Source of the DNA: a virus
Direction: 5' to 3' (one strand)
IMG/VR virus record: IMGVR_UViG_3300012984_000012
Location: 1 to 64,000 of that record
Length of the DNA: 64,000 bases
Part shown: piece by piece, positions 1-64,000 of the stretch
Layout of the letters: every line of letters starts with the position of its first letter
Position numbering within the stretch: position 1 is the first letter of the stretch
Notes under the pieces: model-generated
Told to the model about the DNA's origin: nothing
Database searches by the model: none
What the model saw: only the letters and a program-made list of their open reading frames with translations
Program-made: the position numbers and the translations under genes

Positions 1-609
1 ATCGTTTCGCTTTCTTCTTTTTGGTTTTATAGCGCGAGCTCCATGTGCAGCTAACCAATCGCCCAATGCCTTAGGAGTGGTGTTGAAATACTTCTTCAAG
101 TCAGCAGCTGAAAAACCCGTGTCCATGTTGCCCAACATGCCATCGTAATCTTGCAACCCGATCGAATTGGGTCTGACGAGGTAACGAATGTACTCGATGT
201 CCTCTCCCATCTCAACTCTCATCGTGAATGCATCAGTCAGCGCCTCTAATGCGACCTGATCGGAGAGTTGCTCTTGCTTAGGAGATTCGTCAGACGATTC
301 ATGAATCATTGTTCTGATCAACTCTCTCAGCTTTGATTCCGTGATTCGAATCACGCTAAGCGTCTCTTTTCCTTCTGACGTATTACGTGCAGGAGCAAAC
401 TGAAACGTCAGAGTATTTTCGTCACGTGACACCGTAACGTTATGCTTGGGATACTTCGATCCGAACGCAGCCCAAGAAAACTCAGCAGCATCTGGGTTTG
501 CAAACGTTCCCGTCACTGTCAGGCCATCCGGACTGACGTCTACTTTGGCGCCCCGGCGAGGCAGGGCACCCATGACTTGACGATACGCGTAATCATTCGC
601 TGGTTTCAT
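1..609 (-). CDS. Hypothetical protein, runs off the window start; internal 'IRITESKLRELIRTMIHE' motif
   Basis: Translated manually (absent from the ORF track because there is no stop in the window). ATG at 609 follows AGGA, just downstream of the sheath stop; frame open to position 1 (MKPANDYAYRQ...). A possible internal GTG start lies at 354. Confidence 0.7.
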   Translation of the reverse strand, partial: MKPANDYAYRQVMGALPRRGAKVDVSPDGLTVTGTFANPDAAEFSWAAFGSKYPKHNVTVSRDENTLTFQFAPARNTSEGKETLSVIRITESKLRELIRTMIHESSDESPKQEQLSDQVALEALTDAFTMRVEMGEDIEYIRYLVRPNSIGLQDYDGMLGNMDTGFSAADLKKYFNTTPKALGDWLAAHGARAIKPKRRKRND

Positions 610-621
610 GCTCTATCCTAA

Positions 622-3600
622 TCAACCGTTCTCAGAGATGTTGTTAGCAACGACGAAGTCAAGCGCGACGTACTCAATAGACTTGGTCGGTTGCACGAAG
701 ATCTTACCGCGGATGGTGTTGTTCTCCACGTCGGCCTGTGTCGTGGTCGAGCTGTCGATGATGACCCTGAACCTCTCGAGACCGGCAAGCGCCTGGATCC
801 TCTGCAAGCGCGGGGTGACCGCAGCAGAGAACTTGGCGAGGGTGGTGTCGCGATTCGGCTCAAAGATGATGGTCTGCGCGATGTCACGGACCTGGCGACG
901 GATGTCGATCAACAAGCGCCTGACATTGACACGATCCAAGGCGCTGGCGGCTGCTTGAAGCGTCTTCTGACCCCAGACCACCACTCCACCCTTCGGGTTG
1001 GTACCTGCCGAGGCGTTGCCCGGGAAGGCAACCAACGGGTTGATGCTGACGTCATACAACGTGTCCATGTTGTTCTTTGACAACTGGACGCGAGCCTCGA
1101 GGGTCGTCTGCAACGCGCCTCGAGCGAAGCCTGCTGGAGCGAACCATGGGTGACCCAGCTTGTCATTCAAGGCAAGGGCACCGAGGACGGCCACGGAAGG
1201 AGGAGCGAAGACGTTGGTGCCGGTGTTCGGGTCTGGCATCAACACGTCAGGGAAGTAAGCCGCTGCAAAGCTGCTGTCAAGAGCCCTGTTTCGGAAGTTG
1301 TCGACCGTCAGCTGCACGGACGGCAGTTGGTTGTCGCTGATCACGTTATCATCGTTGCTGTCGTGTTGCTCAATGTCCATGATGAACAAGGCATCGAACC
1401 GTTCCTCGACAGAGTTGATCGCGTAGTTCGTGACCGCAGGTTCCCTGACGCCAGGCAAGGCCAACAGCATGACGTCAACGTTGGTTGAGTTTTTCATGAT
1501 GTCGAGCGCCTTGGTGTAAGCGGTGACAGAAGGCCCATCGTTGCGGCCGCGGTTGCTGTCGCCCATGTCGGCGACGACGGCGTTGTTGTTGATCTCAGAC
1601 TCGTCCTTGTCGAACAGGTTCACGCCGTCGAAGCCACCTTGCATGAAGAAGGAGTACTTGAGGAAACGCCTGTTGGCCTGGATGAAGTCGTCTGCCTTGA
1701 CGCGACGGGTCGCCGTCGAGTCGTCGATGTTGATGTTTCCATCACGGACGTAGATCGCGTTGGCCCACTTGGATGGGTCAGCGAGGCCGGTCGAACCGGT
1801 GACGACCTTCACGTTCTCAAGCGTGAAGCCGTTGCGGCAGAACTTATCAGAATCGAGCTCGCCGTTCTGCGACGTCGCTGGCACGCCTGCGTTATCACCG
1901 ACCACGACGTTCTGTTGTGTCTCAGAGAAATCTGGGAAGTACTTGGCGAAGGCCGCGAGCGACTTGTCCTGCAAGGTGCTGGCGTTTGGTGTGGTCAGGC
2001 TGGTGACGTGCTCAAAACGAGCGCCCCAGTAGAGCAACGGATTGACGGACAGCTTTTGGCCCGAGCCTTGCGTGATGTTCTTACGAAGAGGCACAGGTGC
2101 CTCGATGACGCGCTTGAGAGCTTCGGTCGTGGTGAGCTGCGTCGAAGACGGGCTCGTCAGCGGCGCTGAACCCGAGGTGATCAGGTGTTGTGGACCACGG
2201 AATCCGAACGGAAGCGCTGTCGCGTCGACGGTCTGGTTGTCAACGTCATCAGAGACCTCAACCCGAATGAGGTTCGAGTTGTTCGGATAGTTTCCTTCCA
2301 CGACCAGCTTCTGGCTGGCTTCTGCCTGGTCGAAGTTGTAGAAGATGTGTGCATCACCGATGACCTGAGCGATGTAACGATCTGAGCTCGGGTCGAGGTT
2401 CATGCCCCTCCATTGCTCGAGTGGCTTCAGGTTTCCGTCATTATCGTTCCAGTCGCGAACGACCAGGTCGAAGCTACCGTACCTGTTGTTCGGATCAGTC
2501 GATGGGACGATGTTCTCGATCGATAGCTTGAAGTTTGTTGAGATCCCGGTGCCAGCGTCGAGGGCGTGCAGCTTGAACAGGTTCGTAGCAACACCACCGA
2601 ACTTCTGTGAGATCACCCAAGGAGAGTGAGCATGAGCAAAACGATCGGTAAAAGACTCGTAGTTCGGGATCACGTCGCTGCCTGCATTGTAAGCAGCAGA
2701 TCCCGTTGTCAAGAACGCAGCGACCTCAGAACCAGGTTTTGGTGCTGTCGAAGCGCCGGCACCTGACAACGCAGACACGATGCCCGATCCGGTGACGACA
2801 GCCGTGGCCGGATGAACGTCCCACGAGGCGTACAGGAGGTGACCTGCCTGTTGGTACTTCAGCGGGTCCCTGTTGAGGACGTTAGCAAAGTAGTTGGGTG
2901 ACGTCATGTCGAACGATGCCGTGATGACGTTCGGATACAAGGGATCGATCCCCTGGTGACCGTTGAGCAAGAGCACGAAGTCCTGCTTGGCCACGCCCGC
3001 ATCCAGCAGGTTGACAGCACCGTAGATGCGACCTTGAGAGCTTTGTTCCGTGGCAACCAGGTTCGAAGCTGGGTTCAATGACGCGGTGATCGAAGACGAC
3101 AAACGAAGGATGACTCCGGACGGAGCCAACATGACGCCACGAACGATCGGAACTGCGGTGTTAACCCCGGGAGTGATGCTGCCCTGTCCTTGGAGACCCG
3201 CGTCGGAGAAGACGGTCGAACCAGCGGACTCTGACATGAAAGCGCCAAGGAAGAACGTGCGACCGGTGACGCTGTTGCTACCCGAGTTAGCGTATGGGTT
3301 ACCGACCAACAGGCCATCGTTGACTCGCGGTTGGTTCTCACCGACCGTGAAGCCAGCCGCAGTGACGCTGCCGTCCTGATTACGCTTCTTGCCGTCGCCG
3401 ATACCAAGAACCCTAAGGAACGTGACAGCACCAGCGTTTCGCAACCACTCGGTTACTGCCAGAGGCCCGAACTTCTTGCCGTCAGTCAGACCGAACTTAG
3501 CGTAGAAATCGCTAAGGGATCCGACCGTTACTGGGACGAATGCGGGGCCTTGAAGGGCCGTGCCGACGATGCCCGCCGGGATGCCGACGGGTTGTTGAGC

Positions 3601-3666
3601 GACCGGTCCGGAGATGTCGATCTCCTTTGCTGTAACGCCCGCGCTGCCGAATTTGAGTTGTGCCAT
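622..3666 (-). CDS. Tail sheath protein, paralog 2 (T4 gp18-like)
   Basis: N-terminal SAGVTAKEID...GPAFVP and C-terminal PWFAPAGFARG, INPL, VWGQKTLQ...SALDRVNVRRL, FEPN, IEY motifs typical of contractile sheath proteins; GAGGA SD. Confidence 0.95.
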   Translation of the reverse strand: MAQLKFGSAGVTAKEIDISGPVAQQPVGIPAGIVGTALQGPAFVPVTVGSLSDFYAKFGLTDGKKFGPLAVTEWLRNAGAVTFLRVLGIGDGKKRNQDGSVTAAGFTVGENQPRVNDGLLVGNPYANSGSNSVTGRTFFLGAFMSESAGSTVFSDAGLQGQGSITPGVNTAVPIVRGVMLAPSGVILRLSSSITASLNPASNLVATEQSSQGRIYGAVNLLDAGVAKQDFVLLLNGHQGIDPLYPNVITASFDMTSPNYFANVLNRDPLKYQQAGHLLYASWDVHPATAVVTGSGIVSALSGAGASTAPKPGSEVAAFLTTGSAAYNAGSDVIPNYESFTDRFAHAHSPWVISQKFGGVATNLFKLHALDAGTGISTNFKLSIENIVPSTDPNNRYGSFDLVVRDWNDNDGNLKPLEQWRGMNLDPSSDRYIAQVIGDAHIFYNFDQAEASQKLVVEGNYPNNSNLIRVEVSDDVDNQTVDATALPFGFRGPQHLITSGSAPLTSPSSTQLTTTEALKRVIEAPVPLRKNITQGSGQKLSVNPLLYWGARFEHVTSLTTPNASTLQDKSLAAFAKYFPDFSETQQNVVVGDNAGVPATSQNGELDSDKFCRNGFTLENVKVVTGSTGLADPSKWANAIYVRDGNINIDDSTATRRVKADDFIQANRRFLKYSFFMQGGFDGVNLFDKDESEINNNAVVADMGDSNRGRNDGPSVTAYTKALDIMKNSTNVDVMLLALPGVREPAVTNYAINSVEERFDALFIMDIEQHDSNDDNVISDNQLPSVQLTVDNFRNRALDSSFAAAYFPDVLMPDPNTGTNVFAPPSVAVLGALALNDKLGHPWFAPAGFARGALQTTLEARVQLSKNNMDTLYDVSINPLVAFPGNASAGTNPKGGVVVWGQKTLQAAASALDRVNVRRLLIDIRRQVRDIAQTIIFEPNRDTTLAKFSAAVTPRLQRIQALAGLERFRVIIDSSTTTQADVENNTIRGKIFVQPTKSIEYVALDFVVANNISENG

Positions 3667-3757
3667 GATCCTCTAGGTTGTAAGTATCAGACAGTCGAGG
3701 TTCCTTGCGAAGGAACTATACCGACGTAAAATTTGCGAGCCGTTTTTGCAGCAGACT

Positions 3758-6700
3758 TTACACGAATTGGACGCCGCTGTTGGTGATGATGAAGTCCACC
3801 GCAATGAACTCGATCACCTTTGTCGGCACCACGACCACACGACCGTTGAGCTTGTTGAGGTCGATGTCTTCCTGTGTGTTGTTCGTCTCATTGCAGATGA
3901 CTTGAAACGCCTCGATGCCTTGCTGGGCCTGGATCAGACCAAGCTGCAACACGGAGTCTGCGACAAACTTGTTACGCACCGCTGCAGTGTTCTGCTCGAA
4001 CACCATCTGGTTTGCAATGCTGATGATGATGCGCTTGACTTCCAACATCAAACGGCGGACGTTGACCCGATCGAGCGCAGTCTTGGCGACTTGCAGCGTC
4101 TTCTGACCGTAGATGACGAATCCGAGACGTGGGAAGGTCGCGATCGGATTGATCCTAGAGTCGTACAGGGTGTCCCTGTCGCTGACGTTCAAACGAACCT
4201 CAACGTTGGTCACGAAATCCAGACCTGCACGGTTGAAGCCAGCAGGTGCGAACCACGGGTAAGCGACCCTGTCATTGAAAGCCAGCGCGCCCATCGCTGC
4301 GACAGAAGACGGGACCTTCAGGCGACGACGGTTCGTCGCGTCGTCAACGAAGACGTTCGGAAAATACGTACCAGCGTAGTTGTTATCGATCGCTCGACCG
4401 TCGAGCGCCGCAGCCGTCTTGTTGACGTCAGGTCGACCCGACGAGTCATCGTACAAGCGAGCAGCTGAGTCATCGTAAGACGCAATGTCCATGACATAGA
4501 AGGCTAGACCGTAATCACGTACCTTCGCCATGGCGTAGTCGGTTACGAACGATTCACGGATGCCAGGGATCGCCAGGATGTTCGTGTTAACGACCAGTGG
4601 GTCAGTCATGATGTCGATCGCCGTCGTGTACGACAGGACGTTCGAGTTATCCTGTCCTGTGCCGTTCGGATTGACCAACAGGCCCGGAGCAACGTATCCC
4701 ACTGCAGCGCCGCCGCCAGCGTCAAATGATGTCGAACGATCATTGAGACGGCGAGCGTCTCTGTCAAGGATGTTGACGCCGTCGTAGCCACCGTACATCA
4801 TGTTCGTGAACTTGGTGAACGGAGCCCACTTGTTGAAGTTTGCCGCCGTGTCCTGCGCAAGGACAGTAGCGAGAGTGATGCGCTTGCCGATGCTGGTGCT
4901 GACCGTGTATTGCGACAGGTCCAGCTTGGCGTCACGTAGGTACGCTGCCTCACGAATGTGATCCTGGATCGTGCCGGTCAGGTGGGTGATGGCCGTGTTC
5001 GAGAACGCCACCTTCGCTAGCGTGAACTTGTTGTTATTGAAGGTGTCAGCGCCAGAGCCCGTGACAAGGACATCGAGCTTCTTGATGCCCAAGAACTTCG
5101 TGTAGGCCTCGAGTAACCTGTTCTTCTCTGAGGCCAGGTTTGCGTTCAACGGATCGGTGTTACGCTCGAACTTGATACCCCAGTGAAGCTGGGTGTTTGC
5201 GAGCTCGGTCGGACCCGGAGCACCCTCGAAGGCTGAAGCCAACGGGATGTCACCCTTGGTTACCTTGAACCTGAACGGAACGGGAGGAAGAATCGATCCT
5301 GACAGCGCTGAACCAGAGCTGACGCCCAGCACGCCGACGACCCTTGCCGTAGCAGAGCCTGCGTCAGTCAGGGAATCGTTCGTCTTCAGGACTTCCACGC
5401 CGCGGAAACCAAAAGGCAACGACTTGGCAGGAACCAATCCCCTGTCAACAGCGTCAGAAACGTGGACGCGAACCAACTTAGAGACGTTCTCGTACTTTCC
5501 GGTCGCAACGACACGACGCTCGGTCGTGATCGAAGAGTCGAAATTGTAGAAGACGTGGCGATCGCCCACTAGCTTGGCGATGTAGTTGTCAGCGTTCGGA
5601 TCTAGCGAGCAGTTCGGGAATGACTCAAGGACAGATGGGTTCTGGTCCGTGTCGTTCCAGTCCCTGATCTGCAGAGTGAACGTGCCGAAAGGCTTTGACT
5701 CGTCGAGCGAGGCCTTGAGGTTCGTGATCGACACCTTGTAGAGACGGTTAGCGAACTCACCGTCGTCGAGGGCCTCAACGTAGAAGAGATCGTATTCTGT
5801 CGCACCGAACGGCTGCGAGATGAACATCGACGTCTTGGGAGTCTGATACCTCGTGTCGAAGGCACCGTACGCCTGTCGCATGATCAGGCTGCTGTTTCCA
5901 GAGGTGTTGCTCGTTGCCGTTGAGCCTGACAGGACAGCGACGGTGACAGGGAACGCAACCTCATCATCGACAGCAAAGTCACCGTAGAGCAGGTGTTGCT
6001 CTTGCACGAACTTGTCAGGGTCGGTGTTGAGGATCTTTCCGAAGTAATCAGCGTCAGTTGGATTCAGGGACGCTGTCAGGATCTTGACGCCAGGGTTTCC
6101 GTCCGTGTTGACGAACGAGTTACCCAACGTCGAAGAGATGATCAGCTTGAACTTGCCGTTGACAGGCGTCGCGAGGTCATCGGGCCCGGCTGCGGTGAAT
6201 GCACCGACTGAGCTCTCATTGCCGTCTTGCACCATCATGCGAGCGCCGGAGGCTAGCAAGACCATTCCGCGAATCAGGTTAACGAAGCTACCGTTGAAGC
6301 TGTCGTTGTCAGTAAACATGGGAACACCTGAGGCCTCTGCGCTCTGCAAGGTGTGACGTGCCGCAAGAAACTGGACTGCTCCAACGTGGCGACCATGCGA
6401 GTCATCAGCAGCTGTCGAGCCGTTCAGGTAAAAGCCTGCGTTCTTGACTCGGCCCGTCTGTTGGGCGACGGCAATGTCGCCGTCGGTGGAGTTGTTACCG
6501 GCGCCGAGGACACGCAGGTACGTCAGCGAGGAGCGGTGCTTCAGGAACTCGTTGACCGCGTACGGGCCGAAACGCTTCGGGTCTAGGTTTCCGAACGTAG
6601 CTGCAAACTCGTTGAAGTTAGCGACGGTCACCGGAACGAAGGCCGGGCCTTTGTTAGCGGTGCCAATCACGCCAGCAGGGACGCCGACTGGGCCTCGCAA

Positions 6701-6772
6701 TTGGGGCGCGGACAGGTCAATCTCCCGCTCGTAGAAATTTGGTGACCTGAAAGTTTGTTCGGTTCCGGACAT
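3758..6772 (-). CDS. Tail sheath protein, paralog 1 (T4 gp18-like)
   Basis: SPNFYEREID...KGPAFVP, PWFAPAGFNR, INPI, YGQKTLQ...ALDRVNVRRL, FEQN and IEFI motifs; GAGGAG SD. Confidence 0.95.
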   Translation of the reverse strand: MSGTEQTFRSPNFYEREIDLSAPQLRGPVGVPAGVIGTANKGPAFVPVTVANFNEFAATFGNLDPKRFGPYAVNEFLKHRSSLTYLRVLGAGNNSTDGDIAVAQQTGRVKNAGFYLNGSTAADDSHGRHVGAVQFLAARHTLQSAEASGVPMFTDNDSFNGSFVNLIRGMVLLASGARMMVQDGNESSVGAFTAAGPDDLATPVNGKFKLIISSTLGNSFVNTDGNPGVKILTASLNPTDADYFGKILNTDPDKFVQEQHLLYGDFAVDDEVAFPVTVAVLSGSTATSNTSGNSSLIMRQAYGAFDTRYQTPKTSMFISQPFGATEYDLFYVEALDDGEFANRLYKVSITNLKASLDESKPFGTFTLQIRDWNDTDQNPSVLESFPNCSLDPNADNYIAKLVGDRHVFYNFDSSITTERRVVATGKYENVSKLVRVHVSDAVDRGLVPAKSLPFGFRGVEVLKTNDSLTDAGSATARVVGVLGVSSGSALSGSILPPVPFRFKVTKGDIPLASAFEGAPGPTELANTQLHWGIKFERNTDPLNANLASEKNRLLEAYTKFLGIKKLDVLVTGSGADTFNNNKFTLAKVAFSNTAITHLTGTIQDHIREAAYLRDAKLDLSQYTVSTSIGKRITLATVLAQDTAANFNKWAPFTKFTNMMYGGYDGVNILDRDARRLNDRSTSFDAGGGAAVGYVAPGLLVNPNGTGQDNSNVLSYTTAIDIMTDPLVVNTNILAIPGIRESFVTDYAMAKVRDYGLAFYVMDIASYDDSAARLYDDSSGRPDVNKTAAALDGRAIDNNYAGTYFPNVFVDDATNRRRLKVPSSVAAMGALAFNDRVAYPWFAPAGFNRAGLDFVTNVEVRLNVSDRDTLYDSRINPIATFPRLGFVIYGQKTLQVAKTALDRVNVRRLMLEVKRIIISIANQMVFEQNTAAVRNKFVADSVLQLGLIQAQQGIEAFQVICNETNNTQEDIDLNKLNGRVVVVPTKVIEFIAVDFIITNSGVQFV

Positions 6773-6843
6773 TACTGTGCTCCTCTACGCTTTGGAATAG
6801 CTACAATAAGTATCATTGGCGTGTCTTAAAACCAAACACGCGC

Positions 6844-8238
6844 TCAGTCATCAGTGACCACGATCGTCAAGCCTCCCAGGTCAGTACCAGGAGCAAAAAC
6901 GGTCTCACCAGTGAACCGATTGGTGTTGACGACCCTGGCGTACTTCGTCACCTGGTTGCCGTTACGATCGATCCCTGTTATCTTTTTGTACTGCGCTTGG
7001 GGGCGACCCTTGCCCAAGGCCGCTAACGCTGGGTCGTTAGGTGACGTGACCTTCGATCCCGGGTACAATCGAGTTCGACCAGTGTTACGTTGGTCACGTC
7101 TCTTGTTCGGAGCATCGTCAAGGGGCAACGTCGGATCGTCCGATCCCAGGAACGGATCGCCTGCATCTGAACCGATCTCTTCGCCAGCGTTCAATCCGAT
7201 ATCAAACGAAATGACAGGAGACGACACGTAACGCTTGACGGGAACTGGAGCTCCTGGCACGCCAGAGGCGAGGATGTAACCAGGGACCTTGATAGTGAAC
7301 TTGTACTTGATCAGTCGCTCTTCTTGCGACATGTCGTCGAAATTGTTTTCTGCGTTATACACGTTGCCATCGACGGTCGCGATGAACCAGTAACCCTTTG
7401 GGCTATCCAGGCGCCAGGCGTTGCCTTGAGGCAAGAAAGAAGAGATCAACATCTCAACCAATTGAAACATCTGAACCGTGTATTGCGTCCAGAACGTCAC
7501 CTCGTACACTGCTGTGAAAAACTGAGGTGCAGGAAGGACGAGCGTCTCATAGACGTTGTTCTTCTTGTCGTTAAGCAACAAACCCCCCTCTATGACCGTG
7601 GGATCATCAGCGAGGTCACCTATCTTACGAGAGGTGATAAGTTGAGACGATGCAGCTGTGGTGGCGGTGTACGCTACGAAGGGTTGGCCGCTCTCATCAA
7701 CGATCCTATCTCCGTTTTCATTGAGAACGTAATACGTGATGACGTCAAGGCTATCATTCGTCTTCACCGCCAAGTTGGTCTGGTGATTTATCCCGAGCCT
7801 GTTGATGAGTCCCTGGTACGCACGATCAGAATTGTCTAGCCTTCTCTTAACGACTATCTCGCCCGTCTGTTGATTGATACCTCGACCTGTGATGTCCTCG
7901 TCTGGTGTCTGTTGGATCGTCGTTCGGATGACCGTGATCAGGGGAAGTATCAATGCTCCGTTACGATCACGAACGCCACGACTGCGTTTGGCTAACGCCC
8001 ACTTCTCAGCAGCCGAGAAGATGATCGGAACCCGTTTCATCTCTCCACGGTTTTTGTCGCTGGTGCTGACCTGGAACGGGATCTCCTTGTCGAACAGATT
8101 GAACAACGCAGCGTCTACGTCCTCGACGCCACACGCAGGAACCGTCAGGTCAGAGGGCGATGACTTGGTCCCGTAGCCAGTCTGGATTCCGGCTACGTTA
8201 AAGTTAGGCATGCTGTTGCTGTTGAAACGTGTTGACAT
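6844..8238 (-). CDS. Putative tail terminator / sheath stabiliser (gp15-like)
   Basis: 464 aa, between neck genes and sheath; RVPIIF...EKW...LPLI and YEVTFWT motifs reminiscent of gp15-like proteins. Confidence 0.6.
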   Translation of the reverse strand: MSTRFNSNSMPNFNVAGIQTGYGTKSSPSDLTVPACGVEDVDAALFNLFDKEIPFQVSTSDKNRGEMKRVPIIFSAAEKWALAKRSRGVRDRNGALILPLITVIRTTIQQTPDEDITGRGINQQTGEIVVKRRLDNSDRAYQGLINRLGINHQTNLAVKTNDSLDVITYYVLNENGDRIVDESGQPFVAYTATTAASSQLITSRKIGDLADDPTVIEGGLLLNDKKNNVYETLVLPAPQFFTAVYEVTFWTQYTVQMFQLVEMLISSFLPQGNAWRLDSPKGYWFIATVDGNVYNAENNFDDMSQEERLIKYKFTIKVPGYILASGVPGAPVPVKRYVSSPVISFDIGLNAGEEIGSDAGDPFLGSDDPTLPLDDAPNKRRDQRNTGRTRLYPGSKVTSPNDPALAALGKGRPQAQYKKITGIDRNGNQVTKYARVVNTNRFTGETVFAPGTDLGGLTIVVTDD

Positions 8239-8921
8239 CAGCTATCGTCTTCGTCGTAAAACGAGCTCCCGTGGTGTGAGTTATCCTCGACGGCGCCCTT
8301 TTCAGAGACCTGCTTGGGACTGGTCAACGAAGGCTCGAGCACGCCTGCCTTCACCAGGTCACGAACGTCGCCGGTCGGGCCTTCTGAGTTCTCCTTGCGG
8401 CCTCGCTGCTGCTCAAACTTCTTTTGGACTGCGTCGGCCTCTGGCCTCGATATGTCAGTCGGTCCGATGATGGGAGCCTTGAATTGACCCTCACGTGCCT
8501 TTGTTCCAGTCAGCTTGACGCCGTCCTTGTGCTCAGGTAGGCCGTAGATGTTGCGCATGAACGAGCGCTCTGTGATCTCGTAAAACACGTCACTGAACGA
8601 AAAGAAGTCACCGATGGCAATGTTGATCCCTTTCTCGACCAGATCTCGGTGTTGGACGTAGACCTCGATCTTGTACTTTGAATCGATGCCGAAGGTGTCG
8701 ATCTTCGTGTCTGACTGAAAGTTGTTGTCAACCAACGCATCGATGATGATCGGACCGTCAAACACCTTCTCCATCGACTCGCCATAGATGCCGTTTGAGT
8801 TGGTCTTGGTCTCAGAGATCGAGTAATAGTAGATCTTCTGACCCACCACATCCTTGATGATCTCTTTGGTGATGTCTGAGATGAAGTTTAGCTCTCGTGG
8901 CGTGATGAAAAGACGTGACAT
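8238..8921 (-). CDS. Putative neck/head-closure protein (gp14-like)
   Basis: GQKIYYY...IYGE...F and IGDFF...FYEI pattern; synteny after the gp13-like gene. Confidence 0.65.
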   Translation of the reverse strand: MSRLFITPRELNFISDITKEIIKDVVGQKIYYYSISETKTNSNGIYGESMEKVFDGPIIIDALVDNNFQSDTKIDTFGIDSKYKIEVYVQHRDLVEKGINIAIGDFFSFSDVFYEITERSFMRNIYGLPEHKDGVKLTGTKAREGQFKAPIIGPTDISRPEADAVQKKFEQQRGRKENSEGPTGDVRDLVKAGVLEPSLTSPKQVSEKGAVEDNSHHGSSFYDEDDS

Positions 8922-8957
8922 CTTAGATCCTCGATCTTAAGTAGGAACAACTTCGAT

Positions 8958-10169
8958 CTATCCAATCACGATACTCTTGCCCAACGGCATGGGCACGTAC
9001 TTCAACGTCTTCTGCAGGCTCTCAGCGAGCGAGGCCTGTTGTTCCATCAAGGCCTGATTCGTCAGCTTGTCAAGCCACTCCCTGATCTGATCACGTAACC
9101 TCGTCTGGTCCTCACGACCTTGGTTTACGAGCGATTCACCGTTCAATTGCAGGTCAGCGTTGGGGATCGGGATGGTCTGAAACTTGCTACGTGTCAGGCC
9201 CAACACCTCTTTCGCGAGCGCTAGCGTGAACTGTCGGATCCACTGGCGTCCGGGCTGCGTGATCGTAGAAAACGGCAGGTTGTTGAGAGGCACGTTGCTG
9301 GGCCCAGAGATGCCGTATAGCGTGGAATCAACGCTGCCAGACAGCGAGCCACCGATGCCATTCGGATCCGTGGGATTGTTCGGTTGGGCGAACACCTTGA
9401 TGTAAAGCTTGCCCAGTTGCGACGTCAGGGTCGGGATCGGATAGATGCGAAGCCTGCTACCGATGACCTCATAGCTGTAGTTCGATCGACGGACACGAAA
9501 GGCAGTCTCTAGCATGCCCCTACGTAGGACGTCCTCGAACACTGGCAACACGTAGAAGATGGTGCTGTTGACGTACGACTCGTAATTGAAGTTCGTGGCT
9601 AGGAAGTTAGTGATGTTGCTAGCGTTGAGCAGCGAGGCCTGGGCAGCGATGGGCTCAAAGTGATAGACCTCTACGATCTTGATCCTGCCACGTGAACCAG
9701 ACGGGATCGACAGCCACAGGTTCTGGTCCATCGTCCCGCTCTCAGCACTCAATAGGTCGGCATAGATGTCATAGTCCTGTTTGCCATCGATCAAGCGGAT
9801 GTAACCCAGCTGAGCGTCATAAGGACCACCCATGAACGCCTCGGTCGCGTACGGTTCAGCCTGTCTGATGAGGAACTCGAGCGACTGACGCGGGTAGATG
9901 TTCGTGAGGTCCGTGCTGCCGGTCGGCAAGCCCAACACGTTGATCAGCTCTGACTGGATCTTCATCTCATGGACGAGCCTGCTGTACTCGCAACAGGCCT
10001 CCTCGAAACACGCCCAAATCTCTTTCTTCGTCAGCTCGACAGACAACACATCATCGCCTAGCTTGCGCTTGACGAACGTCACCATGCCATCAGCCTCCGC
10101 TTGAAACTGTGCGTCGCTGTCAAAGAACCCAAAGGGCGTAGGGGTTAAAGTTTCAATGAAGGTAGGCAT
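8958..10169 (-). CDS. Neck protein / head-tail adaptor (gp13-like)
   Basis: RKLG...VELT near the N-terminus and WIRQFTLALAKEVLGLTRSKF...IP...LNGESL near the C-terminus. Confidence 0.75.
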   Translation of the reverse strand: MPTFIETLTPTPFGFFDSDAQFQAEADGMVTFVKRKLGDDVLSVELTKKEIWACFEEACCEYSRLVHEMKIQSELINVLGLPTGSTDLTNIYPRQSLEFLIRQAEPYATEAFMGGPYDAQLGYIRLIDGKQDYDIYADLLSAESGTMDQNLWLSIPSGSRGRIKIVEVYHFEPIAAQASLLNASNITNFLATNFNYESYVNSTIFYVLPVFEDVLRRGMLETAFRVRRSNYSYEVIGSRLRIYPIPTLTSQLGKLYIKVFAQPNNPTDPNGIGGSLSGSVDSTLYGISGPSNVPLNNLPFSTITQPGRQWIRQFTLALAKEVLGLTRSKFQTIPIPNADLQLNGESLVNQGREDQTRLRDQIREWLDKLTNQALMEQQASLAESLQKTLKYVPMPLGKSIVIG

Positions 10170-10257
10170 GTCTCTTGCGATAAGTATGGTGCGGGCGCGT
10201 TACGCCCATGACCGTGCAACAAGTGTAATTGTGACGCCACGATTGTATGGTGATGTC

Positions 10258-10653
10258 ATGTTTTACTCGAAGTGGGATGACGTCGTCCTAAAGGTCAAGG
10301 AGGACTTTGGTTACGACGATCAGGTCGACGTCGCCTTCAAGGTCATGATCGTCGGTCGCGACTTTAACACTGGTGATTACATCCAGTACCTGTGTTACGT
10401 CGCCCCAGGAGAGCGAATCCCGTATGGGTACGTTACCTTCACCATCAACGACAAGCACGTTCGCCGCTTCGGCGTCGAGAAGAAATTTTTGGGCGAGATC
10501 GGTTGCATCATCACCTCCCAGAACGACATCTTCAGTCACACCCCCGCCGTGAAGGGCGAAAAGTGTAGCAGGTGTCAGATCTTTTTCGAAGGTGCAGTCG
10601 AGACTGACGGCAAGTTTTTCTGTCGAGCGTGTCGCGAAAACCCTTGGCGTTAG
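10258..10653 (+). CDS. Hypothetical protein with C-terminal CxxC...CxxC zinc ribbon; only credible plus-strand gene
   Basis: Fills the gap between minus-strand genes with phage-like codon usage. Start moved to ATG 10258 (MFYSKW), 6 nt after TATGGT; CSRC...CRAC. Confidence 0.75.
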   Translation: MFYSKWDDVVLKVKEDFGYDDQVDVAFKVMIVGRDFNTGDYIQYLCYVAPGERIPYGYVTFTINDKHVRRFGVEKKFLGEIGCIITSQNDIFSHTPAVKGEKCSRCQIFFEGAVETDGKFFCRACRENPWR

Positions 10654-10759
10654 GTCACAGCTCTCAAGATGCACTAGAAAACTAACTAATCAACGACTTA
10701 GACCATTACCTCACATCTGGTTCAGTGTTCTCTTGGTGCCCTTAGGGGCTGAGATGCCG

Positions 10760-11626
10760 TCACTCGAACAAGGTTGGATTGTCAGCGTCTCGGTATCCCA
10801 CATCTATCATCTCTGCAATTTCCTTGGGATCGAATTGCATCGAGTTTAGCGTCAGGCGCTTGTCAGGTTGGACGAGCCTGATCTTGACGTGTTTCACCTT
10901 GTCTGCTTTCATGACGACGTCATTCATCAGGCCAACGAGTTGCAGGTCTGACCTAAGGATCTGGTCCGTCATCAGGTCAATGATCCTGAAGACGTAGTCT
11001 GGGACTGCTGCCTTTCCCCGAGGGTCCCAAGGATTTGCTGCTGACGGGTTGCTGCACATTATGACGTCAACCTCGTTTGCGCCCAACCTGATGGCCTCGC
11101 GCAGCGGCGTCATGTGCCTCAGCCCGCCATCGCACCACAGCTTCCCGTTTATCTCTACTGGTTGCATGAAGAACGGGTAGCTGGACGACGCTTGGACCCA
11201 CTTGATCAGGTCATCGAAATCCTCTCGACCGTACTTGAACTCACCTGTGTCTAGACAGACGGCTCCGACGCGGAGCTTACGACCTGACTTCTTGATAGCG
11301 TCAACGTCAATGTTGTCGTTAAGCAGCTTGATCAGCGGGCTCGCGTCATACGCTGAGGCTTTTCTCAGGCTTAGCAAACGACCGAGGTACTTCCACTTAG
11401 CGATTATTGAGCTCTGGTTTATCGAGCGCCAGAACCTCTCCAGCTCAATGATGCCAGACTTTGGATCGCCGATAGGCGACTGTGCCAGCGCTGCGACGTT
11501 GATGGCTCCGACAGAGACACCACACATGATGTCATAATCACACCCCTGTTCGCCGATCCACTTTTTTAGGACACCTACCTGATAGGCACCTTTCGTAGCA
11601 CCTCCCGACAACACAAGCGCTCGCAT
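10760..11626 (-). CDS. Patatin-like phospholipase
   Basis: LVLSGGATKGAYQVG glycine-rich loop, GVSVG nucleophile elbow, ASSS.P and DGG catalytic motif. Confidence 0.93.
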   Translation of the reverse strand: MRALVLSGGATKGAYQVGVLKKWIGEQGCDYDIMCGVSVGAINVAALAQSPIGDPKSGIIELERFWRSINQSSIIAKWKYLGRLLSLRKASAYDASPLIKLLNDNIDVDAIKKSGRKLRVGAVCLDTGEFKYGREDFDDLIKWVQASSSYPFFMQPVEINGKLWCDGGLRHMTPLREAIRLGANEVDVIMCSNPSAANPWDPRGKAAVPDYVFRIIDLMTDQILRSDLQLVGLMNDVVMKADKVKHVKIRLVQPDKRLTLNSMQFDPKEIAEMIDVGYRDADNPTLFE

Positions 11627-11663
11627 CTATTTTCAAGATATCAAATAGACACGAGGTATGACA

Positions 11664-12392
11664 TCACATCCCTACGCCGAGTAACAATTTTCGCGTCTTT
11701 AATGTTGAGCCACCACCGCCGCTCTCAACGGGCTCCGACGCATCAGTAGCAGGAGAACCGCCGATCGTCCAGTTACCAGCTGTACCACCGTTGACGTTGA
11801 CGTTCGTTGCTGAGTCGAGATCTAACCAGTGCAGGTTGGTGCCTGACGGCGCGATGCCCTGGCGAGCGTTTTGTGAAGCCGTTAGGGCATTCGCGTCGCT
11901 GATGGTGTTAGCCTGGCACCAGAACCCTTTGACGTTGCCATCAATGATCTCTTCACCAAATTGATCGTTGCCGATAAAGAGACCACCTCCCGCGATCGAC
12001 GTGACAGCCGTTCCGCAGTTGATCGTGATAGTAGTCCAGGACGTTGCATTTTCAGCTCGGTAACGCAACGTGTAGGCTGTGCCGGTGCCTGAGTACTCTA
12101 AGATGAACGCAAGCCAAATTGTGCTTGATCCAGTGAGAATTGTGTGCGTGTCGATGTTTCCACCGCCGTTAGCAAAGGTGAACACATCAAGCGTCGTTGA
12201 ACCAGTCGCAACGGCTAGCTGAAATCCCTGTGAAGAACCGCCAGTGCTACCAAACGCAACTATCGCCGTGTCACCAGCGGGAGCATAGGCACCAGTTCGA
12301 ATTTGGGACCACCAACCCATGTGGAACGCTGCCGTCAACGTGGGCGTCGTAGTGGTGCTTAATGAGTCAAGGGTAAATCTAACTGAGGTCAT
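11664..12392 (-). CDS. Putative ConA/LamG-like virion accessory or receptor-binding protein
   Basis: Thr/Gly-rich beta protein with LFIGNDQFGE...GNV...W pattern; ATGA overlap with the upstream stop gives a start at 12392. Confidence 0.5.
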   Translation of the reverse strand: MTSVRFTLDSLSTTTTPTLTAAFHMGWWSQIRTGAYAPAGDTAIVAFGSTGGSSQGFQLAVATGSTTLDVFTFANGGGNIDTHTILTGSSTIWLAFILEYSGTGTAYTLRYRAENATSWTTITINCGTAVTSIAGGGLFIGNDQFGEEIIDGNVKGFWCQANTISDANALTASQNARQGIAPSGTNLHWLDLDSATNVNVNGGTAGNWTIGGSPATDASEPVESGGGGSTLKTRKLLLGVGM

Positions 12393-13135
12393 GGTAACTC
12401 CCAAGCTGAGAACGACGTAGCGCTGAAGATCTTTGGATCGTCAGTCTGACCGGGAGAGTTGTTCTCACGATAAAAAGCGATTCCCGGGTTGCCTACTTGA
12501 TAATATTCAGGTCGGGTCACGTTGGCGATCTGAGTGACAAGCGCGCCACGAATCATCCAAACGATGACATTTCCTGTAAGAGCGCCATCATCAAGGGTAA
12601 GCTGAGCGCGGAGCTTGTCACCGTCCTGCACGCCGAATGAGGTGAATGCCGCACCGATGTTATCGTAATTGCCATTGGGCTCTAGATAGCGACTGACGAA
12701 ACCCAATATCCCGTACTTGCCTATTCCTAGGTTGATCTCAATGCCATCGAAATCAGTATCGTTATTGAACGATTGACCTAGGCTAGACCGTCGCAACGGC
12801 ACCTGACGCGCACCGAGGAGCAGCTCAACCTCGAGGTCACCCACAGGATCACTGAGCTTTTGAATGGTCAACTCACAAGCGTGGTTTTTTTTGAAACCAG
12901 ACAACCATGCCTGTGAATCATTGTACGTCGGAACGAACTTCTCGTCGCCTGTCTGATTTCCCCAACACACCCCACTGCCTTTTTGACAAATCGGTTGATA
13001 GGGAGAGCCTGTGGTCCAAACGCCGCCTTCAGAGAGTGGGCTTTCAGTTCCATCAAAGTTTGTTGAAAAGCTAAGCGGCGCAGGAGGCGTGACGATCGAT
13101 CTCGAAGTCCCAGAAAACATCCTTGCTGTTACCAT
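12389..13135 (-). CDS. Putative lectin-like virion accessory protein, paralog A
   Basis: Shares MV.AR.FSG, STNF..TE.P.SEGG.W, LSGF...HAC..TI, EVE and GNPGI with the adjacent gene. Confidence 0.55.
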   Translation of the reverse strand: MVTARMFSGTSRSIVTPPAPLSFSTNFDGTESPLSEGGVWTTGSPYQPICQKGSGVCWGNQTGDEKFVPTYNDSQAWLSGFKKNHACELTIQKLSDPVGDLEVELLLGARQVPLRRSSLGQSFNNDTDFDGIEINLGIGKYGILGFVSRYLEPNGNYDNIGAAFTSFGVQDGDKLRAQLTLDDGALTGNVIVWMIRGALVTQIANVTRPEYYQVGNPGIAFYRENNSPGQTDDPKIFSATSFSAWELP

Positions 13136-13145
13136 GGCAACACCA

Positions 13146-13886
13146 TCACGCTAGCTCCGTCACAAAAAGATCGGTGAACCCAAACGCGGCATCGTTACCG
13201 TCAGTGTCAAAACCGATGCCAGGATTGCCATTGCTAAACACCAACGATGAACCGTCGCCAGCCATGTTTGCGTTTCCAAGCGTGAAAGGCAGCGCAGCGC
13301 CGTTGGCAGCTGTGATGTCAAGCGTGAACATCCTGACGCCATTGATCTTACACGTGAGCAAGTTGCCCTTGATCTCACCGTAAAAAACGTCACCAGAGAC
13401 AGGTGCTGACGTCGACCCAAACTGATAGAGATAGTTGTACGACCCGTCACCGTTCCAACGGACGACGGTGAGGTACTGACCGAACGCAGACCAAAAAAGC
13501 TCGTATCCTCGAGCATACGTGCCTGAGTCATCGAACCTTAAGTGAATCTCGACCTCAGAAAACGTGCCGTTTGCGCCGCTCGAGCTGATGGTCGCAGTAC
13601 AAGCATGGTCAGCTCTAAACCCAGACAACAGGGCTCGACCGTCATCGAACCCACTGGCGCTAGTAGCCGCAGAAACGCCGTGTGCGATCCCGCTAGCTGT
13701 CACGACGGGCGTGCTCGAGGCTGGCAACGCTGCCTGTCCTATGTCCGTTCGATCTAGGCCTAACCCGCTAGCGTGCCAGGCACCGCCTTCGGAGATCGGG
13801 TTTTCTGTCAAGGAGAAGGTAGTACTGTACGTCTTCAACACGACCGGGGAGAACGTGTTGCCAGAAAAAGGCCTTGCACTCACCAT
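13146..13886 (-). CDS. Putative lectin-like virion accessory protein, paralog B
   Basis: Same motifs as 12389..13135; beta-sandwich-like pattern (GYEL...LTVVRWNG, SGD, GNPGIG). Confidence 0.55.
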   Translation of the reverse strand: MVSARPFSGNTFSPVVLKTYSTTFSLTENPISEGGAWHASGLGLDRTDIGQAALPASSTPVVTASGIAHGVSAATSASGFDDGRALLSGFRADHACTATISSSGANGTFSEVEIHLRFDDSGTYARGYELFWSAFGQYLTVVRWNGDGSYNYLYQFGSTSAPVSGDVFYGEIKGNLLTCKINGVRMFTLDITAANGAALPFTLGNANMAGDGSSLVFSNGNPGIGFDTDGNDAAFGFTDLFVTELA

Positions 13887-13896
13887 CAGTTCCCTG

Positions 13897-14679
13897 TTAA
13901 TTTCCCATCAAGTAACCAGACACTGTGATGTCAACGTCGGCGCCGGACGTGATGCAACCTCCGGAGACTGGGGTGTTGACGGTCGTGATGAACAGAGGCA
14001 CGCCTCCTCCGTGCATTGCGAACCCACCGCCTGCCGCGGCAGCATAACCCTGGATCTTGGTCGTCAATCCGTCCTTGATCACGACCTTTGTTGAGACGGT
14101 AGCATGGGCGTTTGTCACGAGCACGCTCATGACAGCGAAACGATTGCTCGCGCCAGGTGAAACGAGGATCGTACCCGAGGCCGTCGTGTAGTTTTGGGTG
14201 CCTTGACGTTGAAGGTCAGGGACCGATCCTAACAAGATGACCTGCTTGCCAAGCGAGTCAGCGATGCCTCCGACGATGAGACTGTTCGCTGTCACTGCTT
14301 TGTCTGACGTCCTAGCTTCGAACCCCTCGAACAAGGGATTCGCTGTTATCGTTGAACCTGTCAGGTTAAAACCTTGGACAGCACCGTTACCACCTGAGAC
14401 GACGTTAACGGGCAAGGCAGCCGACCAGGTGACAGGCAAGGATCCCGTAGACGTAACGGTAACGGGACTGGTGATGCTGACCGATCCAGTTATTCCTGCC
14501 GATCCGGTGATCCGCAACGCTGAGGTTGAGTCGATCTGTGGGTATCTTACGATGCCATCAGAGCCGACACCAGCAAACAGTAACCCGGTCATTCCAACAG
14601 GAATTTTCAAGCTTGATGTGACAGCCATCAAGCTACCGCTAACGTCAACTAACACTACGGCGGGATTATCAACACTCAT
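13897..14679 (-). CDS. Putative virion structural protein
   Basis: 260 aa, G/S/T/V-rich with TGS/SGS motifs; ATGA-coupled to the giant fibre gene. Confidence 0.55.
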   Translation of the reverse strand: MSVDNPAVVLVDVSGSLMAVTSSLKIPVGMTGLLFAGVGSDGIVRYPQIDSTSALRITGSAGITGSVSITSPVTVTSTGSLPVTWSAALPVNVVSGGNGAVQGFNLTGSTITANPLFEGFEARTSDKAVTANSLIVGGIADSLGKQVILLGSVPDLQRQGTQNYTTASGTILVSPGASNRFAVMSVLVTNAHATVSTKVVIKDGLTTKIQGYAAAAGGGFAMHGGGVPLFITTVNTPVSGGCITSGADVDITVSGYLMGN

Positions 14680-17600
14680 ATCACTGTCCTCGTTCTAGAG
14701 ATTTCGAACACACCTTGGTAAGTAATCGTGTCTTGCGCTTGGGACAACACTGTCGATCCGTCTGGAGCGTAGACCTTCCAGGTGATCGTGGCTGGCGTCT
14801 TGTTGGGATTGCGTGTCCACAGCTTTTCAACGATCTTTGAGCCACCAGCAGTGCGCCAGATGCTCGCCGTGGGGAAAGGTTGGGGGCCGATGTCAAGCGT
14901 TGACCCAGACCCAATCAGCTCATAGGGTCCGTTTTCAGCTAGGTGAATCAGCTGTCGTAGCGAAGCGTGAGAGTTAGCATCAAACAATGACGATGAAAGG
15001 ATGACCTGACCGTTGCTCTGGCTGGTGACAGTCAACGCTCCAGCTCCGACCAGGTACGACAGGCCCGCAGAGGTTCGTTGGAGCGAACCTGACAGCTGCG
15101 TGAACGTTGAACCCGACAGGGTTGCTACGACCGATTGATCGATCGAGATCGTTGAACCAGCGACCACGATTCCCGTGCCAGCGACTGGGTTTGAACCACC
15201 GCTGCCACCAGACGCGCCTGAGATGATGATCTGGCCGTTCGACTGGGTTATCAGCGTGATTCCGCCTTGGGACAACAGGTAAGGCAATCCAGCACTAGTT
15301 CGTTGGAGCGAACCTGACAGACCTCCTCCTGCAATGACCGGTCCAGAGAAGGTTGAACCAGTCAGCGTCGCGAGAACGTTATCGTTGATGCCAAGAGAGA
15401 CCGTTCCACCGGCACCGCCGTCTGTTAACGTCAATCCCGCTGAGACTGCCAACGATCTCTCGTTAGGAAGCGATCCGGTGTTACCAATCGTTATGTAAGA
15501 CGCAGAGACGTCTGGGACTTGCGTCAACTTGAAACTATTGATCGGTGATAGGCCGATCGTGACGCTTGCGCCGGAGCCGCCGTCGGCGAGCGAAAGGTCA
15601 GCTGAAACAGCTAGCGACCTTTCGTTAGGCAGAGATCCAGTGTTTCCGATCGTCACATAGGACGCAGAAACATCAGCAGCACTGGTGAATGACGAAGCGA
15701 TCACCACCTGACCGTTTGATTGCGAAGCGATCGTTACGTTCTGCCCGGCGACCAGGTAAGATAGGCCCGTAGTAGTCCTCTGAAGCGATCCTGATAGCTG
15801 AACGAAGGTCGAACCTGAGAGCGTTGCGACAACAGCAGGATCGATCGAGATAGTCGATCCTGCAACTAAGATGCCTGCGCCAGCGACAGGATTCGAACCC
15901 CCGCTACCGCCAGAACCGCTGATGATGACTTGACCATTCGATTGGGTCGTGATGGTGATCGAGCCTTGCGAAAGCAGGTATGGAAGGCCAGGAGCGATCT
16001 GTTGTAGAGAGCCCGACAATTGAGCAAAGGTCGAGCCAGACAACGTAGCGACGATCGAGTTATTGACGCCAATGGTAACCGTCGATCCCGCTCCCCCATC
16101 TGTCAGTGTCAACCCAGATCCGACGCTTAACGATCGTTCATTTGGAAGCGAACCCGTGTTACCGATCGTGACGTACGATGCTGAGACATCAGAAAGCGCA
16201 GCCTTAAGGTTGTCTAGGGCATTTGAGACCGTTGAACCTGAAACCGTCGCTGAGTCATTCGTGATGTCACTTGCATTGATGTAACGCTTCGCCGTCGGGT
16301 CTGACGTCAGAGCAATGCCACAGTTCGCCAACGGAAAGCGAAACGGAATGATCGATGAAAACGATCCAGTCACGTTCTGTCCCGCTGCGACAACGGGAGT
16401 CGTCACCGGGAAGGTCAGGTTCGCAGCTGCAGCAACGACTGCATTACCACCACCGGTGAAATTGATGCCAGTAGCAAACGTGTTAGAAGAGCCGGAGCCC
16501 CATACCTTAGCGTTTGCAACAAGCTGACAGCCGTGACCAACGTAGAATCCCGTTTGGCCCGAGCCGTTACACATCTCAAAATCATTCAACAGTTTCACAG
16601 ACGCTTGACCAGTCTGTGTGGTGATCGACGGGTGGTTCATCGAAATGAACGCTGCATCGATGGCGCATGCTGGACCGAAACGGGCAACTGAGTTGCCAGT
16701 AAAGCTCAACCCAGCCTGAAACGAACACCCGTTGAACAAGAAAAACTGGCCTATCAGCGTCTTCGAACCGGTTCCAGCGATGGTTCGGCAGTTGTTAAAC
16801 GTGATCGCGCTTAGCGACGTTGATGACGTTCCTGTCAATTCACACTGGCTGAACGTGATTCCCAAACCTTGAGGAAGAACGGATCCACCAGTGTGATCGT
16901 TCGTTGAGACGTCTTTTACGACGAACGACGCGAGACCAATCGCACTTGGGCCCAATCCAACTAGATTCGAATTGACACCGATCTTAGAGATCTTCGTCAA
17001 AGTTTGTTCAACAACAACCTGGTCACCGATCGAAGGAAAGGTCAAGCTAGCGTCTGACTCACGATAGAACGGTTTGACCCAAGTGTGTTGGGAATCTGCA
17101 CCCAGACCTGTCGAGTAAGTGACCGAACCTGAAGCTGCGCCGCTGATGACCCGAATCCTTCGACTGGCGACGAAGCTGCTCGTCGTCGATGCAATCATGC
17201 CACGAGTTGGCGTAGAAGAATTGGACGCTGTCACCTCTGACAGGGTCATGGGATTGCTTGATGAGACAGTTCCCAAGATTGTCAACGTGTTAGGAGGTTG
17301 GAACGTAGCGTTCAGTGACAACGTATCATACGTTCCTGGTGCAAAGTACAGAACCGTCGTCTGACGAGGAAAGTAAAGAGTTCCCTCTGGGCACAAGATC
17401 TGTGACAGACGCTCTGCAGTTCGAAGCGGCGTGCTGGGTGAGGTGCCGTTGTTAAGATCTGATCCAGAGACAATGTCAACGTACCAACGATCTACCAGGT
17501 GGGCTGGGTTAACTGAACCAGACGGACCAGCCTGGATTCCGTATGATGAAATCTGAACCTGACCGTTCGAGCCCGTCACAACAGAGGTCGTTCCGAAGCC

Positions 17601-20600
17601 GGCGATGTACGTCTCGCCCGTTGTCAATCTTTGAAGAGATCCGCTGACAAACGGAGCGTTAACGACGCCTGTGAACGTGGTTCCCGAGACGGTCGCCACG
17701 ACGCTGTCATTGATGCTGATTGCGTTGTTCGTCTTCGTGAGCCCAGTGCCAGCAACAGTCGTGTCATTCGATGATGAAACAAAGATCTGACCGTTGGACT
17801 GAGAGGTGATCGACACGCCACCTACGCCAACAAGATAGCTCAATCCGGATATGGTCTGTTGAAGCGAACCAGTCAGACCCCCAGAGAGAACCAGCGGCCC
17901 CGTCATCGACGAACCAGATCTCATCACGACAACATTAGGATCGATCGAGACCTGGAAGCTAGAAACGATGACGCCGGTGCCGGCTGAAGGAGGCACAGGT
18001 GACGAACCAGAGATTTGAACCTGACCGTTCGAGCCCGTCGTTACGGTCACGCCACCTACGCCCGCGATGTACGTCTCCCCCGTCGACAAGCGTTGCAACG
18101 ATCCCGAGACGCCACCAAGCAACGTCAATGGTCCCGTCACAGACGAGCCTGAACGCATCACCACTACGTTGGGATCAACAGAAACCTGGAAACCCGAGAC
18201 AGTGATGCCTGAACCCGCAGTCGGTGGAACTGATGAACCTGAGATGACGATCTGCCCGTTCGATTGCGAGACGATAGAAACGTTGCCCGCACCCACCAGG
18301 TAAGAAAGTCCCGTGTCAGTTTGTTGGATCGATGCGCTCAGTCGCTGGAAGCTCGAACCAGATCGCATCGCAACCAAGTTAGGATCAACGCTGATCTGCT
18401 GTCCAGAAACGATGACGCCCGTTCCCGCAGTCACCCCTTGAGGGACTGAGCTGCTGATCAGGATCTGACCGTTAGACTGTGAGGTGATCGATATGCCACC
18501 AACACCAACGAGGTATGACGATCCATCAATCGTCTTCTGAAGCGAACCAGTCAACCCGCCGCTTAGGACGAGGGGCCCGCTCATCGAAGAGCCAGACCGA
18601 GCCACGATCAGATTAAAATCGGCACTGAACGTTTGGCCGCCCAGGTTGATGCCTTGCCCAGGCAAGTACGCCGTGGGAGCAGAGCTGCTGATCACCACCT
18701 GGCCGTTAGATTGGGTCGTGATCGACGTTCCACCGACGCCAGCAAACGCCGTTTCACCCGTCGCAAGACGTTGCAACGAACCAGACAGACCACCTGCTGC
18801 TGTCACGGGTCCTGTGAACCTAGAACCTGACAGGGTCGCTACGACGTTGTCGTTAATCGAGATCGTGAAAGTTGAATTCGGGCCACCGTCAGTCAGTATG
18901 ATGCCGCTCGAACCTGCCAACGAACGCTCGTTATTCAACGAACCAGTCAATGATACGACCAAGTAAGTCGCATCAGGATCTCCAGAGCCTCCTCCGCTGC
19001 CTCCTGCGCCGAGCGCGGTCAGCGTTAGTCCGGTCGGGTTGTTGACATCGTAAAAACGTAAGTGACTACCTGAACGCTCGATACGAGTCGCTGCATCAGT
19101 AAACTGCACGTTGTTCGAGGTGATGGTGACGCTACCAGAACCGACCTTGACAGAGCCGCTAAAAACAGCGTCTCCACCAAAGACGCTAACCTTTCTCGTC
19201 GTCCCACCGACGGTGCCCGAAACATAAAAGAACGTATCAGTTCCGATGGTGTCAACGTAATTGTTGTCAGACGAGATCGACACGCTTGAGGTCGTCTTTA
19301 GCTTGTTTCCACCATCGATCCAAACGCTTGACGCTCCACCCGTTGCGGTGCTTGCGATCACGACCTGTCCGTTCGATTGCGAGACGATCGTGACGTTTTG
19401 ACCAGCGACCAGGTACGAAAGTCCTGCAGCAGTCTTTTGCAACGAGCCTGACAGCTGCGTGAACGTTGAGCCTGAAAGCGTGGCAACGACAGCAGGATCG
19501 ATCGAGACGGTCGATCCTGCAACCAATATGCCAGAACCAGCAACGGGACTTGAACCTCCAGCTGAACCGCTGATCAAGATCTGACCGTTCGACATTGTCG
19601 TCAAGGTTATCGAACCCTGAGCAAGCAAGTAAGGAAGGCCAGGAGCGACCTGCTGCAGTGAACCAGACAGGCCTGCTGACGCCGAGACTGGACCTGTAAA
19701 CGTCGAACCTGACAGGGTCGCCACGACGTTGTTATTGACACTGAGACTGACCGTGTTACCAGCTCCGCCATCGACCAGCGAAAGACCCGTTCCTACGACC
19801 AATGACCTTTCGTTAGGCAAAGATCCAGTGTTTCCGATCGTGACGTACGAGGCAGAAACGTCTGCCGCGCTAGTGAACGACGAAGCGATCACCACCTGTC
19901 CGTTAGACTGAGACGTGACTGTCACGTTCTGTCCAGCGACCAGGTAAGATAGACCTGCGGAGGTTCGCTGTAGCGAACCAGAAAGTTGGACGAAGGTCGA
20001 ACCTGAGAGCGTCGCTACGATCGTTGGGTCGATCGAGACAGTTCGATCGTTGACGAGGACCCCTTGGCCCGCCACGGGAGGCAATGACGACCCGCTAACG
20101 ACAACCTGACCGTTTGATGACGTAGTCACCGATACGACACCGGCACCAGCGATGAACGTTTCGCCTGTAGCTAGGCGCTGAAGTGATCCCGAGAGTTTGA
20201 CAAACGTTGCGTTAGATAGCTGAGCTACGACCGATGGATCGATATTGATCGTTGAACCAGTTACGTTGATTCCCAAGCCCGCTACGGGTACCTGAGGCGC
20301 AGAGCTCGACACGAGAATCTGACCGTTGGACTGTGAGATTATCGTGGTTCCACCCACGCCGACGAGGTATGACAGGCCCCCGCTTGTCTTTTGCAGAGAA
20401 CCCGACAGGCCACCTTGGGTTATAACGGGACCAGAGAACGTCGATCCAGAAAGGGTAGCGACAACAGAGTCGTTGACAGAGACGACACCAAGGCCAGAAA
20501 CGTTGACACCGTTACCAGATTGAGGCGTGACACCAGCAGACGCAGAGACGATGACCTGACCAGTCGATGACGTCACAACAGTGACCGCACCAGCAGCGGC

Positions 20601-22373
20601 GAGATACGTTTGCCCGCTAGCAAGACGTTGCAACGAACCAGACAACTTCGTGAACGTTGCGTCTGACAGTTGGGCAACAACGCTCGGATCGATGTTAACG
20701 ATGTTGCCGCCCGTGATCAAGATGCCAGTGCCACCGACGGGTGGCGCTCCTCCACCTCCGCCGCCCGATCCAGAAATGATGATCTGTCCGTTCGATTGGG
20801 AGGTAATGAAAACGCTACCCACGCCCACCAGGTACGACACCCCTGGAGCGACTTGTTGGATCGAACCGGTCAGGCCAGCTTGTGCATTGACAGGACCTGA
20901 GAACGTTGAGCCTGATAGCGTCGCGACAACAGCATTGTCAATCGCTAACGTAGCACCTGTCTTGGTCAATCCCAAGCCCGCCGCCGTCGTGTCTCCAGAA
21001 CCAGAGATGAAGATCTGACCGTTAGACTGCGAGGTTACGCTCACGGCTCCCACGCCGACCAGGTAGCTCAATCCCGCTAGGGTTTTCTGCAATGAGCCAG
21101 TCAGGCCACCTGAGGCGACTAGCTGGCCTGTGAACGTTGAACCTGACAAGGTAGCGACAACGTTGTCATTGATAGAGACCTGTGAGCCCACGACAATGAT
21201 GCCCGTGCCTTGCGAGGGCGCTGCACCGCCACCACCCGTGGAACCTGAGATGATGACCTGACCGTTAGACTGGGTCGTGATGGTGATCCCACCCTGTGAG
21301 AGAAGGTAAGGCAATCCAGCGCTGGTTCGCTGCAGCGAACCAGACAGTCCACTCCCGGCGACGACCGGCCCCGTGAAGGTAGATCCAGACAGCGTCGCAA
21401 CCAGGTTGTCGTTAATTGAGACTTGCGAGCCAGAGACGACGATTCCCACTCCAGCTGTTACTTGCGACTGTGACGTTGACGATCCGCTGATCAGGATCTG
21501 GCCGTTGGACTGGGAGACGATAGAGATACCGCCCACTCCGACCAGGTACGACAGGCCTGAAGTCGTCTTTTGCAGAGAACCTGACAGTCCTCCGGAGGCA
21601 ATGATTGCACCCGTAAAAGTCGAGCCCGAGATCGTGGCTACGACGCTGTCATTGACAGAGAGCGTCAACGTACCGTTCGGTCCGGTGTCAACCGCGCGGA
21701 GGCCCGAGGCTCCCGAGACATTGAGCACTCGCTCGCCTGACAGCGAGGCCGTGGTTGACAAAACCAGGTACGAAGGGGCGGGATCGCCTCCCGAAACGTT
21801 GGTCGTCGTTCCAGCGCTAGACCCACTGATGATCACTTGACCGTTGGACATGGTGGTGATGGTGATCGAGCCTTGCGCTAGCAAGTAAGGCACGCCTGCA
21901 GAAACCTGTTGCAGCGAGCCAGACAGCTGGGCAAAGGTCGAGCCGGACAAGGTAGCGACGATGGCGTTGTCGAGCGCTAGGGCAAACGTTGCCCCAGGGC
22001 CATTGTCGATGGTTCTCAAGCCCGCAGAGCCCGAGATCGAAAACACTCGTTCGTTAGCAAGCGACGACGTTGCCGACAGGACAAGATACGTCGCAGCAAA
22101 GTCGCCACCACCGACGATCGACCCAGAGAACGTGGACGTTGGGTTTACTTGGACCCACGTCACGGGCGAGATGCTCTTCAAAAACCACACAGAGTCATCA
22201 TCGGTCTGCAACGCAAACCGATTCAGGTCATCGCTCGTCAGCTCAGCAGACGTGGTTGGCTTTCCCTCAGAGGGAGTGAAGCTCAACCGATCAGGTTCAG
22301 AAGGAAACTTCCACGCGAAAGGCGCATGGATGCCATCGTTAGGAAACTGTTTCCTGTGTAGTTGGTCGCTCAT
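14676..22373 (-). CDS. Giant repeat-rich fibre protein (2565 aa) with an internal putative beta-helix domain
   Basis: Many copies of VVATLSGSTF...LSGSLQ...GLSYLV...SQSNGQ..ISGS and of SYVTIGNTGSLPNERSL; unique block starting WYVDIVSGSDLNNGTSPSTPLRT. Confidence 0.8.
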   Translation of the reverse strand: MSDQLHRKQFPNDGIHAPFAWKFPSEPDRLSFTPSEGKPTTSAELTSDDLNRFALQTDDDSVWFLKSISPVTWVQVNPTSTFSGSIVGGGDFAATYLVLSATSSLANERVFSISGSAGLRTIDNGPGATFALALDNAIVATLSGSTFAQLSGSLQQVSAGVPYLLAQGSITITTMSNGQVIISGSSAGTTTNVSGGDPAPSYLVLSTTASLSGERVLNVSGASGLRAVDTGPNGTLTLSVNDSVVATISGSTFTGAIIASGGLSGSLQKTTSGLSYLVGVGGISIVSQSNGQILISGSSTSQSQVTAGVGIVVSGSQVSINDNLVATLSGSTFTGPVVAGSGLSGSLQRTSAGLPYLLSQGGITITTQSNGQVIISGSTGGGGAAPSQGTGIIVVGSQVSINDNVVATLSGSTFTGQLVASGGLTGSLQKTLAGLSYLVGVGAVSVTSQSNGQIFISGSGDTTAAGLGLTKTGATLAIDNAVVATLSGSTFSGPVNAQAGLTGSIQQVAPGVSYLVGVGSVFITSQSNGQIIISGSGGGGGGAPPVGGTGILITGGNIVNIDPSVVAQLSDATFTKLSGSLQRLASGQTYLAAAGAVTVVTSSTGQVIVSASAGVTPQSGNGVNVSGLGVVSVNDSVVATLSGSTFSGPVITQGGLSGSLQKTSGGLSYLVGVGGTTIISQSNGQILVSSSAPQVPVAGLGINVTGSTINIDPSVVAQLSNATFVKLSGSLQRLATGETFIAGAGVVSVTTSSNGQVVVSGSSLPPVAGQGVLVNDRTVSIDPTIVATLSGSTFVQLSGSLQRTSAGLSYLVAGQNVTVTSQSNGQVVIASSFTSAADVSASYVTIGNTGSLPNERSLVVGTGLSLVDGGAGNTVSLSVNNNVVATLSGSTFTGPVSASAGLSGSLQQVAPGLPYLLAQGSITLTTMSNGQILISGSAGGSSPVAGSGILVAGSTVSIDPAVVATLSGSTFTQLSGSLQKTAAGLSYLVAGQNVTIVSQSNGQVVIASTATGGASSVWIDGGNKLKTTSSVSISSDNNYVDTIGTDTFFYVSGTVGGTTRKVSVFGGDAVFSGSVKVGSGSVTITSNNVQFTDAATRIERSGSHLRFYDVNNPTGLTLTALGAGGSGGGSGDPDATYLVVSLTGSLNNERSLAGSSGIILTDGGPNSTFTISINDNVVATLSGSRFTGPVTAAGGLSGSLQRLATGETAFAGVGGTSITTQSNGQVVISSSAPTAYLPGQGINLGGQTFSADFNLIVARSGSSMSGPLVLSGGLTGSLQKTIDGSSYLVGVGGISITSQSNGQILISSSVPQGVTAGTGVIVSGQQISVDPNLVAMRSGSSFQRLSASIQQTDTGLSYLVGAGNVSIVSQSNGQIVISGSSVPPTAGSGITVSGFQVSVDPNVVVMRSGSSVTGPLTLLGGVSGSLQRLSTGETYIAGVGGVTVTTGSNGQVQISGSSPVPPSAGTGVIVSSFQVSIDPNVVVMRSGSSMTGPLVLSGGLTGSLQQTISGLSYLVGVGGVSITSQSNGQIFVSSSNDTTVAGTGLTKTNNAISINDSVVATVSGTTFTGVVNAPFVSGSLQRLTTGETYIAGFGTTSVVTGSNGQVQISSYGIQAGPSGSVNPAHLVDRWYVDIVSGSDLNNGTSPSTPLRTAERLSQILCPEGTLYFPRQTTVLYFAPGTYDTLSLNATFQPPNTLTILGTVSSSNPMTLSEVTASNSSTPTRGMIASTTSSFVASRRIRVISGAASGSVTYSTGLGADSQHTWVKPFYRESDASLTFPSIGDQVVVEQTLTKISKIGVNSNLVGLGPSAIGLASFVVKDVSTNDHTGGSVLPQGLGITFSQCELTGTSSTSLSAITFNNCRTIAGTGSKTLIGQFFLFNGCSFQAGLSFTGNSVARFGPACAIDAAFISMNHPSITTQTGQASVKLLNDFEMCNGSGQTGFYVGHGCQLVANAKVWGSGSSNTFATGINFTGGGNAVVAAAANLTFPVTTPVVAAGQNVTGSFSSIIPFRFPLANCGIALTSDPTAKRYINASDITNDSATVSGSTVSNALDNLKAALSDVSASYVTIGNTGSLPNERSLSVGSGLTLTDGGAGSTVTIGVNNSIVATLSGSTFAQLSGSLQQIAPGLPYLLSQGSITITTQSNGQVIISGSGGSGGSNPVAGAGILVAGSTISIDPAVVATLSGSTFVQLSGSLQRTTTGLSYLVAGQNVTIASQSNGQVVIASSFTSAADVSASYVTIGNTGSLPNERSLAVSADLSLADGGSGASVTIGLSPINSFKLTQVPDVSASYITIGNTGSLPNERSLAVSAGLTLTDGGAGGTVSLGINDNVLATLTGSTFSGPVIAGGGLSGSLQRTSAGLPYLLSQGGITLITQSNGQIIISGASGGSGGSNPVAGTGIVVAGSTISIDQSVVATLSGSTFTQLSGSLQRTSAGLSYLVGAGALTVTSQSNGQVILSSSLFDANSHASLRQLIHLAENGPYELIGSGSTLDIGPQPFPTASIWRTAGGSKIVEKLWTRNPNKTPATITWKVYAPDGSTVLSQAQDTITYQGVFEISRTRTVI
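14990..22110 (-). repeat. Degenerate coding tandem repeats (~70-80 aa units) of the fibre gene, interrupted at ~16200-17520
   Basis: Recurrent SQSNGQ and LSGSLQ units. Near-identical peptides (e.g. SSFTSAADVSASYVTIGNTGSLPNERSL at ~15620-15700 and ~19805-19885) differ mainly at synonymous positions. Confidence 0.9.
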
Positions 22374-22440
22374 CTCAAGCTTAAATAGGCAACACAGATG
22401 ATTGCCACTTAAGCACGATTGAGAATCGACTTTTACACGC

Positions 22441-22665
22441 TTACCTGGTCATGATTGCTACTATCGCCCTACGCAACTCACCAAGCGTGGTCCTGATCGT
22501 CTTGGTGGGTTCGCTGTCGGTGAGCAGGTCCTCGTCGTCCGGTTCGTCTGACGAGTTCATGAACTTACGCGATGAAGGCGGGCGATATCCGAAGACAGCG
22601 TCCTCAGTAGCCATCACCTTCGGCTCTTGGATTTTTCTTGAAGTCACGTGTGGGCCTTCAGCCAC
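22441..22665 (-). CDS. Small hypothetical protein with C-terminal IRTTLGELRRAI motif
   Basis: Fills an intergenic gap and is preceded by TAGTTA; start uncertain. Confidence 0.55.
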   Translation of the reverse strand: MAEGPHVTSRKIQEPKVMATEDAVFGYRPPSSRKFMNSSDEPDDEDLLTDSEPTKTIRTTLGELRRAIVAIMTR

Positions 22666-22689
22666 CCTTGGTGGGTTGGCTCAAGGTAA

Positions 22690-23001
22690 CTATGTACGCA
22701 AAGCCCTCACAGCCAAATCAAGTTCTTCTTGGGCCACCGCCAACGCCATGTACGCTTTGATGACACGCTGCAGCGGCGCTGGCAGGCTGTCGAACCCCAC
22801 GTAACGTTCGTCGTTGGGAGGGTTATTAACACGATCGACGATCTCAGAAATCACTGCTTTTGAAGCGAGGATGTCTTTCTTGATCTGATCAAAGTCACGT
22901 AAGGCAGCGTGTCGACCCACGTCAGCTGCTGCAGGTGGACCGAACTGTTCGTTTTTGATCGCGTTCTCAACAAGCGAGCATGCGTCACTGTCATCAATCA
23001 T
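22690..23001 (-). CDS. Hypothetical protein
   Basis: 103 aa, overlaps the upstream stop, AGG before ATG. Confidence 0.65.
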   Translation of the reverse strand: MIDDSDACSLVENAIKNEQFGPPAAADVGRHAALRDFDQIKKDILASKAVISEIVDRVNNPPNDERYVGFDSLPAPLQRVIKAYMALAVAQEELDLAVRALRT

Positions 23002-23671
23002 CTTGTGTTTCTTCCTCTTCGTATTTCAACGGGATCGTAGGCCACACCTTCTGCAACCACAAGAGCGCCGCCTCAGCATTGGGATGAACGCCGTCGTAGA
23101 GCGGGATGTTAGCTGCCTCTGTGTCAAAGTAATCGCAAGTCGGAGAGACTGCGGCGCGGATCAACCCGTTGATCTCCCAAGACTTTCCATGGACTGCGGT
23201 GTTGCCGACCCAAACACACTGAAACCCTCGATCTTTGATGATGTTTAAGACCGGATCGACGGCCGGCACTTTCTCTTGCCAGTAGTGATTGGTTCCCAAA
23301 AAAATCAGAACGACGTCTGGTTTCGGGTGTCGCGACAGCGCTGCGCGAAAGTTTCCTCCCACGCCCCAGTACTGCACGACAGTGCCACCCTTGCAATCGA
23401 CATCGACGGCATCAGTTGGTAGCTTAGCAAGCTTGACCACGGGTGCAACTGCACAAGCCTCTGAGTCACCAATGATCAGAATCCGACGTTTGGCGATCTT
23501 TCGCGGCGGGAGAGCGGGTTCGAGTTCCTTCGTCTCTTCGACGAAAGGCACGTTTGTTCCTATTGCGACAGGAGGTGAGGGTTGAGCCAACGGCATGGGT
23601 GCCAACAAGACGGGTGTCGCTCGACTGACGCATGACAACGTCAGGAACGCTGCGAGGTAATGTGATTTCAT
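22994..23671 (-). CDS. SGNH/GDSL hydrolase, probably an exported lipoprotein
   Basis: ILIIGDS (block I), FLGTN (block III), DGVHP (block V); N-terminal MKSHYLAAFLTLSC resembles a lipobox signal followed by a Pro-rich linker. Confidence 0.8.
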   Translation of the reverse strand: MKSHYLAAFLTLSCVSRATPVLLAPMPLAQPSPPVAIGTNVPFVEETKELEPALPPRKIAKRRILIIGDSEACAVAPVVKLAKLPTDAVDVDCKGGTVVQYWGVGGNFRAALSRHPKPDVVLIFLGTNHYWQEKVPAVDPVLNIIKDRGFQCVWVGNTAVHGKSWEINGLIRAAVSPTCDYFDTEAANIPLYDGVHPNAEAALLWLQKVWPTIPLKYEEEETQDD

Positions 23672-24276
23672 GGGCTCTCCGACGGGCGCTTGATGAGGAC
23701 GACAGGTTCACCAGGAACGGGCTTGAATGTCGTCCAGTCCGGGTGGGCTGCAAGCCACTCGTCGACAGCAGGTTTCACGCCATGTTTTTCAGTGTCGATC
23801 TTTCGTGTCGCGACAGAGACCTCTTCGTAACCCGGGCGCTCGGAATACCACAGGTCCCTGTCTGACCACCTACCATCGTAATCATCGACAACGATGATGC
23901 TGTGATCGTAGATCATTCGCTCGAGCAGCTTCAGCTCCTCTGAGACAGTATGATAGTTGTGATCGCCATCGAGCAAGATGACGTCAAACTTCATGCCTTG
24001 GTCTACCATCTTCGGTAGGACGGTCAGGCTGTTGTCAGCGACCAGGTACGCTGACTGCTTTGGTTGCAGGTCAAGGTTCGCTAGCGTTAATGTGACAGCA
24101 TCCTGGACGAGGATGTCAATGCCACACGCGAGAAACTCTTGCCTGGTCCTAGCCAGGAAGGCTACTAACGAGATGAACGACACGCCCCTGTCAACACCTA
24201 CCTCCATTATCGAGGGTGGGTGTTTCAATTGGTGCAGGAACTGTTTACACAACGGAAGGTACCCGTGATACGCCAT
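23668..24276 (-). CDS. Class I SAM-dependent methyltransferase (Methyltransf_24-like)
   Basis: MEVGVDRGVS, FDVILLDGDHNY, IVVDDY and GVKPAVDEW motifs. Confidence 0.88.
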   Translation of the reverse strand: MAYHGYLPLCKQFLHQLKHPPSIMEVGVDRGVSFISLVAFLARTRQEFLACGIDILVQDAVTLTLANLDLQPKQSAYLVADNSLTVLPKMVDQGMKFDVILLDGDHNYHTVSEELKLLERMIYDHSIIVVDDYDGRWSDRDLWYSERPGYEEVSVATRKIDTEKHGVKPAVDEWLAAHPDWTTFKPVPGEPVVLIKRPSESP

Positions 24277-24312
24277 CACGGTTATCGTATAACCACAACG
24301 TCAACAGTTCAA

Positions 24313-24537
24313 CTATCGACCAGCAAGCAATACTTGGACAGCAGTCCTGACGCGTTCTTGGAGCTCAGTCGGCAGCACAGACAGCAACACGTAGGTCTCG
24401 ATCTTGGTGATCCCCTGTTGGGTGCCGCCCTCCGTCATCATAGCATTGGGCGTGACGCCCACGCGTAAGGCAACGGGAGCAGGACCAACTTTCGAGTTGA
24501 TCATGGGCTGGTACAGGTCGACTTTTTGGGCGCCCAT
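24313..24537 (-). CDS. Small hypothetical protein
   Basis: ATG 2 nt after the upstream TGA, with AAAGG SD. Confidence 0.65.
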   Translation of the reverse strand: MGAQKVDLYQPMINSKVGPAPVALRVGVTPNAMMTEGGTQQGITKIETYVLLSVLPTELQERVRTAVQVLLAGR

Positions 24538-24539
24538 GA

Positions 24540-24719
24540 TCAACCTTTCAGGATGCGAGTTCCCTCGTTGAGGGCGTTGTTGGCCTGGGTCAGGCGGGCG
24601 CGAAGCTGCTTGAGCTCGTCTCGCATCGCCTTGGTGTCGTGACCTGACTCAGCCGCGGCGCGGATGGCGTCTTCTTGTTGGGTGATCTGTTCTAGAATTA
24701 GTTCCGTTGATGCTGACAT
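24540..24719 (-). CDS. Small coiled-coil hypothetical protein (59 aa, MSASTELILEQ...ILKG)
   Basis: Translated manually (below the ORF-track cutoff); fills the gap exactly; preceded by TATAATTA. Confidence 0.7.
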   Translation of the reverse strand: MSASTELILEQITQQEDAIRAAAESGHDTKAMRDELKQLRARLTQANNALNEGTRILKG

Positions 24720-24732
24720 GAACGTAATTATA

Positions 24733-25029
24733 CTACGGCATCATGACAACAGCTACGGTATCTTTTAGACCGTGAGCTTGGGTAATCAAGCGGTTGTATT
24801 CATAGCTGCCAGGATCGCAGAAGCAACCTAGGTACACGAGTTCACGAACGTACTTGTCAACCACGTCGCAATCAGGTCTCATGCGAGCGATGAGCTGATT
24901 CGAGATGACAAGCACCGTCATGTCGTCATCATCGCCGAAGCAGACGACGCTGCCCGGGCTGATCTGATCGACTGGGTGCAATGGCATGTTTGCCCCGTTC
25001 GTTTTCAACAGGGAACCCACGATGGCCAT
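24733..25029 (-). CDS. Hypothetical protein
   Basis: 98 aa, 1 nt after the upstream stop. Confidence 0.6.
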   Translation of the reverse strand: MAIVGSLLKTNGANMPLHPVDQISPGSVVCFGDDDDMTVLVISNQLIARMRPDCDVVDKYVRELVYLGCFCDPGSYEYNRLITQAHGLKDTVAVVMMP

Positions 25030-25030
25030 C

Positions 25031-25318
25031 TCATCCTACCCAAACCTTGCGAACAAGACCCTCGATCACCTCGACGTTAAGCCTAGCGTCATCCCTTTCC
25101 TTCGCAGGAGGTGACAGCTGCCCGTCGTACTTGTGAATCCTGAGCTTGAGGCTCGCGTTCTTAGCCTTCATGTAGGCCATCGCAAGCATCATTCCAAACA
25201 TCGTGCTAGCTAGCTTGTGTGCGAGGCTAGCAGGCTCGCTCTTCTTGCCGTAATAGGAACGGCGATTCGTCTGTTTCACGTAACTCAACTTTGTTGGCAG
25301 CACGTGATTGCGCTGCAT
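25031..25318 (-). CDS. Hypothetical basic protein immediately 3' of the tmRNA
   Basis: The ORF-track 5' extension lies inside the tmRNA; the first ATG outside it is 25318 (MQRNHV). Confidence 0.55.
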   Translation of the reverse strand: MQRNHVLPTKLSYVKQTNRRSYYGKKSEPASLAHKLASTMFGMMLAMAYMKAKNASLKLRIHKYDGQLSPPAKERDDARLNVEVIEGLVRKVWVG

Positions 25319-25321
25319 GCG

Positions 25322-25688
25322 TGTAGGCGCCGGGAATCGCACCCGGGTCCGCAACACTTCCTCTCGAAATCTCTTCACAGGCTTGGTCCATCTGCTTGGT
25401 CGACCTCAGGACGGGTCTAGTGACGCGAGCTTTAACGATCAGGTCACCTGATCGGCACTACGTTTCACGCCCAGCGCTTTGGCGTCTTCCGTTTAACGTC
25501 CGGTCGCCCGACGGTTCCCTAGCGTTCTGTTCCTAGGTGCTAGGAGCCCCGTTCCTCAGGCCACGAGGGCGAGAGGAGCCGTGCCGTTGTCGTTGGCATC
25601 TATACGTCACATGGGTTTTGAACTGGACCCTCGTGCACCAGTGCCTGCAACCTCAAGTCTCTGTACCACGTCGAAACTGGTCGCCCAC
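25322..25688 (-). ncRNA. ssrA: tmRNA (one-piece), tag peptide ANDNGTAPLALVA*
   Basis: 5' GTGGGCGACCAGTTTCGAC pairs with 3' CGCCTAC-A (acceptor stem with G3:U70, discriminator A); T-arm CCGGG-TGCGATT-CCCGG; resume context TAGAT-GCC; tag ORF 25597..25556; 367 nt. Confidence 0.95.
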
Positions 25689-25767
25689 AAATCTTACTGT
25701 GTCTTGTCGCTAGGTTGTCAATGACCGCAGTAACAAGTAGATACTTACCACCTCACGATGGGTTAGT

Positions 25768-26217
25768 TCACCGATGGCGAGCCTTATGCTTTCCCTGACG
25801 AATCGGTAGGTGTGGAGGAGGGGGCCGGCGCTTGCCTGGGTACTTCAGGTCAGGTGGAACCTCGTCGTCGTCATCGCGAAGGATGTCAGCAAACGGGAGC
25901 GAGGGGTCGATGCCCAGCTTCTTTGGATCCTTTGCGATCTCAACGAGTTCGTTGTTATGTGCCCTGAGACCGTCGATCTTCGCTGACTCGTGTTTCAACC
26001 ATGAGTCGACCGGATCGACGACCTTGCCTGGGTTCGTCAGCGCAGCATTGATGATCGCCCTGAGCCTGTTGTAGACCTGGTTCAGCTGGGTAGCGTCGTG
26101 GACCCTGGGATCGTCAGCCTTGTATTCAAGGACATCAATCCCATTCGAGTCACCGAAACGGGCGTGAAGCATGTTATGGAGCGCTAGCAGCTCCTTTGCG
26201 TTAATGTTTAGTTTCAT
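25768..26217 (-). CDS. Hypothetical protein
   Basis: ATGA overlap with the upstream stop gives start MKLNINAKE. Confidence 0.7.
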   Translation of the reverse strand: MKLNINAKELLALHNMLHARFGDSNGIDVLEYKADDPRVHDATQLNQVYNRLRAIINAALTNPGKVVDPVDSWLKHESAKIDGLRAHNNELVEIAKDPKKLGIDPSLPFADILRDDDDEVPPDLKYPGKRRPPPPHLPIRQGKHKARHR

Positions 26218-26747
26218 TCTATCTCTATTAGGTCCTCGACTGGAAGCAGTTCGGTCCAGCTCTTGGGAAATTTGGGTACGTGAAAACGGTGCCACGCGAG
26301 GTCACCGTCGTAACGCTCTGCAACGAGAAGCTCGTTTTCTTCGGTGCGCCTGATAAACGTCACGTCATCGATAGCATGGCCGTTCACAAGCAGGTCAGTC
26401 ACGCTAACGCCAGGCGCGAGCGTGCACTCAAACTCGAGCGTCACCTCTGTTGGAGTTTGGACCACGGAGGTTGAGATCGTGGTCGCTTGTATGGCGCTGA
26501 GATCGTGCAACTCGGAACCGAGCACGTAGGCTTCTGTGTTCGATGATTCGTCAATGTCGTCACGCGCAAGCTGGACGCTTGCGGGCACGGGCTCAAGGTC
26601 CAACACGGGTTCGTCAAGCACGAACGCATGCAATTGGGTGAGCAGCTCAGGTGAGTGCACGTGAACCGTGTCAGTCTGTTCACAGACGAGCTTATAGTGT
26701 GACAACGCTTTGATCAGGCTCAACGCTTGGCTCTTCGTCAGTTCCAT
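26214..26747 (-). CDS. Hypothetical protein
   Basis: 177 aa, AAAGGA SD. Confidence 0.7.
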   Translation of the reverse strand: MELTKSQALSLIKALSHYKLVCEQTDTVHVHSPELLTQLHAFVLDEPVLDLEPVPASVQLARDDIDESSNTEAYVLGSELHDLSAIQATTISTSVVQTPTEVTLEFECTLAPGVSVTDLLVNGHAIDDVTFIRRTEENELLVAERYDGDLAWHRFHVPKFPKSWTELLPVEDLIEIE

Positions 26748-26763
26748 CTATCATCCTTTGCAT

Positions 26764-26798
26764 AAAGGAAAAGGTCAGGCCCTTTCGAGCCTGACCCT
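26764..26798 (-). terminator. Intrinsic terminator
   Basis: GGTCAGGC-TCGAAAGG-GCCTGACC stem-loop followed by TTTTCCTTT. Confidence 0.85.
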
Positions 26799-26824
26799 AT
26801 CGTACACCATTTCGCGACTGAAAA

Positions 26825-27097
26825 TCAGGCGCGGACGGTACCGCGGACTTCCTTGTAGTGCTTGCGGAGCAGGCGGTACAAGGAGCGTGCCTCACGACCG
26901 CTCAGGCGGACGTTGTCAGTGCTGCCGAACGAGCCGAAATCGATGAACAGGTTCGTCGAGTTGCTGCGTTGGTCAGTCGAGACCGCCATGACAACGCTCG
27001 AAGGATCGCGGCGCTGCGTCTCAGTCCGGAGCTTGCCGGTCTTGTCGGTGCGGGTGGCGATGCGGGCGTTGCGGTTTTGGTCATACGGGTTGCTCAT
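26825..27097 (-). CDS. Small basic hypothetical protein (possibly early, nucleic-acid binding)
   Basis: MSNPYDQ start with GGAGA SD; strongly C/G-ending codons; has its own promoter and terminator. Confidence 0.75.
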   Translation of the reverse strand: MSNPYDQNRNARIATRTDKTGKLRTETQRRDPSSVVMAVSTDQRSNSTNLFIDFGSFGSTDNVRLSGREARSLYRLLRKHYKEVRGTVRA

Positions 27098-27148
27098 TTG
27101 GTTCTTCTCCAGGTTTCGGCCGTTGTTCTTCTTTTGCCGGATGAAAAG

Positions 27149-27177
27149 AATGTATCTCCTGAGCACCGAGTGTACAA
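27149..27177 (-). promoter_or_regulatory. Sigma70-like promoter TTGTAC-N17-TACATT
   Basis: 17-nt spacing, AT-rich upstream sequence, ~50 nt before ATG 27097. Confidence 0.65.
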
Positions 27178-27271
27178 GGTCACAAATTTATTCTACGTTG
27201 GCGACCTTAGAGGCCATAGGATCTGACGCACTGATTATTCTGTGAGCAACCTCAAGGCCATACAACTGTCA

Positions 27272-27589
27272 TTACCAACCCCTGATCAACGAGGCATCGT
27301 CATCACGCCACTTGTTAATGTATGGAATCGCCTCGTTCTTAATGAACTCGTTAGCCTTAGCTTCTGTTTCGAATTCATGAGGTTCTGCTTGAACTCGTGA
27401 CAGGTCCTTGAACCCTGACTCAGTCCACCATAAAGGCTCAGCAAGCCGTGGGACCCAAAACCCAACGGTAACGCTTTGTCCCTCAGCGAACTTGTGAGTG
27501 TGAACGAACGGATTCTTGTCGTGCTTTCGTACGACAGAATATGCTTCACCAATCAAGCGCTTGAGCTGTCTGACCGTGATTCTCATCAT
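27272..27589 (-). CDS. Hypothetical protein with N-terminal MRITVRQLKRLIGE motif (putative internal head protein)
   Basis: ATG directly after TAGTTA; carries the shared motif. Confidence 0.7.
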   Translation of the reverse strand: MMRITVRQLKRLIGEAYSVVRKHDKNPFVHTHKFAEGQSVTVGFWVPRLAEPLWWTESGFKDLSRVQAEPHEFETEAKANEFIKNEAIPYINKWRDDDASLIRGW

Positions 27590-27590
27590 C

Positions 27591-28379
27591 CTAACTATCA
27601 CTCACCAATACCACTTCGTAACCCAATGTTTCGGCCGCTCGAAGCTTCAGTTCGTCGTTCTCTGTCATGTTACCCTTGATCTCGAACAGGACGTTCTCTT
27701 CTAGCGCCTTGAAGTCTGGTAGGTAGCGATGCCATGAACCGTCAGCCTGTTGGTAGTCGATGACGATCCCATGTTGCTTGGTGACTGGGTAACCCTCCTG
27801 GATGCACTGCATCAGGAACGCTGTCTCCCACGACGAGTGCATGTACTCGGCCTGTCCCGTGAACGGGTTATCGACCCACATCTGCTTGAACGGAGCGCGA
27901 GGCCCGATCTTGTTGAGTTCGAGCAAGGCGATAGCACGAAGAGATGCTTCATCACGTCGCTGATGAGTTAGATCGGAATCTGAAGACCAGAAACGTTTCA
28001 TATTTTCAATAGCAAGTTTTCTTGACTCAAGCGTTACTCCTGACCATAACTGATCTTTCTTTTGACGAACAACATCAGGATGTTCCTTCATGTATCGTGT
28101 CATGTTGATACGATTTTTCTCACCAATACGACGTTTCTCATCGTCTGATTTCTTTCGTCCCCATGCATGATGTCCCAACACGAATTCAGCATATGCTTTC
28201 AAAGCAACGTTCCATGTCGTTTTTTTGCCACATCCACACTTGCAAAGAGGCTCAACACCTTCGTAAGTCCACTTTAATGAGTATTGTTGAAACGTCATCT
28301 CGTGTTTTCGTAGATGTCTTCTCATCTGTTCTGCGTCGTTAAACACATCACCACACTCTTTACACGTCCTATCTTCCAT
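27591..28379 (-). CDS. Free-standing homing-type endonuclease (C2H2 finger, CxCGC, NUMOD3-like, TnsA-like PD-(D/E)XK)
   Basis: CKEC...HLRKH, CKCGC, GRKKSDDEKRRIG, HSSWE...YLPDF...EIKG; AT-richer than its neighbours. Start moved to ATG 28379 because the track start lies in the capsid terminator. Confidence 0.8.
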   Translation of the reverse strand: MEDRTCKECGDVFNDAEQMRRHLRKHEMTFQQYSLKWTYEGVEPLCKCGCGKKTTWNVALKAYAEFVLGHHAWGRKKSDDEKRRIGEKNRINMTRYMKEHPDVVRQKKDQLWSGVTLESRKLAIENMKRFWSSDSDLTHQRRDEASLRAIALLELNKIGPRAPFKQMWVDNPFTGQAEYMHSSWETAFLMQCIQEGYPVTKQHGIVIDYQQADGSWHRYLPDFKALEENVLFEIKGNMTENDELKLRAAETLGYEVVLVSDS

Positions 28380-28419
28380 GTAATGATCTTCATCCCTTTG
28401 AGATGAATGTTTACTGACC

Positions 28420-28455
28420 AAAATCGCGAATGCCCAAGATTTCTCTTGGGCACTC
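28420..28455 (-). terminator. Stem-loop/terminator after the major capsid gene
   Basis: GAGTGCCCAAGA-GAAA-TCTTGGGCATTC, then GCGATTTT. Confidence 0.75.
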
Positions 28456-28484
28456 AAACTTTCTACTTCAGTTGACCTTCAACA

Positions 28485-30380
28485 TCAGATGATGTTCATG
28501 TCAAGAACTGTGACAGTTCCGTAAAAATCGCTGCGAACCATCTTCTTGCCGTAGCGGGTCATGACACCCTTACGTGGCGTGAAGTCTTCCGGAGCGAAGA
28601 TCGTCGGAGTGACGATCAACGGAACGTACGGGGCGTACACGTAGCCCGTCTCGAGGTAGCTGCCACCCTTGTAGCCAACGAGGATCTTGTTCCTTGCGAA
28701 GTAAGGATCCTTGTAGACTGTGAAGCGGTTCGACACGGTGCCGATCGCCTCTGCGCCGATGGTGAATGGAGAGCCGACCTGGCCTTCGCCATCGATCGAG
28801 TACTTCGGCTTGTAGAGCACGGAGCTTTCGAGGATGGTGCAAACGTCAGGGCTCGTCACCATGAAGTTCGCGGAGCCGCGGAGGGTCTTGCGGTGGATGG
28901 TGTTCGCCACGTCGATGACAGTCTCGACGAGGGTCTCGTACCACTCACGGACGGTGCCGGTGAACTGCGGGCCGATGCTCAAGGAGCTCGCCAGCTGCTG
29001 GGCGACGCCCGTCAGCTTGTTAACGAACTTGCCAGGTGCACGGCTCCAGTACATGACTGAACCGTTCGCTTGGGAGACGAGGTCACCCAAGATCTCGCGA
29101 TCGATCTCGAGAGCGATCTGCTCTGAGAGGATGCTCGTCAGCTCGACTTCAGCGTCCATCGAATGATAGGCGTTGAGGTCTTGTGCCAACTCAGGAGACC
29201 AACGAGCACGCAGCTTGCGGGTCGTGGCCGTGATGGCGAGTGACTCGATCTTGATGTCGATCTCTGGGATCGGAGGGGTTGGGTTCGTCCCAAAGTCCGA
29301 CTCGAAAGACGGGATCGTCAAGGTGGAACCAACGCCGCCGGCAGTGCCGTCAGTGGTGGTAACCGCATCAGCGATCGCCATCGAGAGGCGAGTCGTTGCG
29401 CCCAAAACCGGAGCCGTGCTAGCAGGAGTGATCCTGAAGACGACCTGGATGTGGGTGCCATTGAGAGGGGCGGGAGTGAAGGTCGAGCCGTTCCAGTTAC
29501 CGCGCTTGTTGAGGCGACGGAGGTTCAGGACGCCGCGGCCAGACTGGTAGGTCTCACCCCATTGTACTGCACCGTTCGTGGTGGCAACACCAAAGACAGA
29601 GAGCTGTTCGACGGCAAGGAAGTCGCCCTTCGGGATCAGCGCCGCGATCGTGGCCACGCTCAGGTGAGCGAAGGTCACGTCAAGGACGTTAAGACCGAGA
29701 TCGGCATCGATTTGCGGGTCGAATTGCAACATGCGACCGTTGGTGCCTGACATCTGACCAGAGTCAGAGATCACGAGGCCAGCAGACCACGTGTCACCAT
29801 TGATACCACCCCAAGCGCCGACTTCAGCGGTCGAGCCAGAGTATGCCATGGTGCCAGAGTGGACCTTGGTGAAACCAACGTTGACCAGGTCATACATGCC
29901 GCCAGTGGCCAAAGAGCCTGACTGGATGCCGCGACCGGCTGGGTTGTTGTAGATGGACTGACCACGGGTGTAGGTCTCAGCAGTGCCGTTGTCCAATTGG
30001 GTCGTGCCGACGGCAGAACCGTAGGTATAATCCAAGTAGAAGATCAGGCCTGACGGTAGCGACATCGGTTGGATCGAGACGAGCTCGTTCGCAACCAAAC
30101 CACCGAACACCCTGCGGACGATCGGGAAGGCGATGTTCGAGAAGCCCTGCACCTGACCAGAGGAAGCGACTGCGCCGCCGCCAGTGGACAGAGAGTTCGA
30201 CTCCTTGAGTACCTGGGCAGCTTGGTTCTCCAAGAGCTGCGACATGACCTCACGCTTGACGCCATCGAGGCCGCGGAGCAAGCCGGTGCGGCTCCACTTC
30301 TCAACGAGGCGTGCTCGTTCAGCTCCGACGTGGCGGTCCTTGATGCCGGCCGCGAGCTGCTCCATTGTAAAGAACTTCAT
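28485..30380 (-). CDS. Major capsid protein (T4 gp23-like)
   Basis: LLENQ, FPIVRRVF...SIQPM..PSGLIFYL, TRKLRARWSPELAQDLNAYH, EIDREI and YAPYVPL...FTPRKGVMTRYG; CAGGAG SD. Confidence 0.97.
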   Translation of the reverse strand: MKFFTMEQLAAGIKDRHVGAERARLVEKWSRTGLLRGLDGVKREVMSQLLENQAAQVLKESNSLSTGGGAVASSGQVQGFSNIAFPIVRRVFGGLVANELVSIQPMSLPSGLIFYLDYTYGSAVGTTQLDNGTAETYTRGQSIYNNPAGRGIQSGSLATGGMYDLVNVGFTKVHSGTMAYSGSTAEVGAWGGINGDTWSAGLVISDSGQMSGTNGRMLQFDPQIDADLGLNVLDVTFAHLSVATIAALIPKGDFLAVEQLSVFGVATTNGAVQWGETYQSGRGVLNLRRLNKRGNWNGSTFTPAPLNGTHIQVVFRITPASTAPVLGATTRLSMAIADAVTTTDGTAGGVGSTLTIPSFESDFGTNPTPPIPEIDIKIESLAITATTRKLRARWSPELAQDLNAYHSMDAEVELTSILSEQIALEIDREILGDLVSQANGSVMYWSRAPGKFVNKLTGVAQQLASSLSIGPQFTGTVREWYETLVETVIDVANTIHRKTLRGSANFMVTSPDVCTILESSVLYKPKYSIDGEGQVGSPFTIGAEAIGTVSNRFTVYKDPYFARNKILVGYKGGSYLETGYVYAPYVPLIVTPTIFAPEDFTPRKGVMTRYGKKMVRSDFYGTVTVLDMNII

Positions 30381-30428
30381 TTTAGTTTCTCCTGTGTCTT
30401 TCTAGTTGGTTTGGATCTGATCAGAGGC

Positions 30429-32390
30429 TCACTTGTTGATGCCAGCGAGCCTTGCCCAGCGCTCTGCCTCATAGCCCTCGTTCAAGGACTGGGTCGATGC
30501 CGGACGGGTTACCCTCGACGAGTTGCCGATGACCTTGCGATCACGGTTCTCATTGACGGTCTTTGACGTGTTTCCGAGGGTCCTTGCGAGACTCTCATAG
30601 ACGAGCTTGGCTTCCCTCACCGTCTTCGCCGTGTCGAGCTGCTCGATGACTTTCGCCTTCTGGCGAGAGGTGAGTGACTCGTTCTGGAGGAGCTTGTTGG
30701 TGAACAGTAGCTTCGCGTTGATCAGATTCGTTTCTGCCAACTTGTTGCGGAGAGATGCCTCGGTCTTGGACCCCGCTGACCGAGCAAGGCTGCCATTTTG
30801 GCGCTGCCCATTCTGAAGCCTGGCTTCTGCCATCAGCTTCTTGATCTTCTTGGAACGATCGACCGATTCGTTGAATCGGTTCGCGACCTGAGCGTACTCT
30901 TTCTTGAGAGCAGCTTCCTTCTTCAGGTCTTTCTTTGCACGTGCCTTTCGTACCTCGCTCTTCAAAGCGGCGGCACGGTTCTTGGCACGCTCTTGCAGGC
31001 GGGCCTCGAATGCCGAGCGGCGCTTCAGAGACTCGTGACGTACTGCTGGGTTGTCCTTGTCGGCCGACGGAACTGACGTTGCGCTGGCACCGAAGTCATC
31101 GCGGGTACGTTTGTCACCGATCTGATCCATCGGAGCATCGAACTCGTCGAGTTGGTCTTGTTCGTCCAACTCGTCAGACTCATCCATCTGGTCGTCAGAC
31201 TCGTCGAGCTCATCCAGCTCGTCAGCTTCATCCATCTCATCGGCCTCGCCGAGAGGAAGGGCTGCCTTGGCAGGCGACTTGTCAGCGATTGCGTGGGTGA
31301 TCGGCTCGCCGTCATCCTTTGCACCACCGAAATCATCGAACTCTTTGGGACCGACGCCGTTGCCATCGACAGAAGGAGTCGCCTCTTCGCGGAGCTTCCT
31401 CATACGGGCAATCTCACGACGCAACATCCCCTCGTCAATTTCGACCATCGTGTCGTCGCTCAGTCTACGGCTCTCACCCATGTTGTCCTCTTCTCCACCT
31501 TCATCACCACCCAAGTCCAAATCACCCAGGCCAGAATCATCTCCACCTTCGTCGCCCTCAGCGTCACCGAAAGCGTCATCGCCTTCACCGTCTTCTTCAC
31601 CAGTGATCAGGTCAACGCCGACCGACTCAAGGTCCATGTCGTCAGGAAGTCCAGTCAGTTTCAGCGTGACGTCTTCCTCGTTCATCATCTTCTTGTTCGT
31701 TCGTGACATTTTCGGCTCCTGGAGCTTGTTGAGTTCCCTAAAGTAAGATTCCAACTTGGTCTCGTATGAACTCTTCTTTGCAGGGTCGACCACCGATTCC
31801 TGCACGTAGTCATACATATCTTCCACTTTTGCAATCATCTCAGCGATTTGCGAGTGGAAACCAGCTGACTCCCTAACTAGGAGGCTAGCTTTCTTGAATT
31901 TTTCGATAGTCTCACCCAATCGGTAGACCTTCAATTCGAACTCTTTTGCAGCACTGACCTTCGTCGCCTTGAGGACGGGCGCTAGGGCTGCGATCGATTC
32001 GAGATTTAGTTCGTACTCTTCTCTAGGAAGGGGAGCACCCATCACCGGAGGAGCGACAGCAACGCCAGCCGGATCTGCACAAAGAGCATCAAGATCCAGT
32101 GTCACCTTACCCTCAGCGTCTGGGGGTGTGATGGCCGCAGCAGGGGTGACAGCATCAGCTGAAGGGGACGCCGTGACCAAGTCGGTCATGAGCTCACCCT
32201 CAGGTGGAACGCTGCCAGGAGCGCCTAGGTCATCGTCCATGTCACCGTGCTCACGCAACAGCTCACGTTCGATCATGTCCCGGATCCTGGGCGTCACTGC
32301 TTCAAGGATAGCACGCTGAGCGTTTGCCTCAGCAACTTCCTTCACTTTCTTGACGTCTGCTAGCGCCTCTTCGTAGAGTTGCTTTGTCAT
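30429..32390 (-). CDS. Prohead core/scaffold protein (gp22-like)
   Basis: Directly upstream of the capsid gene; acidic middle and coiled-coil C-terminus (NLINAKLLFTNKL...AKTVREAKLVYESL...RWARLAGI). Confidence 0.8.
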   Translation of the reverse strand: MTKQLYEEALADVKKVKEVAEANAQRAILEAVTPRIRDMIERELLREHGDMDDDLGAPGSVPPEGELMTDLVTASPSADAVTPAAAITPPDAEGKVTLDLDALCADPAGVAVAPPVMGAPLPREEYELNLESIAALAPVLKATKVSAAKEFELKVYRLGETIEKFKKASLLVRESAGFHSQIAEMIAKVEDMYDYVQESVVDPAKKSSYETKLESYFRELNKLQEPKMSRTNKKMMNEEDVTLKLTGLPDDMDLESVGVDLITGEEDGEGDDAFGDAEGDEGGDDSGLGDLDLGGDEGGEEDNMGESRRLSDDTMVEIDEGMLRREIARMRKLREEATPSVDGNGVGPKEFDDFGGAKDDGEPITHAIADKSPAKAALPLGEADEMDEADELDELDESDDQMDESDELDEQDQLDEFDAPMDQIGDKRTRDDFGASATSVPSADKDNPAVRHESLKRRSAFEARLQERAKNRAAALKSEVRKARAKKDLKKEAALKKEYAQVANRFNESVDRSKKIKKLMAEARLQNGQRQNGSLARSAGSKTEASLRNKLAETNLINAKLLFTNKLLQNESLTSRQKAKVIEQLDTAKTVREAKLVYESLARTLGNTSKTVNENRDRKVIGNSSRVTRPASTQSLNEGYEAERWARLAGINK

Positions 32391-32456
32391 GTTACTCGTT
32401 CCCTATGATCTCCAGGATAAGTATCAATCATTTTCACAAGTTCAAGCAGGGGCAAA

Positions 32457-32966
32457 TCAAACGTTTCCGCCTGAATCACCGAGCTTACCGTTCACACCAA
32501 GGATGCTTGCTGCAATGATCTTTGCGTTCGTAGCAGCAGGTGACTTGGTTCCTGTACCAGGAGCGCCAGGCACGTACGTTGGCTTCAGATCAACGACCTT
32601 GATCTCTGGATCAGTTGACTTGTCGCTTCCTTCTGTCTTACCTGGACCTGGAGACGTGATGTCAGGAGCATACGAGTTCGCTGGGTCACCAGCTGCCGTC
32701 CACTTGACGTCTTCTGTCTTCGGAGCGCCTGCAAAATTGAGATCGACGCCTTCAGGAAAGTAACTGAGGTCGCCCTTTTGGTGAGCTGGCGTCAACGCCG
32801 TTTTAGCGATCGCGACCACTGCCTCACGGGCGTCGTTCTCTTTTCCAACCAGGTCTTGCACGATTGGCTTCTCTGTTGCGTCACCACTGTGGAACAGCTT
32901 GTTCAACAACGTGTTCTTGTCGCTCGCTGGTGGTGCATATTGCGTGTACTTGCCTGTGCCTGACAT
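32457..32966 (-). CDS. Hypothetical head-region protein
   Basis: 169 aa, P/G/T-rich, AAGGA SD. Confidence 0.7.
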   Translation of the reverse strand: MSGTGKYTQYAPPASDKNTLLNKLFHSGDATEKPIVQDLVGKENDAREAVVAIAKTALTPAHQKGDLSYFPEGVDLNFAGAPKTEDVKWTAAGDPANSYAPDITSPGPGKTEGSDKSTDPEIKVVDLKPTYVPGAPGTGTKSPAATNAKIIAASILGVNGKLGDSGGNV

Positions 32967-33006
32967 GGTCTTGGTTCCTTCTGTTAGTACGTATTGTCGA
33001 AGACGA

Positions 33007-33270
33007 TCAGGCGACCTTCGTTGCGATCTTCTTCAAAACACGTTGCTTAGCCTCGCGGATCTTCTCGAGACGCTTGATCGTGCGTTTCTCTTCGATCTTC
33101 AGTGCTTTGACGTAGTCGATGTGCTTCTCCAACGCGTCAGCGTATTCGTCAGCATCGGTCTCTTCGGTCTTGTTAGCCTTCTTCTCGACGTCTTCCATGT
33201 CGCCGAAGTTAGCAACTTCTTCTTCAATGATCTGCCTGAGCAAGCTTGGTGTTAGTTTCTTGATCGCCAT
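33007..33270 (-). CDS. Hypothetical protein with N-terminal KKLTPSLLRQIIEEE motif
   Basis: GAGGG SD before MAIKK; TATTTA upstream. Confidence 0.75.
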   Translation of the reverse strand: MAIKKLTPSLLRQIIEEEVANFGDMEDVEKKANKTEETDADEYADALEKHIDYVKALKIEEKRTIKRLEKIREAKQRVLKKIATKVA

Positions 33271-33323
33271 TTGTGCACCCTCTCTAGTGATCGTGCTAGA
33301 CCTAAATAGGCAACACGACGAAC

Positions 33324-33788
33324 TTACGCTGTTTTCTTGGACGCTGGTTCCATAAAGGCTAGGTTCGCCCAACGTGAGGCCACCTCATCACCGAACACGT
33401 CCTCAGGGCTACCATTGAACTGTTCCTGTTGGACTGGTTTTGCAAAGCCTCCCGAGCCGCCTTCAGTAACGGGCCCGCTGTCTCCCGCCGCGAGCTGTGA
33501 AGGTAAGGTCGTCCGTGCTGTATCAGCAAAAATCGATTCCATGATGGGGTTACCCCCTGCTTCACGCTTGATGGCATCTTTGAGGGCCATCGTGGGGGCA
33601 CGACCAGGACTCACGGGAGCATCGAGCCGTGGATCATAGTCCTGTTTCATGCGGCGGGCCCTGTGTTCTGCAAACGTCGGAGGTTGTTTACGAATGGAAA
33701 GCTGCGGAATGTCGCCCAGTCCCTCGCTCAGGATCTCAAGCAGGCACTCTTTTACGATCGCTTTCAAATGGTCTCGTGACATTTTCAT
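33324..33788 (-). CDS. Hypothetical protein with N-terminal MKMSRDHLKAIVKECLLEILSE motif
   Basis: 154 aa ORF in the head module. Confidence 0.75.
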   Translation of the reverse strand: MKMSRDHLKAIVKECLLEILSEGLGDIPQLSIRKQPPTFAEHRARRMKQDYDPRLDAPVSPGRAPTMALKDAIKREAGGNPIMESIFADTARTTLPSQLAAGDSGPVTEGGSGGFAKPVQQEQFNGSPEDVFGDEVASRWANLAFMEPASKKTA

Positions 33789-33801
33789 GTTCGTTTACTC
33801 T

Positions 33802-34299
33802 CTAGCGTTTGGTTTGTAAGCTCTTGGTCGCACCGCGACGTGACAAAGGACCGACCCTATCAAACATCGTTACGCCAAGCAGGTGATCGATCTCATGCTG
33901 CACGATCCTCGCTTTGAGACCTGTGCACCTGATTAGCCTGATCGCTCCGTCGAGATCAAGGTATTCTACGTCGCAAGCGATAGGTCGAGAAACAGCTAAC
34001 AACGTACCTGGTAGCGACAGGCAGCCTTCTTTCACGAATTCACGCTCGGAAGAGACCCACTTCACCCTTGGATTAACAAGAGCAACGAACTCACTAGAGA
34101 CATCACCTGCTGATGGATCAACGAGAACGAGCCTTTGCGACAGTCCGATCTGGTTTGCTGCCAGACCGATGCCTTCCAAGGAGTACATCGTCTCAGCCAT
34201 GCGATCGACCAACGCCTTGAGCTCTTGTCCGAAGACGGTCACGTCATCGCACTGGCGACCCAAGATCGGATCTGGGTACTTGACGATGTCAAACATCAA
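33802..34299 (-). CDS. def: Peptide deformylase
   Basis: GIGLAANQ, EGCLS and QHEIDHL motifs intact. Confidence 0.95.
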   Translation of the reverse strand: MMFDIVKYPDPILGRQCDDVTVFGQELKALVDRMAETMYSLEGIGLAANQIGLSQRLVLVDPSAGDVSSEFVALVNPRVKWVSSEREFVKEGCLSLPGTLLAVSRPIACDVEYLDLDGAIRLIRCTGLKARIVQHEIDHLLGVTMFDRVGPLSRRGATKSLQTKR

Positions 34300-34306
34300 T
34301 TAATCA

Positions 34307-34705
34307 CTACCCAACACCCGTCCAACCAGCGCTGCCGTCAGGAAGGGTGCCTGACAGCACAGGCATCTGACGAGCGTCAATGTTTGTCAGACCCGCACAC
34401 AAGCTGTAATTTGGGGTCCCACCTTCACCTTGGATCCAAAGCTCTTTGACGCGTAGCTCTACGGTCACTACAGTGTTAGCTGGAACGATGAATTTGTTTG
34501 ATCCGATCGTGCCTGCTCTCGTAAAACCAAATGACATCGTAGATGCACCTTGATTTGAGACGGTGATCGTTCTACTGATTTTCGGAAAGTCCCAACGTTG
34601 TGGTGAGCCTGCTGCTGGCGCGACAGATGACGTGACCCACGGTAATGCTGAAGACTGAAACTCTGCTGCGTAGCCTAGGCCACCTCTTGGATTGTCAAAC
34701 GTCAT
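34307..34705 (-). CDS. Putative small virion (decoration-type) protein
   Basis: 132 aa, beta-rich, with VTSS and LSGT motifs, in the head module. Confidence 0.5.
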   Translation of the reverse strand: MTFDNPRGGLGYAAEFQSSALPWVTSSVAPAAGSPQRWDFPKISRTITVSNQGASTMSFGFTRAGTIGSNKFIVPANTVVTVELRVKELWIQGEGGTPNYSLCAGLTNIDARQMPVLSGTLPDGSAGWTGVG

Positions 34706-34709
34706 GTTA

Positions 34710-35315
34710 TCACTTCTTTCCTAACAGCTCGTTCAAGATCCGATCGATCCTGTCAGACTTAGAAAAAACCTTTCGCAACTCGCTCTCATCGATTTGCCTG
34801 CCTTCAGGAAGCATGAAGGCCCCGGGCGTGGAAGGTTCGCTAACGAAATCCCAACAGATCAGTTGGAAATCATCTTGGACGATGTAGTAATCGCCTTGCT
34901 TGCGTGTCGATCCGACGCCACGAGAGCTGATGCCCAGCTTGACGCCGTGTTCGATCAGACCTTTGAGAATTGCGCCAGAAGGCGTCTTGTCAAGGATCTC
35001 AACCGTCCCAAAGACCGTGCCGTTCTCGATGTACGCTTCTCGGATCACGTGTGAGGCGTTCTTCAGGTTGACCACAGAAGAGTCAGGGTGATCGAGTTCA
35101 CCCATGGCACGGTTCTCGATGATGAACTTTTGGTAGTTCCTGACCTCGCGATCCAAGACAGCATGCGGATAGATGCGTCCGTTCTGGTTTAGAGTGTCTG
35201 CCTTCTGCAGGATGCCCTTCATCAGGATCTTGCCAGTCTTTTCGACTGACTCCTTGATCATCTCGGGCGTGTACTCGAAGATCTCGTAAGAGTTCAGTAA
35301 CCTCATGTCAGTCAT
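34710..35315 (-). CDS. Prohead core protease (T4 gp21-like)
   Basis: NQNGRIYP, GELDHP, LGISSRGVGS and DFVSEPSTPGA. Confidence 0.95.
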   Translation of the reverse strand: MTDMRLLNSYEIFEYTPEMIKESVEKTGKILMKGILQKADTLNQNGRIYPHAVLDREVRNYQKFIIENRAMGELDHPDSSVVNLKNASHVIREAYIENGTVFGTVEILDKTPSGAILKGLIEHGVKLGISSRGVGSTRKQGDYYIVQDDFQLICWDFVSEPSTPGAFMLPEGRQIDESELRKVFSKSDRIDRILNELLGKK

Positions 35316-36177
35316 TGTCAGTCTCCTTCGAACCGAGCTCTGCGGATAGCTTGGTGTACAGCATGAACCTCGTCACCGTATCGTCATTGACGATCTCTAG
35401 CGTCTCAGTTTGAAGTTGGTCTCGCGCCTCGACAAGCTTCTTGTTGAGGTACTCGTTTTGAGGGTTAGCCTCGTTGTATGAAGCGATCGATGATAGCAGG
35501 GTGTCCCTGATCTCTGTCAGCTTGAGTTTGATCGATCCCGGATCATCATTGGCTGTCGAAAAAGCATATGCCCTGAACAGAGCCTTCTGCTCGTCATTCA
35601 GGATGCCAGAATATTTCTCGTTGAGCTTTTTCATCATCACCTTCATCAGAAGGCGGCTCTCGCCCGGAGACTCCTCGATCACCAGGCGCTCTGGTTCAAC
35701 TAAATTTTCAGTGGTCAAGCGTGCCATGAGTTGATCCTCGTACGAAGCCATACGCTCGAGGTCTGCATCACGTGAACGCCAATCATTCAAAAGCGTCTGA
35801 ACCGTCGCTAGGAAGCGATACTCTGAGACCTGCTGATCGTAGAAATTCTCATCATTGATCAAGTGGTTGATATCACGAATGAGCATCGACTTTTGCCTGT
35901 CGAGCTCCTTGACGTTGTGAGCTCGCGCGGCTGCTTTCGCCTCGTGTAAGATGTTGGCAGCGACAGCTTGAGAGCTAACCGTCGTCTTTCTCAACGCGTG
36001 GACGAGCCTGAATTCCTTGTATAGCTCAGTTCCTGGCTTGAAGTGACGGCGGAGGATGCGAAGGGCCTGTGATGAGTTCTTTTCGTTACCCTCGACGAGC
36101 GAACGTGAAATGGTGGTTACCAGGAACTCGTACAGCAACGCGGTATTGCGCTTTTTGTTGTGTGTCTTGCTACTCAT
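35308..36177 (-). CDS. Hypothetical protein between portal and protease
   Basis: Start MSSKTHNKKRNTALLYEFL overlaps the portal stop. Confidence 0.75.
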   Translation of the reverse strand: MSSKTHNKKRNTALLYEFLVTTISRSLVEGNEKNSSQALRILRRHFKPGTELYKEFRLVHALRKTTVSSQAVAANILHEAKAAARAHNVKELDRQKSMLIRDINHLINDENFYDQQVSEYRFLATVQTLLNDWRSRDADLERMASYEDQLMARLTTENLVEPERLVIEESPGESRLLMKVMMKKLNEKYSGILNDEQKALFRAYAFSTANDDPGSIKLKLTEIRDTLLSSIASYNEANPQNEYLNKKLVEARDQLQTETLEIVNDDTVTRFMLYTKLSAELGSKETDND

Positions 36178-38284
36178 CGTCATCCTCGGTATCGTCGAAG
36201 TCAAGTTCGTCATCCGTATCGTCAATGATAAATACTTCGTTCGTGCTCGTGTTATGAGATCCACGATCAACGTTCTCGCCTAACAGCGAGATGCCTTCAT
36301 CGATCTCGTCTTGAACATCGACCTCTTCTGACTCAGCGATGACACCACCGTCAGCCGCCCTGTTCATCTTCAACGCAGACGTCATGCGACGTAACGTAGA
36401 CCACAGATCGGGAGCGAGGCCACCGAAAGGTGACCTTGAGACGACCTTCGCCTCTCCAAACGGATTTGACACGACGGACTTCATCCACTCAGACCCAGTG
36501 GGATCTTTCATGGCATCGTTATCGATGCCAGTCATCTTGACAAAGTCAGGCATGTGAGTTTTTGCGGGACCGTGATTTTGGATCCTAGAACGATTGTATT
36601 CGTAGTTTTTCTGTGATTGGTTCTTGGGCTTGATTGGCCTGTCGTTATCACCATCGTTCAGTGACATCTTCAGTGCAAAGTCCTCACCGTCTTCCTGATC
36701 ATCGTCTGATGTCAGTAATTCAACGCCGGGCCTGATCTCTTCTTCAGCTTCCTCACCAGCGTTTTCTTCAGGAGGCGTCTCTTCTTCGCCGCCCGCCTCG
36801 GGCTCCTCGCTACCGCCTCCGAAAAGATCATCAGCGCCGCCGCTCTCCCCGCCAGAATCACCGCCCTCACCGCCTGCCTCGATAGCAGCATCAGTCTTTT
36901 TCTCTCTCATGCGTTGGGCATCGATCTCATCGATCTCTTCTTCACTCAATCCCCAAATCTCATGCATGACAAAGAACTTGCTTCCCATGCCTTCCGGTAA
37001 CGAACCACCGATCTCAAACTTAGCACGCCACAGCTCTAGCTTCTGCTGTTGGGCTACAGTCGATGGGTTCGACAGGCGCAAGGTGAAGTTTTGTAGGTCC
37101 TCACCGTCATACCCATGAGCGTACAGGTGAATGATAGCCAGCTTGTTGAGCTCAGCGAGCATCGTCTTTTGGATGACGTTGATCGTACGTGAGAACCTGA
37201 TGTCCTCTTGTGCTAGCGTCGCCTTGCTGCTAAGCATCTCATCGTAACCGAGATACGCTCGTGGGATCTTCAAAGCAGCAAACAGCTTCTTTTGGATGTA
37301 AGCGACGTCCTCAACAGCAGCTGTGTTCTGGCCACCTGCTAACGTGTCGATGCGAGTACCGGTATCGTTACCACGGACTGGGATGAAATAATCCTCGTCA
37401 ACGCTCAATGGGTTGTAACGAAGGTCGACCCGACCCGTCTGGTTATCGATCACCTGGCTCGTCCTGAGGTTCTTGCGTTGTTCTTCAACGTACATCGGTA
37501 CGTTCTCAGGTGGCACGTTAGCAACGTCAATGTAAAACACGCGTCGCTCAGGAGCTCTGACCACGCGATACACTAGCATGGCGTCTTCAATCAGGATCAG
37601 CTGGCGCCAGATGCGGCGAGCGGGCTCAATGACAGAAGAGCCGTACGGCAAGAACATGTCATTGCCTAACAGGCGAAAGTGTGTGACCTCCCAGTTTTCT
37701 AGGGTCCTGTTGCCGAGCGTCACCCAGCGGTAACGGACAGCAAAAGGATCATCACGGTCGTAATTCTCCTCACGCTCGATCTCATTGACAGGGATCGGAA
37801 ACGCGTTGACGACGCCATACTCTGGCGACACGTCATTATAGAGAAAGAAGTCTCCGTACTTGACAAGGTTACGAGCCCACGAACGAAGGTTGAACTCAAC
37901 GTTCAAGACGTTGTAGAACAGGTCCTCAAGCACCTGTTTGACCTTCTCGTTGTCAGAGTAGACGTGAAGGACACGACCCTTATCGTCTTGAGCACACGTC
38001 TCATCAGCATAGATGTCAAGAGCGGCAGCGATCTCAGGAGTGTATTCCATCTCCTGGAAATCCTGGTAACGCATCAATCGCTCGCTCAAGTTGTAAGCGT
38101 TAGACGTGATGGTCGCATATGTCGGAGAGAGCGACTTCTGAAACAGCAGCGTGCCAGACGACTTCGTCTTGTCAGCCATCGCTAGTGTGGTGTCTAGCGC
38201 GCGGATCTTCCGCTTGACTACAGGACCGCTACGAAACAGTCGCGTCAGTCGTCGGAAAAGACTCTTGCTTTCTTTTTTTGCCAT
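36170..38284 (-). CDS. Portal protein (T4 gp20-like) with acidic C-terminal extension
   Basis: EDAMLVYRVVRAPERRVFYIDV, EDYFIP, IDTLAGGQN and KKLFAALKIP. Confidence 0.96.
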   Translation of the reverse strand: MAKKESKSLFRRLTRLFRSGPVVKRKIRALDTTLAMADKTKSSGTLLFQKSLSPTYATITSNAYNLSERLMRYQDFQEMEYTPEIAAALDIYADETCAQDDKGRVLHVYSDNEKVKQVLEDLFYNVLNVEFNLRSWARNLVKYGDFFLYNDVSPEYGVVNAFPIPVNEIEREENYDRDDPFAVRYRWVTLGNRTLENWEVTHFRLLGNDMFLPYGSSVIEPARRIWRQLILIEDAMLVYRVVRAPERRVFYIDVANVPPENVPMYVEEQRKNLRTSQVIDNQTGRVDLRYNPLSVDEDYFIPVRGNDTGTRIDTLAGGQNTAAVEDVAYIQKKLFAALKIPRAYLGYDEMLSSKATLAQEDIRFSRTINVIQKTMLAELNKLAIIHLYAHGYDGEDLQNFTLRLSNPSTVAQQQKLELWRAKFEIGGSLPEGMGSKFFVMHEIWGLSEEEIDEIDAQRMREKKTDAAIEAGGEGGDSGGESGGADDLFGGGSEEPEAGGEEETPPEENAGEEAEEEIRPGVELLTSDDDQEDGEDFALKMSLNDGDNDRPIKPKNQSQKNYEYNRSRIQNHGPAKTHMPDFVKMTGIDNDAMKDPTGSEWMKSVVSNPFGEAKVVSRSPFGGLAPDLWSTLRRMTSALKMNRAADGGVIAESEEVDVQDEIDEGISLLGENVDRGSHNTSTNEVFIIDDTDDELDFDDTEDDDE

Positions 38285-38364
38285 TCTCTACCCTTCCATT
38301 CAGTTAGGGCTATCGTGATTGTAGAGCATCAGAGCGCTTCGTATATCAAGCGCTGACTCTATGC

Positions 38365-38670
38365 TCAGGACTTAGACTTGACAGCCTTGAGCGTCACCTT
38401 TTTGGGTTCGACCTTGGGACGAGCGACGTATGACCCAGGAGTCTCGACCATGTTTTCTAAGACACGTTCGAGCTCATCAAGGTGTGGAGTCACAGCATTG
38501 ATAGCTGACGGAGGGGCACCTTCTCTGAAGGCTTCGACAGCAGCTAAGAGCTTGCTAGCGCCAGCTACGACCTTGTTGATGCCAGCATGGTCGACGCGTT
38601 CGTTCAAATTCGTCAGTTCTTCTTTGATGATCTTACGAAGATCATTGATATTGAGCTTTGATTGCGTCAT
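38365..38670 (-). CDS. Hypothetical protein with N-terminal KLNINDLRKIIKEE motif
   Basis: GAGGA SD; TACTTA upstream. Confidence 0.75.
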   Translation of the reverse strand: MTQSKLNINDLRKIIKEELTNLNERVDHAGINKVVAGASKLLAAVEAFREGAPPSAINAVTPHLDELERVLENMVETPGSYVARPKVEPKKVTLKAVKSKS

Positions 38671-38701
38671 CGACGTCCTCTTGTACCTTTAAGTATCTCT
38701 G

Positions 38702-40324
38702 TCAGCGGAACAGCCACGAAAAATCAGAATGATCCCTGCTTCTCACCGATGATGTCGATGGATTTTGAGGCCTGTGAACCAGATGAGGATTGAAGCCTCT
38801 GATCGCTGGGTTGACGAGCGGTTGTGCTGACTGGATGTTGCCCGGCAAGGTGCTCTGGTCGCGGCTCTGTTTGCCTGTCGCAGCTAGCATGGCATATGCC
38901 ATCGCAACCTGTTGTTGGTTGATCGTTGATCCACCTTCAATCAACCAACAACCGATCGCTAGGCTCATGATCAGGTCGTCATAGCTGTCTTTCGAGGCCA
39001 TGGGTTTATTGCCATTCCAGACGAACGCTTGAAGTTGATCGTACAAGCGTTGCGAGTAGGTCTTCAGTTGACCGTTTCTGATCAGCTCTTCGAGCTTTGA
39101 GAGGATCTGAACGCGTGTCTTTTGGACGGTCGGAAAACCGGGCAGCTCGTTAGGGTCGTTTGGTACGTAACTGAACGGATCACCCTTGTTGTTGTGATAG
39201 TACAATCGCTTGTAACCCATGTCACGTAGTTTCGTGTTGACGAAGTAACCAAACGTGTTGTTCTCAGGGATCAAAAGAGCATCGCTGTACTTCTTTCCCC
39301 ACTCTGCCATCAGGTCAGCGAGCTTTTCAGGAGGTATCTTACCCATGTACTCAGCTGCGACCTCACACTCTTCTGTGTCGATCACGTGGAAGGCAGAGAA
39401 ATCTCGAGCGTCACCACGAGCAATGTCAGCAGAGATCACGTATTGTCGACCAGGAACGGGATACGACCAGATCCAGATGTCCCTCTTCTCACCCGCCTTC
39501 TCGATGGGAGGCATGATGTTGACACGTAACAGCTCTAGCTCTGTCGGTTGAAGGAACGTATCGCCTGAGGCGATGAAGTCACACAAGTACTCTTGAGCGA
39601 CCTTTTTCTTGGGAAGGTTGCGGGTCTCCTTGTCAAACCAGGCCTGATCATGCTCAGGATGCTGGTACCACATGATCCGGATCGCATTGAACCCGTTCTG
39701 TCCTGCCTCTGCTTCTGTCCATAGGCTGTAATATTGACCGCCCACGCCGTTTGGCGTTGATAAGATCACAGCTCGACCACCCGTTGAGAGGGTCGGTGAC
39801 AGGCCAGCCCAGATGTCATCAAAGTCCCTAATGAACGCAGCCTCATCGACAATGAGAAGCGACAGTGCCTCAGAGCGACCAGCGTCATCTGACGTTGGGA
39901 CCGCCTTGATCTGAGAACCGTTGCTAAACGTGATCTGTTGCTTGCTAGGCTCGAACCTGGGAAGGAGAAGCCACTTGGGAAGGTTCTGCAAGATGACTGC
40001 GACCTTCTTAATGAAGTTCATGGCCGTGGGTAGCTTGGTCGCGATGACCAAGACGTTCTTGTCTTTCTGAAAGATAGCCATCCAGACCGCGTAAGCAGCA
40101 CAGACCGTCGACAAACCTAGCTGCCTAGACTTCAGGATGATGTTCAGGCGATGTTCTTGGAATGCCTTTACACACTCATCCTGAAAATCGTACGTATCAA
40201 ATGGGATAGTTCCCCGGGTCGGGTGTTGGATCTTCGTGTACGTCTTGATGAAATACGCAGGATCCTTGCCGCAACGAATGATCTCTTTGACCTGTTCGTC
40301 ACGTGTAAAGTTTGGTGCAGCCAT
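38702..40324 (-). CDS. terL: Terminase large subunit (T4 gp17-like)
   Basis: LKSRQLGLST Walker A, LLIVDEAAF Walker B, STPNG, ADIARG.D.SAF and DDLIMS nuclease motifs. Confidence 0.96.
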   Translation of the reverse strand: MAAPNFTRDEQVKEIIRCGKDPAYFIKTYTKIQHPTRGTIPFDTYDFQDECVKAFQEHRLNIILKSRQLGLSTVCAAYAVWMAIFQKDKNVLVIATKLPTAMNFIKKVAVILQNLPKWLLLPRFEPSKQQITFSNGSQIKAVPTSDDAGRSEALSLLIVDEAAFIRDFDDIWAGLSPTLSTGGRAVILSTPNGVGGQYYSLWTEAEAGQNGFNAIRIMWYQHPEHDQAWFDKETRNLPKKKVAQEYLCDFIASGDTFLQPTELELLRVNIMPPIEKAGEKRDIWIWSYPVPGRQYVISADIARGDARDFSAFHVIDTEECEVAAEYMGKIPPEKLADLMAEWGKKYSDALLIPENNTFGYFVNTKLRDMGYKRLYYHNNKGDPFSYVPNDPNELPGFPTVQKTRVQILSKLEELIRNGQLKTYSQRLYDQLQAFVWNGNKPMASKDSYDDLIMSLAIGCWLIEGGSTINQQQVAMAYAMLAATGKQSRDQSTLPGNIQSAQPLVNPAIRGFNPHLVHRPQNPSTSSVRSRDHSDFSWLFR

Positions 40325-40713
40325 TATCCTAACTCGAATACCGCCTTACGCCTATAGTACGCTGTGCGGCGGGCGTTATGACAGTTGAAATTGATGATCT
40401 CTAGGGAGTCAGCCTCTCCATCCTTGAGGGCTTTCGTAGACAACGCAGATCCAGTCAGGTCCTTGTAATTGCCCTTAACGCTCTTGATGACGGCGGCGAC
40501 AACGCTGTCAGCCTCAGAAGCGTAAGCACGCTTCATCTCGATCATCTGCCTCTCGGTCCCAAAGTTAACGATCGCAGCGTACGACACCAGCATGCGATCG
40601 GGACCCAACAGTGAGATCTTCACTGAGTATGAGGCTGTTTTTGGTGTCGAAGACCTCCCCCAGGTCGTGTCGATCGACTGTCCTAGTGCGTTGAAATCAA
40701 TGTTATCTGCCAT
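40324..40713 (-). CDS. Hypothetical protein
   Basis: GGGGAG SD before MADNID; TATTTA upstream. Confidence 0.7.
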   Translation of the reverse strand: MADNIDFNALGQSIDTTWGRSSTPKTASYSVKISLLGPDRMLVSYAAIVNFGTERQMIEMKRAYASEADSVVAAVIKSVKGNYKDLTGSALSTKALKDGEADSLEIINFNCHNARRTAYYRRKAVFELG

Positions 40714-40755
40714 AGCGTCGGGGCTCCCCAACGTAAATATGGCAGTGCTTACGGT

Positions 40756-41052
40756 CTAATCAACGTCAAAGACAACGAACATCGGAGGACGTTGAGAAAC
40801 GACGTCTTTGACCTGGTCAGGAGACGGGCGCCAGCCTTCTTGCCACTCTTTTCTCCGAGGGTGTGCCCACTGCAAGGCACAAAGGTGACAGCAGGCAAAC
40901 TCGAGATACGCTGTCTCGTCATCACGTGAACGAAACAGTCTGTCACAGACCTGACACGACAGTGGGATAGGAGCCGAGGCTCCAACAGGAACGATGACAA
41001 AGAAGCCTTCGGGTCGTTCTTCTATCAGACGATCTCTGAGATAGGGTCGCAT
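40756..41052 (-). CDS. Small zinc-binding hypothetical protein
   Basis: CQVC...CCHLC...W...WRP; TGATG-coupled to the SbcC-like gene. Confidence 0.7.
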   Translation of the reverse strand: MRPYLRDRLIEERPEGFFVIVPVGASAPIPLSCQVCDRLFRSRDDETAYLEFACCHLCALQWAHPRRKEWQEGWRPSPDQVKDVVSQRPPMFVVFDVD

Positions 41053-43631
41053 CAGACGTACGTTACCCTTGCGTCCTTCTCGTTCTTGGTGACATCGATG
41101 ACCAGGTCTGCAGCGTCCTTGACGCCTTCGACGTGAGTGATGACGATGACCATCCTGAAATAACGCTTCAATGACGTCAACAATCGATTACATGCCTCGA
41201 CGCCTGCGTCATCCAGCGCGCCAAAGCCCTCGTCGATGATGAACATGTCGGTCTTTGGAAGCGATGACACGTTGATCAACGCCACACGAATGGCGACTGA
41301 AGCAACCATCTTTTCCATGCCAGACCCGAGTTCGATGATGCGTCGCGAGTCACCATAGTTGATGTAGATCTCTGTCGAGTCGCTGTCATCGTCCGTCTCA
41401 AGCTCGACAGTGAAGTCAACGATTCCCTGCAAGATCTTTGCGATCTCTGCGTTGATGATCGGCAATTGAGATCTCGTGATGACGCTCGGAATGCCACGAC
41501 GAGAAAACGCCGAGGTAACCAACTCATACGCCCTCATCTTCTTAAGGATCTCTTCACGTTGGTGACGCTCGCCAGCATGCTTGTCAATGATCGTTTGTAC
41601 CCTGCCTCGCTCAGTTGCTAGCAGCAGCTTCTCGGTATCGAGACGCTTAGAGGCCGCTTGAAGGGCATCGATTTCTGTCCTAAGGGAAACCACCTCAGCG
41701 TTTTCCTCATTTTTGAGGGCCTCCTCAAGTTCCTGGAGCTTGCTCTGGACGGGCTTTAGGGCGACGCTAGTGTTCTCAAAGTCAGTCTCTAACCGAACGA
41801 GCTTGACGTGCTTTGTCGAGATCTCTACCTTCAGCTTCGAGTGCATTTCGTGAAGCTGCTCTACCTTGTTTACTCGATCGCTTAGGTTCTCCTGTTTCAG
41901 GACCTGGAGTGCCTCTTCTGCACGTTGGAGCTTCTCGAGCGCCTTTGTTGACCTTTCACGCTGGGGATCAACCTTGTCCTTCACCAGGTGAGCGTCCTTG
42001 ATAAACTTGCAGCTTGGAAACTTGTCACCACACGGCACGTCATCAAGGATCTTCAGCGATCGTTCCTGCTGTTTCAGAAGCGAAGCCTCCTTTTCGTGTG
42101 AGTGTTTCAAAGCAATGACTGAGGCCTCTAGCGTTCGATACGCCTCGAGCCTACGTTTCAGATCAACCAGGTTATGCTCTTTCTGAAATTCATCGATCTT
42201 TTCGACTCGAGCGTTCAGTTTTTCAGACTCATCCTTGTTTCGCTCGATCTGTTGTGATAAGCTGTCGAGCTGCTCTGACATCGTCGTGACACGAACGCGC
42301 ATCGCTTCGACCTGAGACTTCGTCACTGGAGTGAAGTCCTTGTGTGAAGCAAGGGTACGTCGAAGTTGTTCGAGCTGGTCGTTCAGCTCGCCGAGTTTGG
42401 TCTGCTTGATCTCGATCTGTTCGTCACAATTCTCGATCTGCTGGTAACACTGTGTGTCTAGCGCCATCCAGTCCCTGTCAGGTAGGGACTTCAGCACGGC
42501 TTTTGTCGCATTCAGGTCGTTCTTTCCGAGATCGTACATCTTGTCAAAGATGTCAAGATCGAGGAACCGAGCGAGGATCTGGCGGCGGCGGGTCGAACCT
42601 TGCGATATGAATAGCTTGATCTCGTCCTGAGCTGACAACGACGTGAGCAAGAAATCATCAGGAGTGCCGATCAGCTTTCGGATCACTTTCTCAGTATCGT
42701 TACGCTGTTCACCAGCTAGGTCAATGGCCTCTCCGTCCTCCATGCGGAAAACGTTAAGAGCCGTCGACGCATTAATTTTCCCACGCTTGTCCTCGCTCTT
42801 GGTGGTCTGTCGCTCGATAACGTAGTCCGTTCCGTCAACGTTGATGACGCCTCGAGCGTAACAATACGACTTACGAGCGTTGACAACGTGAAGGTTTTTT
42901 ATCGAACCACGGTCAGTGCTGTTGTGAAGCATGTACATGATCGTGCCGACGATCGATGACTTGCCCGACCTGTTAGGTCCAAAGATCCCTACGATGCCAT
43001 TTAAGTTCTCAAAATTGATGACGTTACCTTCGCCGTAAGCGAGGGTGTTGTCAAACTTCAAGTGCCTCAACGACCACTTAGTGTTCCGAACAATCTCATC
43101 AGCACCAAAGAAGGCAAGGTAACTCTTCACCAGATCATGAACGCTGTTCCATGTCTCTTCTGTGACGTTTGCTTGGTGATGATACTCTTTCAGTAACCTA
43201 ACCAACACGTCTGGGTTCCTGAGATCATCTTTTACGACCTGTGTCGTTCCAGAAGAGATGATAATGTCACGTTTGACGTGGTGATCTGTCTTGAACGTGA
43301 CCTCAGTCGCGTTCAACGCTTCCTTGAGGCTGTGACCGATCTCGACCACGTCCCTTTGCGAGAGCTGGTCGTGGCTGTAGATCCTGAAACGACTGGATGG
43401 TGAGAAGTTCTTCTTAGCAAACTCAACGGTGCTGATGACGTCGCCTTGCCAGTCGACGGTCACGAACGGGCGGGGGTTTGGCAACTCAATGAACTTGACA
43501 TCGAAGTCATCGCGCGCCCCTAGATCCCATTGCAAGAAACCGTGAACGGTGTCCTCAGCATAATTCTGTTGGACAGTAGATCCAGGATAGCCGATCCATC
43601 CCTTTTTCCACTTGATGCGAAGCTTCGTCAC
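41052..43631 (-). CDS. sbcC: SbcC/Rad50-like ATPase fused to the C-terminal part of the SbcD/Mre11 nuclease
   Basis: YPGSTVQQNYAE (SbcD C-terminal motif), GPNRSGKS Walker A, coiled coil, CGDKFPSC hook-like motif, GSGME signature, IIDEGFGALD, ITH. Confidence 0.9.
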   Translation of the reverse strand: MTKLRIKWKKGWIGYPGSTVQQNYAEDTVHGFLQWDLGARDDFDVKFIELPNPRPFVTVDWQGDVISTVEFAKKNFSPSSRFRIYSHDQLSQRDVVEIGHSLKEALNATEVTFKTDHHVKRDIIISSGTTQVVKDDLRNPDVLVRLLKEYHHQANVTEETWNSVHDLVKSYLAFFGADEIVRNTKWSLRHLKFDNTLAYGEGNVINFENLNGIVGIFGPNRSGKSSIVGTIMYMLHNSTDRGSIKNLHVVNARKSYCYARGVINVDGTDYVIERQTTKSEDKRGKINASTALNVFRMEDGEAIDLAGEQRNDTEKVIRKLIGTPDDFLLTSLSAQDEIKLFISQGSTRRRQILARFLDLDIFDKMYDLGKNDLNATKAVLKSLPDRDWMALDTQCYQQIENCDEQIEIKQTKLGELNDQLEQLRRTLASHKDFTPVTKSQVEAMRVRVTTMSEQLDSLSQQIERNKDESEKLNARVEKIDEFQKEHNLVDLKRRLEAYRTLEASVIALKHSHEKEASLLKQQERSLKILDDVPCGDKFPSCKFIKDAHLVKDKVDPQRERSTKALEKLQRAEEALQVLKQENLSDRVNKVEQLHEMHSKLKVEISTKHVKLVRLETDFENTSVALKPVQSKLQELEEALKNEENAEVVSLRTEIDALQAASKRLDTEKLLLATERGRVQTIIDKHAGERHQREEILKKMRAYELVTSAFSRRGIPSVITRSQLPIINAEIAKILQGIVDFTVELETDDDSDSTEIYINYGDSRRIIELGSGMEKMVASVAIRVALINVSSLPKTDMFIIDEGFGALDDAGVEACNRLLTSLKRYFRMVIVITHVEGVKDAADLVIDVTKNEKDARVTYV

Positions 43632-43632
43632 G

Positions 43633-44289
43633 TTATCCGATCTCCTCTATCACCTCTGCGCCTGGGTACTTACCGATGTCGTCTTTATCGATCACGATCT
43701 CAACGTCACGGTAACCCAAGAACTGCATCCGATGAATGTCACCCAAGAAGACGAAATCATACTCCTTGAAGAAGTCAACCGTTAAGCCGTCCTCGATCAA
43801 CCAGTCGCTCTCTGTCTTGGCTCCCCACACCGGCCCATGATAGCAAGCGATGTTGATCTTTCCCGGAAGAGGCTTTACGCTCTTCCAACCAACCTCGTCA
43901 AAGAGGCTGAAAATGCACCAGGTGTAACCAGGCGCGAATTCATAGACACCGCTGTTCTTGTAGAGATGGATCTTCGGACTACGTAAGGCATTAACGATGG
44001 GCGTGATGGCGTCTTGCCTGGAGAGATTGACTAGGTTTCCATCGTGGTTTCCCAACGTCAGATGGAGCTCAGCGCATGATGACAACGTCTCAAGCCACCA
44101 AGACAGGACCTCGATGTACTCTGGGCTTAGTCCTGATGTCTTCGTGTGAAAAATGTCGCCACCGACGAACACGTGTTGAACGTTGTTTGCTTTGACCTGT
44201 TCTGCGAACGCTTCAAAGACTAACCGATACTCTTCGTGTCTTGAGAGGCCTCTCCAGTGTACGTCAGCAATGTGAGCGATCCTGAGCAT
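43633..44289 (-). CDS. sbcD: SbcD/Mre11-like metallophosphoesterase, N-terminal part
   Basis: HIADVH, GGDIFH, GNHD, YHG and GDIH motifs; ends before the YPGS motif. Confidence 0.9.
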   Translation of the reverse strand: MLRIAHIADVHWRGLSRHEEYRLVFEAFAEQVKANNVQHVFVGGDIFHTKTSGLSPEYIEVLSWWLETLSSCAELHLTLGNHDGNLVNLSRQDAITPIVNALRSPKIHLYKNSGVYEFAPGYTWCIFSLFDEVGWKSVKPLPGKINIACYHGPVWGAKTESDWLIEDGLTVDFFKEYDFVFLGDIHRMQFLGYRDVEIVIDKDDIGKYPGAEVIEEIG

Positions 44290-44335
44290 GCAGTTACTTT
44301 AATAGTGTACTGCATGATCGATAAGCTGTTCAAAA

Positions 44336-45337
44336 TTAAACAGCTAGGCCACCTGTGCCAGCTCGGATGAGCTTCACGACCTCTTCTGCACCTCGAGCGA
44401 GCTCGACACCCTTAACAGTCGTTGCCGTGCCTTCGACGAAGCCGAGCAACGAAGCGCCGGCGTGTAACACGCCCTGGATGCCGTTGATCGCAAAGTAGAT
44501 TAGCAATACCTTGTAAATGAGGCCCTTTGTCTTGGCGATGGCCTTCTTACCTTCATCGTCAGCCTTGATCTCGATCTCGTTAAGAGGTTCATCGCCAGGC
44601 GTCAGTTTGATTCCCATCTTCCACAGGCCCATGTACACTGCATACGCTAGCCTAAAAGGCATCACAAAATTGACTGTTTTCTGCTCAAAGTGATGCGTGA
44701 CGTGCTCTGCCTTTTCAAAGAGTTCAGCCGTACCGTGAGCGCCGAGCACGTTCGCGAGCTTGTGGAGTCCCTTGAACAGAAGGGGTAGCCCACCCATGAT
44801 GGCGAGACCGACGCCAGCCGCTCCGATCACACCAAACTCATTGAGCTGCTCCTTTGGCAGGTTAGCGTGTTGGGTCTCAGCTAAGACAGCATAGATCTCG
44901 GGGATGTACTTTCCTTCTGTCTTAGCGTCAGCGGACTTCGCCTTGTCGTGCACCGGACCCTCGAGGTCCTGTTGAACGATCGCTAACGCGTTATCTTTGT
45001 TGATCTTTCCGAGTTCTTTGGCGTCTTGCAATCCCTTGTCCATCTGGAACGTCTCACCGGTCTGTTCCATCGCGTGCTTGAGAACCTGAAGGATCTGCTT
45101 AGCTTCGGGTGGGATCTCAGTAAGCTTGCTCGAAGCCGTGACGATCGCTTTCGCCCACTTGTCTGCGACTTGCTTGAATTGTTTTGTCACGTATGCTGAC
45201 AGCTTTTGCAAGCCTGACTTAGCATCATCGAACAGGCCTTCCTTGATCAGGTACTGATCGATCAACTCATCGACGATGATCTTACGTAACTGTGCCTCGG
45301 TGATTATCGGACGAGCGCGGGTCGATCGTTTCTTCAT
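44336..45337 (-). CDS. Hypothetical protein with IITEAQLRKIIVDE motif and hydrophobic helices (putative ejected protein)
   Basis: Shared motif; hydrophobic stretches FGVIGAAGVGLAIMGGLPLLF and VLLIYFAINGIQGVL; TACTTA upstream. Confidence 0.7.
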   Translation of the reverse strand: MKKRSTRARPIITEAQLRKIIVDELIDQYLIKEGLFDDAKSGLQKLSAYVTKQFKQVADKWAKAIVTASSKLTEIPPEAKQILQVLKHAMEQTGETFQMDKGLQDAKELGKINKDNALAIVQQDLEGPVHDKAKSADAKTEGKYIPEIYAVLAETQHANLPKEQLNEFGVIGAAGVGLAIMGGLPLLFKGLHKLANVLGAHGTAELFEKAEHVTHHFEQKTVNFVMPFRLAYAVYMGLWKMGIKLTPGDEPLNEIEIKADDEGKKAIAKTKGLIYKVLLIYFAINGIQGVLHAGASLLGFVEGTATTVKGVELARGAEEVVKLIRAGTGGLAV

Positions 45338-45359
45338 GGCTGCGACTGGTAAGTATCGA

Positions 45360-46352
45360 TCACAACATCAGCGTTGTCCGAGACACCCTACCTAATCGGG
45401 TCAAAAACGCTGACTTCCAGTCTGCTGGCCTTGCTAGGCTCAGAGCTTCTGCAAACTGTTCTTTGGTCGCGCTGCCTGGATCACCGAACGATCGGGTGTC
45501 GACCAACACAACGCTAACGTCGTAATCAGCTAGCTTCTTAGCCATCTTTAGCGTCTTCGTCTCCCACATGTCACCGTCGAGCGCCAGAGCAATTGGTGTT
45601 CCGTTCGCAATGATCATGTTGAACAAAACAGACTGCTCGTTGAGGTCTGACCCTAACAAGGGCACGGTGTTGTCGATGCACTTGAACATGTCGAACACGC
45701 CTTCACAGATCACCAGCTGCTGGGTCCAATCAACGTTGATCTCGTTGAAAATGACTGGCAGCTTGTCATGATCTGGGTTGTCATATCTCGGTTGCCTAGA
45801 CCTGTCGATGGCTCGAGCGACGAAGTAATTGAGTTGACCCATAGCGTCAAAAGAAGGCACGATGACACGACGGCGCCAGCGCCCCTCATCTGAGACGCAA
45901 AGCTTGAAGTACCACATGTCACGCTCTGTCAGGCCCCTGTCGGCAACGTAACGCCAGGCGGCCCGAGCATCAGGTTCGTTACCAGCCATCACTAACAGCT
46001 TAGAGTCATTAGGCAACTCAAGCCTCTTGGGTTCATCTTGGACGTCGACGATCATGCAACGCCTAGAACGCTCGCGCTCCTCAGCTGTCATGAACTTCTC
46101 TCGGTACTCGTTCAGACGCTCGAGAGTGCTATATTTTCGAAGCAAGGGCGCGAGCGTGTGTGCACGCCAGCCGCACGTCCAACAGTGATTCCTGTCATCA
46201 TCGATCCGGATCGCCAGCTTTTTCTTTGATGGGTCCTTGGGATCGCAGATCGGACACCTGACGTCCATGTTCTTGCTGTTGCGAGCGAGCCTGCCTGCGC
46301 CGAAGCACTGTTCGATAAATCGAACCTTGTCTGAGAGGGTGACGACTGACAC
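45360..46352 (-). CDS. DNA primase (zinc finger + TOPRIM)
   Basis: CPIC...HCWTC, RVIVPSFD...YFVAR, ICEGVFD and ALDGD. Confidence 0.9.
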   Translation of the reverse strand: MSVVTLSDKVRFIEQCFGAGRLARNSKNMDVRCPICDPKDPSKKKLAIRIDDDRNHCWTCGWRAHTLAPLLRKYSTLERLNEYREKFMTAEERERSRRCMIVDVQDEPKRLELPNDSKLLVMAGNEPDARAAWRYVADRGLTERDMWYFKLCVSDEGRWRRRVIVPSFDAMGQLNYFVARAIDRSRQPRYDNPDHDKLPVIFNEINVDWTQQLVICEGVFDMFKCIDNTVPLLGSDLNEQSVLFNMIIANGTPIALALDGDMWETKTLKMAKKLADYDVSVVLVDTRSFGDPGSATKEQFAEALSLARPADWKSAFLTRLGRVSRTTLML

Positions 46353-47011
46353 TACGGTCTCAAAGTAACCCCAGCAGCCACCTTTGGTTTGGCGACCTTC
46401 TTTGGCTTCTTCACCAACGGTTGGATGGGACCACAGACGGTCGCAGCTCGGGCGATGACGTACGCGTCACAGGCGTCCCTGGACCACTCGACCTGCTTTC
46501 CATTCTTCTTGGTTGGCCACTGCACGTGTGACAGGTCATTAGCGACCATGTGTGCAAAGACCTGTTCTTTCTGAGGACCACCCACCGCGGTGCGTTGGAG
46601 CTTGATGCCACACAGCTTACGTGCGTGAGCTGAGCCGATGTACTCAGGATCGCACTTGAACACCATCCGCGTGACGTAACTGACGATCCCATTAAAACGC
46701 ATCAGAGTTGAGATAGTCTGAGCGCTTGACATGCCGGGACGAAATCCCATCAACGGTTCCTCAAGAACGACTCGAGTTGGACAGTAGAACCCATTCCTAG
46801 GTAACCTCTCATCATCGAACGAGTTCCTGATGACGTCTGCCATGTAATGGTACACGACGTCCGCCTTGTCCCACAGGGTCTTGCAACCCTTGAAATCGAT
46901 GTGATCAAGCAAGACGATGTGAGAACCCTTGGCATCGGGCTCGATCGCGTCATCAACGATGCAAACGCCGACGATACTTGTGCTCACGTCTAAACCCATC
47001 AAGAGAGGCAT
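46352..47011 (-). CDS. RuvC-like Holliday junction resolvase
   Basis: GLDVSTSIVG, VLEEP, KEQV and DACDAY. Confidence 0.8.
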   Translation of the reverse strand: MPLLMGLDVSTSIVGVCIVDDAIEPDAKGSHIVLLDHIDFKGCKTLWDKADVVYHYMADVIRNSFDDERLPRNGFYCPTRVVLEEPLMGFRPGMSSAQTISTLMRFNGIVSYVTRMVFKCDPEYIGSAHARKLCGIKLQRTAVGGPQKEQVFAHMVANDLSHVQWPTKKNGKQVEWSRDACDAYVIARAATVCGPIQPLVKKPKKVAKPKVAAGVTLRP

Positions 47012-47048
47012 GGTAATTATCAGCCCTCAGGATGGCCCTCGTAAAACC

Positions 47049-47465
47049 CTATTTCAGCAGACCAAGTAGCTTCAATTCGACCTCTGTGATCACTTCTAGG
47101 GCCACGCCGTGGGTCGAGCACCATTCCTGGGCGGCCTTGAGCTTCTTGACAACCTTCACCTGGCTCGCGCGCCTCTTGGGTTTGATCTCGACGAGAACCT
47201 TTCTGTCCGAGTATTCAACGAGGAAGTCTGGGAAGTAGTTACGTAGCTTCCCGGTCCGGAGGTTGCTGACGTACGGGATCTTGGTCTTTTCGTAAGAGTA
47301 CGTGACGACATCTACGTTCGCGTCCAACCATTGCATGTACGAGAGCTCCCACCCTGACCTGTACTTGCACTCACCCGCTTTTGGAGAGAGGTGCAGGCCC
47401 GTGTGATAGTGACGCTTACGCTTGCGACGTGTCTTACGTTTAGCCAAGCAGCTCGCCTTCAGCAA
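47049..47465 (-). CDS. Head-completion nuclease (T4 gp4 / TnsA-N-like)
   Basis: YRSGWE...WLD...YSYE...IPY...YFPDF...VEIKP...ITE. The start may be TTG at 47447. Confidence 0.8.
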   Translation of the reverse strand: MLKASCLAKRKTRRKRKRHYHTGLHLSPKAGECKYRSGWELSYMQWLDANVDVVTYSYEKTKIPYVSNLRTGKLRNYFPDFLVEYSDRKVLVEIKPKRRASQVKVVKKLKAAQEWCSTHGVALEVITEVELKLLGLLK

Positions 47466-47736
47466 ACATCCCAGCCGTCGACGGACCGTCAGAGAACCTC
47501 TTCGGGTTGCTGATCAGCTGGAAGCTGACGCCTTTTCCGAAGTCCTGTTCCGATGGCGCAGCGACCCACCTTAGGTCACCGTCAAAGACAAGGGCGCTGA
47601 CCTGCTTGTCAGCGACAAAACAAAGCGACCACATGCGTCTGTTCTCAGCACGTCCCAACAAGATGCCAGGGCACACCAAACGATTGGGGGGAAAGTTGAA
47701 GTAAGGTTGGTCAACAAAACGAACGCGAGCTCTCAT
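47440..47736 (-). CDS. Hypothetical protein
   Basis: GAGGA SD; fills the gap. Confidence 0.55.
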   Translation of the reverse strand: MRARVRFVDQPYFNFPPNRLVCPGILLGRAENRRMWSLCFVADKQVSALVFDGDLRWVAAPSEQDFGKGVSFQLISNPKRFSDGPSTAGMFAEGELLG

Positions 47737-47760
47737 GGGTCCTCATAGTGTGTCGTGAGA

Positions 47761-50343
47761 TCAAAAGTCATGTTTGATCTTGAACATTATGCGATCGCCA
47801 TGGCGTTTCATGATGGGTTGGGCGAGCTGCGTCTTCATGACGACGTTGTAATTGTCATCGTGGAAGTTCAAGGCGGTGATGTAAACGAACTCCTTCTCAG
47901 GATCGTTCGGGTACGGCGAAGGTGGCACCTTCATGAAGTTTGGGTTCGACGAAGAGTTGAGTTGGTTCGCTGCAGCCATCACGTCAATCGTCATGACATG
48001 GACGCTCTGGTCTCCCTTGAAGCTGATCTCGTAACCCTCCTTGCCAAAGAAGTAGAGATGCGGGCTCTTCAAGGCGATGATGCCTTCATCATAAAAGATC
48101 GTTCCGACAGAGTTCCATGTCGAGGCACTCGTCAGGCTGTCAGCTCTGTAGATCGTGCCTCGACCATCGTCCTTGAGGGTGACCTTAACAGCACCACCAG
48201 AACCGCTCAAGCTCGGATCTGTCAATTCAAGTGAGCCTGGCAGGATGCGCTTGCCATAGAACAGGTTGCTGATGTCAAAGAATGTTACCTGGTTCGATGA
48301 CGGATCGCGAGTGCGTTGGTACACCGTCAGGGGTGCGCCCATCTGGATGCCCGGATCGAACGTTCCTGATGCAACAGACTTATCGATGGTGTCGACGTAC
48401 TGGTTGAACGCTCGGCCGGGAGGCAGGCCAGGTTGCTCTGGCGTGAAACCTATCGACTCGTTAACGTACGACAGGTCGCCGTCAAAGTCTGATCCAAACA
48501 ACAACGATGATGACAGGACGAGCTCGTCCAAGTGAATGAAACTCAACTCTTCTAGGCCTAGGTCATCAACCGCGCTGGATTGTAAGCTCTCTGAGGCTAG
48601 CAATTCGAAACTGGGAACGAAAAGACCGTCGTCACACGGCATCAGGAACAGGTTCCGTCGACGAACAAAGGGTTGGTCGTATAGAAAATCGTTGGCCGAG
48701 CGGGCCTGCGTCGAGTTCATGATCGCCACACCTGTCATGTGATGCAGGCGTGGGAACACGTTTGAGGCAAAATCCCTCACAAAGTTCTCGATGTTGATGT
48801 AATGACCGGCTACGCCGAACGACATCGCTACGTTGAACGGGTCGCTAGTCGTCCCGTCGACCTCAAAGAAAGGCGTCTGTAGGATACCTCCTATGTCACC
48901 CACGAACTGTCTGAACGGTGACTCTTCGACGAAGAACGGTGGCAAATAGAACGCGATGTAATTGGGATCGATCGACTTTGGGCTGACAGACGACGATTGC
49001 TCGACGTCAAGGTCTGACATGTAATAGCGCTTGATCGCGAGATCGTGCACTTGAGCGTTCAACGGGTGATTGAATCCGTAGAAGATGGGCTCGTCCTGGG
49101 TGTCGTCCTCGATCATCTGATGAAGACCGTCGCGCAAGGCTGGGTTCGGAGCAAAGAAAAACGCTTGGGCGTCGAACCCGTTGTTTCTGCCTTCGTAGTA
49201 GTTGCCGACGCACAACACGTCTGGGTTGGCTCGAGTGGCGCTGACGAACAACCTCGGAGCGACCGTGCCTGATGGGACGACGAAGCTGCCTCGCTTGGCA
49301 CCGTCGACAATGAAAGAACCGGTTCCTTGGTCGATCTGATCCGTGCCCCACCTGACGATGACGTGGTGCCAGTTGTTCCATAACAACGAGTTGTCATCAG
49401 AAAGAAATGCTAGGTCAGCGGGGGCGTAACCCAACCTGGTGTTCAAGCCACCTGAATGATACGCTCTGTTCGGATCTAGCCCCACGTCTCCCGCTCGAGT
49501 TTGTCTGAGGACCGAAGGTGGGATGTCAGCGCTGTGGCTCAGCTGAAGCTGGATCCTAAACGCTAACGGGCGGCCGTTCTGATCTTTTGCTGAACCGGTG
49601 ACGAGCGAGACGGCATAGGTCGACGACAGGTGTAGGATCGTCCCTGCCTTAAAGGCGCCGTCAGGTCGATCGGGCTGGTACTTCGGATTGATGTAGAAAT
49701 CAAAGCTGACTGACCCACTTGGGGTATATGTTCCTGAGACGTAACCCTCGTGCTCGATGCCGCTATCGATGTTTGGGTACAGCATCACTGATGAGGTCGG
49801 CACCGTCGATGACGTGAAGAAGTTAAGGCAGTTGTAGTTGGTGTAAGCCCAATGGGCAGACGGATACGTCGTCCTGTAGTACGAAGATAGCTGGTCCTTG
49901 ACGACTAGCTTTCTCAACGTGTTTGACGTGAAATCGACCGAAGGCGTGAACCTGATGATGTTCAACAGCTTCTGCTTGCGCGCGGAGACGCCTTGTTGTG
50001 TCACCTTTGACATGTAGTCATCAAGCATGCCATTGAACGCGATGGTCGATGAAACGACAAAGTCTGACGTTGCGAGCAGGCCGGCGATGCCGACGCCATC
50101 AACGATCATCGCGTTACGGCCCATGTTCTGGACCGACCTGAGAGTCGTCGTCAGGTCCGTGTCGTTTGCTGTCGCGTCAATGAATGACGAGAGCGGTTCG
50201 GGTTCTTTCTCGATGCTAGACCGGCGAGCAAAGACGTACACAGAACCGGTCGCGCCAGCAGAGCTCGTGACAAAATGTCGTGACGGGTTGGTCACAACCG
50301 TGAATGACTCTACGTCCCCTGTTTCGACCTTAAAGAATGACAT
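47761..50343 (-). CDS. Putative baseplate/tail structural protein with LamG-like segment
   Basis: WHHVIVRW...VGNY LamG-like pattern; C-terminal GTIFYDEG...SSNP...YITALNFHDDN...LAQPI...KHDF shared with 52006..53235. Confidence 0.6.
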   Translation of the reverse strand: MSFFKVETGDVESFTVVTNPSRHFVTSSAGATGSVYVFARRSSIEKEPEPLSSFIDATANDTDLTTTLRSVQNMGRNAMIVDGVGIAGLLATSDFVVSSTIAFNGMLDDYMSKVTQQGVSARKQKLLNIIRFTPSVDFTSNTLRKLVVKDQLSSYYRTTYPSAHWAYTNYNCLNFFTSSTVPTSSVMLYPNIDSGIEHEGYVSGTYTPSGSVSFDFYINPKYQPDRPDGAFKAGTILHLSSTYAVSLVTGSAKDQNGRPLAFRIQLQLSHSADIPPSVLRQTRAGDVGLDPNRAYHSGGLNTRLGYAPADLAFLSDDNSLLWNNWHHVIVRWGTDQIDQGTGSFIVDGAKRGSFVVPSGTVAPRLFVSATRANPDVLCVGNYYEGRNNGFDAQAFFFAPNPALRDGLHQMIEDDTQDEPIFYGFNHPLNAQVHDLAIKRYYMSDLDVEQSSSVSPKSIDPNYIAFYLPPFFVEESPFRQFVGDIGGILQTPFFEVDGTTSDPFNVAMSFGVAGHYINIENFVRDFASNVFPRLHHMTGVAIMNSTQARSANDFLYDQPFVRRRNLFLMPCDDGLFVPSFELLASESLQSSAVDDLGLEELSFIHLDELVLSSSLLFGSDFDGDLSYVNESIGFTPEQPGLPPGRAFNQYVDTIDKSVASGTFDPGIQMGAPLTVYQRTRDPSSNQVTFFDISNLFYGKRILPGSLELTDPSLSGSGGAVKVTLKDDGRGTIYRADSLTSASTWNSVGTIFYDEGIIALKSPHLYFFGKEGYEISFKGDQSVHVMTIDVMAAANQLNSSSNPNFMKVPPSPYPNDPEKEFVYITALNFHDDNYNVVMKTQLAQPIMKRHGDRIMFKIKHDF

Positions 50344-50388
50344 CAGGCTCGTTCGTAACTATACGCCGTGGTGAAGGGGCCTGGCCAC

Positions 50389-50601
50389 CTATCTTTCGCC
50401 CTGGACGAAACTACCGCTGACAAGCCCATTGATCTCAAGCGTGAACCCAGGATGATCAGTGACCCATTGGGGCTGGTACTGATACGTCGGTTGAGGAGGT
50501 TTCCACCCAAACGTCAACGAGACCCTTGGACACGCACAGCGTCCACATATCGAACAACCTCCACGACACGTGGGACAGTTGATGCAATGGTGTGCTGACA
50601 T
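50389..50601 (-). CDS. Small Cys-rich hypothetical protein
   Basis: TGATG-coupled; CINCPTC...CSICGRCAC. Confidence 0.4.
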   Translation of the reverse strand: MSAHHCINCPTCRGGCSICGRCACPRVSLTFGWKPPQPTYQYQPQWVTDHPGFTLEINGLVSGSFVQGER

Positions 50602-50990
50602 CAGTGAGATACTAACGCAACGTGGGCGTTTTGTAACCTCTTGACCTTCGTCTTCATCTTCTCAACGTACTCCTCACGTTTGAAGAACATCGGACGAGAC
50701 CAAAAACCAACGTCTTTCGAGAGGTCCTGCGCCTGCTGAGCGAACCGGACCAGCGCAGGGGCCTTCGGGTTACGATTAGTTTGCATCCATTTTGCGATCG
50801 AGGCAGACTGGTCAGCTAGCTGCTTGAGCTTGTCAGCCGCTTCCTTGTCAACGTCTCCAGCTACCAGGCTGTCGACGAATTGCTCAGCTGCGTCAGCAGT
50901 CGCATCGACGATGCTCTGGGCACGTTGTTCAGGGGCTGGGGCGAGAGCCTCGACGAGGATGCGCTTGAGTTGGCCGACGGTGAGCTTCAT
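50601..50990 (-). CDS. Hypothetical protein with N-terminal MKLTVGQLKRILVE motif
   Basis: ATG 6 nt after TACTTA; carries the shared motif. Confidence 0.75.
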   Translation of the reverse strand: MKLTVGQLKRILVEALAPAPEQRAQSIVDATADAAEQFVDSLVAGDVDKEAADKLKQLADQSASIAKWMQTNRNPKAPALVRFAQQAQDLSKDVGFWSRPMFFKREEYVEKMKTKVKRLQNAHVALVSH

Positions 50991-51007
50991 GTTGGGTAAG
51001 TATCACT

Positions 51008-51955
51008 TCACACCAACTCATCTTCCGTGACAGTCAAGAAAGTAACGTGGTTCGTCTGACACCAGGCGACCGCAGCAGCCTGTTTAGCAACGTTGAGAGC
51101 TGTCTCGGTCAGCAATTTCGGCTTGACCTCGACGAGAAAGACACCTGACAGGCGGGTGACCAAGAAATCAGGCACGTAGTTGCGAACAGATCCTTCGAAC
51201 ACGTATGGGATGCGAAACGGCTCGTGTTCCCAAGACACGACATCCTCGCCCTCGTCTAACATCCGAGCGTAAGCGCTCTCGAACGATGACCTGAGATAGC
51301 ACGTGATGCCGCCATTCTTAACGCCAACGTAGTGCTCGCCTTTGAAACCAGTCGAAGGAGGTGACCACGAACCGCTCACCATCTTGTCAGCGACGATGAT
51401 CGAGATCTTTTCACCGAGGGCACGCAAACGAGAATCTGTTTTAGCAGTCAGTCCTCGTGACCAAGAAGGTCTGCCCAACATAGATCCTGGTTTGCCAAAC
51501 ATACCGTTGTTTTCACCGCTATTCGAACACTCATATCCACAAAATCGTTGATCTCGCTTGACAAACGAGACCGTGAACTCCTGCTTGCACCACTCACACG
51601 TCTTGGTGACATCAGGCTGTCTCGTCTGTCGCGTTGACAGGAAGCAGTCATACGAGCAGTACTTGGCGTCGTCCTTGTACGACTGCACCGCCTCATAGTC
51701 CTTGCCGCAGGCGAGACACTGCTTGGTGACACGTGTCGTCAGCGTCTTAGAGATCGCTGTCTTGGCACATTCCATCCCACAGGTCTTCTGGCCCCTGAAA
51801 CGATAGGCGACGGTGAACGTCTTGCTGCACGTTTCACACGTCAGGGTAACAGGATCGAAGCGTTTCGCGAAGCAATCGTGTGAACAGTACTTCTTGTCCT
51901 TCTTGTGTGACTTGAAGCTGATCCCACATTTTTGACAAGTGTAGTCATGCACCAT
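51008..51955 (-). CDS. Free-standing homing-type endonuclease (four CxxC...C zinc repeats + TnsA-like PD-(D/E)XK)
   Basis: Repeats of CxxC.K.F...(Y/F)CSxxC, GENNGMFGK, RSSFE...HEP...YVPDF...EVKP; start moved to ATG 51955. Confidence 0.8.
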   Translation of the reverse strand: MVHDYTCQKCGISFKSHKKDKKYCSHDCFAKRFDPVTLTCETCSKTFTVAYRFRGQKTCGMECAKTAISKTLTTRVTKQCLACGKDYEAVQSYKDDAKYCSYDCFLSTRQTRQPDVTKTCEWCKQEFTVSFVKRDQRFCGYECSNSGENNGMFGKPGSMLGRPSWSRGLTAKTDSRLRALGEKISIIVADKMVSGSWSPPSTGFKGEHYVGVKNGGITCYLRSSFESAYARMLDEGEDVVSWEHEPFRIPYVFEGSVRNYVPDFLVTRLSGVFLVEVKPKLLTETALNVAKQAAAVAWCQTNHVTFLTVTEDELV

Positions 51956-52005
51956 CAAGTAATGATACAACGCTTTGTTAAGATGTTTACCAGTAGAAAA
52001 TCGTC

Positions 52006-53235
52006 CTAGAAGTCTAACCTGACGCGGAACGTGAGGTCCCTCTCTGGTGACTTCTCCACGGGCCGAGACAGCTTCGCAACCGCGAGTAAGTTGTCGTTTG
52101 CGTCATACATGCCGACGCTGGTCACGAAGGTGAACGACTGTTGCGTGTCCTCCTGACCGATGTCGATGACCTGGATCCTGTTGTCAGTGTCCGTGTACGT
52201 TGGGTTCGACGAGTAGTTAAACTCGTCTGCCTGTGAGCGACAGAAGATCAGGGTGCTGTTGATGTTAGTGACGTTTTGGAACGTGATGGCTGTCTGTGAG
52301 CCCGATCCGAACCGACATGACGCGATGTGATCGATGATGTTGTCGATCGAGGCACTGGTCACGAAGTCCGGGATCATCACTGACGAGGTCTGGGTCTGGG
52401 TGCCTGGGCCGCCTAAGGTTATCCTTCCAAGCGGGTGCATGGCGTCGATCGTTCCCGACATGTACTGGCTCGCGCTGGTCACCTTCGACATGTCGAGGAT
52501 GACGATGCCACGATCGTAGAACATCAGGCCGACGTTACGTGCCGTGTTCGCTGAGTCGACGATGTTTCCGACCTGGCCACCGAACGACGTCAGTTTATTG
52601 GTCGCTGCTCCGATGTCCGTGTAGATAGCTGAGCCTGACGTCGAGGTGACGTAAAGATTTGGTGGTTGTAGCTGCGACTCAGCGGGAGCTGTGCCAGTAG
52701 CGTTGTAGTTGATCGACGCCGTCTGAAAGAACTTCATGGCAAACGTCTCTCGTTTGATCTGATCACGAGCAAAGAGACGCTTGAATGCGATGAACAGGCC
52801 CACGTCGATCTGGTCCGCGACGTCAGACGAGTCAAAGGGCGCCGTGAAGGCCTGCGTTGAATCTCCCAACAACGTGGCAGCGAACTGGCGATACACTTCC
52901 ATCTTCTCACGCATCATCAACGATGACGATGGAAACAGTTCCTTGCCTGCGGCATCAGTTCCCGTCTTGGTCACTGCAACAGTGTTACCATCTGGGAACA
53001 GGCCAACCGTCATGTCAAGGACAGGGTTAGCGGTCTGCAGCGTGAAATCCTGATCAAAGATCGTCTGGAACAACGAGCTCGTCACACCAGGACCGACACC
53101 TCCTGTCACGAAAACCTGGTACTTGCGACGGGAGACTGAACTGCTAACGTCTTCCTGGAGAACGTCTATAAGCTGATTCAGAAAACTCCTCGCTGTCTTA
53201 ATGTCCGACGGCAAAATTTCTTTGAAGATTGCGAT
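52006..53235 (-). CDS. Putative baseplate structural protein (start uncertain: ATC 53235 or ATG 53277)
   Basis: C-terminal FNYSSNPT...VTSVGMYDANDNLLAVAKLSRPV...RVRLDF, similar to tail/baseplate EIGLYD-type motifs. Confidence 0.65.
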   Translation of the reverse strand: MAIFKEILPSDIKTARSFLNQLIDVLQEDVSSSVSRRKYQVFVTGGVGPGVTSSLFQTIFDQDFTLQTANPVLDMTVGLFPDGNTVAVTKTGTDAAGKELFPSSSLMMREKMEVYRQFAATLLGDSTQAFTAPFDSSDVADQIDVGLFIAFKRLFARDQIKRETFAMKFFQTASINYNATGTAPAESQLQPPNLYVTSTSGSAIYTDIGAATNKLTSFGGQVGNIVDSANTARNVGLMFYDRGIVILDMSKVTSASQYMSGTIDAMHPLGRITLGGPGTQTQTSSVMIPDFVTSASIDNIIDHIASCRFGSGSQTAITFQNVTNINSTLIFCRSQADEFNYSSNPTYTDTDNRIQVIDIGQEDTQQSFTFVTSVGMYDANDNLLAVAKLSRPVEKSPERDLTFRVRLDF

Positions 53236-53239
53236 TTTT

Positions 53240-54133
53240 CTACCCTCCGAGTTTGACAACGATTCCGGAGTAATCATTACTCTTGTGGCTCGCCAGGAAC
53301 TCTTTATCAGTGATTCTAACTAACTTCTTACCTTGAGAAAGGAACCATTCGTCTTTTCTGCGATCAATATCGTACGAACTTTTTCCATTGGGATGCAACT
53401 GATCGTAAGGTTTGTCTAGACCGTGCCAAAACTCACCATCAAGTTCAACGTATACGTCAAGTGTTTTGACATAAGCGTCAATCAACCAAGGCTTTTTTCC
53501 GCCATGATCGATTTTTACTTGTTGATCAATGTTGTCATGACCGTAACGCAATCGTAACCACTCAAGCAACAGCATCTCTGGTTTTGAAATGATCCAAGAA
53601 CCAACTCGGCTTGCTGTCGTTCTGTATCCCTTTTGACCTGCTTCACTTAAATTCGTTCGATTCTCAGGCAACGCCAGAGGATCCTTACCGAAACGCTTTA
53701 TCACTGTCGCCTTTCTCTTTGCCTTCGGTCCGCGTGCTTTCAGCGGATGTTCTGCACCGTGACGCTCTATCATCGTTCGCTTGAACCTAGCATTCGATAA
53801 TGACGTTGGCATCGATGGAGAGCTGGCCCCTGTGGTAACCAACCTAGAAGCAATCATCTTCTCGCTTGCGCCGGCGACCTGCGATGAGAACTCGACGCCG
53901 TAACGAGCGAGCTTTGTTTGCTTCCACTGCTGTGCCAGTTTTCCGTTCGATCGACTCTTCTTGTTGCACGCTTTCGAACAAAACGTGAGCGCTCCGTTAG
54001 TTGAGTGAGCGAGCTTGTGACCATGCACGAACTCTTTTCCGCACTCATCACAGTTGAACACGTCACGACGGCGAACCTGTTGGGTGTTCCAACGCTTATG
54101 AAGATATGTCTCATCAATCGTCTTAACGAACAT
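53240..54133 (-). CDS. Free-standing homing-type endonuclease (zinc finger + Vsr/DUF559-like domain)
   Basis: CDEC...FCSKAC, repeated T...RYG/RHG/RFG units, SKPE...IDAY...ELDGEFWH...D.RKD...LVRI; start moved to ATG 54133. Confidence 0.8.
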   Translation of the reverse strand: MFVKTIDETYLHKRWNTQQVRRRDVFNCDECGKEFVHGHKLAHSTNGALTFCSKACNKKSRSNGKLAQQWKQTKLARYGVEFSSQVAGASEKMIASRLVTTGASSPSMPTSLSNARFKRTMIERHGAEHPLKARGPKAKRKATVIKRFGKDPLALPENRTNLSEAGQKGYRTTASRVGSWIISKPEMLLLEWLRLRYGHDNIDQQVKIDHGGKKPWLIDAYVKTLDVYVELDGEFWHGLDKPYDQLHPNGKSSYDIDRRKDEWFLSQGKKLVRITDKEFLASHKSNDYSGIVVKLGG

Positions 54134-54169
54134 CAAACAGAAGGTAACACTTCTTTGATGCATCGTAAA

Positions 54170-54886
54170 TTACAGATTCTTGTCAATGATGACGCCGATG
54201 TCCTTGACGGCTCCTGATTGGACGCCGGTCACCTTGACGAAGACCTTGATGCGAGACTTGTTGGCCGTCGTCCCATAGACCGTGAACAGCGCGTCCGTCA
54301 GGCTCTTCACTGACAGAGTGAACTGTACCGAGCTGCCACCAAAGCTGTTCTCAGCAGGCGACCTGGTCAGGATGTAGGTGGCGCGCTGTTGTCCATCGAT
54401 GTTTTCTGGCGTTTGGCTCAAAACTTGCATGAAGAGGTTCGGAACCTCGATGATGAACGTCTGATCGCGAAGCTCTACGTCGATCGTCGTCTCGTTCTTG
54501 ATCGTCTGCTCGACAGTGGCAGTCGCCGTCTTTTGTTGGTTACGACCCAGGGTGATGACACCATTCAGGCTGTCGACGTTAGCGTCACCTGATAGCGACA
54601 TCGTCGGCAGGCGAAGCAGGTTTGGGTTTGACACGCTGATCAGCTTGTACTTCTGCGAGTGTTGTTGGTTGGTCAACGCCTCAAAGATCGGAGTGTTCTT
54701 CTCGATCTTCTCCTTGCCGACAGTACGACCGTACTTGCTGATGACGTTGTAGTTGACCTCATCATCGCCCAGAGCGAACTTGTGAATTGAGAACGAGCCG
54801 TCGTTGCGAGCCAAGAACTGACGTCCAATGTCTGTCAACACGGCATCAAGGACGATATTATTACTCGAGTGATCAAGAAATCCCAT
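54170..54886 (-). CDS. Putative baseplate wedge/tail structural protein
   Basis: DAVLTDIGRQFLA...KFALGDDEVNY N-terminal motif; AAGGA SD. Confidence 0.6.
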   Translation of the reverse strand: MGFLDHSSNNIVLDAVLTDIGRQFLARNDGSFSIHKFALGDDEVNYNVISKYGRTVGKEKIEKNTPIFEALTNQQHSQKYKLISVSNPNLLRLPTMSLSGDANVDSLNGVITLGRNQQKTATATVEQTIKNETTIDVELRDQTFIIEVPNLFMQVLSQTPENIDGQQRATYILTRSPAENSFGGSSVQFTLSVKSLTDALFTVYGTTANKSRIKVFVKVTGVQSGAVKDIGVIIDKNL

Positions 54887-55030
54887 GCGATTTTTCCTTA
54901 GCGTTCAGTCTTTGCCCGGGGCATGATGACGCAGCGTACTTCCAAATATATCCCCTACGTGTAATCCGATGACCGCATAAGTTTGGCCTGTCGAACAACA
55001 TCGTACCATGCTCAGCGTCTACGTTAAACG

Positions 55031-57055
55031 TCACTGGCTGATGACCTTTCGAGCCTGTGATCGACGGCGGGTGCCGAACCTAACCTCAGGGAACGACATG
55101 ACCCTCGCCGCCAGACGAATCTGGTCGTTGATCGTGATCGTTGCAGTGGCACTCTTTTGGCTGTCAGTATTGATGAACTGCAGCTTGTAGCTTCCTCCCG
55201 TCTGTTTGGTCGCGATGACGCGTTGGTTTCTCTCCTCGTCATCATAGAGGTAATAGTACTCGGGATTGAAGTACAGCTTCAGTTGCTTGCTGTTTGGCCC
55301 TGACACGCGGATGGTGTCGACGAACGTGTCTGCTTCGAGGTACAGGTTCGGGTATGGTTTCGGAGCACCGGTGTGGCTGATCAGCCTCTTCTGAAGCTGG
55401 TTCTTGAAAGGGTCGAACCAGACCTCATACTGAGCTGAGAAGTTTGACGTGTAACCATGAGCATCGATGGCAGCGATGGCATAGATGAACGTTGACGAGA
55501 ATGGGCTACGTTCGTGGCTGCCACGTTGCGTCTGTTGGTCCTCATGAAAATTGTGAAGACCGACCTGAAAGTCATCATCGTAAAAGAACGAACACGGTGA
55601 CGTCAGGTGTTCGACCAAGGTGGGATCTGGGTTCTCACCGTTCTCAAACTTCACCAAAGAATCATCGAAATCGTACATCTTGATCAACTCAAACGGGTGA
55701 TCGACGTCTCGGCGGCGAAACACCTGAAATTTCTTGATGTCACGCTGTGAGTTTGGTGGGAACGTCCAGTGAACCAACAGGCTACCCGGGACACCCGTTC
55801 CTGGCAGCGGCAGGCCTGTCAGTTGGTCATGTTCTTGCGTTGCTGGGTTAACACGTTCATAGTTCCACGTGAAGTTTAGGTCAGTAGGAGCTGGTGGTGC
55901 GGTCGTCTCGATGGTGTTGATGAAGACCTGGTTTGATGGCTTAGAGCTGACGAGGATCTTTAGCATCGCTACGTCACCTGTGTCATCATCGATGCCCGGG
56001 ATGGTGAACTGAGCGACGGTCCTGATCGCGTACATGTACCTTGCATTGTACTTGATCTGAAAGTCTGCTGTCAGGTTTACGTTTGGGTTATCGATGATGA
56101 TGGGACTGAGGCTCTTGGAACTTCCATCAACAGTGATCTCAGTCTTGTCAATGATGTAACCCACGATCTCGGGACCCTGTTGGTCAGCTTGAAACGCTGT
56201 GGTCCGGACCTTTATGTCGATGAACGGTACGAACGTCTTGAAGTCATCTTCGGAAACGCTCACTGACGAGCGCTGCACGACCTGGTGTTGCAGCTTCTTC
56301 GTGTACTTGTGCATGTTGCTGAGGTCGGTCGTGAAGGGCGAATGCGGGTCACGGATCGTCCTGTTCGTGATGTCATGAAACAGCTTGCTGTTTATCTGAG
56401 CGTTGACAGCAACGTTCTTCAGTCTCTGAAAGTAGGAATCGAAGATCCTTTGACCGTTGTCATTGAAGAACCTAGACCCATGCGCCCTTGAGGGCATCGT
56501 CAACGCCTTGAAGAGAAAGTGGGGTTTGATGTGCTTTGGTGTCAAGGCTGACAGCTGCTGTGCTGCCTTATAGTGACTGACGTTGGTGTCCGTGCTCTGT
56601 TCGAGGGTATGCAAGGCGTATGAACCTGACACGAAATAGTGGATCTTGTCATCGATCTCGGCGTCGTGAAAGTTAACAGCGACGTAATTGTCAGTCGCAA
56701 ACTGGTCTTCTGTCACGACCTTGTCGATGTTGTCAGCGATCAATGACCCGTTTTGAGCGTTTGTCTTAAAGACGTTGTTCCTCTGCTGGAGATCCGTTAC
56801 CTGGTTGCCAGGGTCAACTAGCTTCGGAAGCTTCCATGAGAACGTCACCGAACGGGGCGCTCGAGTCACAGAATACTGAATGAAAGCTGCATCGATCTCA
56901 TCAGCCTGTCGCTGCAGGACCTTTACTGGCACGCCCCCTGTTTCAGAAACGCTTTCGTCAGGTGTGAAAAAGTTGTAGTTGAACGTGCCTTCGAACCTCT
57001 GAATCTCTGGGACGTCGACAGCGTAAATCTCTCTTGAAGGTAACGAGACGCTCAT
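55031..57055 (-). CDS. Putative virion structural protein with FN3-like segment
   Basis: 674 aa; PPAPTDL...W...FQVFRR...YAIAAIDAHG.TSNFS pattern. Confidence 0.55.
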   Translation of the reverse strand: MSVSLPSREIYAVDVPEIQRFEGTFNYNFFTPDESVSETGGVPVKVLQRQADEIDAAFIQYSVTRAPRSVTFSWKLPKLVDPGNQVTDLQQRNNVFKTNAQNGSLIADNIDKVVTEDQFATDNYVAVNFHDAEIDDKIHYFVSGSYALHTLEQSTDTNVSHYKAAQQLSALTPKHIKPHFLFKALTMPSRAHGSRFFNDNGQRIFDSYFQRLKNVAVNAQINSKLFHDITNRTIRDPHSPFTTDLSNMHKYTKKLQHQVVQRSSVSVSEDDFKTFVPFIDIKVRTTAFQADQQGPEIVGYIIDKTEITVDGSSKSLSPIIIDNPNVNLTADFQIKYNARYMYAIRTVAQFTIPGIDDDTGDVAMLKILVSSKPSNQVFINTIETTAPPAPTDLNFTWNYERVNPATQEHDQLTGLPLPGTGVPGSLLVHWTFPPNSQRDIKKFQVFRRRDVDHPFELIKMYDFDDSLVKFENGENPDPTLVEHLTSPCSFFYDDDFQVGLHNFHEDQQTQRGSHERSPFSSTFIYAIAAIDAHGYTSNFSAQYEVWFDPFKNQLQKRLISHTGAPKPYPNLYLEADTFVDTIRVSGPNSKQLKLYFNPEYYYLYDDEERNQRVIATKQTGGSYKLQFINTDSQKSATATITINDQIRLAARVMSFPEVRFGTRRRSQARKVISQ

Positions 57056-57058
57056 CTG

Positions 57059-60000
57059 TCAGACCTGGTCCTCTCCGTACGTTTCGATTGTCACGAAATA
57101 CTTTTCAAACGTAAGATCGCCTTGGTTCTTATCACGATCTCGAAAGCGAAACGCAGCATGGTTTGGCGCAGCCCGACCTTGGACGAACGGACGACCAGAC
57201 GGATAGTTGTTCAGGTTGAGCATGGCAAAGCGAACCATGTTACGAGACGTGTAATTCTCTGTCGCTGGGATGATGTCACCCTTGAGGATCATTTGCTTGA
57301 GCGCCGCGGTTCCCTGTGGGGTTTGAACCGTCTTATCGTAATCAATCTCAAACTCATCTGGATCGACGATAACGTTAAAGACACGATCGAACGTTTTGGG
57401 CGACACTATTCTCTTAGAGACAGCAACGGGATCTGCTAGAGGCGTTACCATGTGTGTTAGATTGCTTATCGTTCTCAATCCATGTAACATCACCGGAATG
57501 TTACGATGTGACACTGACGATAGGTTAGACTCTAGCGTGCCGATCGACTGCTGTGCAGCGAGCGTCTTGACGATGGGTTGGGCTTGGATCTTGCTAAACT
57601 GAGTGCTTGGTCCTATTGAACCTGCGATGCCCGAAGCGTTGCTTAGCTGAGGATACGTCGATGCTTTCGGTGATGTCGTCTTAGAAGGCGTGTAACCAAC
57701 CTTTCGAGGCGACGTAGTGCTAAATAAGACCCCTCCCGTGGGAGCGTGAGTCTCTGGGCTCGAGACGTTTTGGACGGTGAAGAGATTGGTCGTATACGCA
57801 ACGTAGTGTTCCGTCAACGTCTTTGTGAAATCAATGTCCATGGGCTTGTCTTGCTCGACCAGATCAAAGTGGTGATCACCGAGATCGATCCCGGTCGTGA
57901 GCTTGGCATAAACCTCTAACATGTAGCTCATCACGTGATTGTTGATGATCTCGTTTTTTTCCTGTTGGGTCAAGAAGTCATACGTCTCATCTGCAAACGC
58001 TGCCTTACGTCCATTGTTGATGTCGTCAGTATTGAGTGACCAGTAGGTGATCTCAGTAGCCGTCGCTTGGCTCTGGCCAAAGTCTCTCGTCGGTATGGCG
58101 TGTGCGATGTCTGACATCGATGGCCTCTCGGGAATCTGCAAGAACCAATGGTCATTTCGAACTGGAAACCTTGACAGCTCGAACAACATCCTCTTTGGCT
58201 TGTATATGATGTCGCTGTTCTCCAGGTCGACCTTGTACACGACCACCGACACGATGTCACTTTGCTTATCAATGAAGGTTGACTTTTTCAGGTTGTTCAG
58301 GCTGACGCGTTGTTTCAAGCGGCGTGTAAAGCCCAACGGGATCCCAACAGTGATGATCTTCTTGTTGTAACCTTTCTTTGACGCAAAATCGTCTGTCCCA
58401 AACGTGCTGTAAACTGCGTTCCTCAGCCTTGGTGACACGACGGAATCATCAAGTATCTTCAGTTCGTCGTCAGCGTCAAAGTCTCCGTCGCCATCAACGT
58501 CACCGTTGTCTGGTAACGCATCACGTTGTGAGATCCGATCGTTCAAATCATGAACCGTCGAGGCCAACAACATGATTTGTTGCTCGCTCATCAACATCTT
58601 CACCAGGTCTGGGTTGTTGATGATTGTGACGAGTTCGTTCAGCTTTGAGATCGCTGGCGGACTTTTCAGGTAATTCGAGTAGTTCTTAAACGCGCCAGAC
58701 AGTTTCTGAAGCGTGTTCATCGCAGTGTAAATCAGCTTGTGATTTAACGCGACCTCTTTCTCCATGCGAGTGGTTAAGTCGCTAGCCGAAGCCTTGTGAT
58801 TGGTCGTCGTCTTCGTGATATTGAACGTCAAGACGCTACGAATGTAATTCGTCGACACCAGCTTTTGGTCGTTGTAACAAGAGACCATTTGGATGATCGT
58901 GTCAAAGACGGCCATCATGATCGAGGTGTCTAGGTCACCGCTGAAGCGTGTTCGACCGTCGACCATCGCGCTATCGTTGGTCCTGAACGACGAAAGGATC
59001 TGTTGCATCAAGCCCTCAACGAATTTCGTCAACACTGTGCCTTGCTTGAACGACGCTGTCATGACGTCTGATGACATGGTAGACGACAGCTTGCCTGGCG
59101 CACTAAGCCTCGGAGGTTGAGGTTTGTTGGTCACGAGCATCTGTGGGATCGATTTTTCGATCTCAGAAACGATGTCCTTTATCAACGCATCAGTCAAGGG
59201 AGTGTTATCGCTTGACAGCGAATTCAAGTTGAAAAACGGGAGGCTGATGATCGGAAAGTACGATCGAGTGATCTTTGCGATCGTGTATATGAACAATGCT
59301 GACTTAACGTGGGGGTTGGTCGCAGCGAAGTTATACACAGAACCTAGGTTGTCATTCAGGACTGCGGGTAACGTGTTTCCCGTCTTAGGATCCAACAAGT
59401 TCTTCATCGACGTTTGAATGAAATCTGACGGACTAGACAATATCGATGAGAACTGTGACTGTGTGCGGTCGTACGGGTCGTACGTTCTGACGCCCAACAG
59501 GTTCATTCCATTGACAACGATGCTAAAAGAGTTGAAAGCCTTCTCAAACAGGTCACCACCTTCGTCAAGGTTAGCTGTGTTAAATCCTATCGCATTCGCT
59601 CCGTCAAGGACGCTATCAACGTAATACGTTCCCCCTGGCGTCAGCGTACCCGTGTCGCCGTCAACGTACTTTGATTCGAACGTCAGCACAGCGGCGCCAG
59701 ACGTCGTCTGGCGCTGGGCGATGTTTGCGAGAGAGTTGGTCTGTGTCGCAGGAAAATCGCTGATGTTGTTTCCGAACTTTCCAACGATCGATTCAAACAC
59801 ACCGACATTGTCTGAGGGAGAAACCTGGTAATTGAACCCACTGGACAACGCGTCCTGAACGTCACGCTGTGACATGCCGTGAGAATAACGAAATTCTTTC
59901 GAGATCAGGTTGGTCAGCGCCGCGATTTGGGCTTCCTGGCTCTTGAAGTGTACGTTCTGGTACAAGACGCTGTATGCTTGTGATATCGTGCTGACGGCTT

Positions 60001-61168
60001 TGTTGATCTGATTCGGTTTGATGGTGCTCAATTCATCCAATGGAGGCAACGCTGGAAGCTTCTGTGACAAGCCAAAGTGTGGAACCGTCTTACGAACGAT
60101 GCGAGTGGCATTGGTGTCATTTCGTTGGGTGACAGTGTCGATGTCGATAAACTCTGACGAGTGGTACTTCAACATGTCAGACATCTCAAGCAAGAACTGT
60201 AGCCAGATCTTTGTTGACGAGAATTTGTGTCTGACGATGTCAGAATTGTAGCCCAACCTAACTAACGTGTCCGGGATCGAGTACGTCACAGGCAGGTAAC
60301 GCCTGACTAAGTCGAACAACACGTTCGACGTTAGAACAGAGTTCAGTTTAGTGAAGTTCAAGTAGTGATAGTTGACGACAGCGCTTGGGTCGACAGTGTG
60401 GATGTCATCACGTAGATCCAACTGTGACTTCAGGCGTTCTAGGCTCCTGACAAGCTCAAGCAGGAAATTTGCCTGATCACGTAATGAGTCAACGTTGCTC
60501 TCGAAGCTACGGCGCCTGGTCGTGAAAGAGTCTGCTATGAAAGGATACTGTGACCTCAGACCCCTCAATGCTTGGGTGACATTGATCTGTCGCAGGTTAC
60601 GTGCTTGCAGGTGTGTATCAACGAAACGACCTGCGTCAGTCATATCAGAGTAGATGCCGCTGTTTTCGACCTGGTTAGCGAACGATTGTTGCCCAGATCC
60701 GATGTTTTTCGTGAACAAGGGCAAGAAATTCGTCAACATGACGATCTCAGGACGCTCGTGAGCGATTCCAGTCAATTGTTCGTAAGGTTCAAACTTCTTA
60801 GAAGTGACGACCAACCTGTCTGTCACCGGGTGGTTTGCCACCGCTGGTTCTAGGTGTAAGGCAAAGCTGGGCATGATGATGTTCATCATGCCGTGATAAG
60901 GTGGTAACAAGAAGGTCTTGCTGCCTCCGAGGTTGGCTGCGATCGATTGGATCGACATGTTCGTCTGGATCTTCAGGTTCGTTGAAGTCACTGACAAGGT
61001 GGGGGTAGCAATGGGAGCTTGTGACGCTGGGACCACGGAGGCCTTGATCGTTCCAGGTGTCGACACTGCTTTTTTCACGCCAGCGCCAAGATCGCTAGTC
61101 ACTGGTTGAACTTGCACGTTACCCACGGAGACGAAAGAGCCGTTGGCACCCTTAAGCGATACGATCAT
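57059..61168 (-). CDS. Large hypothetical protein (1369 aa), probably structural
   Basis: Long ORF, ATGA-coupled, within the structural operon; no recognisable motif. Confidence 0.6.
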   Translation of the reverse strand: MIVSLKGANGSFVSVGNVQVQPVTSDLGAGVKKAVSTPGTIKASVVPASQAPIATPTLSVTSTNLKIQTNMSIQSIAANLGGSKTFLLPPYHGMMNIIMPSFALHLEPAVANHPVTDRLVVTSKKFEPYEQLTGIAHERPEIVMLTNFLPLFTKNIGSGQQSFANQVENSGIYSDMTDAGRFVDTHLQARNLRQINVTQALRGLRSQYPFIADSFTTRRRSFESNVDSLRDQANFLLELVRSLERLKSQLDLRDDIHTVDPSAVVNYHYLNFTKLNSVLTSNVLFDLVRRYLPVTYSIPDTLVRLGYNSDIVRHKFSSTKIWLQFLLEMSDMLKYHSSEFIDIDTVTQRNDTNATRIVRKTVPHFGLSQKLPALPPLDELSTIKPNQINKAVSTISQAYSVLYQNVHFKSQEAQIAALTNLISKEFRYSHGMSQRDVQDALSSGFNYQVSPSDNVGVFESIVGKFGNNISDFPATQTNSLANIAQRQTTSGAAVLTFESKYVDGDTGTLTPGGTYYVDSVLDGANAIGFNTANLDEGGDLFEKAFNSFSIVVNGMNLLGVRTYDPYDRTQSQFSSILSSPSDFIQTSMKNLLDPKTGNTLPAVLNDNLGSVYNFAATNPHVKSALFIYTIAKITRSYFPIISLPFFNLNSLSSDNTPLTDALIKDIVSEIEKSIPQMLVTNKPQPPRLSAPGKLSSTMSSDVMTASFKQGTVLTKFVEGLMQQILSSFRTNDSAMVDGRTRFSGDLDTSIMMAVFDTIIQMVSCYNDQKLVSTNYIRSVLTFNITKTTTNHKASASDLTTRMEKEVALNHKLIYTAMNTLQKLSGAFKNYSNYLKSPPAISKLNELVTIINNPDLVKMLMSEQQIMLLASTVHDLNDRISQRDALPDNGDVDGDGDFDADDELKILDDSVVSPRLRNAVYSTFGTDDFASKKGYNKKIITVGIPLGFTRRLKQRVSLNNLKKSTFIDKQSDIVSVVVYKVDLENSDIIYKPKRMLFELSRFPVRNDHWFLQIPERPSMSDIAHAIPTRDFGQSQATATEITYWSLNTDDINNGRKAAFADETYDFLTQQEKNEIINNHVMSYMLEVYAKLTTGIDLGDHHFDLVEQDKPMDIDFTKTLTEHYVAYTTNLFTVQNVSSPETHAPTGGVLFSTTSPRKVGYTPSKTTSPKASTYPQLSNASGIAGSIGPSTQFSKIQAQPIVKTLAAQQSIGTLESNLSSVSHRNIPVMLHGLRTISNLTHMVTPLADPVAVSKRIVSPKTFDRVFNVIVDPDEFEIDYDKTVQTPQGTAALKQMILKGDIIPATENYTSRNMVRFAMLNLNNYPSGRPFVQGRAAPNHAAFRFRDRDKNQGDLTFEKYFVTIETYGEDQV

Positions 61169-63657
61169 CTTGCTGGCAATCCATTGTTAAACTGTTCTAC
61201 GATCACTGCGTTTGTTGCGACTTGTGTTCCTGTCTTGTACGTGTTGAAGACCGGGACTATGACGTAATTGAACGAGCCTTCGTCACGTCTAGACACTGGA
61301 TGTAAGTACTGACAGTTCCCATAGGTAAACTCTGAGTGAGCCTTTCCGACCAACGTTCGAACGCCATGGACGTCTTTCATGATGATGAAATGATCGACAG
61401 CTGAGAGCGAACCTTGAACCTTCCAGGTGATGATGTTCAGAAACTTGTCAAACCTGCTAGCTGAGGCATCGACGACTCGTGCTGGTTCGTCATCAAATGA
61501 CACGTCAACCGATTGCATGAAACCTATCGCGCCATGGGCCATCGGTTCTTTTGCAAACCGGGTTTTCAGGCCAGCCGCTGAAACCAAGGTTCCTTGTGTC
61601 AGGGCGATCGGATGCAAGAACTTTGCTGGGCTAAACGTGTACGTCTTCTTGGTAACCGGATCGACCTTCTTCTTGTTAAGGCTGTCGAACATCGTCTCAG
61701 GTTCACGAAGCAAGGCAGAAACTTCATAACGGTAACGATGGCCTAGCTTTAAAGGCTGAATCGCCTGATTTTTTCTAAGGTCAACGTCGGAAAACTGATC
61801 GGCTGTCACGACCCCGAAGTCCTCTCGGATACCAGTCGTCAGATCGACACGTTGGATGTTGTGTGCGATCAGGTTTTTCAAGAACTCACGTTCCTTATCA
61901 ACGTCACCCTTGAACTGATCGTAGATGTCCTGTTGTTGCAACAACCTCTTCACGACATCGATGTTGTTATCGATGATGGTCGTTGAGATAGAAAACGTAA
62001 CGTTCAAGTCACCCGTTTGATCGACGATCAGATCGTCGATCTTGGTGTCAACCTTACCCGGTGAAGGCTGTAAAAACTCGATCGACGCTGTTCCAGCAAG
62101 CTCTGACGTGCCTGATTCATAGACCAAACGCGCTACGTACTCGTAAATGTTGTTGGGATTGACGTCCTTGTCAACGATTGTCAGGTAATCTGACGTTCTC
62201 ACGGTGTCATCGATCAATGACACCGTCCCGCCAACGTTCCTGTAACTGGTCTCAAACGTCGTCAGGTTCCGAACCTTGAACTCTATCGAGACAACGTGTT
62301 GGGGTATTTGTCGCGCCTCGATCTTGATGCCGATGTCAACAGGGATTACACTCAACGCAAGTGACTTGATCTGCCTATAACGAGAAGGCCTGATGACGAC
62401 GTTGGTAAACTCATAGCCTTGGGTTCCTTGGTTTCCCATTGGAACGACCCGGTATAGGATCGGAGAGTTTTGCGGTGAATCGACCTGAACTAATAGCGAC
62501 TGTTCGTTACGCTTAACGTCATACGTTCCTATCAAGGAGTACGAATCGACGTCCGTGACAGCACGAAAAAACTGCTTCTTGTAGATCTGAACTGACGTCG
62601 CGCCTGGATCGATCTGCTTTATCTCTAGGTTAGCGCGGGTCGACACCTCTGACTTTGTCAGCTTGACAACCGGGGGTCGGCGAGGGGTGTAATACAGTTG
62701 CATGTGTCGTGCTACGTCCAAGGATTTTGAGACTGAGTCGACGGCAACCCTCGATCGACCGTTGATCAGATCAAACTTAACGAAAAAGTGAGAGTTATCA
62801 CTACCGTCCTGCGTTAACGCAGACCTAGGGATGATCAACGTAAGAGCGATCTCAACGGTCGTCTGTGGTTCGTATGTCAGAACCTGAACGACCGTGTCAT
62901 CGCTGACCTGTGACGTGTACGTCGGACGATTGTGGGTCTCCGGAGGAAAGATGTGATAGTTCAAAAGGCGAGTTGAGGGACTGGTCTCGATTTCTATCGC
63001 GTTGCTTGGTCTCAAGATCCCGCCCAGGGCGTCGACAGAGGCGACGCTGCGATCCGTTAAGTCAAAGATATGTGTCGGATCTATTCCCTGGCGAGCGATC
63101 AGGTCATGCATCAACCTGGTCGGATTCTCGTTGATAGACGCTGAGTTAACTGTCGTTATGTCTGTCGTAAAAGCATGTGCAATTTGTGTCAGCAAGGGCT
63201 TGATGTCCGCTCCCTCCTTAACGTCAGACGATGGCATCAAGGTTAGGATCGGTTTGACGAGCTGCTGGATGTTACGAGCGGGGATCTTTGCCCGCAACTG
63301 TGGGATGATCTCGTTATTGATTTTTGTCGAGATGTCACTGTTCCGAGAGGCGACGGTGTAGTCCTGCTGCTGTTTGATTGCGCTTTTCGCGTTAGGCATC
63401 TGTTGCAACACGTTATTGATCAGCGCACGAGTGTTGATGAAACCAAGCTGCGTGTTCTCTAGGATGGGCTTGACTTTGATCGTTCGAGACAGCACGGACA
63501 CGTTGACAGTCAACGCTTCGTTGGCAACCGCATCGTGAGGCTTGATGTTATAGAAGAACTCAAACTCCAGATCGCCGTTCGGATGGATCCTGCGCAAGTG
63601 CGCAAAGTCATCAGCAACGTCTAGAAAGTTATAGCGACGGTTGAACCTAAAGAACAT
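61165..63657 (-). CDS. Large hypothetical protein (830 aa) with Ig/FN3-like beta segments, probably structural
   Basis: YRVVP, YEYVARL, YRYEV and YVIVPV strands. Confidence 0.55.
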   Translation of the reverse strand: MFFRFNRRYNFLDVADDFAHLRRIHPNGDLEFEFFYNIKPHDAVANEALTVNVSVLSRTIKVKPILENTQLGFINTRALINNVLQQMPNAKSAIKQQQDYTVASRNSDISTKINNEIIPQLRAKIPARNIQQLVKPILTLMPSSDVKEGADIKPLLTQIAHAFTTDITTVNSASINENPTRLMHDLIARQGIDPTHIFDLTDRSVASVDALGGILRPSNAIEIETSPSTRLLNYHIFPPETHNRPTYTSQVSDDTVVQVLTYEPQTTVEIALTLIIPRSALTQDGSDNSHFFVKFDLINGRSRVAVDSVSKSLDVARHMQLYYTPRRPPVVKLTKSEVSTRANLEIKQIDPGATSVQIYKKQFFRAVTDVDSYSLIGTYDVKRNEQSLLVQVDSPQNSPILYRVVPMGNQGTQGYEFTNVVIRPSRYRQIKSLALSVIPVDIGIKIEARQIPQHVVSIEFKVRNLTTFETSYRNVGGTVSLIDDTVRTSDYLTIVDKDVNPNNIYEYVARLVYESGTSELAGTASIEFLQPSPGKVDTKIDDLIVDQTGDLNVTFSISTTIIDNNIDVVKRLLQQQDIYDQFKGDVDKEREFLKNLIAHNIQRVDLTTGIREDFGVVTADQFSDVDLRKNQAIQPLKLGHRYRYEVSALLREPETMFDSLNKKKVDPVTKKTYTFSPAKFLHPIALTQGTLVSAAGLKTRFAKEPMAHGAIGFMQSVDVSFDDEPARVVDASASRFDKFLNIITWKVQGSLSAVDHFIIMKDVHGVRTLVGKAHSEFTYGNCQYLHPVSRRDEGSFNYVIVPVFNTYKTGTQVATNAVIVEQFNNGLPAR

Positions 63658-63663
63658 TGCGCA

Positions 63664-63999
63664 TCACCCAAAGACTAACGTGAAGAGATGGACGAAAATG
63701 TTGGTGCCGTTGTCGTCAGTCAACACTTTACCTGCGAAAAAAGCGTGTTTTCGGCGCCCTTGCCACGTATACAAACCGTAATCAATGACGTCTAGCTTTT
63801 TCATGACGTTAAAATTGACCTCGAAAAACTGTCCGACCAGGTTGTTCTTCAACGACGTTGGATCAAAATTGATAGTTCGAGCATAACCCATTCGACCGTA
63901 GTGATCGAGCTCGTGTTCTAATTGCCAAGGAGTCAAGCCTTGGGTGTGAGGACGACCCCAAGGCTTATAGTAGCCCAGGTGCGATTGCCAGGTCAGACG
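63664..63999 (-). CDS. C-terminal part of a gene that starts beyond the window
   Basis: Frame stays open upstream of the track's TTG to the window edge (RLTWQSHLGYYKPWG...). Confidence 0.7.
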   Translation of the reverse strand, partial: RLTWQSHLGYYKPWGRPHTQGLTPWQLEHELDHYGRMGYARTINFDPTSLKNNLVGQFFEVNFNVMKKLDVIDYGLYTWQGRRKHAFFAGKVLTDDNGTNIFVHLFTLVFG

Positions 64000-64000
64000 A

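Follow-up and report, generated by a model that had tools for sequence, protein, structure and literature searches.

The window is a stretch of 64,000 nucleotides that makes up the first 64 kb of a 130-kb fragment from an uncultured T4-like jumbo phage. It carries genes for a patatin, a methyltransferase (MTase), an SbcD-like protein (sbcD) and two homing-type endonucleases, and an earlier sequence-only reading had identified these genes and placed their start hairpins correctly. In that reading, inverted repeats overlapping a -10 box bury the start codons of these genes and of a plus-strand gene, with weaker versions at 24719 (ORF59) and 47011 (a RuvC-like gene). The features considered here are summarized in Table 1.

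Table 1. Genes, start regions and late-type motifs in the window
Feature	Position	Strand	Description
Patatin gene	10760-11626	-	identity confirmed
MTase gene	23668-24279	-	identity confirmed
SbcD-like gene (sbcD)	43633-44289	-	identity confirmed
Endonuclease-1, homing-type	51008-51970	-	identity confirmed
Endonuclease-2, homing-type	53240-54163	-	identity confirmed
Plus-strand gene promoter	10223..10260	+	GTGTAA (10223-10228)-17-TATGGT (10246-10251)-6-ATG 10258; C at -1
Patatin start hairpin	11621..11654	-	12-13-bp stem with G:U pairs; ATG 11626-11624 and next codons in 3' arm
MTase promoter region, two hairpins	24275..24320	-	TTGAAC-17-TACGAT-7-ATG; PWM percentile 99.86
ORF59 start hairpin, nested stems	24711..24751	-	buries ATG 24719; TATAAT (24732-24727) 7 nt before ATG
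SD and ATG-burying hairpin	40707..40745	-	SD GGGGAG, ATG 40713; 129-aa gene abutting, and just upstream of, large terminase
sbcD promoter and hairpin	44287..44333	-	-35 TTGAACA 44333-44327; -10 TACACT 44309-44304
Late-type motif GATACTTA	45350..45357	-	12 nt before ATG 45337, gene just upstream of sbcD
Further GATACTTA copies	3688, 6814, 10187, 32425, 38697, 51004	-	minus-strand first base
RuvC-like gene start	47011..47045	-	SD-led (-6.1 kcal/mol); PWM percentile 93.9; generic scan: TTTACG-18-GATAAT
Endonuclease-1 promoter and hairpin	51948..51989	-	TAAACA (51989-51984)-16-TATCAT (51967-51962)-6-ATG 51955
Endonuclease-2 hairpin	54130..54161	-	first ATG region (54163) pairs with second ATG (54133)

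For the hairpin test, RNA folds of positions -45 to +10 at each start were set against those of 100-300 dinucleotide shuffles. The anti-SD sequence, the gene calls and the choice of starts are approximations made for this analysis, and the starts at 11626 and 24719 were set by hand. The promoter PWM was built from relatives only and scored on 7900 ATG/GTG positions of the contig.

The promoter consensus of the phage family consists of a -35 element TTGAAC(A) or GTGAAA, a spacer of 17-18 nt and a -10 element (G)GTAnnnT whose end is about 6 nt upstream of the start codon. TAnnnT stands 5-9 nt before the start of 18 of the 121 contig genes, as compared with 96 of 3000 control ATGs (p 2e-7), and of the 37 contig matches to the two-part pattern, 5 fall at a distance of 4-14 nt before a start (expectation about 0.2). 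Three full-length relatives have TAnnnT at 5-9 nt in 223 of 1259 genes, at exactly 6 nt in 145 of the 223. The logo of these 145 genes reads GTGaAA at -36 to -31 and GnGG before the hexamer; 51% of them match GTGAAA at at least five of six positions (2% of other genes) and 83% have C at -1 (43% of other genes). Upstream of sbcD, 34 of 56 distinct regions from relatives match T[TA][GA][ATC]AC-N17/18-TAnnnT, with 6-14 nt (mode 7) between the -10 and the ATG. By the PWM, four of the claimed sites fall within the top 0.25% of contig positions. Members of the two-part promoter class in the contig are non-structural: MTase, SbcD, helicase, exonuclease, GroEL-like, endonuclease-1, ORF59 and the plus-strand gene.

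The -10 boxes that had been pointed out 6-8 nt before SD-less starts form part of a genuine class of promoter, which is conserved throughout the phage family. The proposed lack of an SD at most hairpin genes is confirmed at six of the eight claimed sites (duplex energy 0 to -2.2 kcal/mol; median of the 121 genes -5.1); the plus-strand gene has a value of -2.8. Calling these promoters host-type is not supported: a generic sigma-70 consensus scan gave no excess of matches over shuffles. Given the gap of about 6 nt between -10 and start, and the C at -1, transcription should set in at the AUG or no more than a few bases from it, and the leaderless mRNA that had been suggested is what this geometry predicts. 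The family very probably has a two-part promoter that gives leaderless, SD-less mRNAs, a class found on non-structural genes in the contig.

The single-box motif GATACTTA of structural genes is presumably a late promoter. In the contig the late-type motif is found in front of the two tail sheath genes, the adaptor and a baseplate wedge gene, and across four genomes 43 of 64 ATACTTA sites are placed 3-45 nt ahead of a start (background 2.6%). Between the GATACTTA-led gene and sbcD, no terminator-like site with a stem above 5 bp was found, the one hint that RNA of another temporal class may read through into a hairpin gene.

Against shuffles, five of the eight claimed hairpins exceed chance (patatin, MTase, ORF59, sbcD and endonuclease-2; z -2 to -3.4, MTase -1.5 to -2.0), two are weak (endonuclease-1 and the plus-strand gene) and the one at 47011 is absent. 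The patatin hairpin (-15.9 kcal/mol, z -2.4, start-pairing probability 1.0) has an extended -10-like TGaTATCTT in its loop (hexamer 11640-11635) and a PWM percentile of 96.9. At the MTase gene (-15.4/-16.3 kcal/mol, start pairing 0.5-0.7) the loop of a first hairpin (24320-24300) holds the -35 TTGAAC (24312-24307), and a second hairpin (24299-24275) encloses the -10 TACGAT (24289-24284) and extends to GTG/ATG 24279/24276. The two sites described as weaker versions differ: ORF59 is in fact strong (-14.9 kcal/mol, z -2.7, start pairing 1.0; PWM percentile 99.76, no SD), whereas the RuvC-like start shows no significant hairpin (z +0.4 versus shuffles). A perfect 8-bp stem at sbcD, CATGCAGT/ACTGCATG (44316-44287), includes ATG 44289 (-13.2 kcal/mol, z -2.1, start pairing 1.0). 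For endonuclease-2, values of -14.2 kcal/mol, z -3.4 and pairing 1.0 apply if translation starts at the second ATG, 54133, 7 nt after TACCTT (54146-54141); its PWM percentile is 98.6. The endonuclease-1 promoter (PWM percentile 99.78) is also found by the generic scan, and its stem of 9 bp with 3 G:U (51969-51948) is weak (-8.0 kcal/mol, z -0.5 to -1.0, pairing 0.99). The plus-strand start is the fourth best of the 7900 positions (PWM percentile 99.95), with a weak hairpin (z -0.4 to -1.4, pairing 0.9). The promoter motifs, which may be placed so that their transcripts leave out the 5' arm, have comparative support at MTase, sbcD, ORF59, endonuclease-1 and 10258; patatin and endonuclease-2, with two of the strongest hairpins, match the promoter weakly. 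The strand asymmetry that G:U mismatches would bring is seen at four sites, where sense is more stable than antisense (MFE -15.9/-9.8 at patatin, -15.4/-6.3 at MTase, -14.9/-10.1 at ORF59 and -8.0/-3.0 at endonuclease-1), and is not seen at sbcD (-13.2/-16.2), in a comparison that is biased because the sites were chosen on the sense strand.

Among promoter-class genes the hairpin gate is a minority feature. Of all 121 contig gene starts, 7 have z < -2, and a hairpin is present at only two of the five contig genes whose starts adjoin the best two-part promoters. A fold-blind class of eight contig genes, picked for lacking an SD and having TAnnnT, has a mean z of -1.44, versus -0.02 in the other 113 genes (p 3e-4). 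Promoter-class genes of the three relatives have a strong start-burying hairpin in 22 of 223 cases; the counts are 43 of 990 for random ATGs (p 0.0025) and 53 of 1036 for other genes. Hairpins with z < -3.4 occur at 9 of 223, 11 of 990 and 7 of 1036, respectively. Enrichment of promoters inside hairpins in these complete genomes is about 2.4-fold, and 4-6-fold for very strong stems; at several strong-hairpin genes the -10 hexamer is itself the loop (e.g., 156859 in relative G2 and 31578 in relative G1). The median z of leaderless-type genes in relatives equals background (-0.10 vs -0.08), the effect being limited to a tail of about 5-6% excess genes. With a strong hairpin at only about 10% of promoter-class genes and a median at background, systematic use of the gate, as had been claimed, is not supported. 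By orientation of the upstream neighbour, hairpins are present at 21 of 198 co-directional and 1 of 23 divergent genes (p 0.48, in a test of low power).

Hairpins are seldom kept between orthologues in related phages, and covariation is slight. The patatin hairpin is found in neither of two relatives and that of endonuclease-2 is missing in the single relative compared; the MTase hairpin is inconsistent among relatives. At sbcD it is absent in all three full-length relatives (mean z -0.71 over 56 relatives) and retained only in the nearest subclade (L004, L007, L009, L012), whose alignment has 1 of 10 pairs compensatory and a covariation term of +0.58. In all four genomes compared, the helicase start is paired, by stems that differ in sequence. 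The putative gate seems optional and short-lived in evolution, and not a fixed part of the promoter.

Equally stable hairpins are not confined to non-structural genes, as the strongest start-burying hairpin of the contig (z -4.4) lies at 40713, in an SD-led gene of the packaging region. Its 5' arm contains the late-type motif CCATATTTA (40742-40734), and relatives have ATA[C/T/G]TTA at the corresponding position. Six of eight single-sequence folds form the outer helix GCCAT/ATGGC, and one of six consensus pairs is compensatory. By analogy with T4, the arrangement is of ordinary polarity: the 5' arm carries the late motif, and SD and AUG are buried. The proposal that the phage follows an inverse logic at non-structural genes only does not accommodate this gene and its relatives.

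Promoter-in-hairpin translational control is described for e, soc, 49, I-TevI/II/III and segB of T4 and for mobE of Aeh1 (PMC3014915, PMC2988022). In these accounts the hairpin sequesters the initiation region, a promoter in or just after the 5' arm yields armless transcripts that are translated, and the genes under this control encode nucleases and a lytic enzyme and lie within long co-directional units (PMC3014915, PMC2988022). The present phage resembles T4 in a predicted RNA helix over the start at five of the eight claimed sites (pairing 0.5-1.0) and in the polarity of 40713, which includes an SD. Most cases differ from the T4 gate in that a two-part promoter abuts the AUG, an SD is lacking, the AUG itself is buried and the mRNA is predicted to be leaderless. 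As the genes concerned are non-structural, timing may be inverted relative to T4.

Leaderless promoters with TANNNT 6-7 nt before the AUG occur in Actinobacteria, Deinococcus-Thermus and some phages. The promoters studied here share with them a -10 about 6 nt before the start, the lack of an SD and a pyrimidine at -1 followed by A at +1, but differ in a family-specific -35 (GTGAAA/TTGAAC), a G-rich extension before the -10, a hairpin at some genes and their presence in a T4-like jumbo phage. Phage transcripts are described as often leaderless (PMC5312081).

In the mechanism we propose, a minority of promoter-class genes would have DNA upstream of the predicted start site that is complementary to the AUG and first codons; patatin, ORF59, sbcD, endonuclease-2 and, partly, MTase would be so placed in the window. 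Read-through RNA from an upstream promoter would carry the 5' arm, fold the hairpin and hide the AUG, while the gene's own leaderless transcript would be without the arm and unable to fold it. Only read-in RNA would contain the 5' arm, and therefore only such RNA could form the AUG-hiding hairpin. The principle would be that of T4 e, soc and I-TevI acting on a leaderless message, with the ordinary polarity used in the same family at 40713. In many -10 boxes of the class the sequence is TAGGAT, a possible SD on read-through RNA, which argues against general silencing. From the sequence evidence, a gate on read-through RNA at a minority of promoter-class genes falls just short of an even chance; the leaderless promoter and the hairpin gate, taken together as two layers, are evenly balanced.

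A less probable but serious alternative is that the promoters are real and the hairpins incidental, the claimed sites being drawn from the extreme end of chance variation. Sequence ahead of a leaderless start codon lies outside that gene's own mRNA, so nothing selects against its pairing with the AUG. The ATG falls in a helix of at least 6 bp at 27 of 121 genes and 789 of 3000 control ATGs, and among positions with a -10 box it is paired in 6 of 18 versus 26 of 96 controls; the equal median z in relatives, the loss of stems between orthologues and the weak covariation fit this explanation as well. Incidental pairing is harder to reconcile with the excess of very strong stems, with the difference in the fold-blind contig class, with stems that extend into coding sequence and with a helicase AUG paired in all four genomes by different sequences.

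The early promoters of the T4-type phages RB49 and phi1 suggest another explanation. Their PeSLs are described as sigma-70-like early promoters with a stem-loop between or over -35 and -10, with G-T pairs noted, proposed to stop spill-over from upstream units; the stem-loops terminate transcription in reporters (PMC2839356). The MTase stems over -35 and -10 and the -10-like box in or next to the loop at patatin and ORF59 are similar, and the first MTase hairpin passes a terminator-like scan. Stem-loops over promoters might accordingly be attenuators, terminators or RNA 3'-end stabilisers for incoming RNA instead of translational gates. This is improbable: the ATG-covering stems are not among the terminator-like sites of the scan and none has a U-tract, the start codon is inside the stem and the 3' arms lie within coding sequence. 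PeSLs are reported to be conserved cassettes, about 100 bp long and equipped with an SD and G-rich stems, that serve as terminators and recombination sites beside ORFans (PMC2839356), whereas no SD follows the promoter at the claimed sites, no conserved repeated cassette flanks the genes, and direct repeats, found only in a giant gene, form no family covering the sites. Far less probable still are DNA operators for dimeric regulators overlapping the promoters, such as endonuclease autorepression. I-TevI is reported to bind an operator overlapping its promoter (PMC2988022), and the sbcD repeat is a perfect palindrome, equally stable on the antisense strand; yet arm sequences and loop lengths (3-14 nt) vary between sites, no motif is common to the arms and four sites pair only with G:U on the sense strand.

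Extending the translational gate to the whole family, one may ask whether interleaved co-directional genes of different temporal classes are insulated by translation in both directions, by a T4-type late promoter in the 5' arm at early-to-late junctions and a leaderless promoter inside an AUG-burying hairpin at late-to-early ones, each gene being translated only from its own promoter. We regard this as doubtful.

If the promoter reading holds, about one gene in six would be expressed as leaderless mRNA in a widespread clade of uncultured 300-370-kb T4-like phages, and the leaderless motif together with the GATACTTA late motif would allow annotation of start sites and temporal classes from sequence alone. 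The gate is not systematic and should therefore not serve as an annotation rule. If the hairpins do gate translation, the classical T4 mechanism would be extended to leaderless messages, which would help to explain how nucleases, a phospholipase and homing endonucleases reside inside long structural gene arrays; insulation in two directions, if true, would represent the first hairpin gate acting on leaderless mRNAs.

The record to which the window (its bases 1-64000) belongs is 129,880 nt long and was estimated to be 38% complete. The capsid protein is distantly related to gp23, with best matches in uncultured phages of 480-600 kb and in Flavobacterium, Rhodothermus and cyano-myoviruses. The minus strand carries nearly all genes of the window. 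PHROG and Pfam scans bore out the gene names of the sequence-only reading: the structural genes are two tail sheaths, adaptor, major head, portal and large terminase, and interleaved with them are patatin, methyltransferase (MTase), SbcCD, primase, a RuvC-like protein and two homing-type endonucleases. Window bases 40000-52000, searched as nucleotides against the phage collection, had no match. In the whole contig 121 genes were called with a home-made codon-usage caller, the starts, likewise home-made, being chosen with Shine-Dalgarno (SD) guidance; the anti-SD sequence was generic, and the relatives compared below have common ancestry.

Some features stand apart from the gene starts discussed below. 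A gene of 2565 aa (window 14676-22373, minus strand) contains many diverged internal repeats, spaced mostly at multiples of about 231-246 nt, and has no PHROG hit; it probably encodes a repetitive protein of the fibre or surface type. Directly upstream of its SD-less ATG lies a strong hairpin which leaves the ATG unpaired. Two hairpins, each of 12-13 bp with a T-run, look much like intrinsic terminators; one of them directly follows the major head gene. The two homing-type endonuclease genes (window 51008-54163, minus strand) enclose a single 423-aa gene without assigned function (52006-53277); the codon usage of endonuclease-2 is atypical, and the codon-score caller did not pick up its gene.

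The SbcD protein as query retrieved 80 loci with 60-85% identity, from which 56 distinct upstream sequences were compared. In 34 of these the start is preceded by TTGAACA or TTGTACAG, a spacer of 17-18 nt, (G)TAnnnT, and 6-14 nt (mode 7) to an ATG without SD. A version with one mismatch occurs at 37 places in the contig, five of them 4-14 nt before a gene start; at one, 90354, the leaderless start is doubtful, as an ATG at 90417 with an SD fits better. The hexamer TAnnnT alone lies 5-9 nt before the start of 18/121 contig genes, compared with 96/3000 control ATGs (p 2e-7). Three full-length relatives (G001-G003; 369, 309 and 340 kb) were put through the same gene-calling and folding pipeline, and 223 of their 1259 genes carry the hexamer at this distance, 145 at exactly 6 nt. 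The logo of these 145 shows GTGaAA at -36 to -31 and GnGG preceding the hexamer; GTGAAA is matched in at least five of six positions by 51% versus 2% of other genes, and C stands at -1 in 83% versus 43%. Both the constant spacing of 6 nt and the C/A context are as expected if transcription began on the A of the AUG, and we therefore infer that mRNAs of this class are leaderless.

The commonest -10 hexamer of the class in the three relatives (loci L083-L134), TAGGAT at 6 nt before the ATG, could be taken for a mere SD. This was rejected: the -35 and C(-1) signals equal those of hexamers that do not resemble an SD, so the SD-like ones are promoters too. In a read-through transcript these bases would stand at the ideal distance for an SD, and one element might thus be promoter box or SD, depending on the transcript. 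With a weight matrix built from the relatives only, the plus-strand gene, MTase, endonuclease-1 and ORF59 rank in the top 0.25% of 7900 contig ATG/GTG positions, and sbcD scores equally high if a longer distance from -10 box to ATG is permitted; patatin, endonuclease-2 and the start at 47011 score poorly with this matrix. The host-type promoters of the sequence-only reading were not recovered: a generic E. coli-type sigma-70 scan gave no excess (8 sites versus 9.8 expected, 13 versus 11.6 expected) and listed only two of the claimed sites; the motif is therefore family-specific. The assignment of the class to non-structural genes holds in the contig, where it precedes the genes for MTase, SbcD, helicase, exonuclease and a GroEL-like protein. 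The promoter and leaderless part of the earlier interpretation is well supported by sequence comparison.

The positions -45 to +10 of each of the 121 genes were folded as RNA against 100 dinucleotide shuffles. The stems over start codons lie where they had been described, and stability beyond the shuffles was found for patatin, ORF59, sbcD, endonuclease-2 and MTase, but the stems of endonuclease-1 and the plus-strand gene are weak and at 47011 there is no significant one (see table). In the contig as a whole z falls below -2 at 7/121 gene starts. A sense-strand bias had been read as favoring RNA over DNA structure. At four sites G:U pairs do make the sense fold better than the antisense by 5-9 kcal/mol; sbcD does not show this, and the argument is weakened because the sites had been picked on the sense strand. 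DNA-hairpin promoters of the N4 type were dropped as an explanation, since stem size and sequence vary and most promoters have no stem.

Features of the window and contig (z, folding energy relative to shuffles; positions refer to the window unless marked contig)
Feature	Position	Strand	Folding	Remark
Patatin hairpin			-15.9 kcal/mol; z -2.4	
MTase hairpin			z -1.5 to -2.0	
ORF59 hairpin	ATG 24719		z -2.7	
sbcD hairpin			z -2.1	
Endonuclease-2 hairpin			z -3.4	second ATG, 54133, taken as start
Endonuclease-1 hairpin			z -0.5 to -1.0	
Plus-strand gene hairpin	ATG 10258	plus	z -0.4 to -1.4	
Start at 47011	47011		z +0.4	has SD
40713 hairpin	40707-40745	minus	z -4.4	buries SD and ATG of 129-aa gene; late-type motif in 5' arm
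Helicase start (L170)	contig 69111-69165, and orthologues in G001-G003		predicted pairing 0.66-1.0; z -0.2 to -3.5	
Hairpin before 2565-aa gene	22318-22373	minus	z -2.8 to -3.4	
Terminator-like hairpins	26771-26798, 28427-28456	minus		second one follows major head gene
GATACTTA motif	3681-3688, 6807-6814, 10181-10187, 32418-32425, 38690-38697, 45350-45357, 50997-51004	minus		6-34 nt before structural and unassigned genes
Starts with sbcD-type pattern 4-14 nt upstream	MTase, sbcD, contig 73134, 90354 (doubtful), 95987			

Strong hairpins are more frequent in the promoter class, though at a minority of its genes. For the class as set by sequence alone (TAnnnT and no SD, n=8), mean z is -1.44 against -0.02 in the other 113 contig genes (p 3e-4), and the start-pairing probability is 0.73 against 0.45. 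The effect is smaller in the three relatives (mean z -0.43 for leaderless-type genes versus -0.14, p 0.011), where the median z of leaderless-type genes equals that of random ATGs. Start-burying stems that qualify as strong (z < -1.7, pairing > 0.6) were counted there at 22/223 leaderless-type genes, 43/990 random ATGs (p 0.0025) and 53/1036 other genes; for z < -3.4 the counts are 9/223, 11/990 and 7/1036. Some of the relatives' cases match the proposed picture exactly: the -10 hexamer forms the loop, and the 3' arm contains the ATG. The idea that the gate restrains toxic enzymes fared less well, as the nine or ten genes with the strongest hairpins include exonuclease, ThyX, epimerase and helicase and are thus not especially toxic. 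Strong hairpins were found at 21/198 genes with a co-directional upstream neighbor and 1/23 divergent ones, which is the predicted direction without statistical power (p 0.48).

Conservation of single sites is limited. Both patatin relatives found are SD-led without hairpin, one of them with GATACTTA. About a dozen MTase relatives are leaderless-type and the others SD-led, with inconsistent start pairing. Over 56 relatives the sbcD hairpin has a mean z of -0.71; strong stems are limited to the nearest subclade (L004 -3.5, L007 -3.1, L009 -4.75), and the hairpin is absent from all three full-length relatives. Its alignment shows one compensatory pair in ten (covariation term +0.58), and by eye the helix of L009 is shifted in register with different bases. 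Among the genes examined, only the helicase has a start predicted to be paired in each of the four genomes (contig and G001-G003), with unrelated stem sequences; judged from these folds it is the most promising candidate for a conserved gate.

A second motif is ATACTTA, mostly in the form GATACTTA. Of its 64 copies in the four genomes, 43 stand 3-45 nt ahead of a gene start (background 2.6%). In the contig the genes preceded by it are those of both sheaths, the adaptor and a baseplate wedge protein; five more have no assigned function, among them the one directly upstream of sbcD. Because of its likeness to the single-box TATAAATA of T4 we take it as a candidate for the late promoter of this clade. 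For some copies the distance to an SD-less ATG is only 6-12 nt, and leaderless expression may therefore extend to some late genes. ATATCTT, in the patatin loop, was rejected as a variant, as none of its 26 copies in the four genomes precedes a start.

The most stable start-burying hairpin of the contig, at 40713, belongs to an SD-led gene of 129 aa adjoining the large terminase. With no family hit, its identity as small terminase is only a guess. In its relatives ATA[C/T/G]TTA occupies the equivalent position, some 20 nt upstream of the ATG, and in single-sequence folds 6/8 sequences form an outer helix between GCCAT of the motif and ATGGC at the start; the inner stem sequences differ, and one of six consensus pairs in the alignment is compensatory. 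In relatives the late motif lies within a start-burying stem at two further genes. The sequence-only reading had confined the hairpins to non-structural genes and had named equally stable ones before structural genes as evidence against itself; the 40713 hairpin, before a gene of the structural module, is such a case.

Two known systems come close. In T4 the genes e and soc have hairpins with an internal late promoter (PMC3014915, PMC2988022), whereas the leaderless-type sites here bury the AUG of a would-be leaderless message. In the PeSL cassettes of RB49 and phi1 (PMC2839356), stem-loops over or between the boxes of sigma-70-like early promoters terminate upstream transcription; compared with these, the present sites are without repeated cassette, SD and U-tract and hold the start codon inside the stem. 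Searches of open-access literature text turned up no account of leaderless phage genes gated by hairpins. The original observation is confirmed in part, but not all of the claimed hairpins go beyond chance. That at a minority of genes a hairpin hides the AUG on read-through RNA, the gene's own promoter giving a transcript without the 5' arm, is plausible, if tentative; a systematic inversion of the T4 temporal logic is unproven and rather unlikely. The 40713 hairpin has the same arrangement as T4 e and soc (PMC3014915, PMC2988022), with the usual polarity, and it supports gating as a mechanism that would be in use in this phage family.

Follow-up and report, generated by a model that had tools for sequence, protein, structure and literature searches.

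What does it mean when a phage gene for an SbcD-type nuclease is broken inside its catalytic domain, with a single nucleotide between the two resulting reading frames? We addressed this question for a locus within a 64,000-nt stretch of viral DNA, the whole of which is referred to here as the window. Both frames lie on the minus strand. ORF1 (43633..44289) encodes 218 aa followed by TAA, and its product ends in ...GDIHRMQFLGYRDVEIVIDKDDIGKYPGAEVIEEIG; ORF2 (41052..43631) encodes 859 aa, starts with GTG and its product begins with MTKLRIKWKKGWIGYPGSTVQQN... Base 43632 is the sole spacer between the TAA and the GTG, and the arrangement of the original prediction (end of ORF1, 1 nt, GTG of ORF2) was confirmed at 43629-43638. 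Along the C-terminal end of ORF1 the order is GDIH motif, next strand, N-tail. The parts of the locus, all on the minus strand, are as follows.

43636..44289, minus strand: coding part of ORF1, N-terminal piece of the SbcD/Mre11 nuclease domain (Metallophos match, invariant residues, PDB profile matches)
43636..43704, minus strand: N-tail of the extra module, V196-G218, acidic (missing in uninterrupted relatives)
43642..43647, minus strand: GAGGAG, Shine-Dalgarno-like, within the ORF1 end and 10 nt ahead of the GTG
43633..43635, minus strand: TAA stop of ORF1 (the same in an independent contig)
43629..43631, minus strand: GTG start of ORF2, the first start codon past the in-frame stop
43608..43631, minus strand: C-head of the module, M1-W8, basic (predicted outer part of the returning long strand, E220-232 in the P0004 model)
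43062..43607, minus strand: remainder of the SbcD part in ORF2 (YPGS..QQNY core strand and ~170 residues ahead of the ATPase)
41052..43061, minus strand: SbcC/Rad50-like ABC ATPase with coiled coil, joined to the SbcD remainder (sub-threshold Pfam matches, AAA_23 in a fused homolog, tblastn)

The two halves were examined by domain and profile searches. ORF1 matched Metallophos (PF00149) in Pfam with 45.6 bits (cut-off 21.5). The metal-binding motifs of metallophosphoesterases are DxH, GD, GNH, H and GxxH, and residues D9, H11, D45, H48, N81, H82, H151, D184 and H186 were invariant across 30 split homologs. Compared with the PDB, a profile of the N-halves yielded SbcD/Mre11 matches (SbcD 4lty, E 5.5e-6). 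Furthermore, the AF2 model of a homolog, P0004, resembled the Mre11/SbcD nuclease and capping domains and matched 3tho_B, 7yzo_B, 7dog_A and 4lty_A (E 4e-14 to 8e-13). Pfam matches of ORF2 all remained below their cut-offs (SMC_N 35.4, cut-off 40; AAA_23 21.6, cut-off 27; SbcC_Walker_B 18.9, cut-off 27); the fused homolog of Microcystis phage Mel-JY01 reached 55.7 bits for AAA_23, and tblastn returned phage genes annotated as exonuclease subunit or SbcC-type. About 190 residues of ORF2 complete the SbcD part, and the AAA_23 match begins at residue 191. The proposal that the split lies within the SbcD nuclease domain, with the C-terminal half joined to SbcC, is supported. A blastn search of GenBank phages with the 3.2-kb locus gave no match; relatives were reached by protein-level searches.

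The usual relative is one fused SbcD-SbcC protein of ~1050 aa: among the best 150 of 2562 representatives, 119 were at least 900 aa long. An annotated protein of Mel-JY01 measures 1066 aa, and LR756501 contains an open frame of 1202 aa. A motif search found both GDIH and a YPGS-type motif in 130 of these best 150 of 2562 representatives, separated by 10-26 residues in 127 of the 130 and by 45-46 residues in the other three. In the window, 32 residues follow GDIH in ORF1 and 13 precede YPGS in ORF2. The surplus at the break amounts to ~31 residues, namely V196-G218 of ORF1 and M1-W8 of ORF2. The short GxxH-YxGS spacing from which the original prediction started therefore holds for the family, and the extra residues are, as it proposed, an inserted mini-module, which is missing from uninterrupted homologs. 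Fused proteins carrying the module without interruption are P0002, P0004 and P0051; no relatives of P0002 were found in viral contigs. Among 64 IMG/VR loci of the subfamily of P0135, itself a split representative, 62 were fused without the module and two gave no parse; second-frame matches were also counted for L100, where the contig ends, and for L120, which has a stop 241 residues past GDIH.

We then find the same break in many relatives. Among 80 related IMG/VR loci, 38 were split at the same site with homologous tails, 41 were uninterrupted and one was unclear, which answers whether homologs divide at this place. In three of the split contigs (L008, L034 and L035) the halves are separated by an intact gene for a free-standing endonuclease. 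The ORF of L008 encodes 306 aa with a ROS/MucR match (31.7 bits) and a TnsA-like match (24.6 bits, just below the cut-off of 26.5); an uncultured GenBank phage (L002) has at the same site a 305-aa ORF with a TnsA-like N match of 27.2 bits, which shares 39% identity over 187 aa with the L008 ORF (E 3e-38). The L034/L035 ORF encodes a Cys-rich protein of 300 aa with weak, sub-threshold Pfam matches to Vsr/DUF559. Remnants occur as well: L032 and L033 retain a 44-aa ORF composed of the first ~10 and the last ~30 residues of the L034 endonuclease, and L031 retains 76 nt. At the window junction, 1 nt between the ORFs, there is no endonuclease ORF. Because the junction bears no trace of it, a former endonuclease in the window is deduced from relatives, L008 being of the same clade; the single nucleotide, together with the genes and remnants in relatives, led us to class the window as a derivative in which the endonuclease gene no longer exists.

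Sequence comparisons further demonstrate that the tail DNA moves horizontally, together with the endonuclease gene. Between hosts that share 65-73% identity in the flanking gene, identity of the tail DNA was 91-100%: L031 and L034 share 91% and 100% identity in the two tails, 73% in the N-domain flank and 65% in the C-part. Split L031 and fused L039 are 85-93% identical across the gene and differ by an insert of ~151 nt, next to which identity falls to 58-75% for ~90 nt outside the module. On a gene tree of 73 rows and 979 columns, from which the module was excluded, the split state requires 8 changes, and at least 6 changes are forced by starred branches; 7 of the 80 rows were left off this tree, for fewer than 400 C-part residues on the contig or failure of the motif search. 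That the 9 Vsr-type split rows form a single clade was rejected by an AU test (p 1.45e-5; the group was chosen after seeing the tree). The 23 split rows of the window clade form one group (support 97, starred) that includes L008 with its endonuclease gene retained. A FastTree of 220 N-domains gave 17-20 changes of the split state, counts that are only rough because the truncated fragments P0072 and P0128 were counted as split; the 979-column tree is the one relied on here.

For folding we used an alignment (A4) composed of fused proteins only; an alignment of fused proteins and half-fragments (A3) had been set aside, since it laid KYPGAEV of the N-tail on YPGS and sent C-heads to the N-terminus. 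The AF2 model of P0004, which is fused and carries the module, has a mean pLDDT of 88, with 87-97 over residues 181-240. It contains strands at 189-201, 212-217 and 220-232, and the position of the break corresponds to the 218-219 turn. By alignment to P0004, the N-tail is predicted to run from the outer part of a long strand through a loop into a short strand. Complex prediction for ORF1 with residues 2-187 of ORF2 gave a score of 0.91, and the best of three controls reached 0.01; the runs agreed in at least 97% of contacts, and partner pLDDT was at least 73. The predicted interface comprises residues 178-203 and 210-218 of chain 1 and residues 1-19 of chain 2. Of 80 solved complexes, 58 attained this mark, as did 2 of 110 mismatched pairs; these counts apply only roughly here because our own alignments were used. 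Since the chains are two parts of a single domain whose relatives have been solved, a pass is to be expected, and it may reflect likeness to that fold rather than binding. The original prediction had offered a clasp by strand complementation or, alternatively, a programmed frameshift; the clasp fits the models, and the frameshift fared badly (see below). The acidic and basic end-peptides probably hold the halves together, as far as the models indicate. A need for the tails in assembly or activity would be in line with purifying selection on them and with their place in the predicted interface, both of them indirect signs.

Other origins of the extra residues were considered. Intein junctions require Cys, Ser or Thr, none of which is present at the would-be splice junctions of the module (boundary residues V196 and K9). 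A split intein was rejected: no intein or Hint family was found in Pfam at E up to 0.01, the tails measure 23 + 8 residues, and the absence of intein motifs noted earlier was confirmed. A group I intron in the window is ruled out by the 1 nt between the ORFs. For a possible origin by duplication, KYPGAEV was compared with the YPGS strand; 4 of 13 positions agree, and the motif is absent from the distant tails L002, P0116 and P0135.

Taken together, we regard it as likely that the split in the window is the scar of a lost endonuclease cassette in a gene for a single-chain SbcD-SbcC protein, and that the halves reassemble. The ancestor would have encoded a Mre11-Rad50-like protein in one chain, the usual form in these large phages. 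A free-standing homing-endonuclease gene would then have inserted in the beta-hairpin loop between GDIH and the YPGS strand, as a mobile unit of three parts: ~23 codons and a stop that close the upstream half; the endonuclease gene itself; and a ribosome-binding region, start codon and ~8 codons heading the downstream half. Later deletion of the endonuclease gene in the window lineage would have left a scar, with a single base between the two ORFs. These would be translated separately, ORF2 coupled to termination of ORF1; the basic N-terminal strand of ORF2 would pair with the acidic strands ending ORF1, and the rest of the domain interface would close around them to give one nuclease domain whose function is presumably retained. 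If the module is the footprint of such a cassette, the split is neither a private mutation nor an invention of this lineage. A cassette origin was not recognised in the original prediction.

How firmly this reading stands depends on several alternatives. Errors in sequencing or assembly have practically no chance of explaining the break, and the same holds for a private nonsense mutation; nothing was found in favour of either. Support for base 43632 comes from a 742-nt contig of a different study (run X4), which spans 43214-43955 with 4 substitutions, none within 43629-43638, and no indel; exact-match contigs of runs X1 and X2, which may be the source of this DNA, were left out of this comparison. 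As the break also recurs at this site in 38 of the 80 related contigs, both explanations are ruled out. It is also highly improbable that a full-length SbcD-SbcC chain is made, whether by programmed +1 frameshifting at GGA-TAA-C, by read-through of the stop or by hopping of the ribosome. GAGGAG lies 3 nt ahead of GGA-TAA, the same spacing as in prfB, and ORF2 is in the +1 frame; for a hop, the end of ORF1 resembles the T4 gene 60 take-off site (GGA then stop), and a GGA codon occurs 34 nt downstream in the ORF2 frame. However, among the 40 split alleles the distance between stop and start varies from -14 to +948 nt, the frame relation is 0 in 10 rows, +1 in 8 and +2 in 22, and the final sense codon differs from row to row (G, D, T, E, A, K and others); L008, L034, L035 and L002 even have a whole endonuclease gene between the halves. 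Furthermore, GGA would re-pair poorly with GAU, a GGA-to-GGA hop would remove the conserved head strand, and no RNA structure was found at the junction (z +0.97). Because stop/start geometry and frame vary in this way, the programmed frameshift or hop of the original prediction is unsupported, and ORF1 and ORF2 are best read as two translationally coupled polypeptides that would reassemble non-covalently. A 4-nt NTGA stop/start overlap is found in 18 of the 40 split rows, GAGG-type words also precede the start in many split relatives, and homologous heads begin at the same place as ORF2, with ATG, GTG or TTG. The 10 nt between GAGGAG and GTG is rather long.

Two further alternatives accept the split and concern its history. 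If the split had inactivated the nuclease, the gene would be broken and decaying, and a break inside the catalytic domain could be taken that way; another copy might also exist elsewhere, as the record covers 38% of the genome. Against this, neither frame is interrupted over its 218 or 859 aa, no variation occurs at the metal-binding residues, and the 129,880-bp record holds this one copy only. Halves and tails are conserved among 21 distinct rows of the 23-row all-split clade, with pN of 0.28 in the N-tail, 0.33 in the C-head, 0.22 in the catalytic core and 0.51 in the next 150 codons, although synonymous sites are saturated (pS 0.78-0.82); we consider decay very unlikely. A stronger competitor, to which we nevertheless give clearly less weight than to the cassette, is that the module predates the endonuclease: a loop insertion of ~30 residues in one fused lineage, the endonuclease landing in its second turn and the module spreading only by co-conversion. 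The module could have begun as such an ordinary insertion because P0002, P0004 and P0051 carry it uninterrupted; in the AF2 model of P0004 it prolongs the host hairpin without a break and with good confidence, and the identity dip ~90 nt outside the module is as expected from co-conversion. However, P0002 falls inside the otherwise all-split window clade (N-domain FastTree, support 88), which fits re-fusion after endonuclease loss, and the fused module occurs in only 3 of the 130 representatives with both motifs, and split N-halves bearing tails make up 6 of the best 150 representatives.

Returning to the scar of a lost cassette, we tentatively suggest a broader reading, which may well prove wrong: the tails could be a portable strand-insertion clasp belonging to the mobile element and not to the host gene, carried by endonucleases whose nuclease domains are of two unrelated types, TnsA-like and Vsr-like, and some of which share Cys-rich finger repeats. 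Such a clasp would permit invasion of an essential single-domain fold without killing it, outlast the endonuclease as a permanent split and be re-fusible into a lasting 30-residue insertion of the P0002 type. If this is true, the traffic of endonucleases would time and again give rise to natural split-protein tags and to protein insertions. The short acidic/basic strand pair may also serve as a small natural split-protein tag. One gene here offers a well-populated natural series, from the intact form via invasion by two endonuclease types and a decaying endonuclease to endonuclease loss with split and possible re-fusion. With this series, both the life cycle of free-standing homing endonucleases and the idea that tails are an antidote to fragmentation become directly testable on a Mre11/Rad50-type enzyme. 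For annotation, a gene for a 218-aa 'metallophosphoesterase' followed by an 'AAA domain' gene in large phages should be taken as one SbcD-SbcC unit.

Beyond Dassa 2009, a full-text search of papers outside the subscription journals found no account of a split phage sbcD, nor any of a natural single-chain SbcD-SbcC. The kind of phenomenon is already in print, going by the relevant sections of Dassa 2009 for a split SbcD-like locus and of Crona 2010 for NrdA tails. The former (PMC2677866) describe an SbcD-like gene from the Lake Gatun metagenome that is fractured into two ORFs without an intein; the insert at the break comprises 25 C-terminal and 9 N-terminal residues between consecutive conserved motifs, and a Vsr-like free-standing endonuclease lies between the halves, overlapping the downstream ORF. 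L034 and L035 look like this arrangement, a likeness drawn from the paper's description and not from sequence. The window differs in that it has no endonuclease gene, the one remaining endonuclease of its clade (L008) is TnsA-like with a ROS/MucR finger instead of Vsr-like, and the host gene is a fused SbcD-SbcC. In those sections one locus is presented, whereas here 38 split and 41 unsplit relatives, remnants and signs of tail movement are available. The split inteins of fractured phage genes in Dassa 2009 share the order half, endonuclease, half and charge-complementary strands at the break; in contrast, the window tails total ~31 residues without a Hint-domain match, and the halves would stay unligated.

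In the sections of Crona 2010 (PMC3045599) on Aeromonas phage Aeh1, NrdA is split into NrdA-a and NrdA-b by the free-standing HNH endonuclease mobE; the halves are translated independently, and the tails created by the insertion are essential and act on dimerisation of the heterodimers. As is proposed for the window, an essential phage enzyme was split and acquired C- and N-terminal tails of opposite charge with the insertion. However, the upstream tail of Aeh1 NrdA is basic and the downstream one acidic, the reverse of the window, where the tails would, by prediction, lengthen a beta-hairpin inside a single domain. T4 topoisomerase genes 39/60, which have mobA and a 50-nt bypass, are named in the same source; there too an endonuclease cassette splits a replication/repair gene and brings extra sequence, but here bypass left no sign, with neither a conserved take-off/landing pair nor a stem-loop. 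E. coli SbcCD, Mre11-Rad50 and T4 gp47/gp46 likewise combine a nuclease fold with an ATPase partner. They consist of two complete proteins, whereas the natural unit here is one chain, GDIH stands in place of the GHIH of E. coli SbcD, and the break in the window lies inside the nuclease domain and not between nuclease and ATPase.

The break in the window lies between two adjoining genes, an N-terminal SbcD/Mre11 nuclease piece (ORF1) and the SbcD remainder followed by an SbcC/Rad50-like ATPase (ORF2):

43633–44289, minus strand: ORF1, 218 aa, C-terminus GDIHRMQFLGYRDVEIVIDKDDIGKYPGAEVIEEIG then TAA
43632, minus strand: spacer between the ORF1 stop and the ORF2 start, a single base
41052–43631, minus strand: ORF2, 859 aa, GTG start, N-terminus MTKLRIKWKKGWIGYPGSTVQQN

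A GAGGAG word is located within the end of ORF1, 10 nt 5′ of the ORF2 GTG. ORF1 belongs to the calcineurin-like phosphoesterases (Pfam Metallophos, 45.6 bits), and its metal-binding residues are unchanged across 30 split homologs; a profile built from these homologs matches solved SbcD and Mre11 chains. The Pfam matches of ORF2 (SMC_N, AAA_23 and SbcC_Walker_B) are all sub-threshold, and phage exonuclease/SbcC-type genes are homologous to it along its full length. The gene is single-copy in the 129,880-bp record, a virus fragment estimated to be 38% complete. An independent study of soil yielded a 742-nt contig that spans the junction with four substitutions elsewhere and no indel, which excludes an assembly error. 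In a search of IMG/VR for related loci we obtained 133 relatives and kept 80: 38 break at exactly this loop and carry homologous tails, 41 have the gene uninterrupted, and the remaining one is unclear. The split itself, as noticed in the original prediction, is thus confirmed by the independent contig and by relatives that break at the same place.

A full HMMER scan with ORF1 as query (E up to 0.001) yielded 2562 representative homologs, and lengths and motifs were read in the best 150. Among these, 119 measure at least 900 aa; the motif search located both the GDIH and the YPGS-type motif in 130, separated by 10–26 residues in 127 cases and by 45–46 in three. Microcystis phage Mel-JY01 has an annotated homolog of 1066 aa, and the uncultured phage LR756501 carries both parts on one chain in a 1202-aa open frame. 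The AlphaFold2 model of the representative homolog P0004 (mean pLDDT 88) matches Mre11–Rad50 and SbcCD head structures with Foldseek E-values of ∼1e-13 to 1e-14. Since most of these 150 representatives are of that length and the Mel-JY01 and LR756501 proteins are single-chain, SbcD–SbcC fusion is the ordinary state of the family. The predicted fusion of the C-terminal SbcD half to SbcC is therefore present, but it is the family norm; the odd part is the break together with ∼31 extra residues, V196–G218 of ORF1 (N-tail) and M1–W8 of ORF2 (C-head). In the coiled-coil middle of ORF2 (window 41052–43631, minus strand; columns 918–935 of an alignment of fused proteins only) we observed a nearly invariant VPCGD.FP.CKFIKD motif. 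The zinc hook motif of Rad50 is CxxC, and the ORF2 motif may be a variant of it with two cysteines eight residues apart.

The origin of the split is explained by a homing-endonuclease cassette. In L008, a related viral locus from the window's own clade, the halves are 948 nt apart, and endonuclease ORFs are inserted there and in further relatives:

L008:5686–6606: 306 aa, ROS/MucR zinc finger plus TnsA-like nuclease domain
L002:1748–2665: 305 aa, Cys-rich repeats plus TnsA-like domain, same site
L034:2979–3881 (L034/L035): 300 aa, Cys-rich repeats plus Vsr/DUF559-like C-terminus (weak Pfam matches)

L002 is LR756508, a distant 484-kb phage whose N-half is 32% identical to ORF1; its inserted ORF shares 39% identity over 187 aa with that of L008. 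L032/L033 retain a remnant, a 44-aa ORF in which ∼10 N-terminal residues of the L034 endonuclease are joined to its last ∼30, while 76 nt are left between the halves in L031 and 12–24 nt in L036/L037, L043 and L047/L048. Taken together, inserts and remnants show a free-standing homing-endonuclease gene at successive stages of decay, with the window, where 1 nt is left, as the putative endpoint of such a series. In another member of the window's clade a 104-aa ORF without family match (L024:5651–5965) occupies the 307-nt gap between the halves; it could be the remnant of another insert type. Cys-rich finger repeats are common to the TnsA-like endonuclease of L002 and the Vsr-like one of L034 (BLAST E 0.001), and the TnsA-like endonuclease of L008 has a ROS/MucR finger in their place. 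Because endonucleases of one site combine different parts, their sequences suggest that DNA-binding and nuclease domains have been shuffled among the endonucleases of this one target.

Related ORFs are found elsewhere in the window:

51008–51970, minus strand: 320-aa ORF, four Cys-rich CxxC...C...C repeats, TnsA-like nuclease domain PF08722 (51.4 bits)
53240–54163, minus strand: 307-aa ORF, DUF7487 (34.9 bits), C-terminal ELDGEFWHG-type motif
47049–47465, minus strand: 138-aa ORF, TnsA-like nuclease domain alone (57.4 bits)

The first lies 7.4 kb from the split, with structural genes on either side. Its alignment with the L002 endonuclease runs the full length (26% over 318 aa, E 4e-21), and it seems to be an intact member of that family of free-standing homing endonucleases. 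The second is distantly related to the Vsr-like L034 endonuclease (21% over 235 aa, E 2e-5); therefore both endonuclease types found at the sbcD site of relatives exist elsewhere in this phage. The third, adjoined by a RuvC-like gene, matches the L008 endonuclease in its nuclease part (36% over 103 aa), lacks the DNA-binding part and could be a minimal or decayed endonuclease.

Two readings had originally been offered for the break: a programmed +1 frameshift or hop giving a full SbcD–SbcC chain, or a split protein whose halves are clasped by strand complementation. To judge the former, we compared the split alleles of the window, of L002 and of the 38 split loci, 40 in all, among which are several identical copies from different samples.

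Distance from the upstream stop to the downstream start in 40 split alleles
−14 nt: 1
−11 nt: 2
−4 nt (NTGA overlap): 18
−1 nt: 1
0 nt: 2
+1 nt: 3
+12 to +137 nt: 8
307 to 948 nt: 5

The frame of the downstream ORF relative to the upstream one is 0 in 10, +1 in 8 and +2 in 22 of these alleles, the last sense codon before the stop is not constant, and RNA at the window junction folds no better than shuffles (z +0.97). With distance, frame and last codon variable and no RNA structure at the junction, we rejected a programmed frameshift or hop. The downstream ORFs of the 40 alleles use ATG, GTG or TTG as start codon, commonly with a GAGG-type word ahead of it, and the simplest reading of these sequences is that two polypeptides are made, the second begun by termination–reinitiation coupling. 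L008 shows a G-TG-A overlap between the endonuclease stop and the GTG with which its C-half starts, and in the 18 NTGA alleles, which have no endonuclease, it is the N-half stop that is overlapped in this way; the correspondence fits an in-frame deletion that would have removed the endonuclease body.

Tail-coding DNA of Vsr-type split alleles is much more similar than the host gene: L031 and L034 are identical at 91% of the N-tail and 100% of the C-head, compared with 73% over 540 nt upstream and 65% over 1500 nt downstream. The split L031 and the fused L039 share 85–93% identity along the gene and differ by a ∼151-nt insert, with identity down to 58–75% in ∼90 nt on either side, as would be expected of co-conversion. 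We computed a gene tree from 979 columns without the module for 73 rows (33 split, 40 fused); seven of the 80 were left off, their C-parts being short or unparsed. The window's clade of 23 rows, all split, forms one group (97*), and in its sister clade nine split rows are dispersed between 35 that are fused. Eight changes of the split state are required on this tree, at least six of them forced by starred branches, and an AU test rejected a single clade for the nine dispersed rows, a group chosen after inspection of the tree (p 1.45e-5). Tailed split N-halves of like pattern also occur in distant subfamilies (representatives P0014, P0098, P0116, P0135 and P0138); in that of P0135, 62 of 64 IMG/VR loci are fused without the module. 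The fused gene of one IMG/VR contig of this subfamily, L120, stops 241 residues past GDIH, not at the module site, which may be another break or a frameshift. Sequence comparison thus provides evidence that the tails belong to the mobile unit and travel with the cassette. Alternatively, the module could have started out as a loop insertion in the host gene and later become a co-converted flank of the endonuclease gene, for which speaks that three representatives (P0002, P0004 and P0051) have it uninterrupted. In a tree of N-domains, one of them, P0002, belongs to the window's clade, otherwise all split (support 88), a position that fits re-fusion after endonuclease loss. Within the N-tail, KYPGAEV (window 43636–43680, minus strand) is similar to YPGSTV, the core motif at the beginning of the C-half (43590–43600, minus strand), upon which MAFFT placed it; it is not present in distant tails, and the likeness could be accidental or go back to an old, partial duplication where the insertion took place.

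The P0004 model is confident in the module region (pLDDT 87–97, residues 181–240) and shows a long strand (189–201), a short helical turn, a short strand (212–217), a two-residue turn and a second long strand (220–232) that leads into the YPGS motif. From this layout the modeled module is a host β-hairpin extended outward plus one added strand, and the natural break is predicted at the tight turn that connects the short strand to the returning long one. With strand order so inferred, the acidic strands VEIVID and AEVIEEI would both belong to ORF1 and a single basic strand, KLRIKWKK, to ORF2. Complex prediction for ORF1 and ORF2 residues 2–187 scored 0.91 (best of three controls 0.01), a mark attained by 58 of 80 solved complexes, compared with 2 of 110 mismatched pairs; these counts are rough, since own alignments were used. 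Runs agreed in at least 97% of contacts, partner pLDDT was at least 73, and the predicted interface takes in both tails (chain 1 residues 178–203 and 210–218, chain 2 residues 1–19). As the chains are the two parts of a single fold that has solved relatives, this score indicates likeness, not binding. Across 21 rows of the window's clade synonymous change has reached saturation (pS about 0.8), and pN is 0.28 in the N-tail, 0.33 in the C-head, 0.22 in the catalytic core and 0.51 in the following 150 codons; by this measure the tails are under constraint. The proposed clasp is consistent with model, predicted interface and constraint, its support being inferential, and the tails probably hold the two halves together.

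The tail principle and one SbcD-like example are already published. Dassa et al. (2009, PMC2677866) describe a Lake Gatun metagenome locus, without intein, in which an SbcD-like exonuclease is divided between two ORFs, the upstream one with 25 extra C-terminal and the downstream one with nine extra N-terminal residues; between them is a Vsr-like endonuclease ORF, and by this description the arrangement reads like L034/L035. In phage Aeh1, Crona et al. (2010, PMC3045599) showed that the tails of the mobE-split NrdA, oppositely charged and originating with the insertion, are essential, and proposed tails as a general antidote to fragmentation. Our full-text literature search returned no population view of this split, no second, TnsA-like endonuclease type at this site and no account of tails travelling with the cassette or of a single-chain SbcD–SbcC host. 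Added here are the view across a population with 38 split and 41 intact loci, remnants and possible re-fusions, the TnsA-like endonuclease as second type at the same site, and evidence for tails that move with the cassette and for a single-chain SbcD–SbcC as host.
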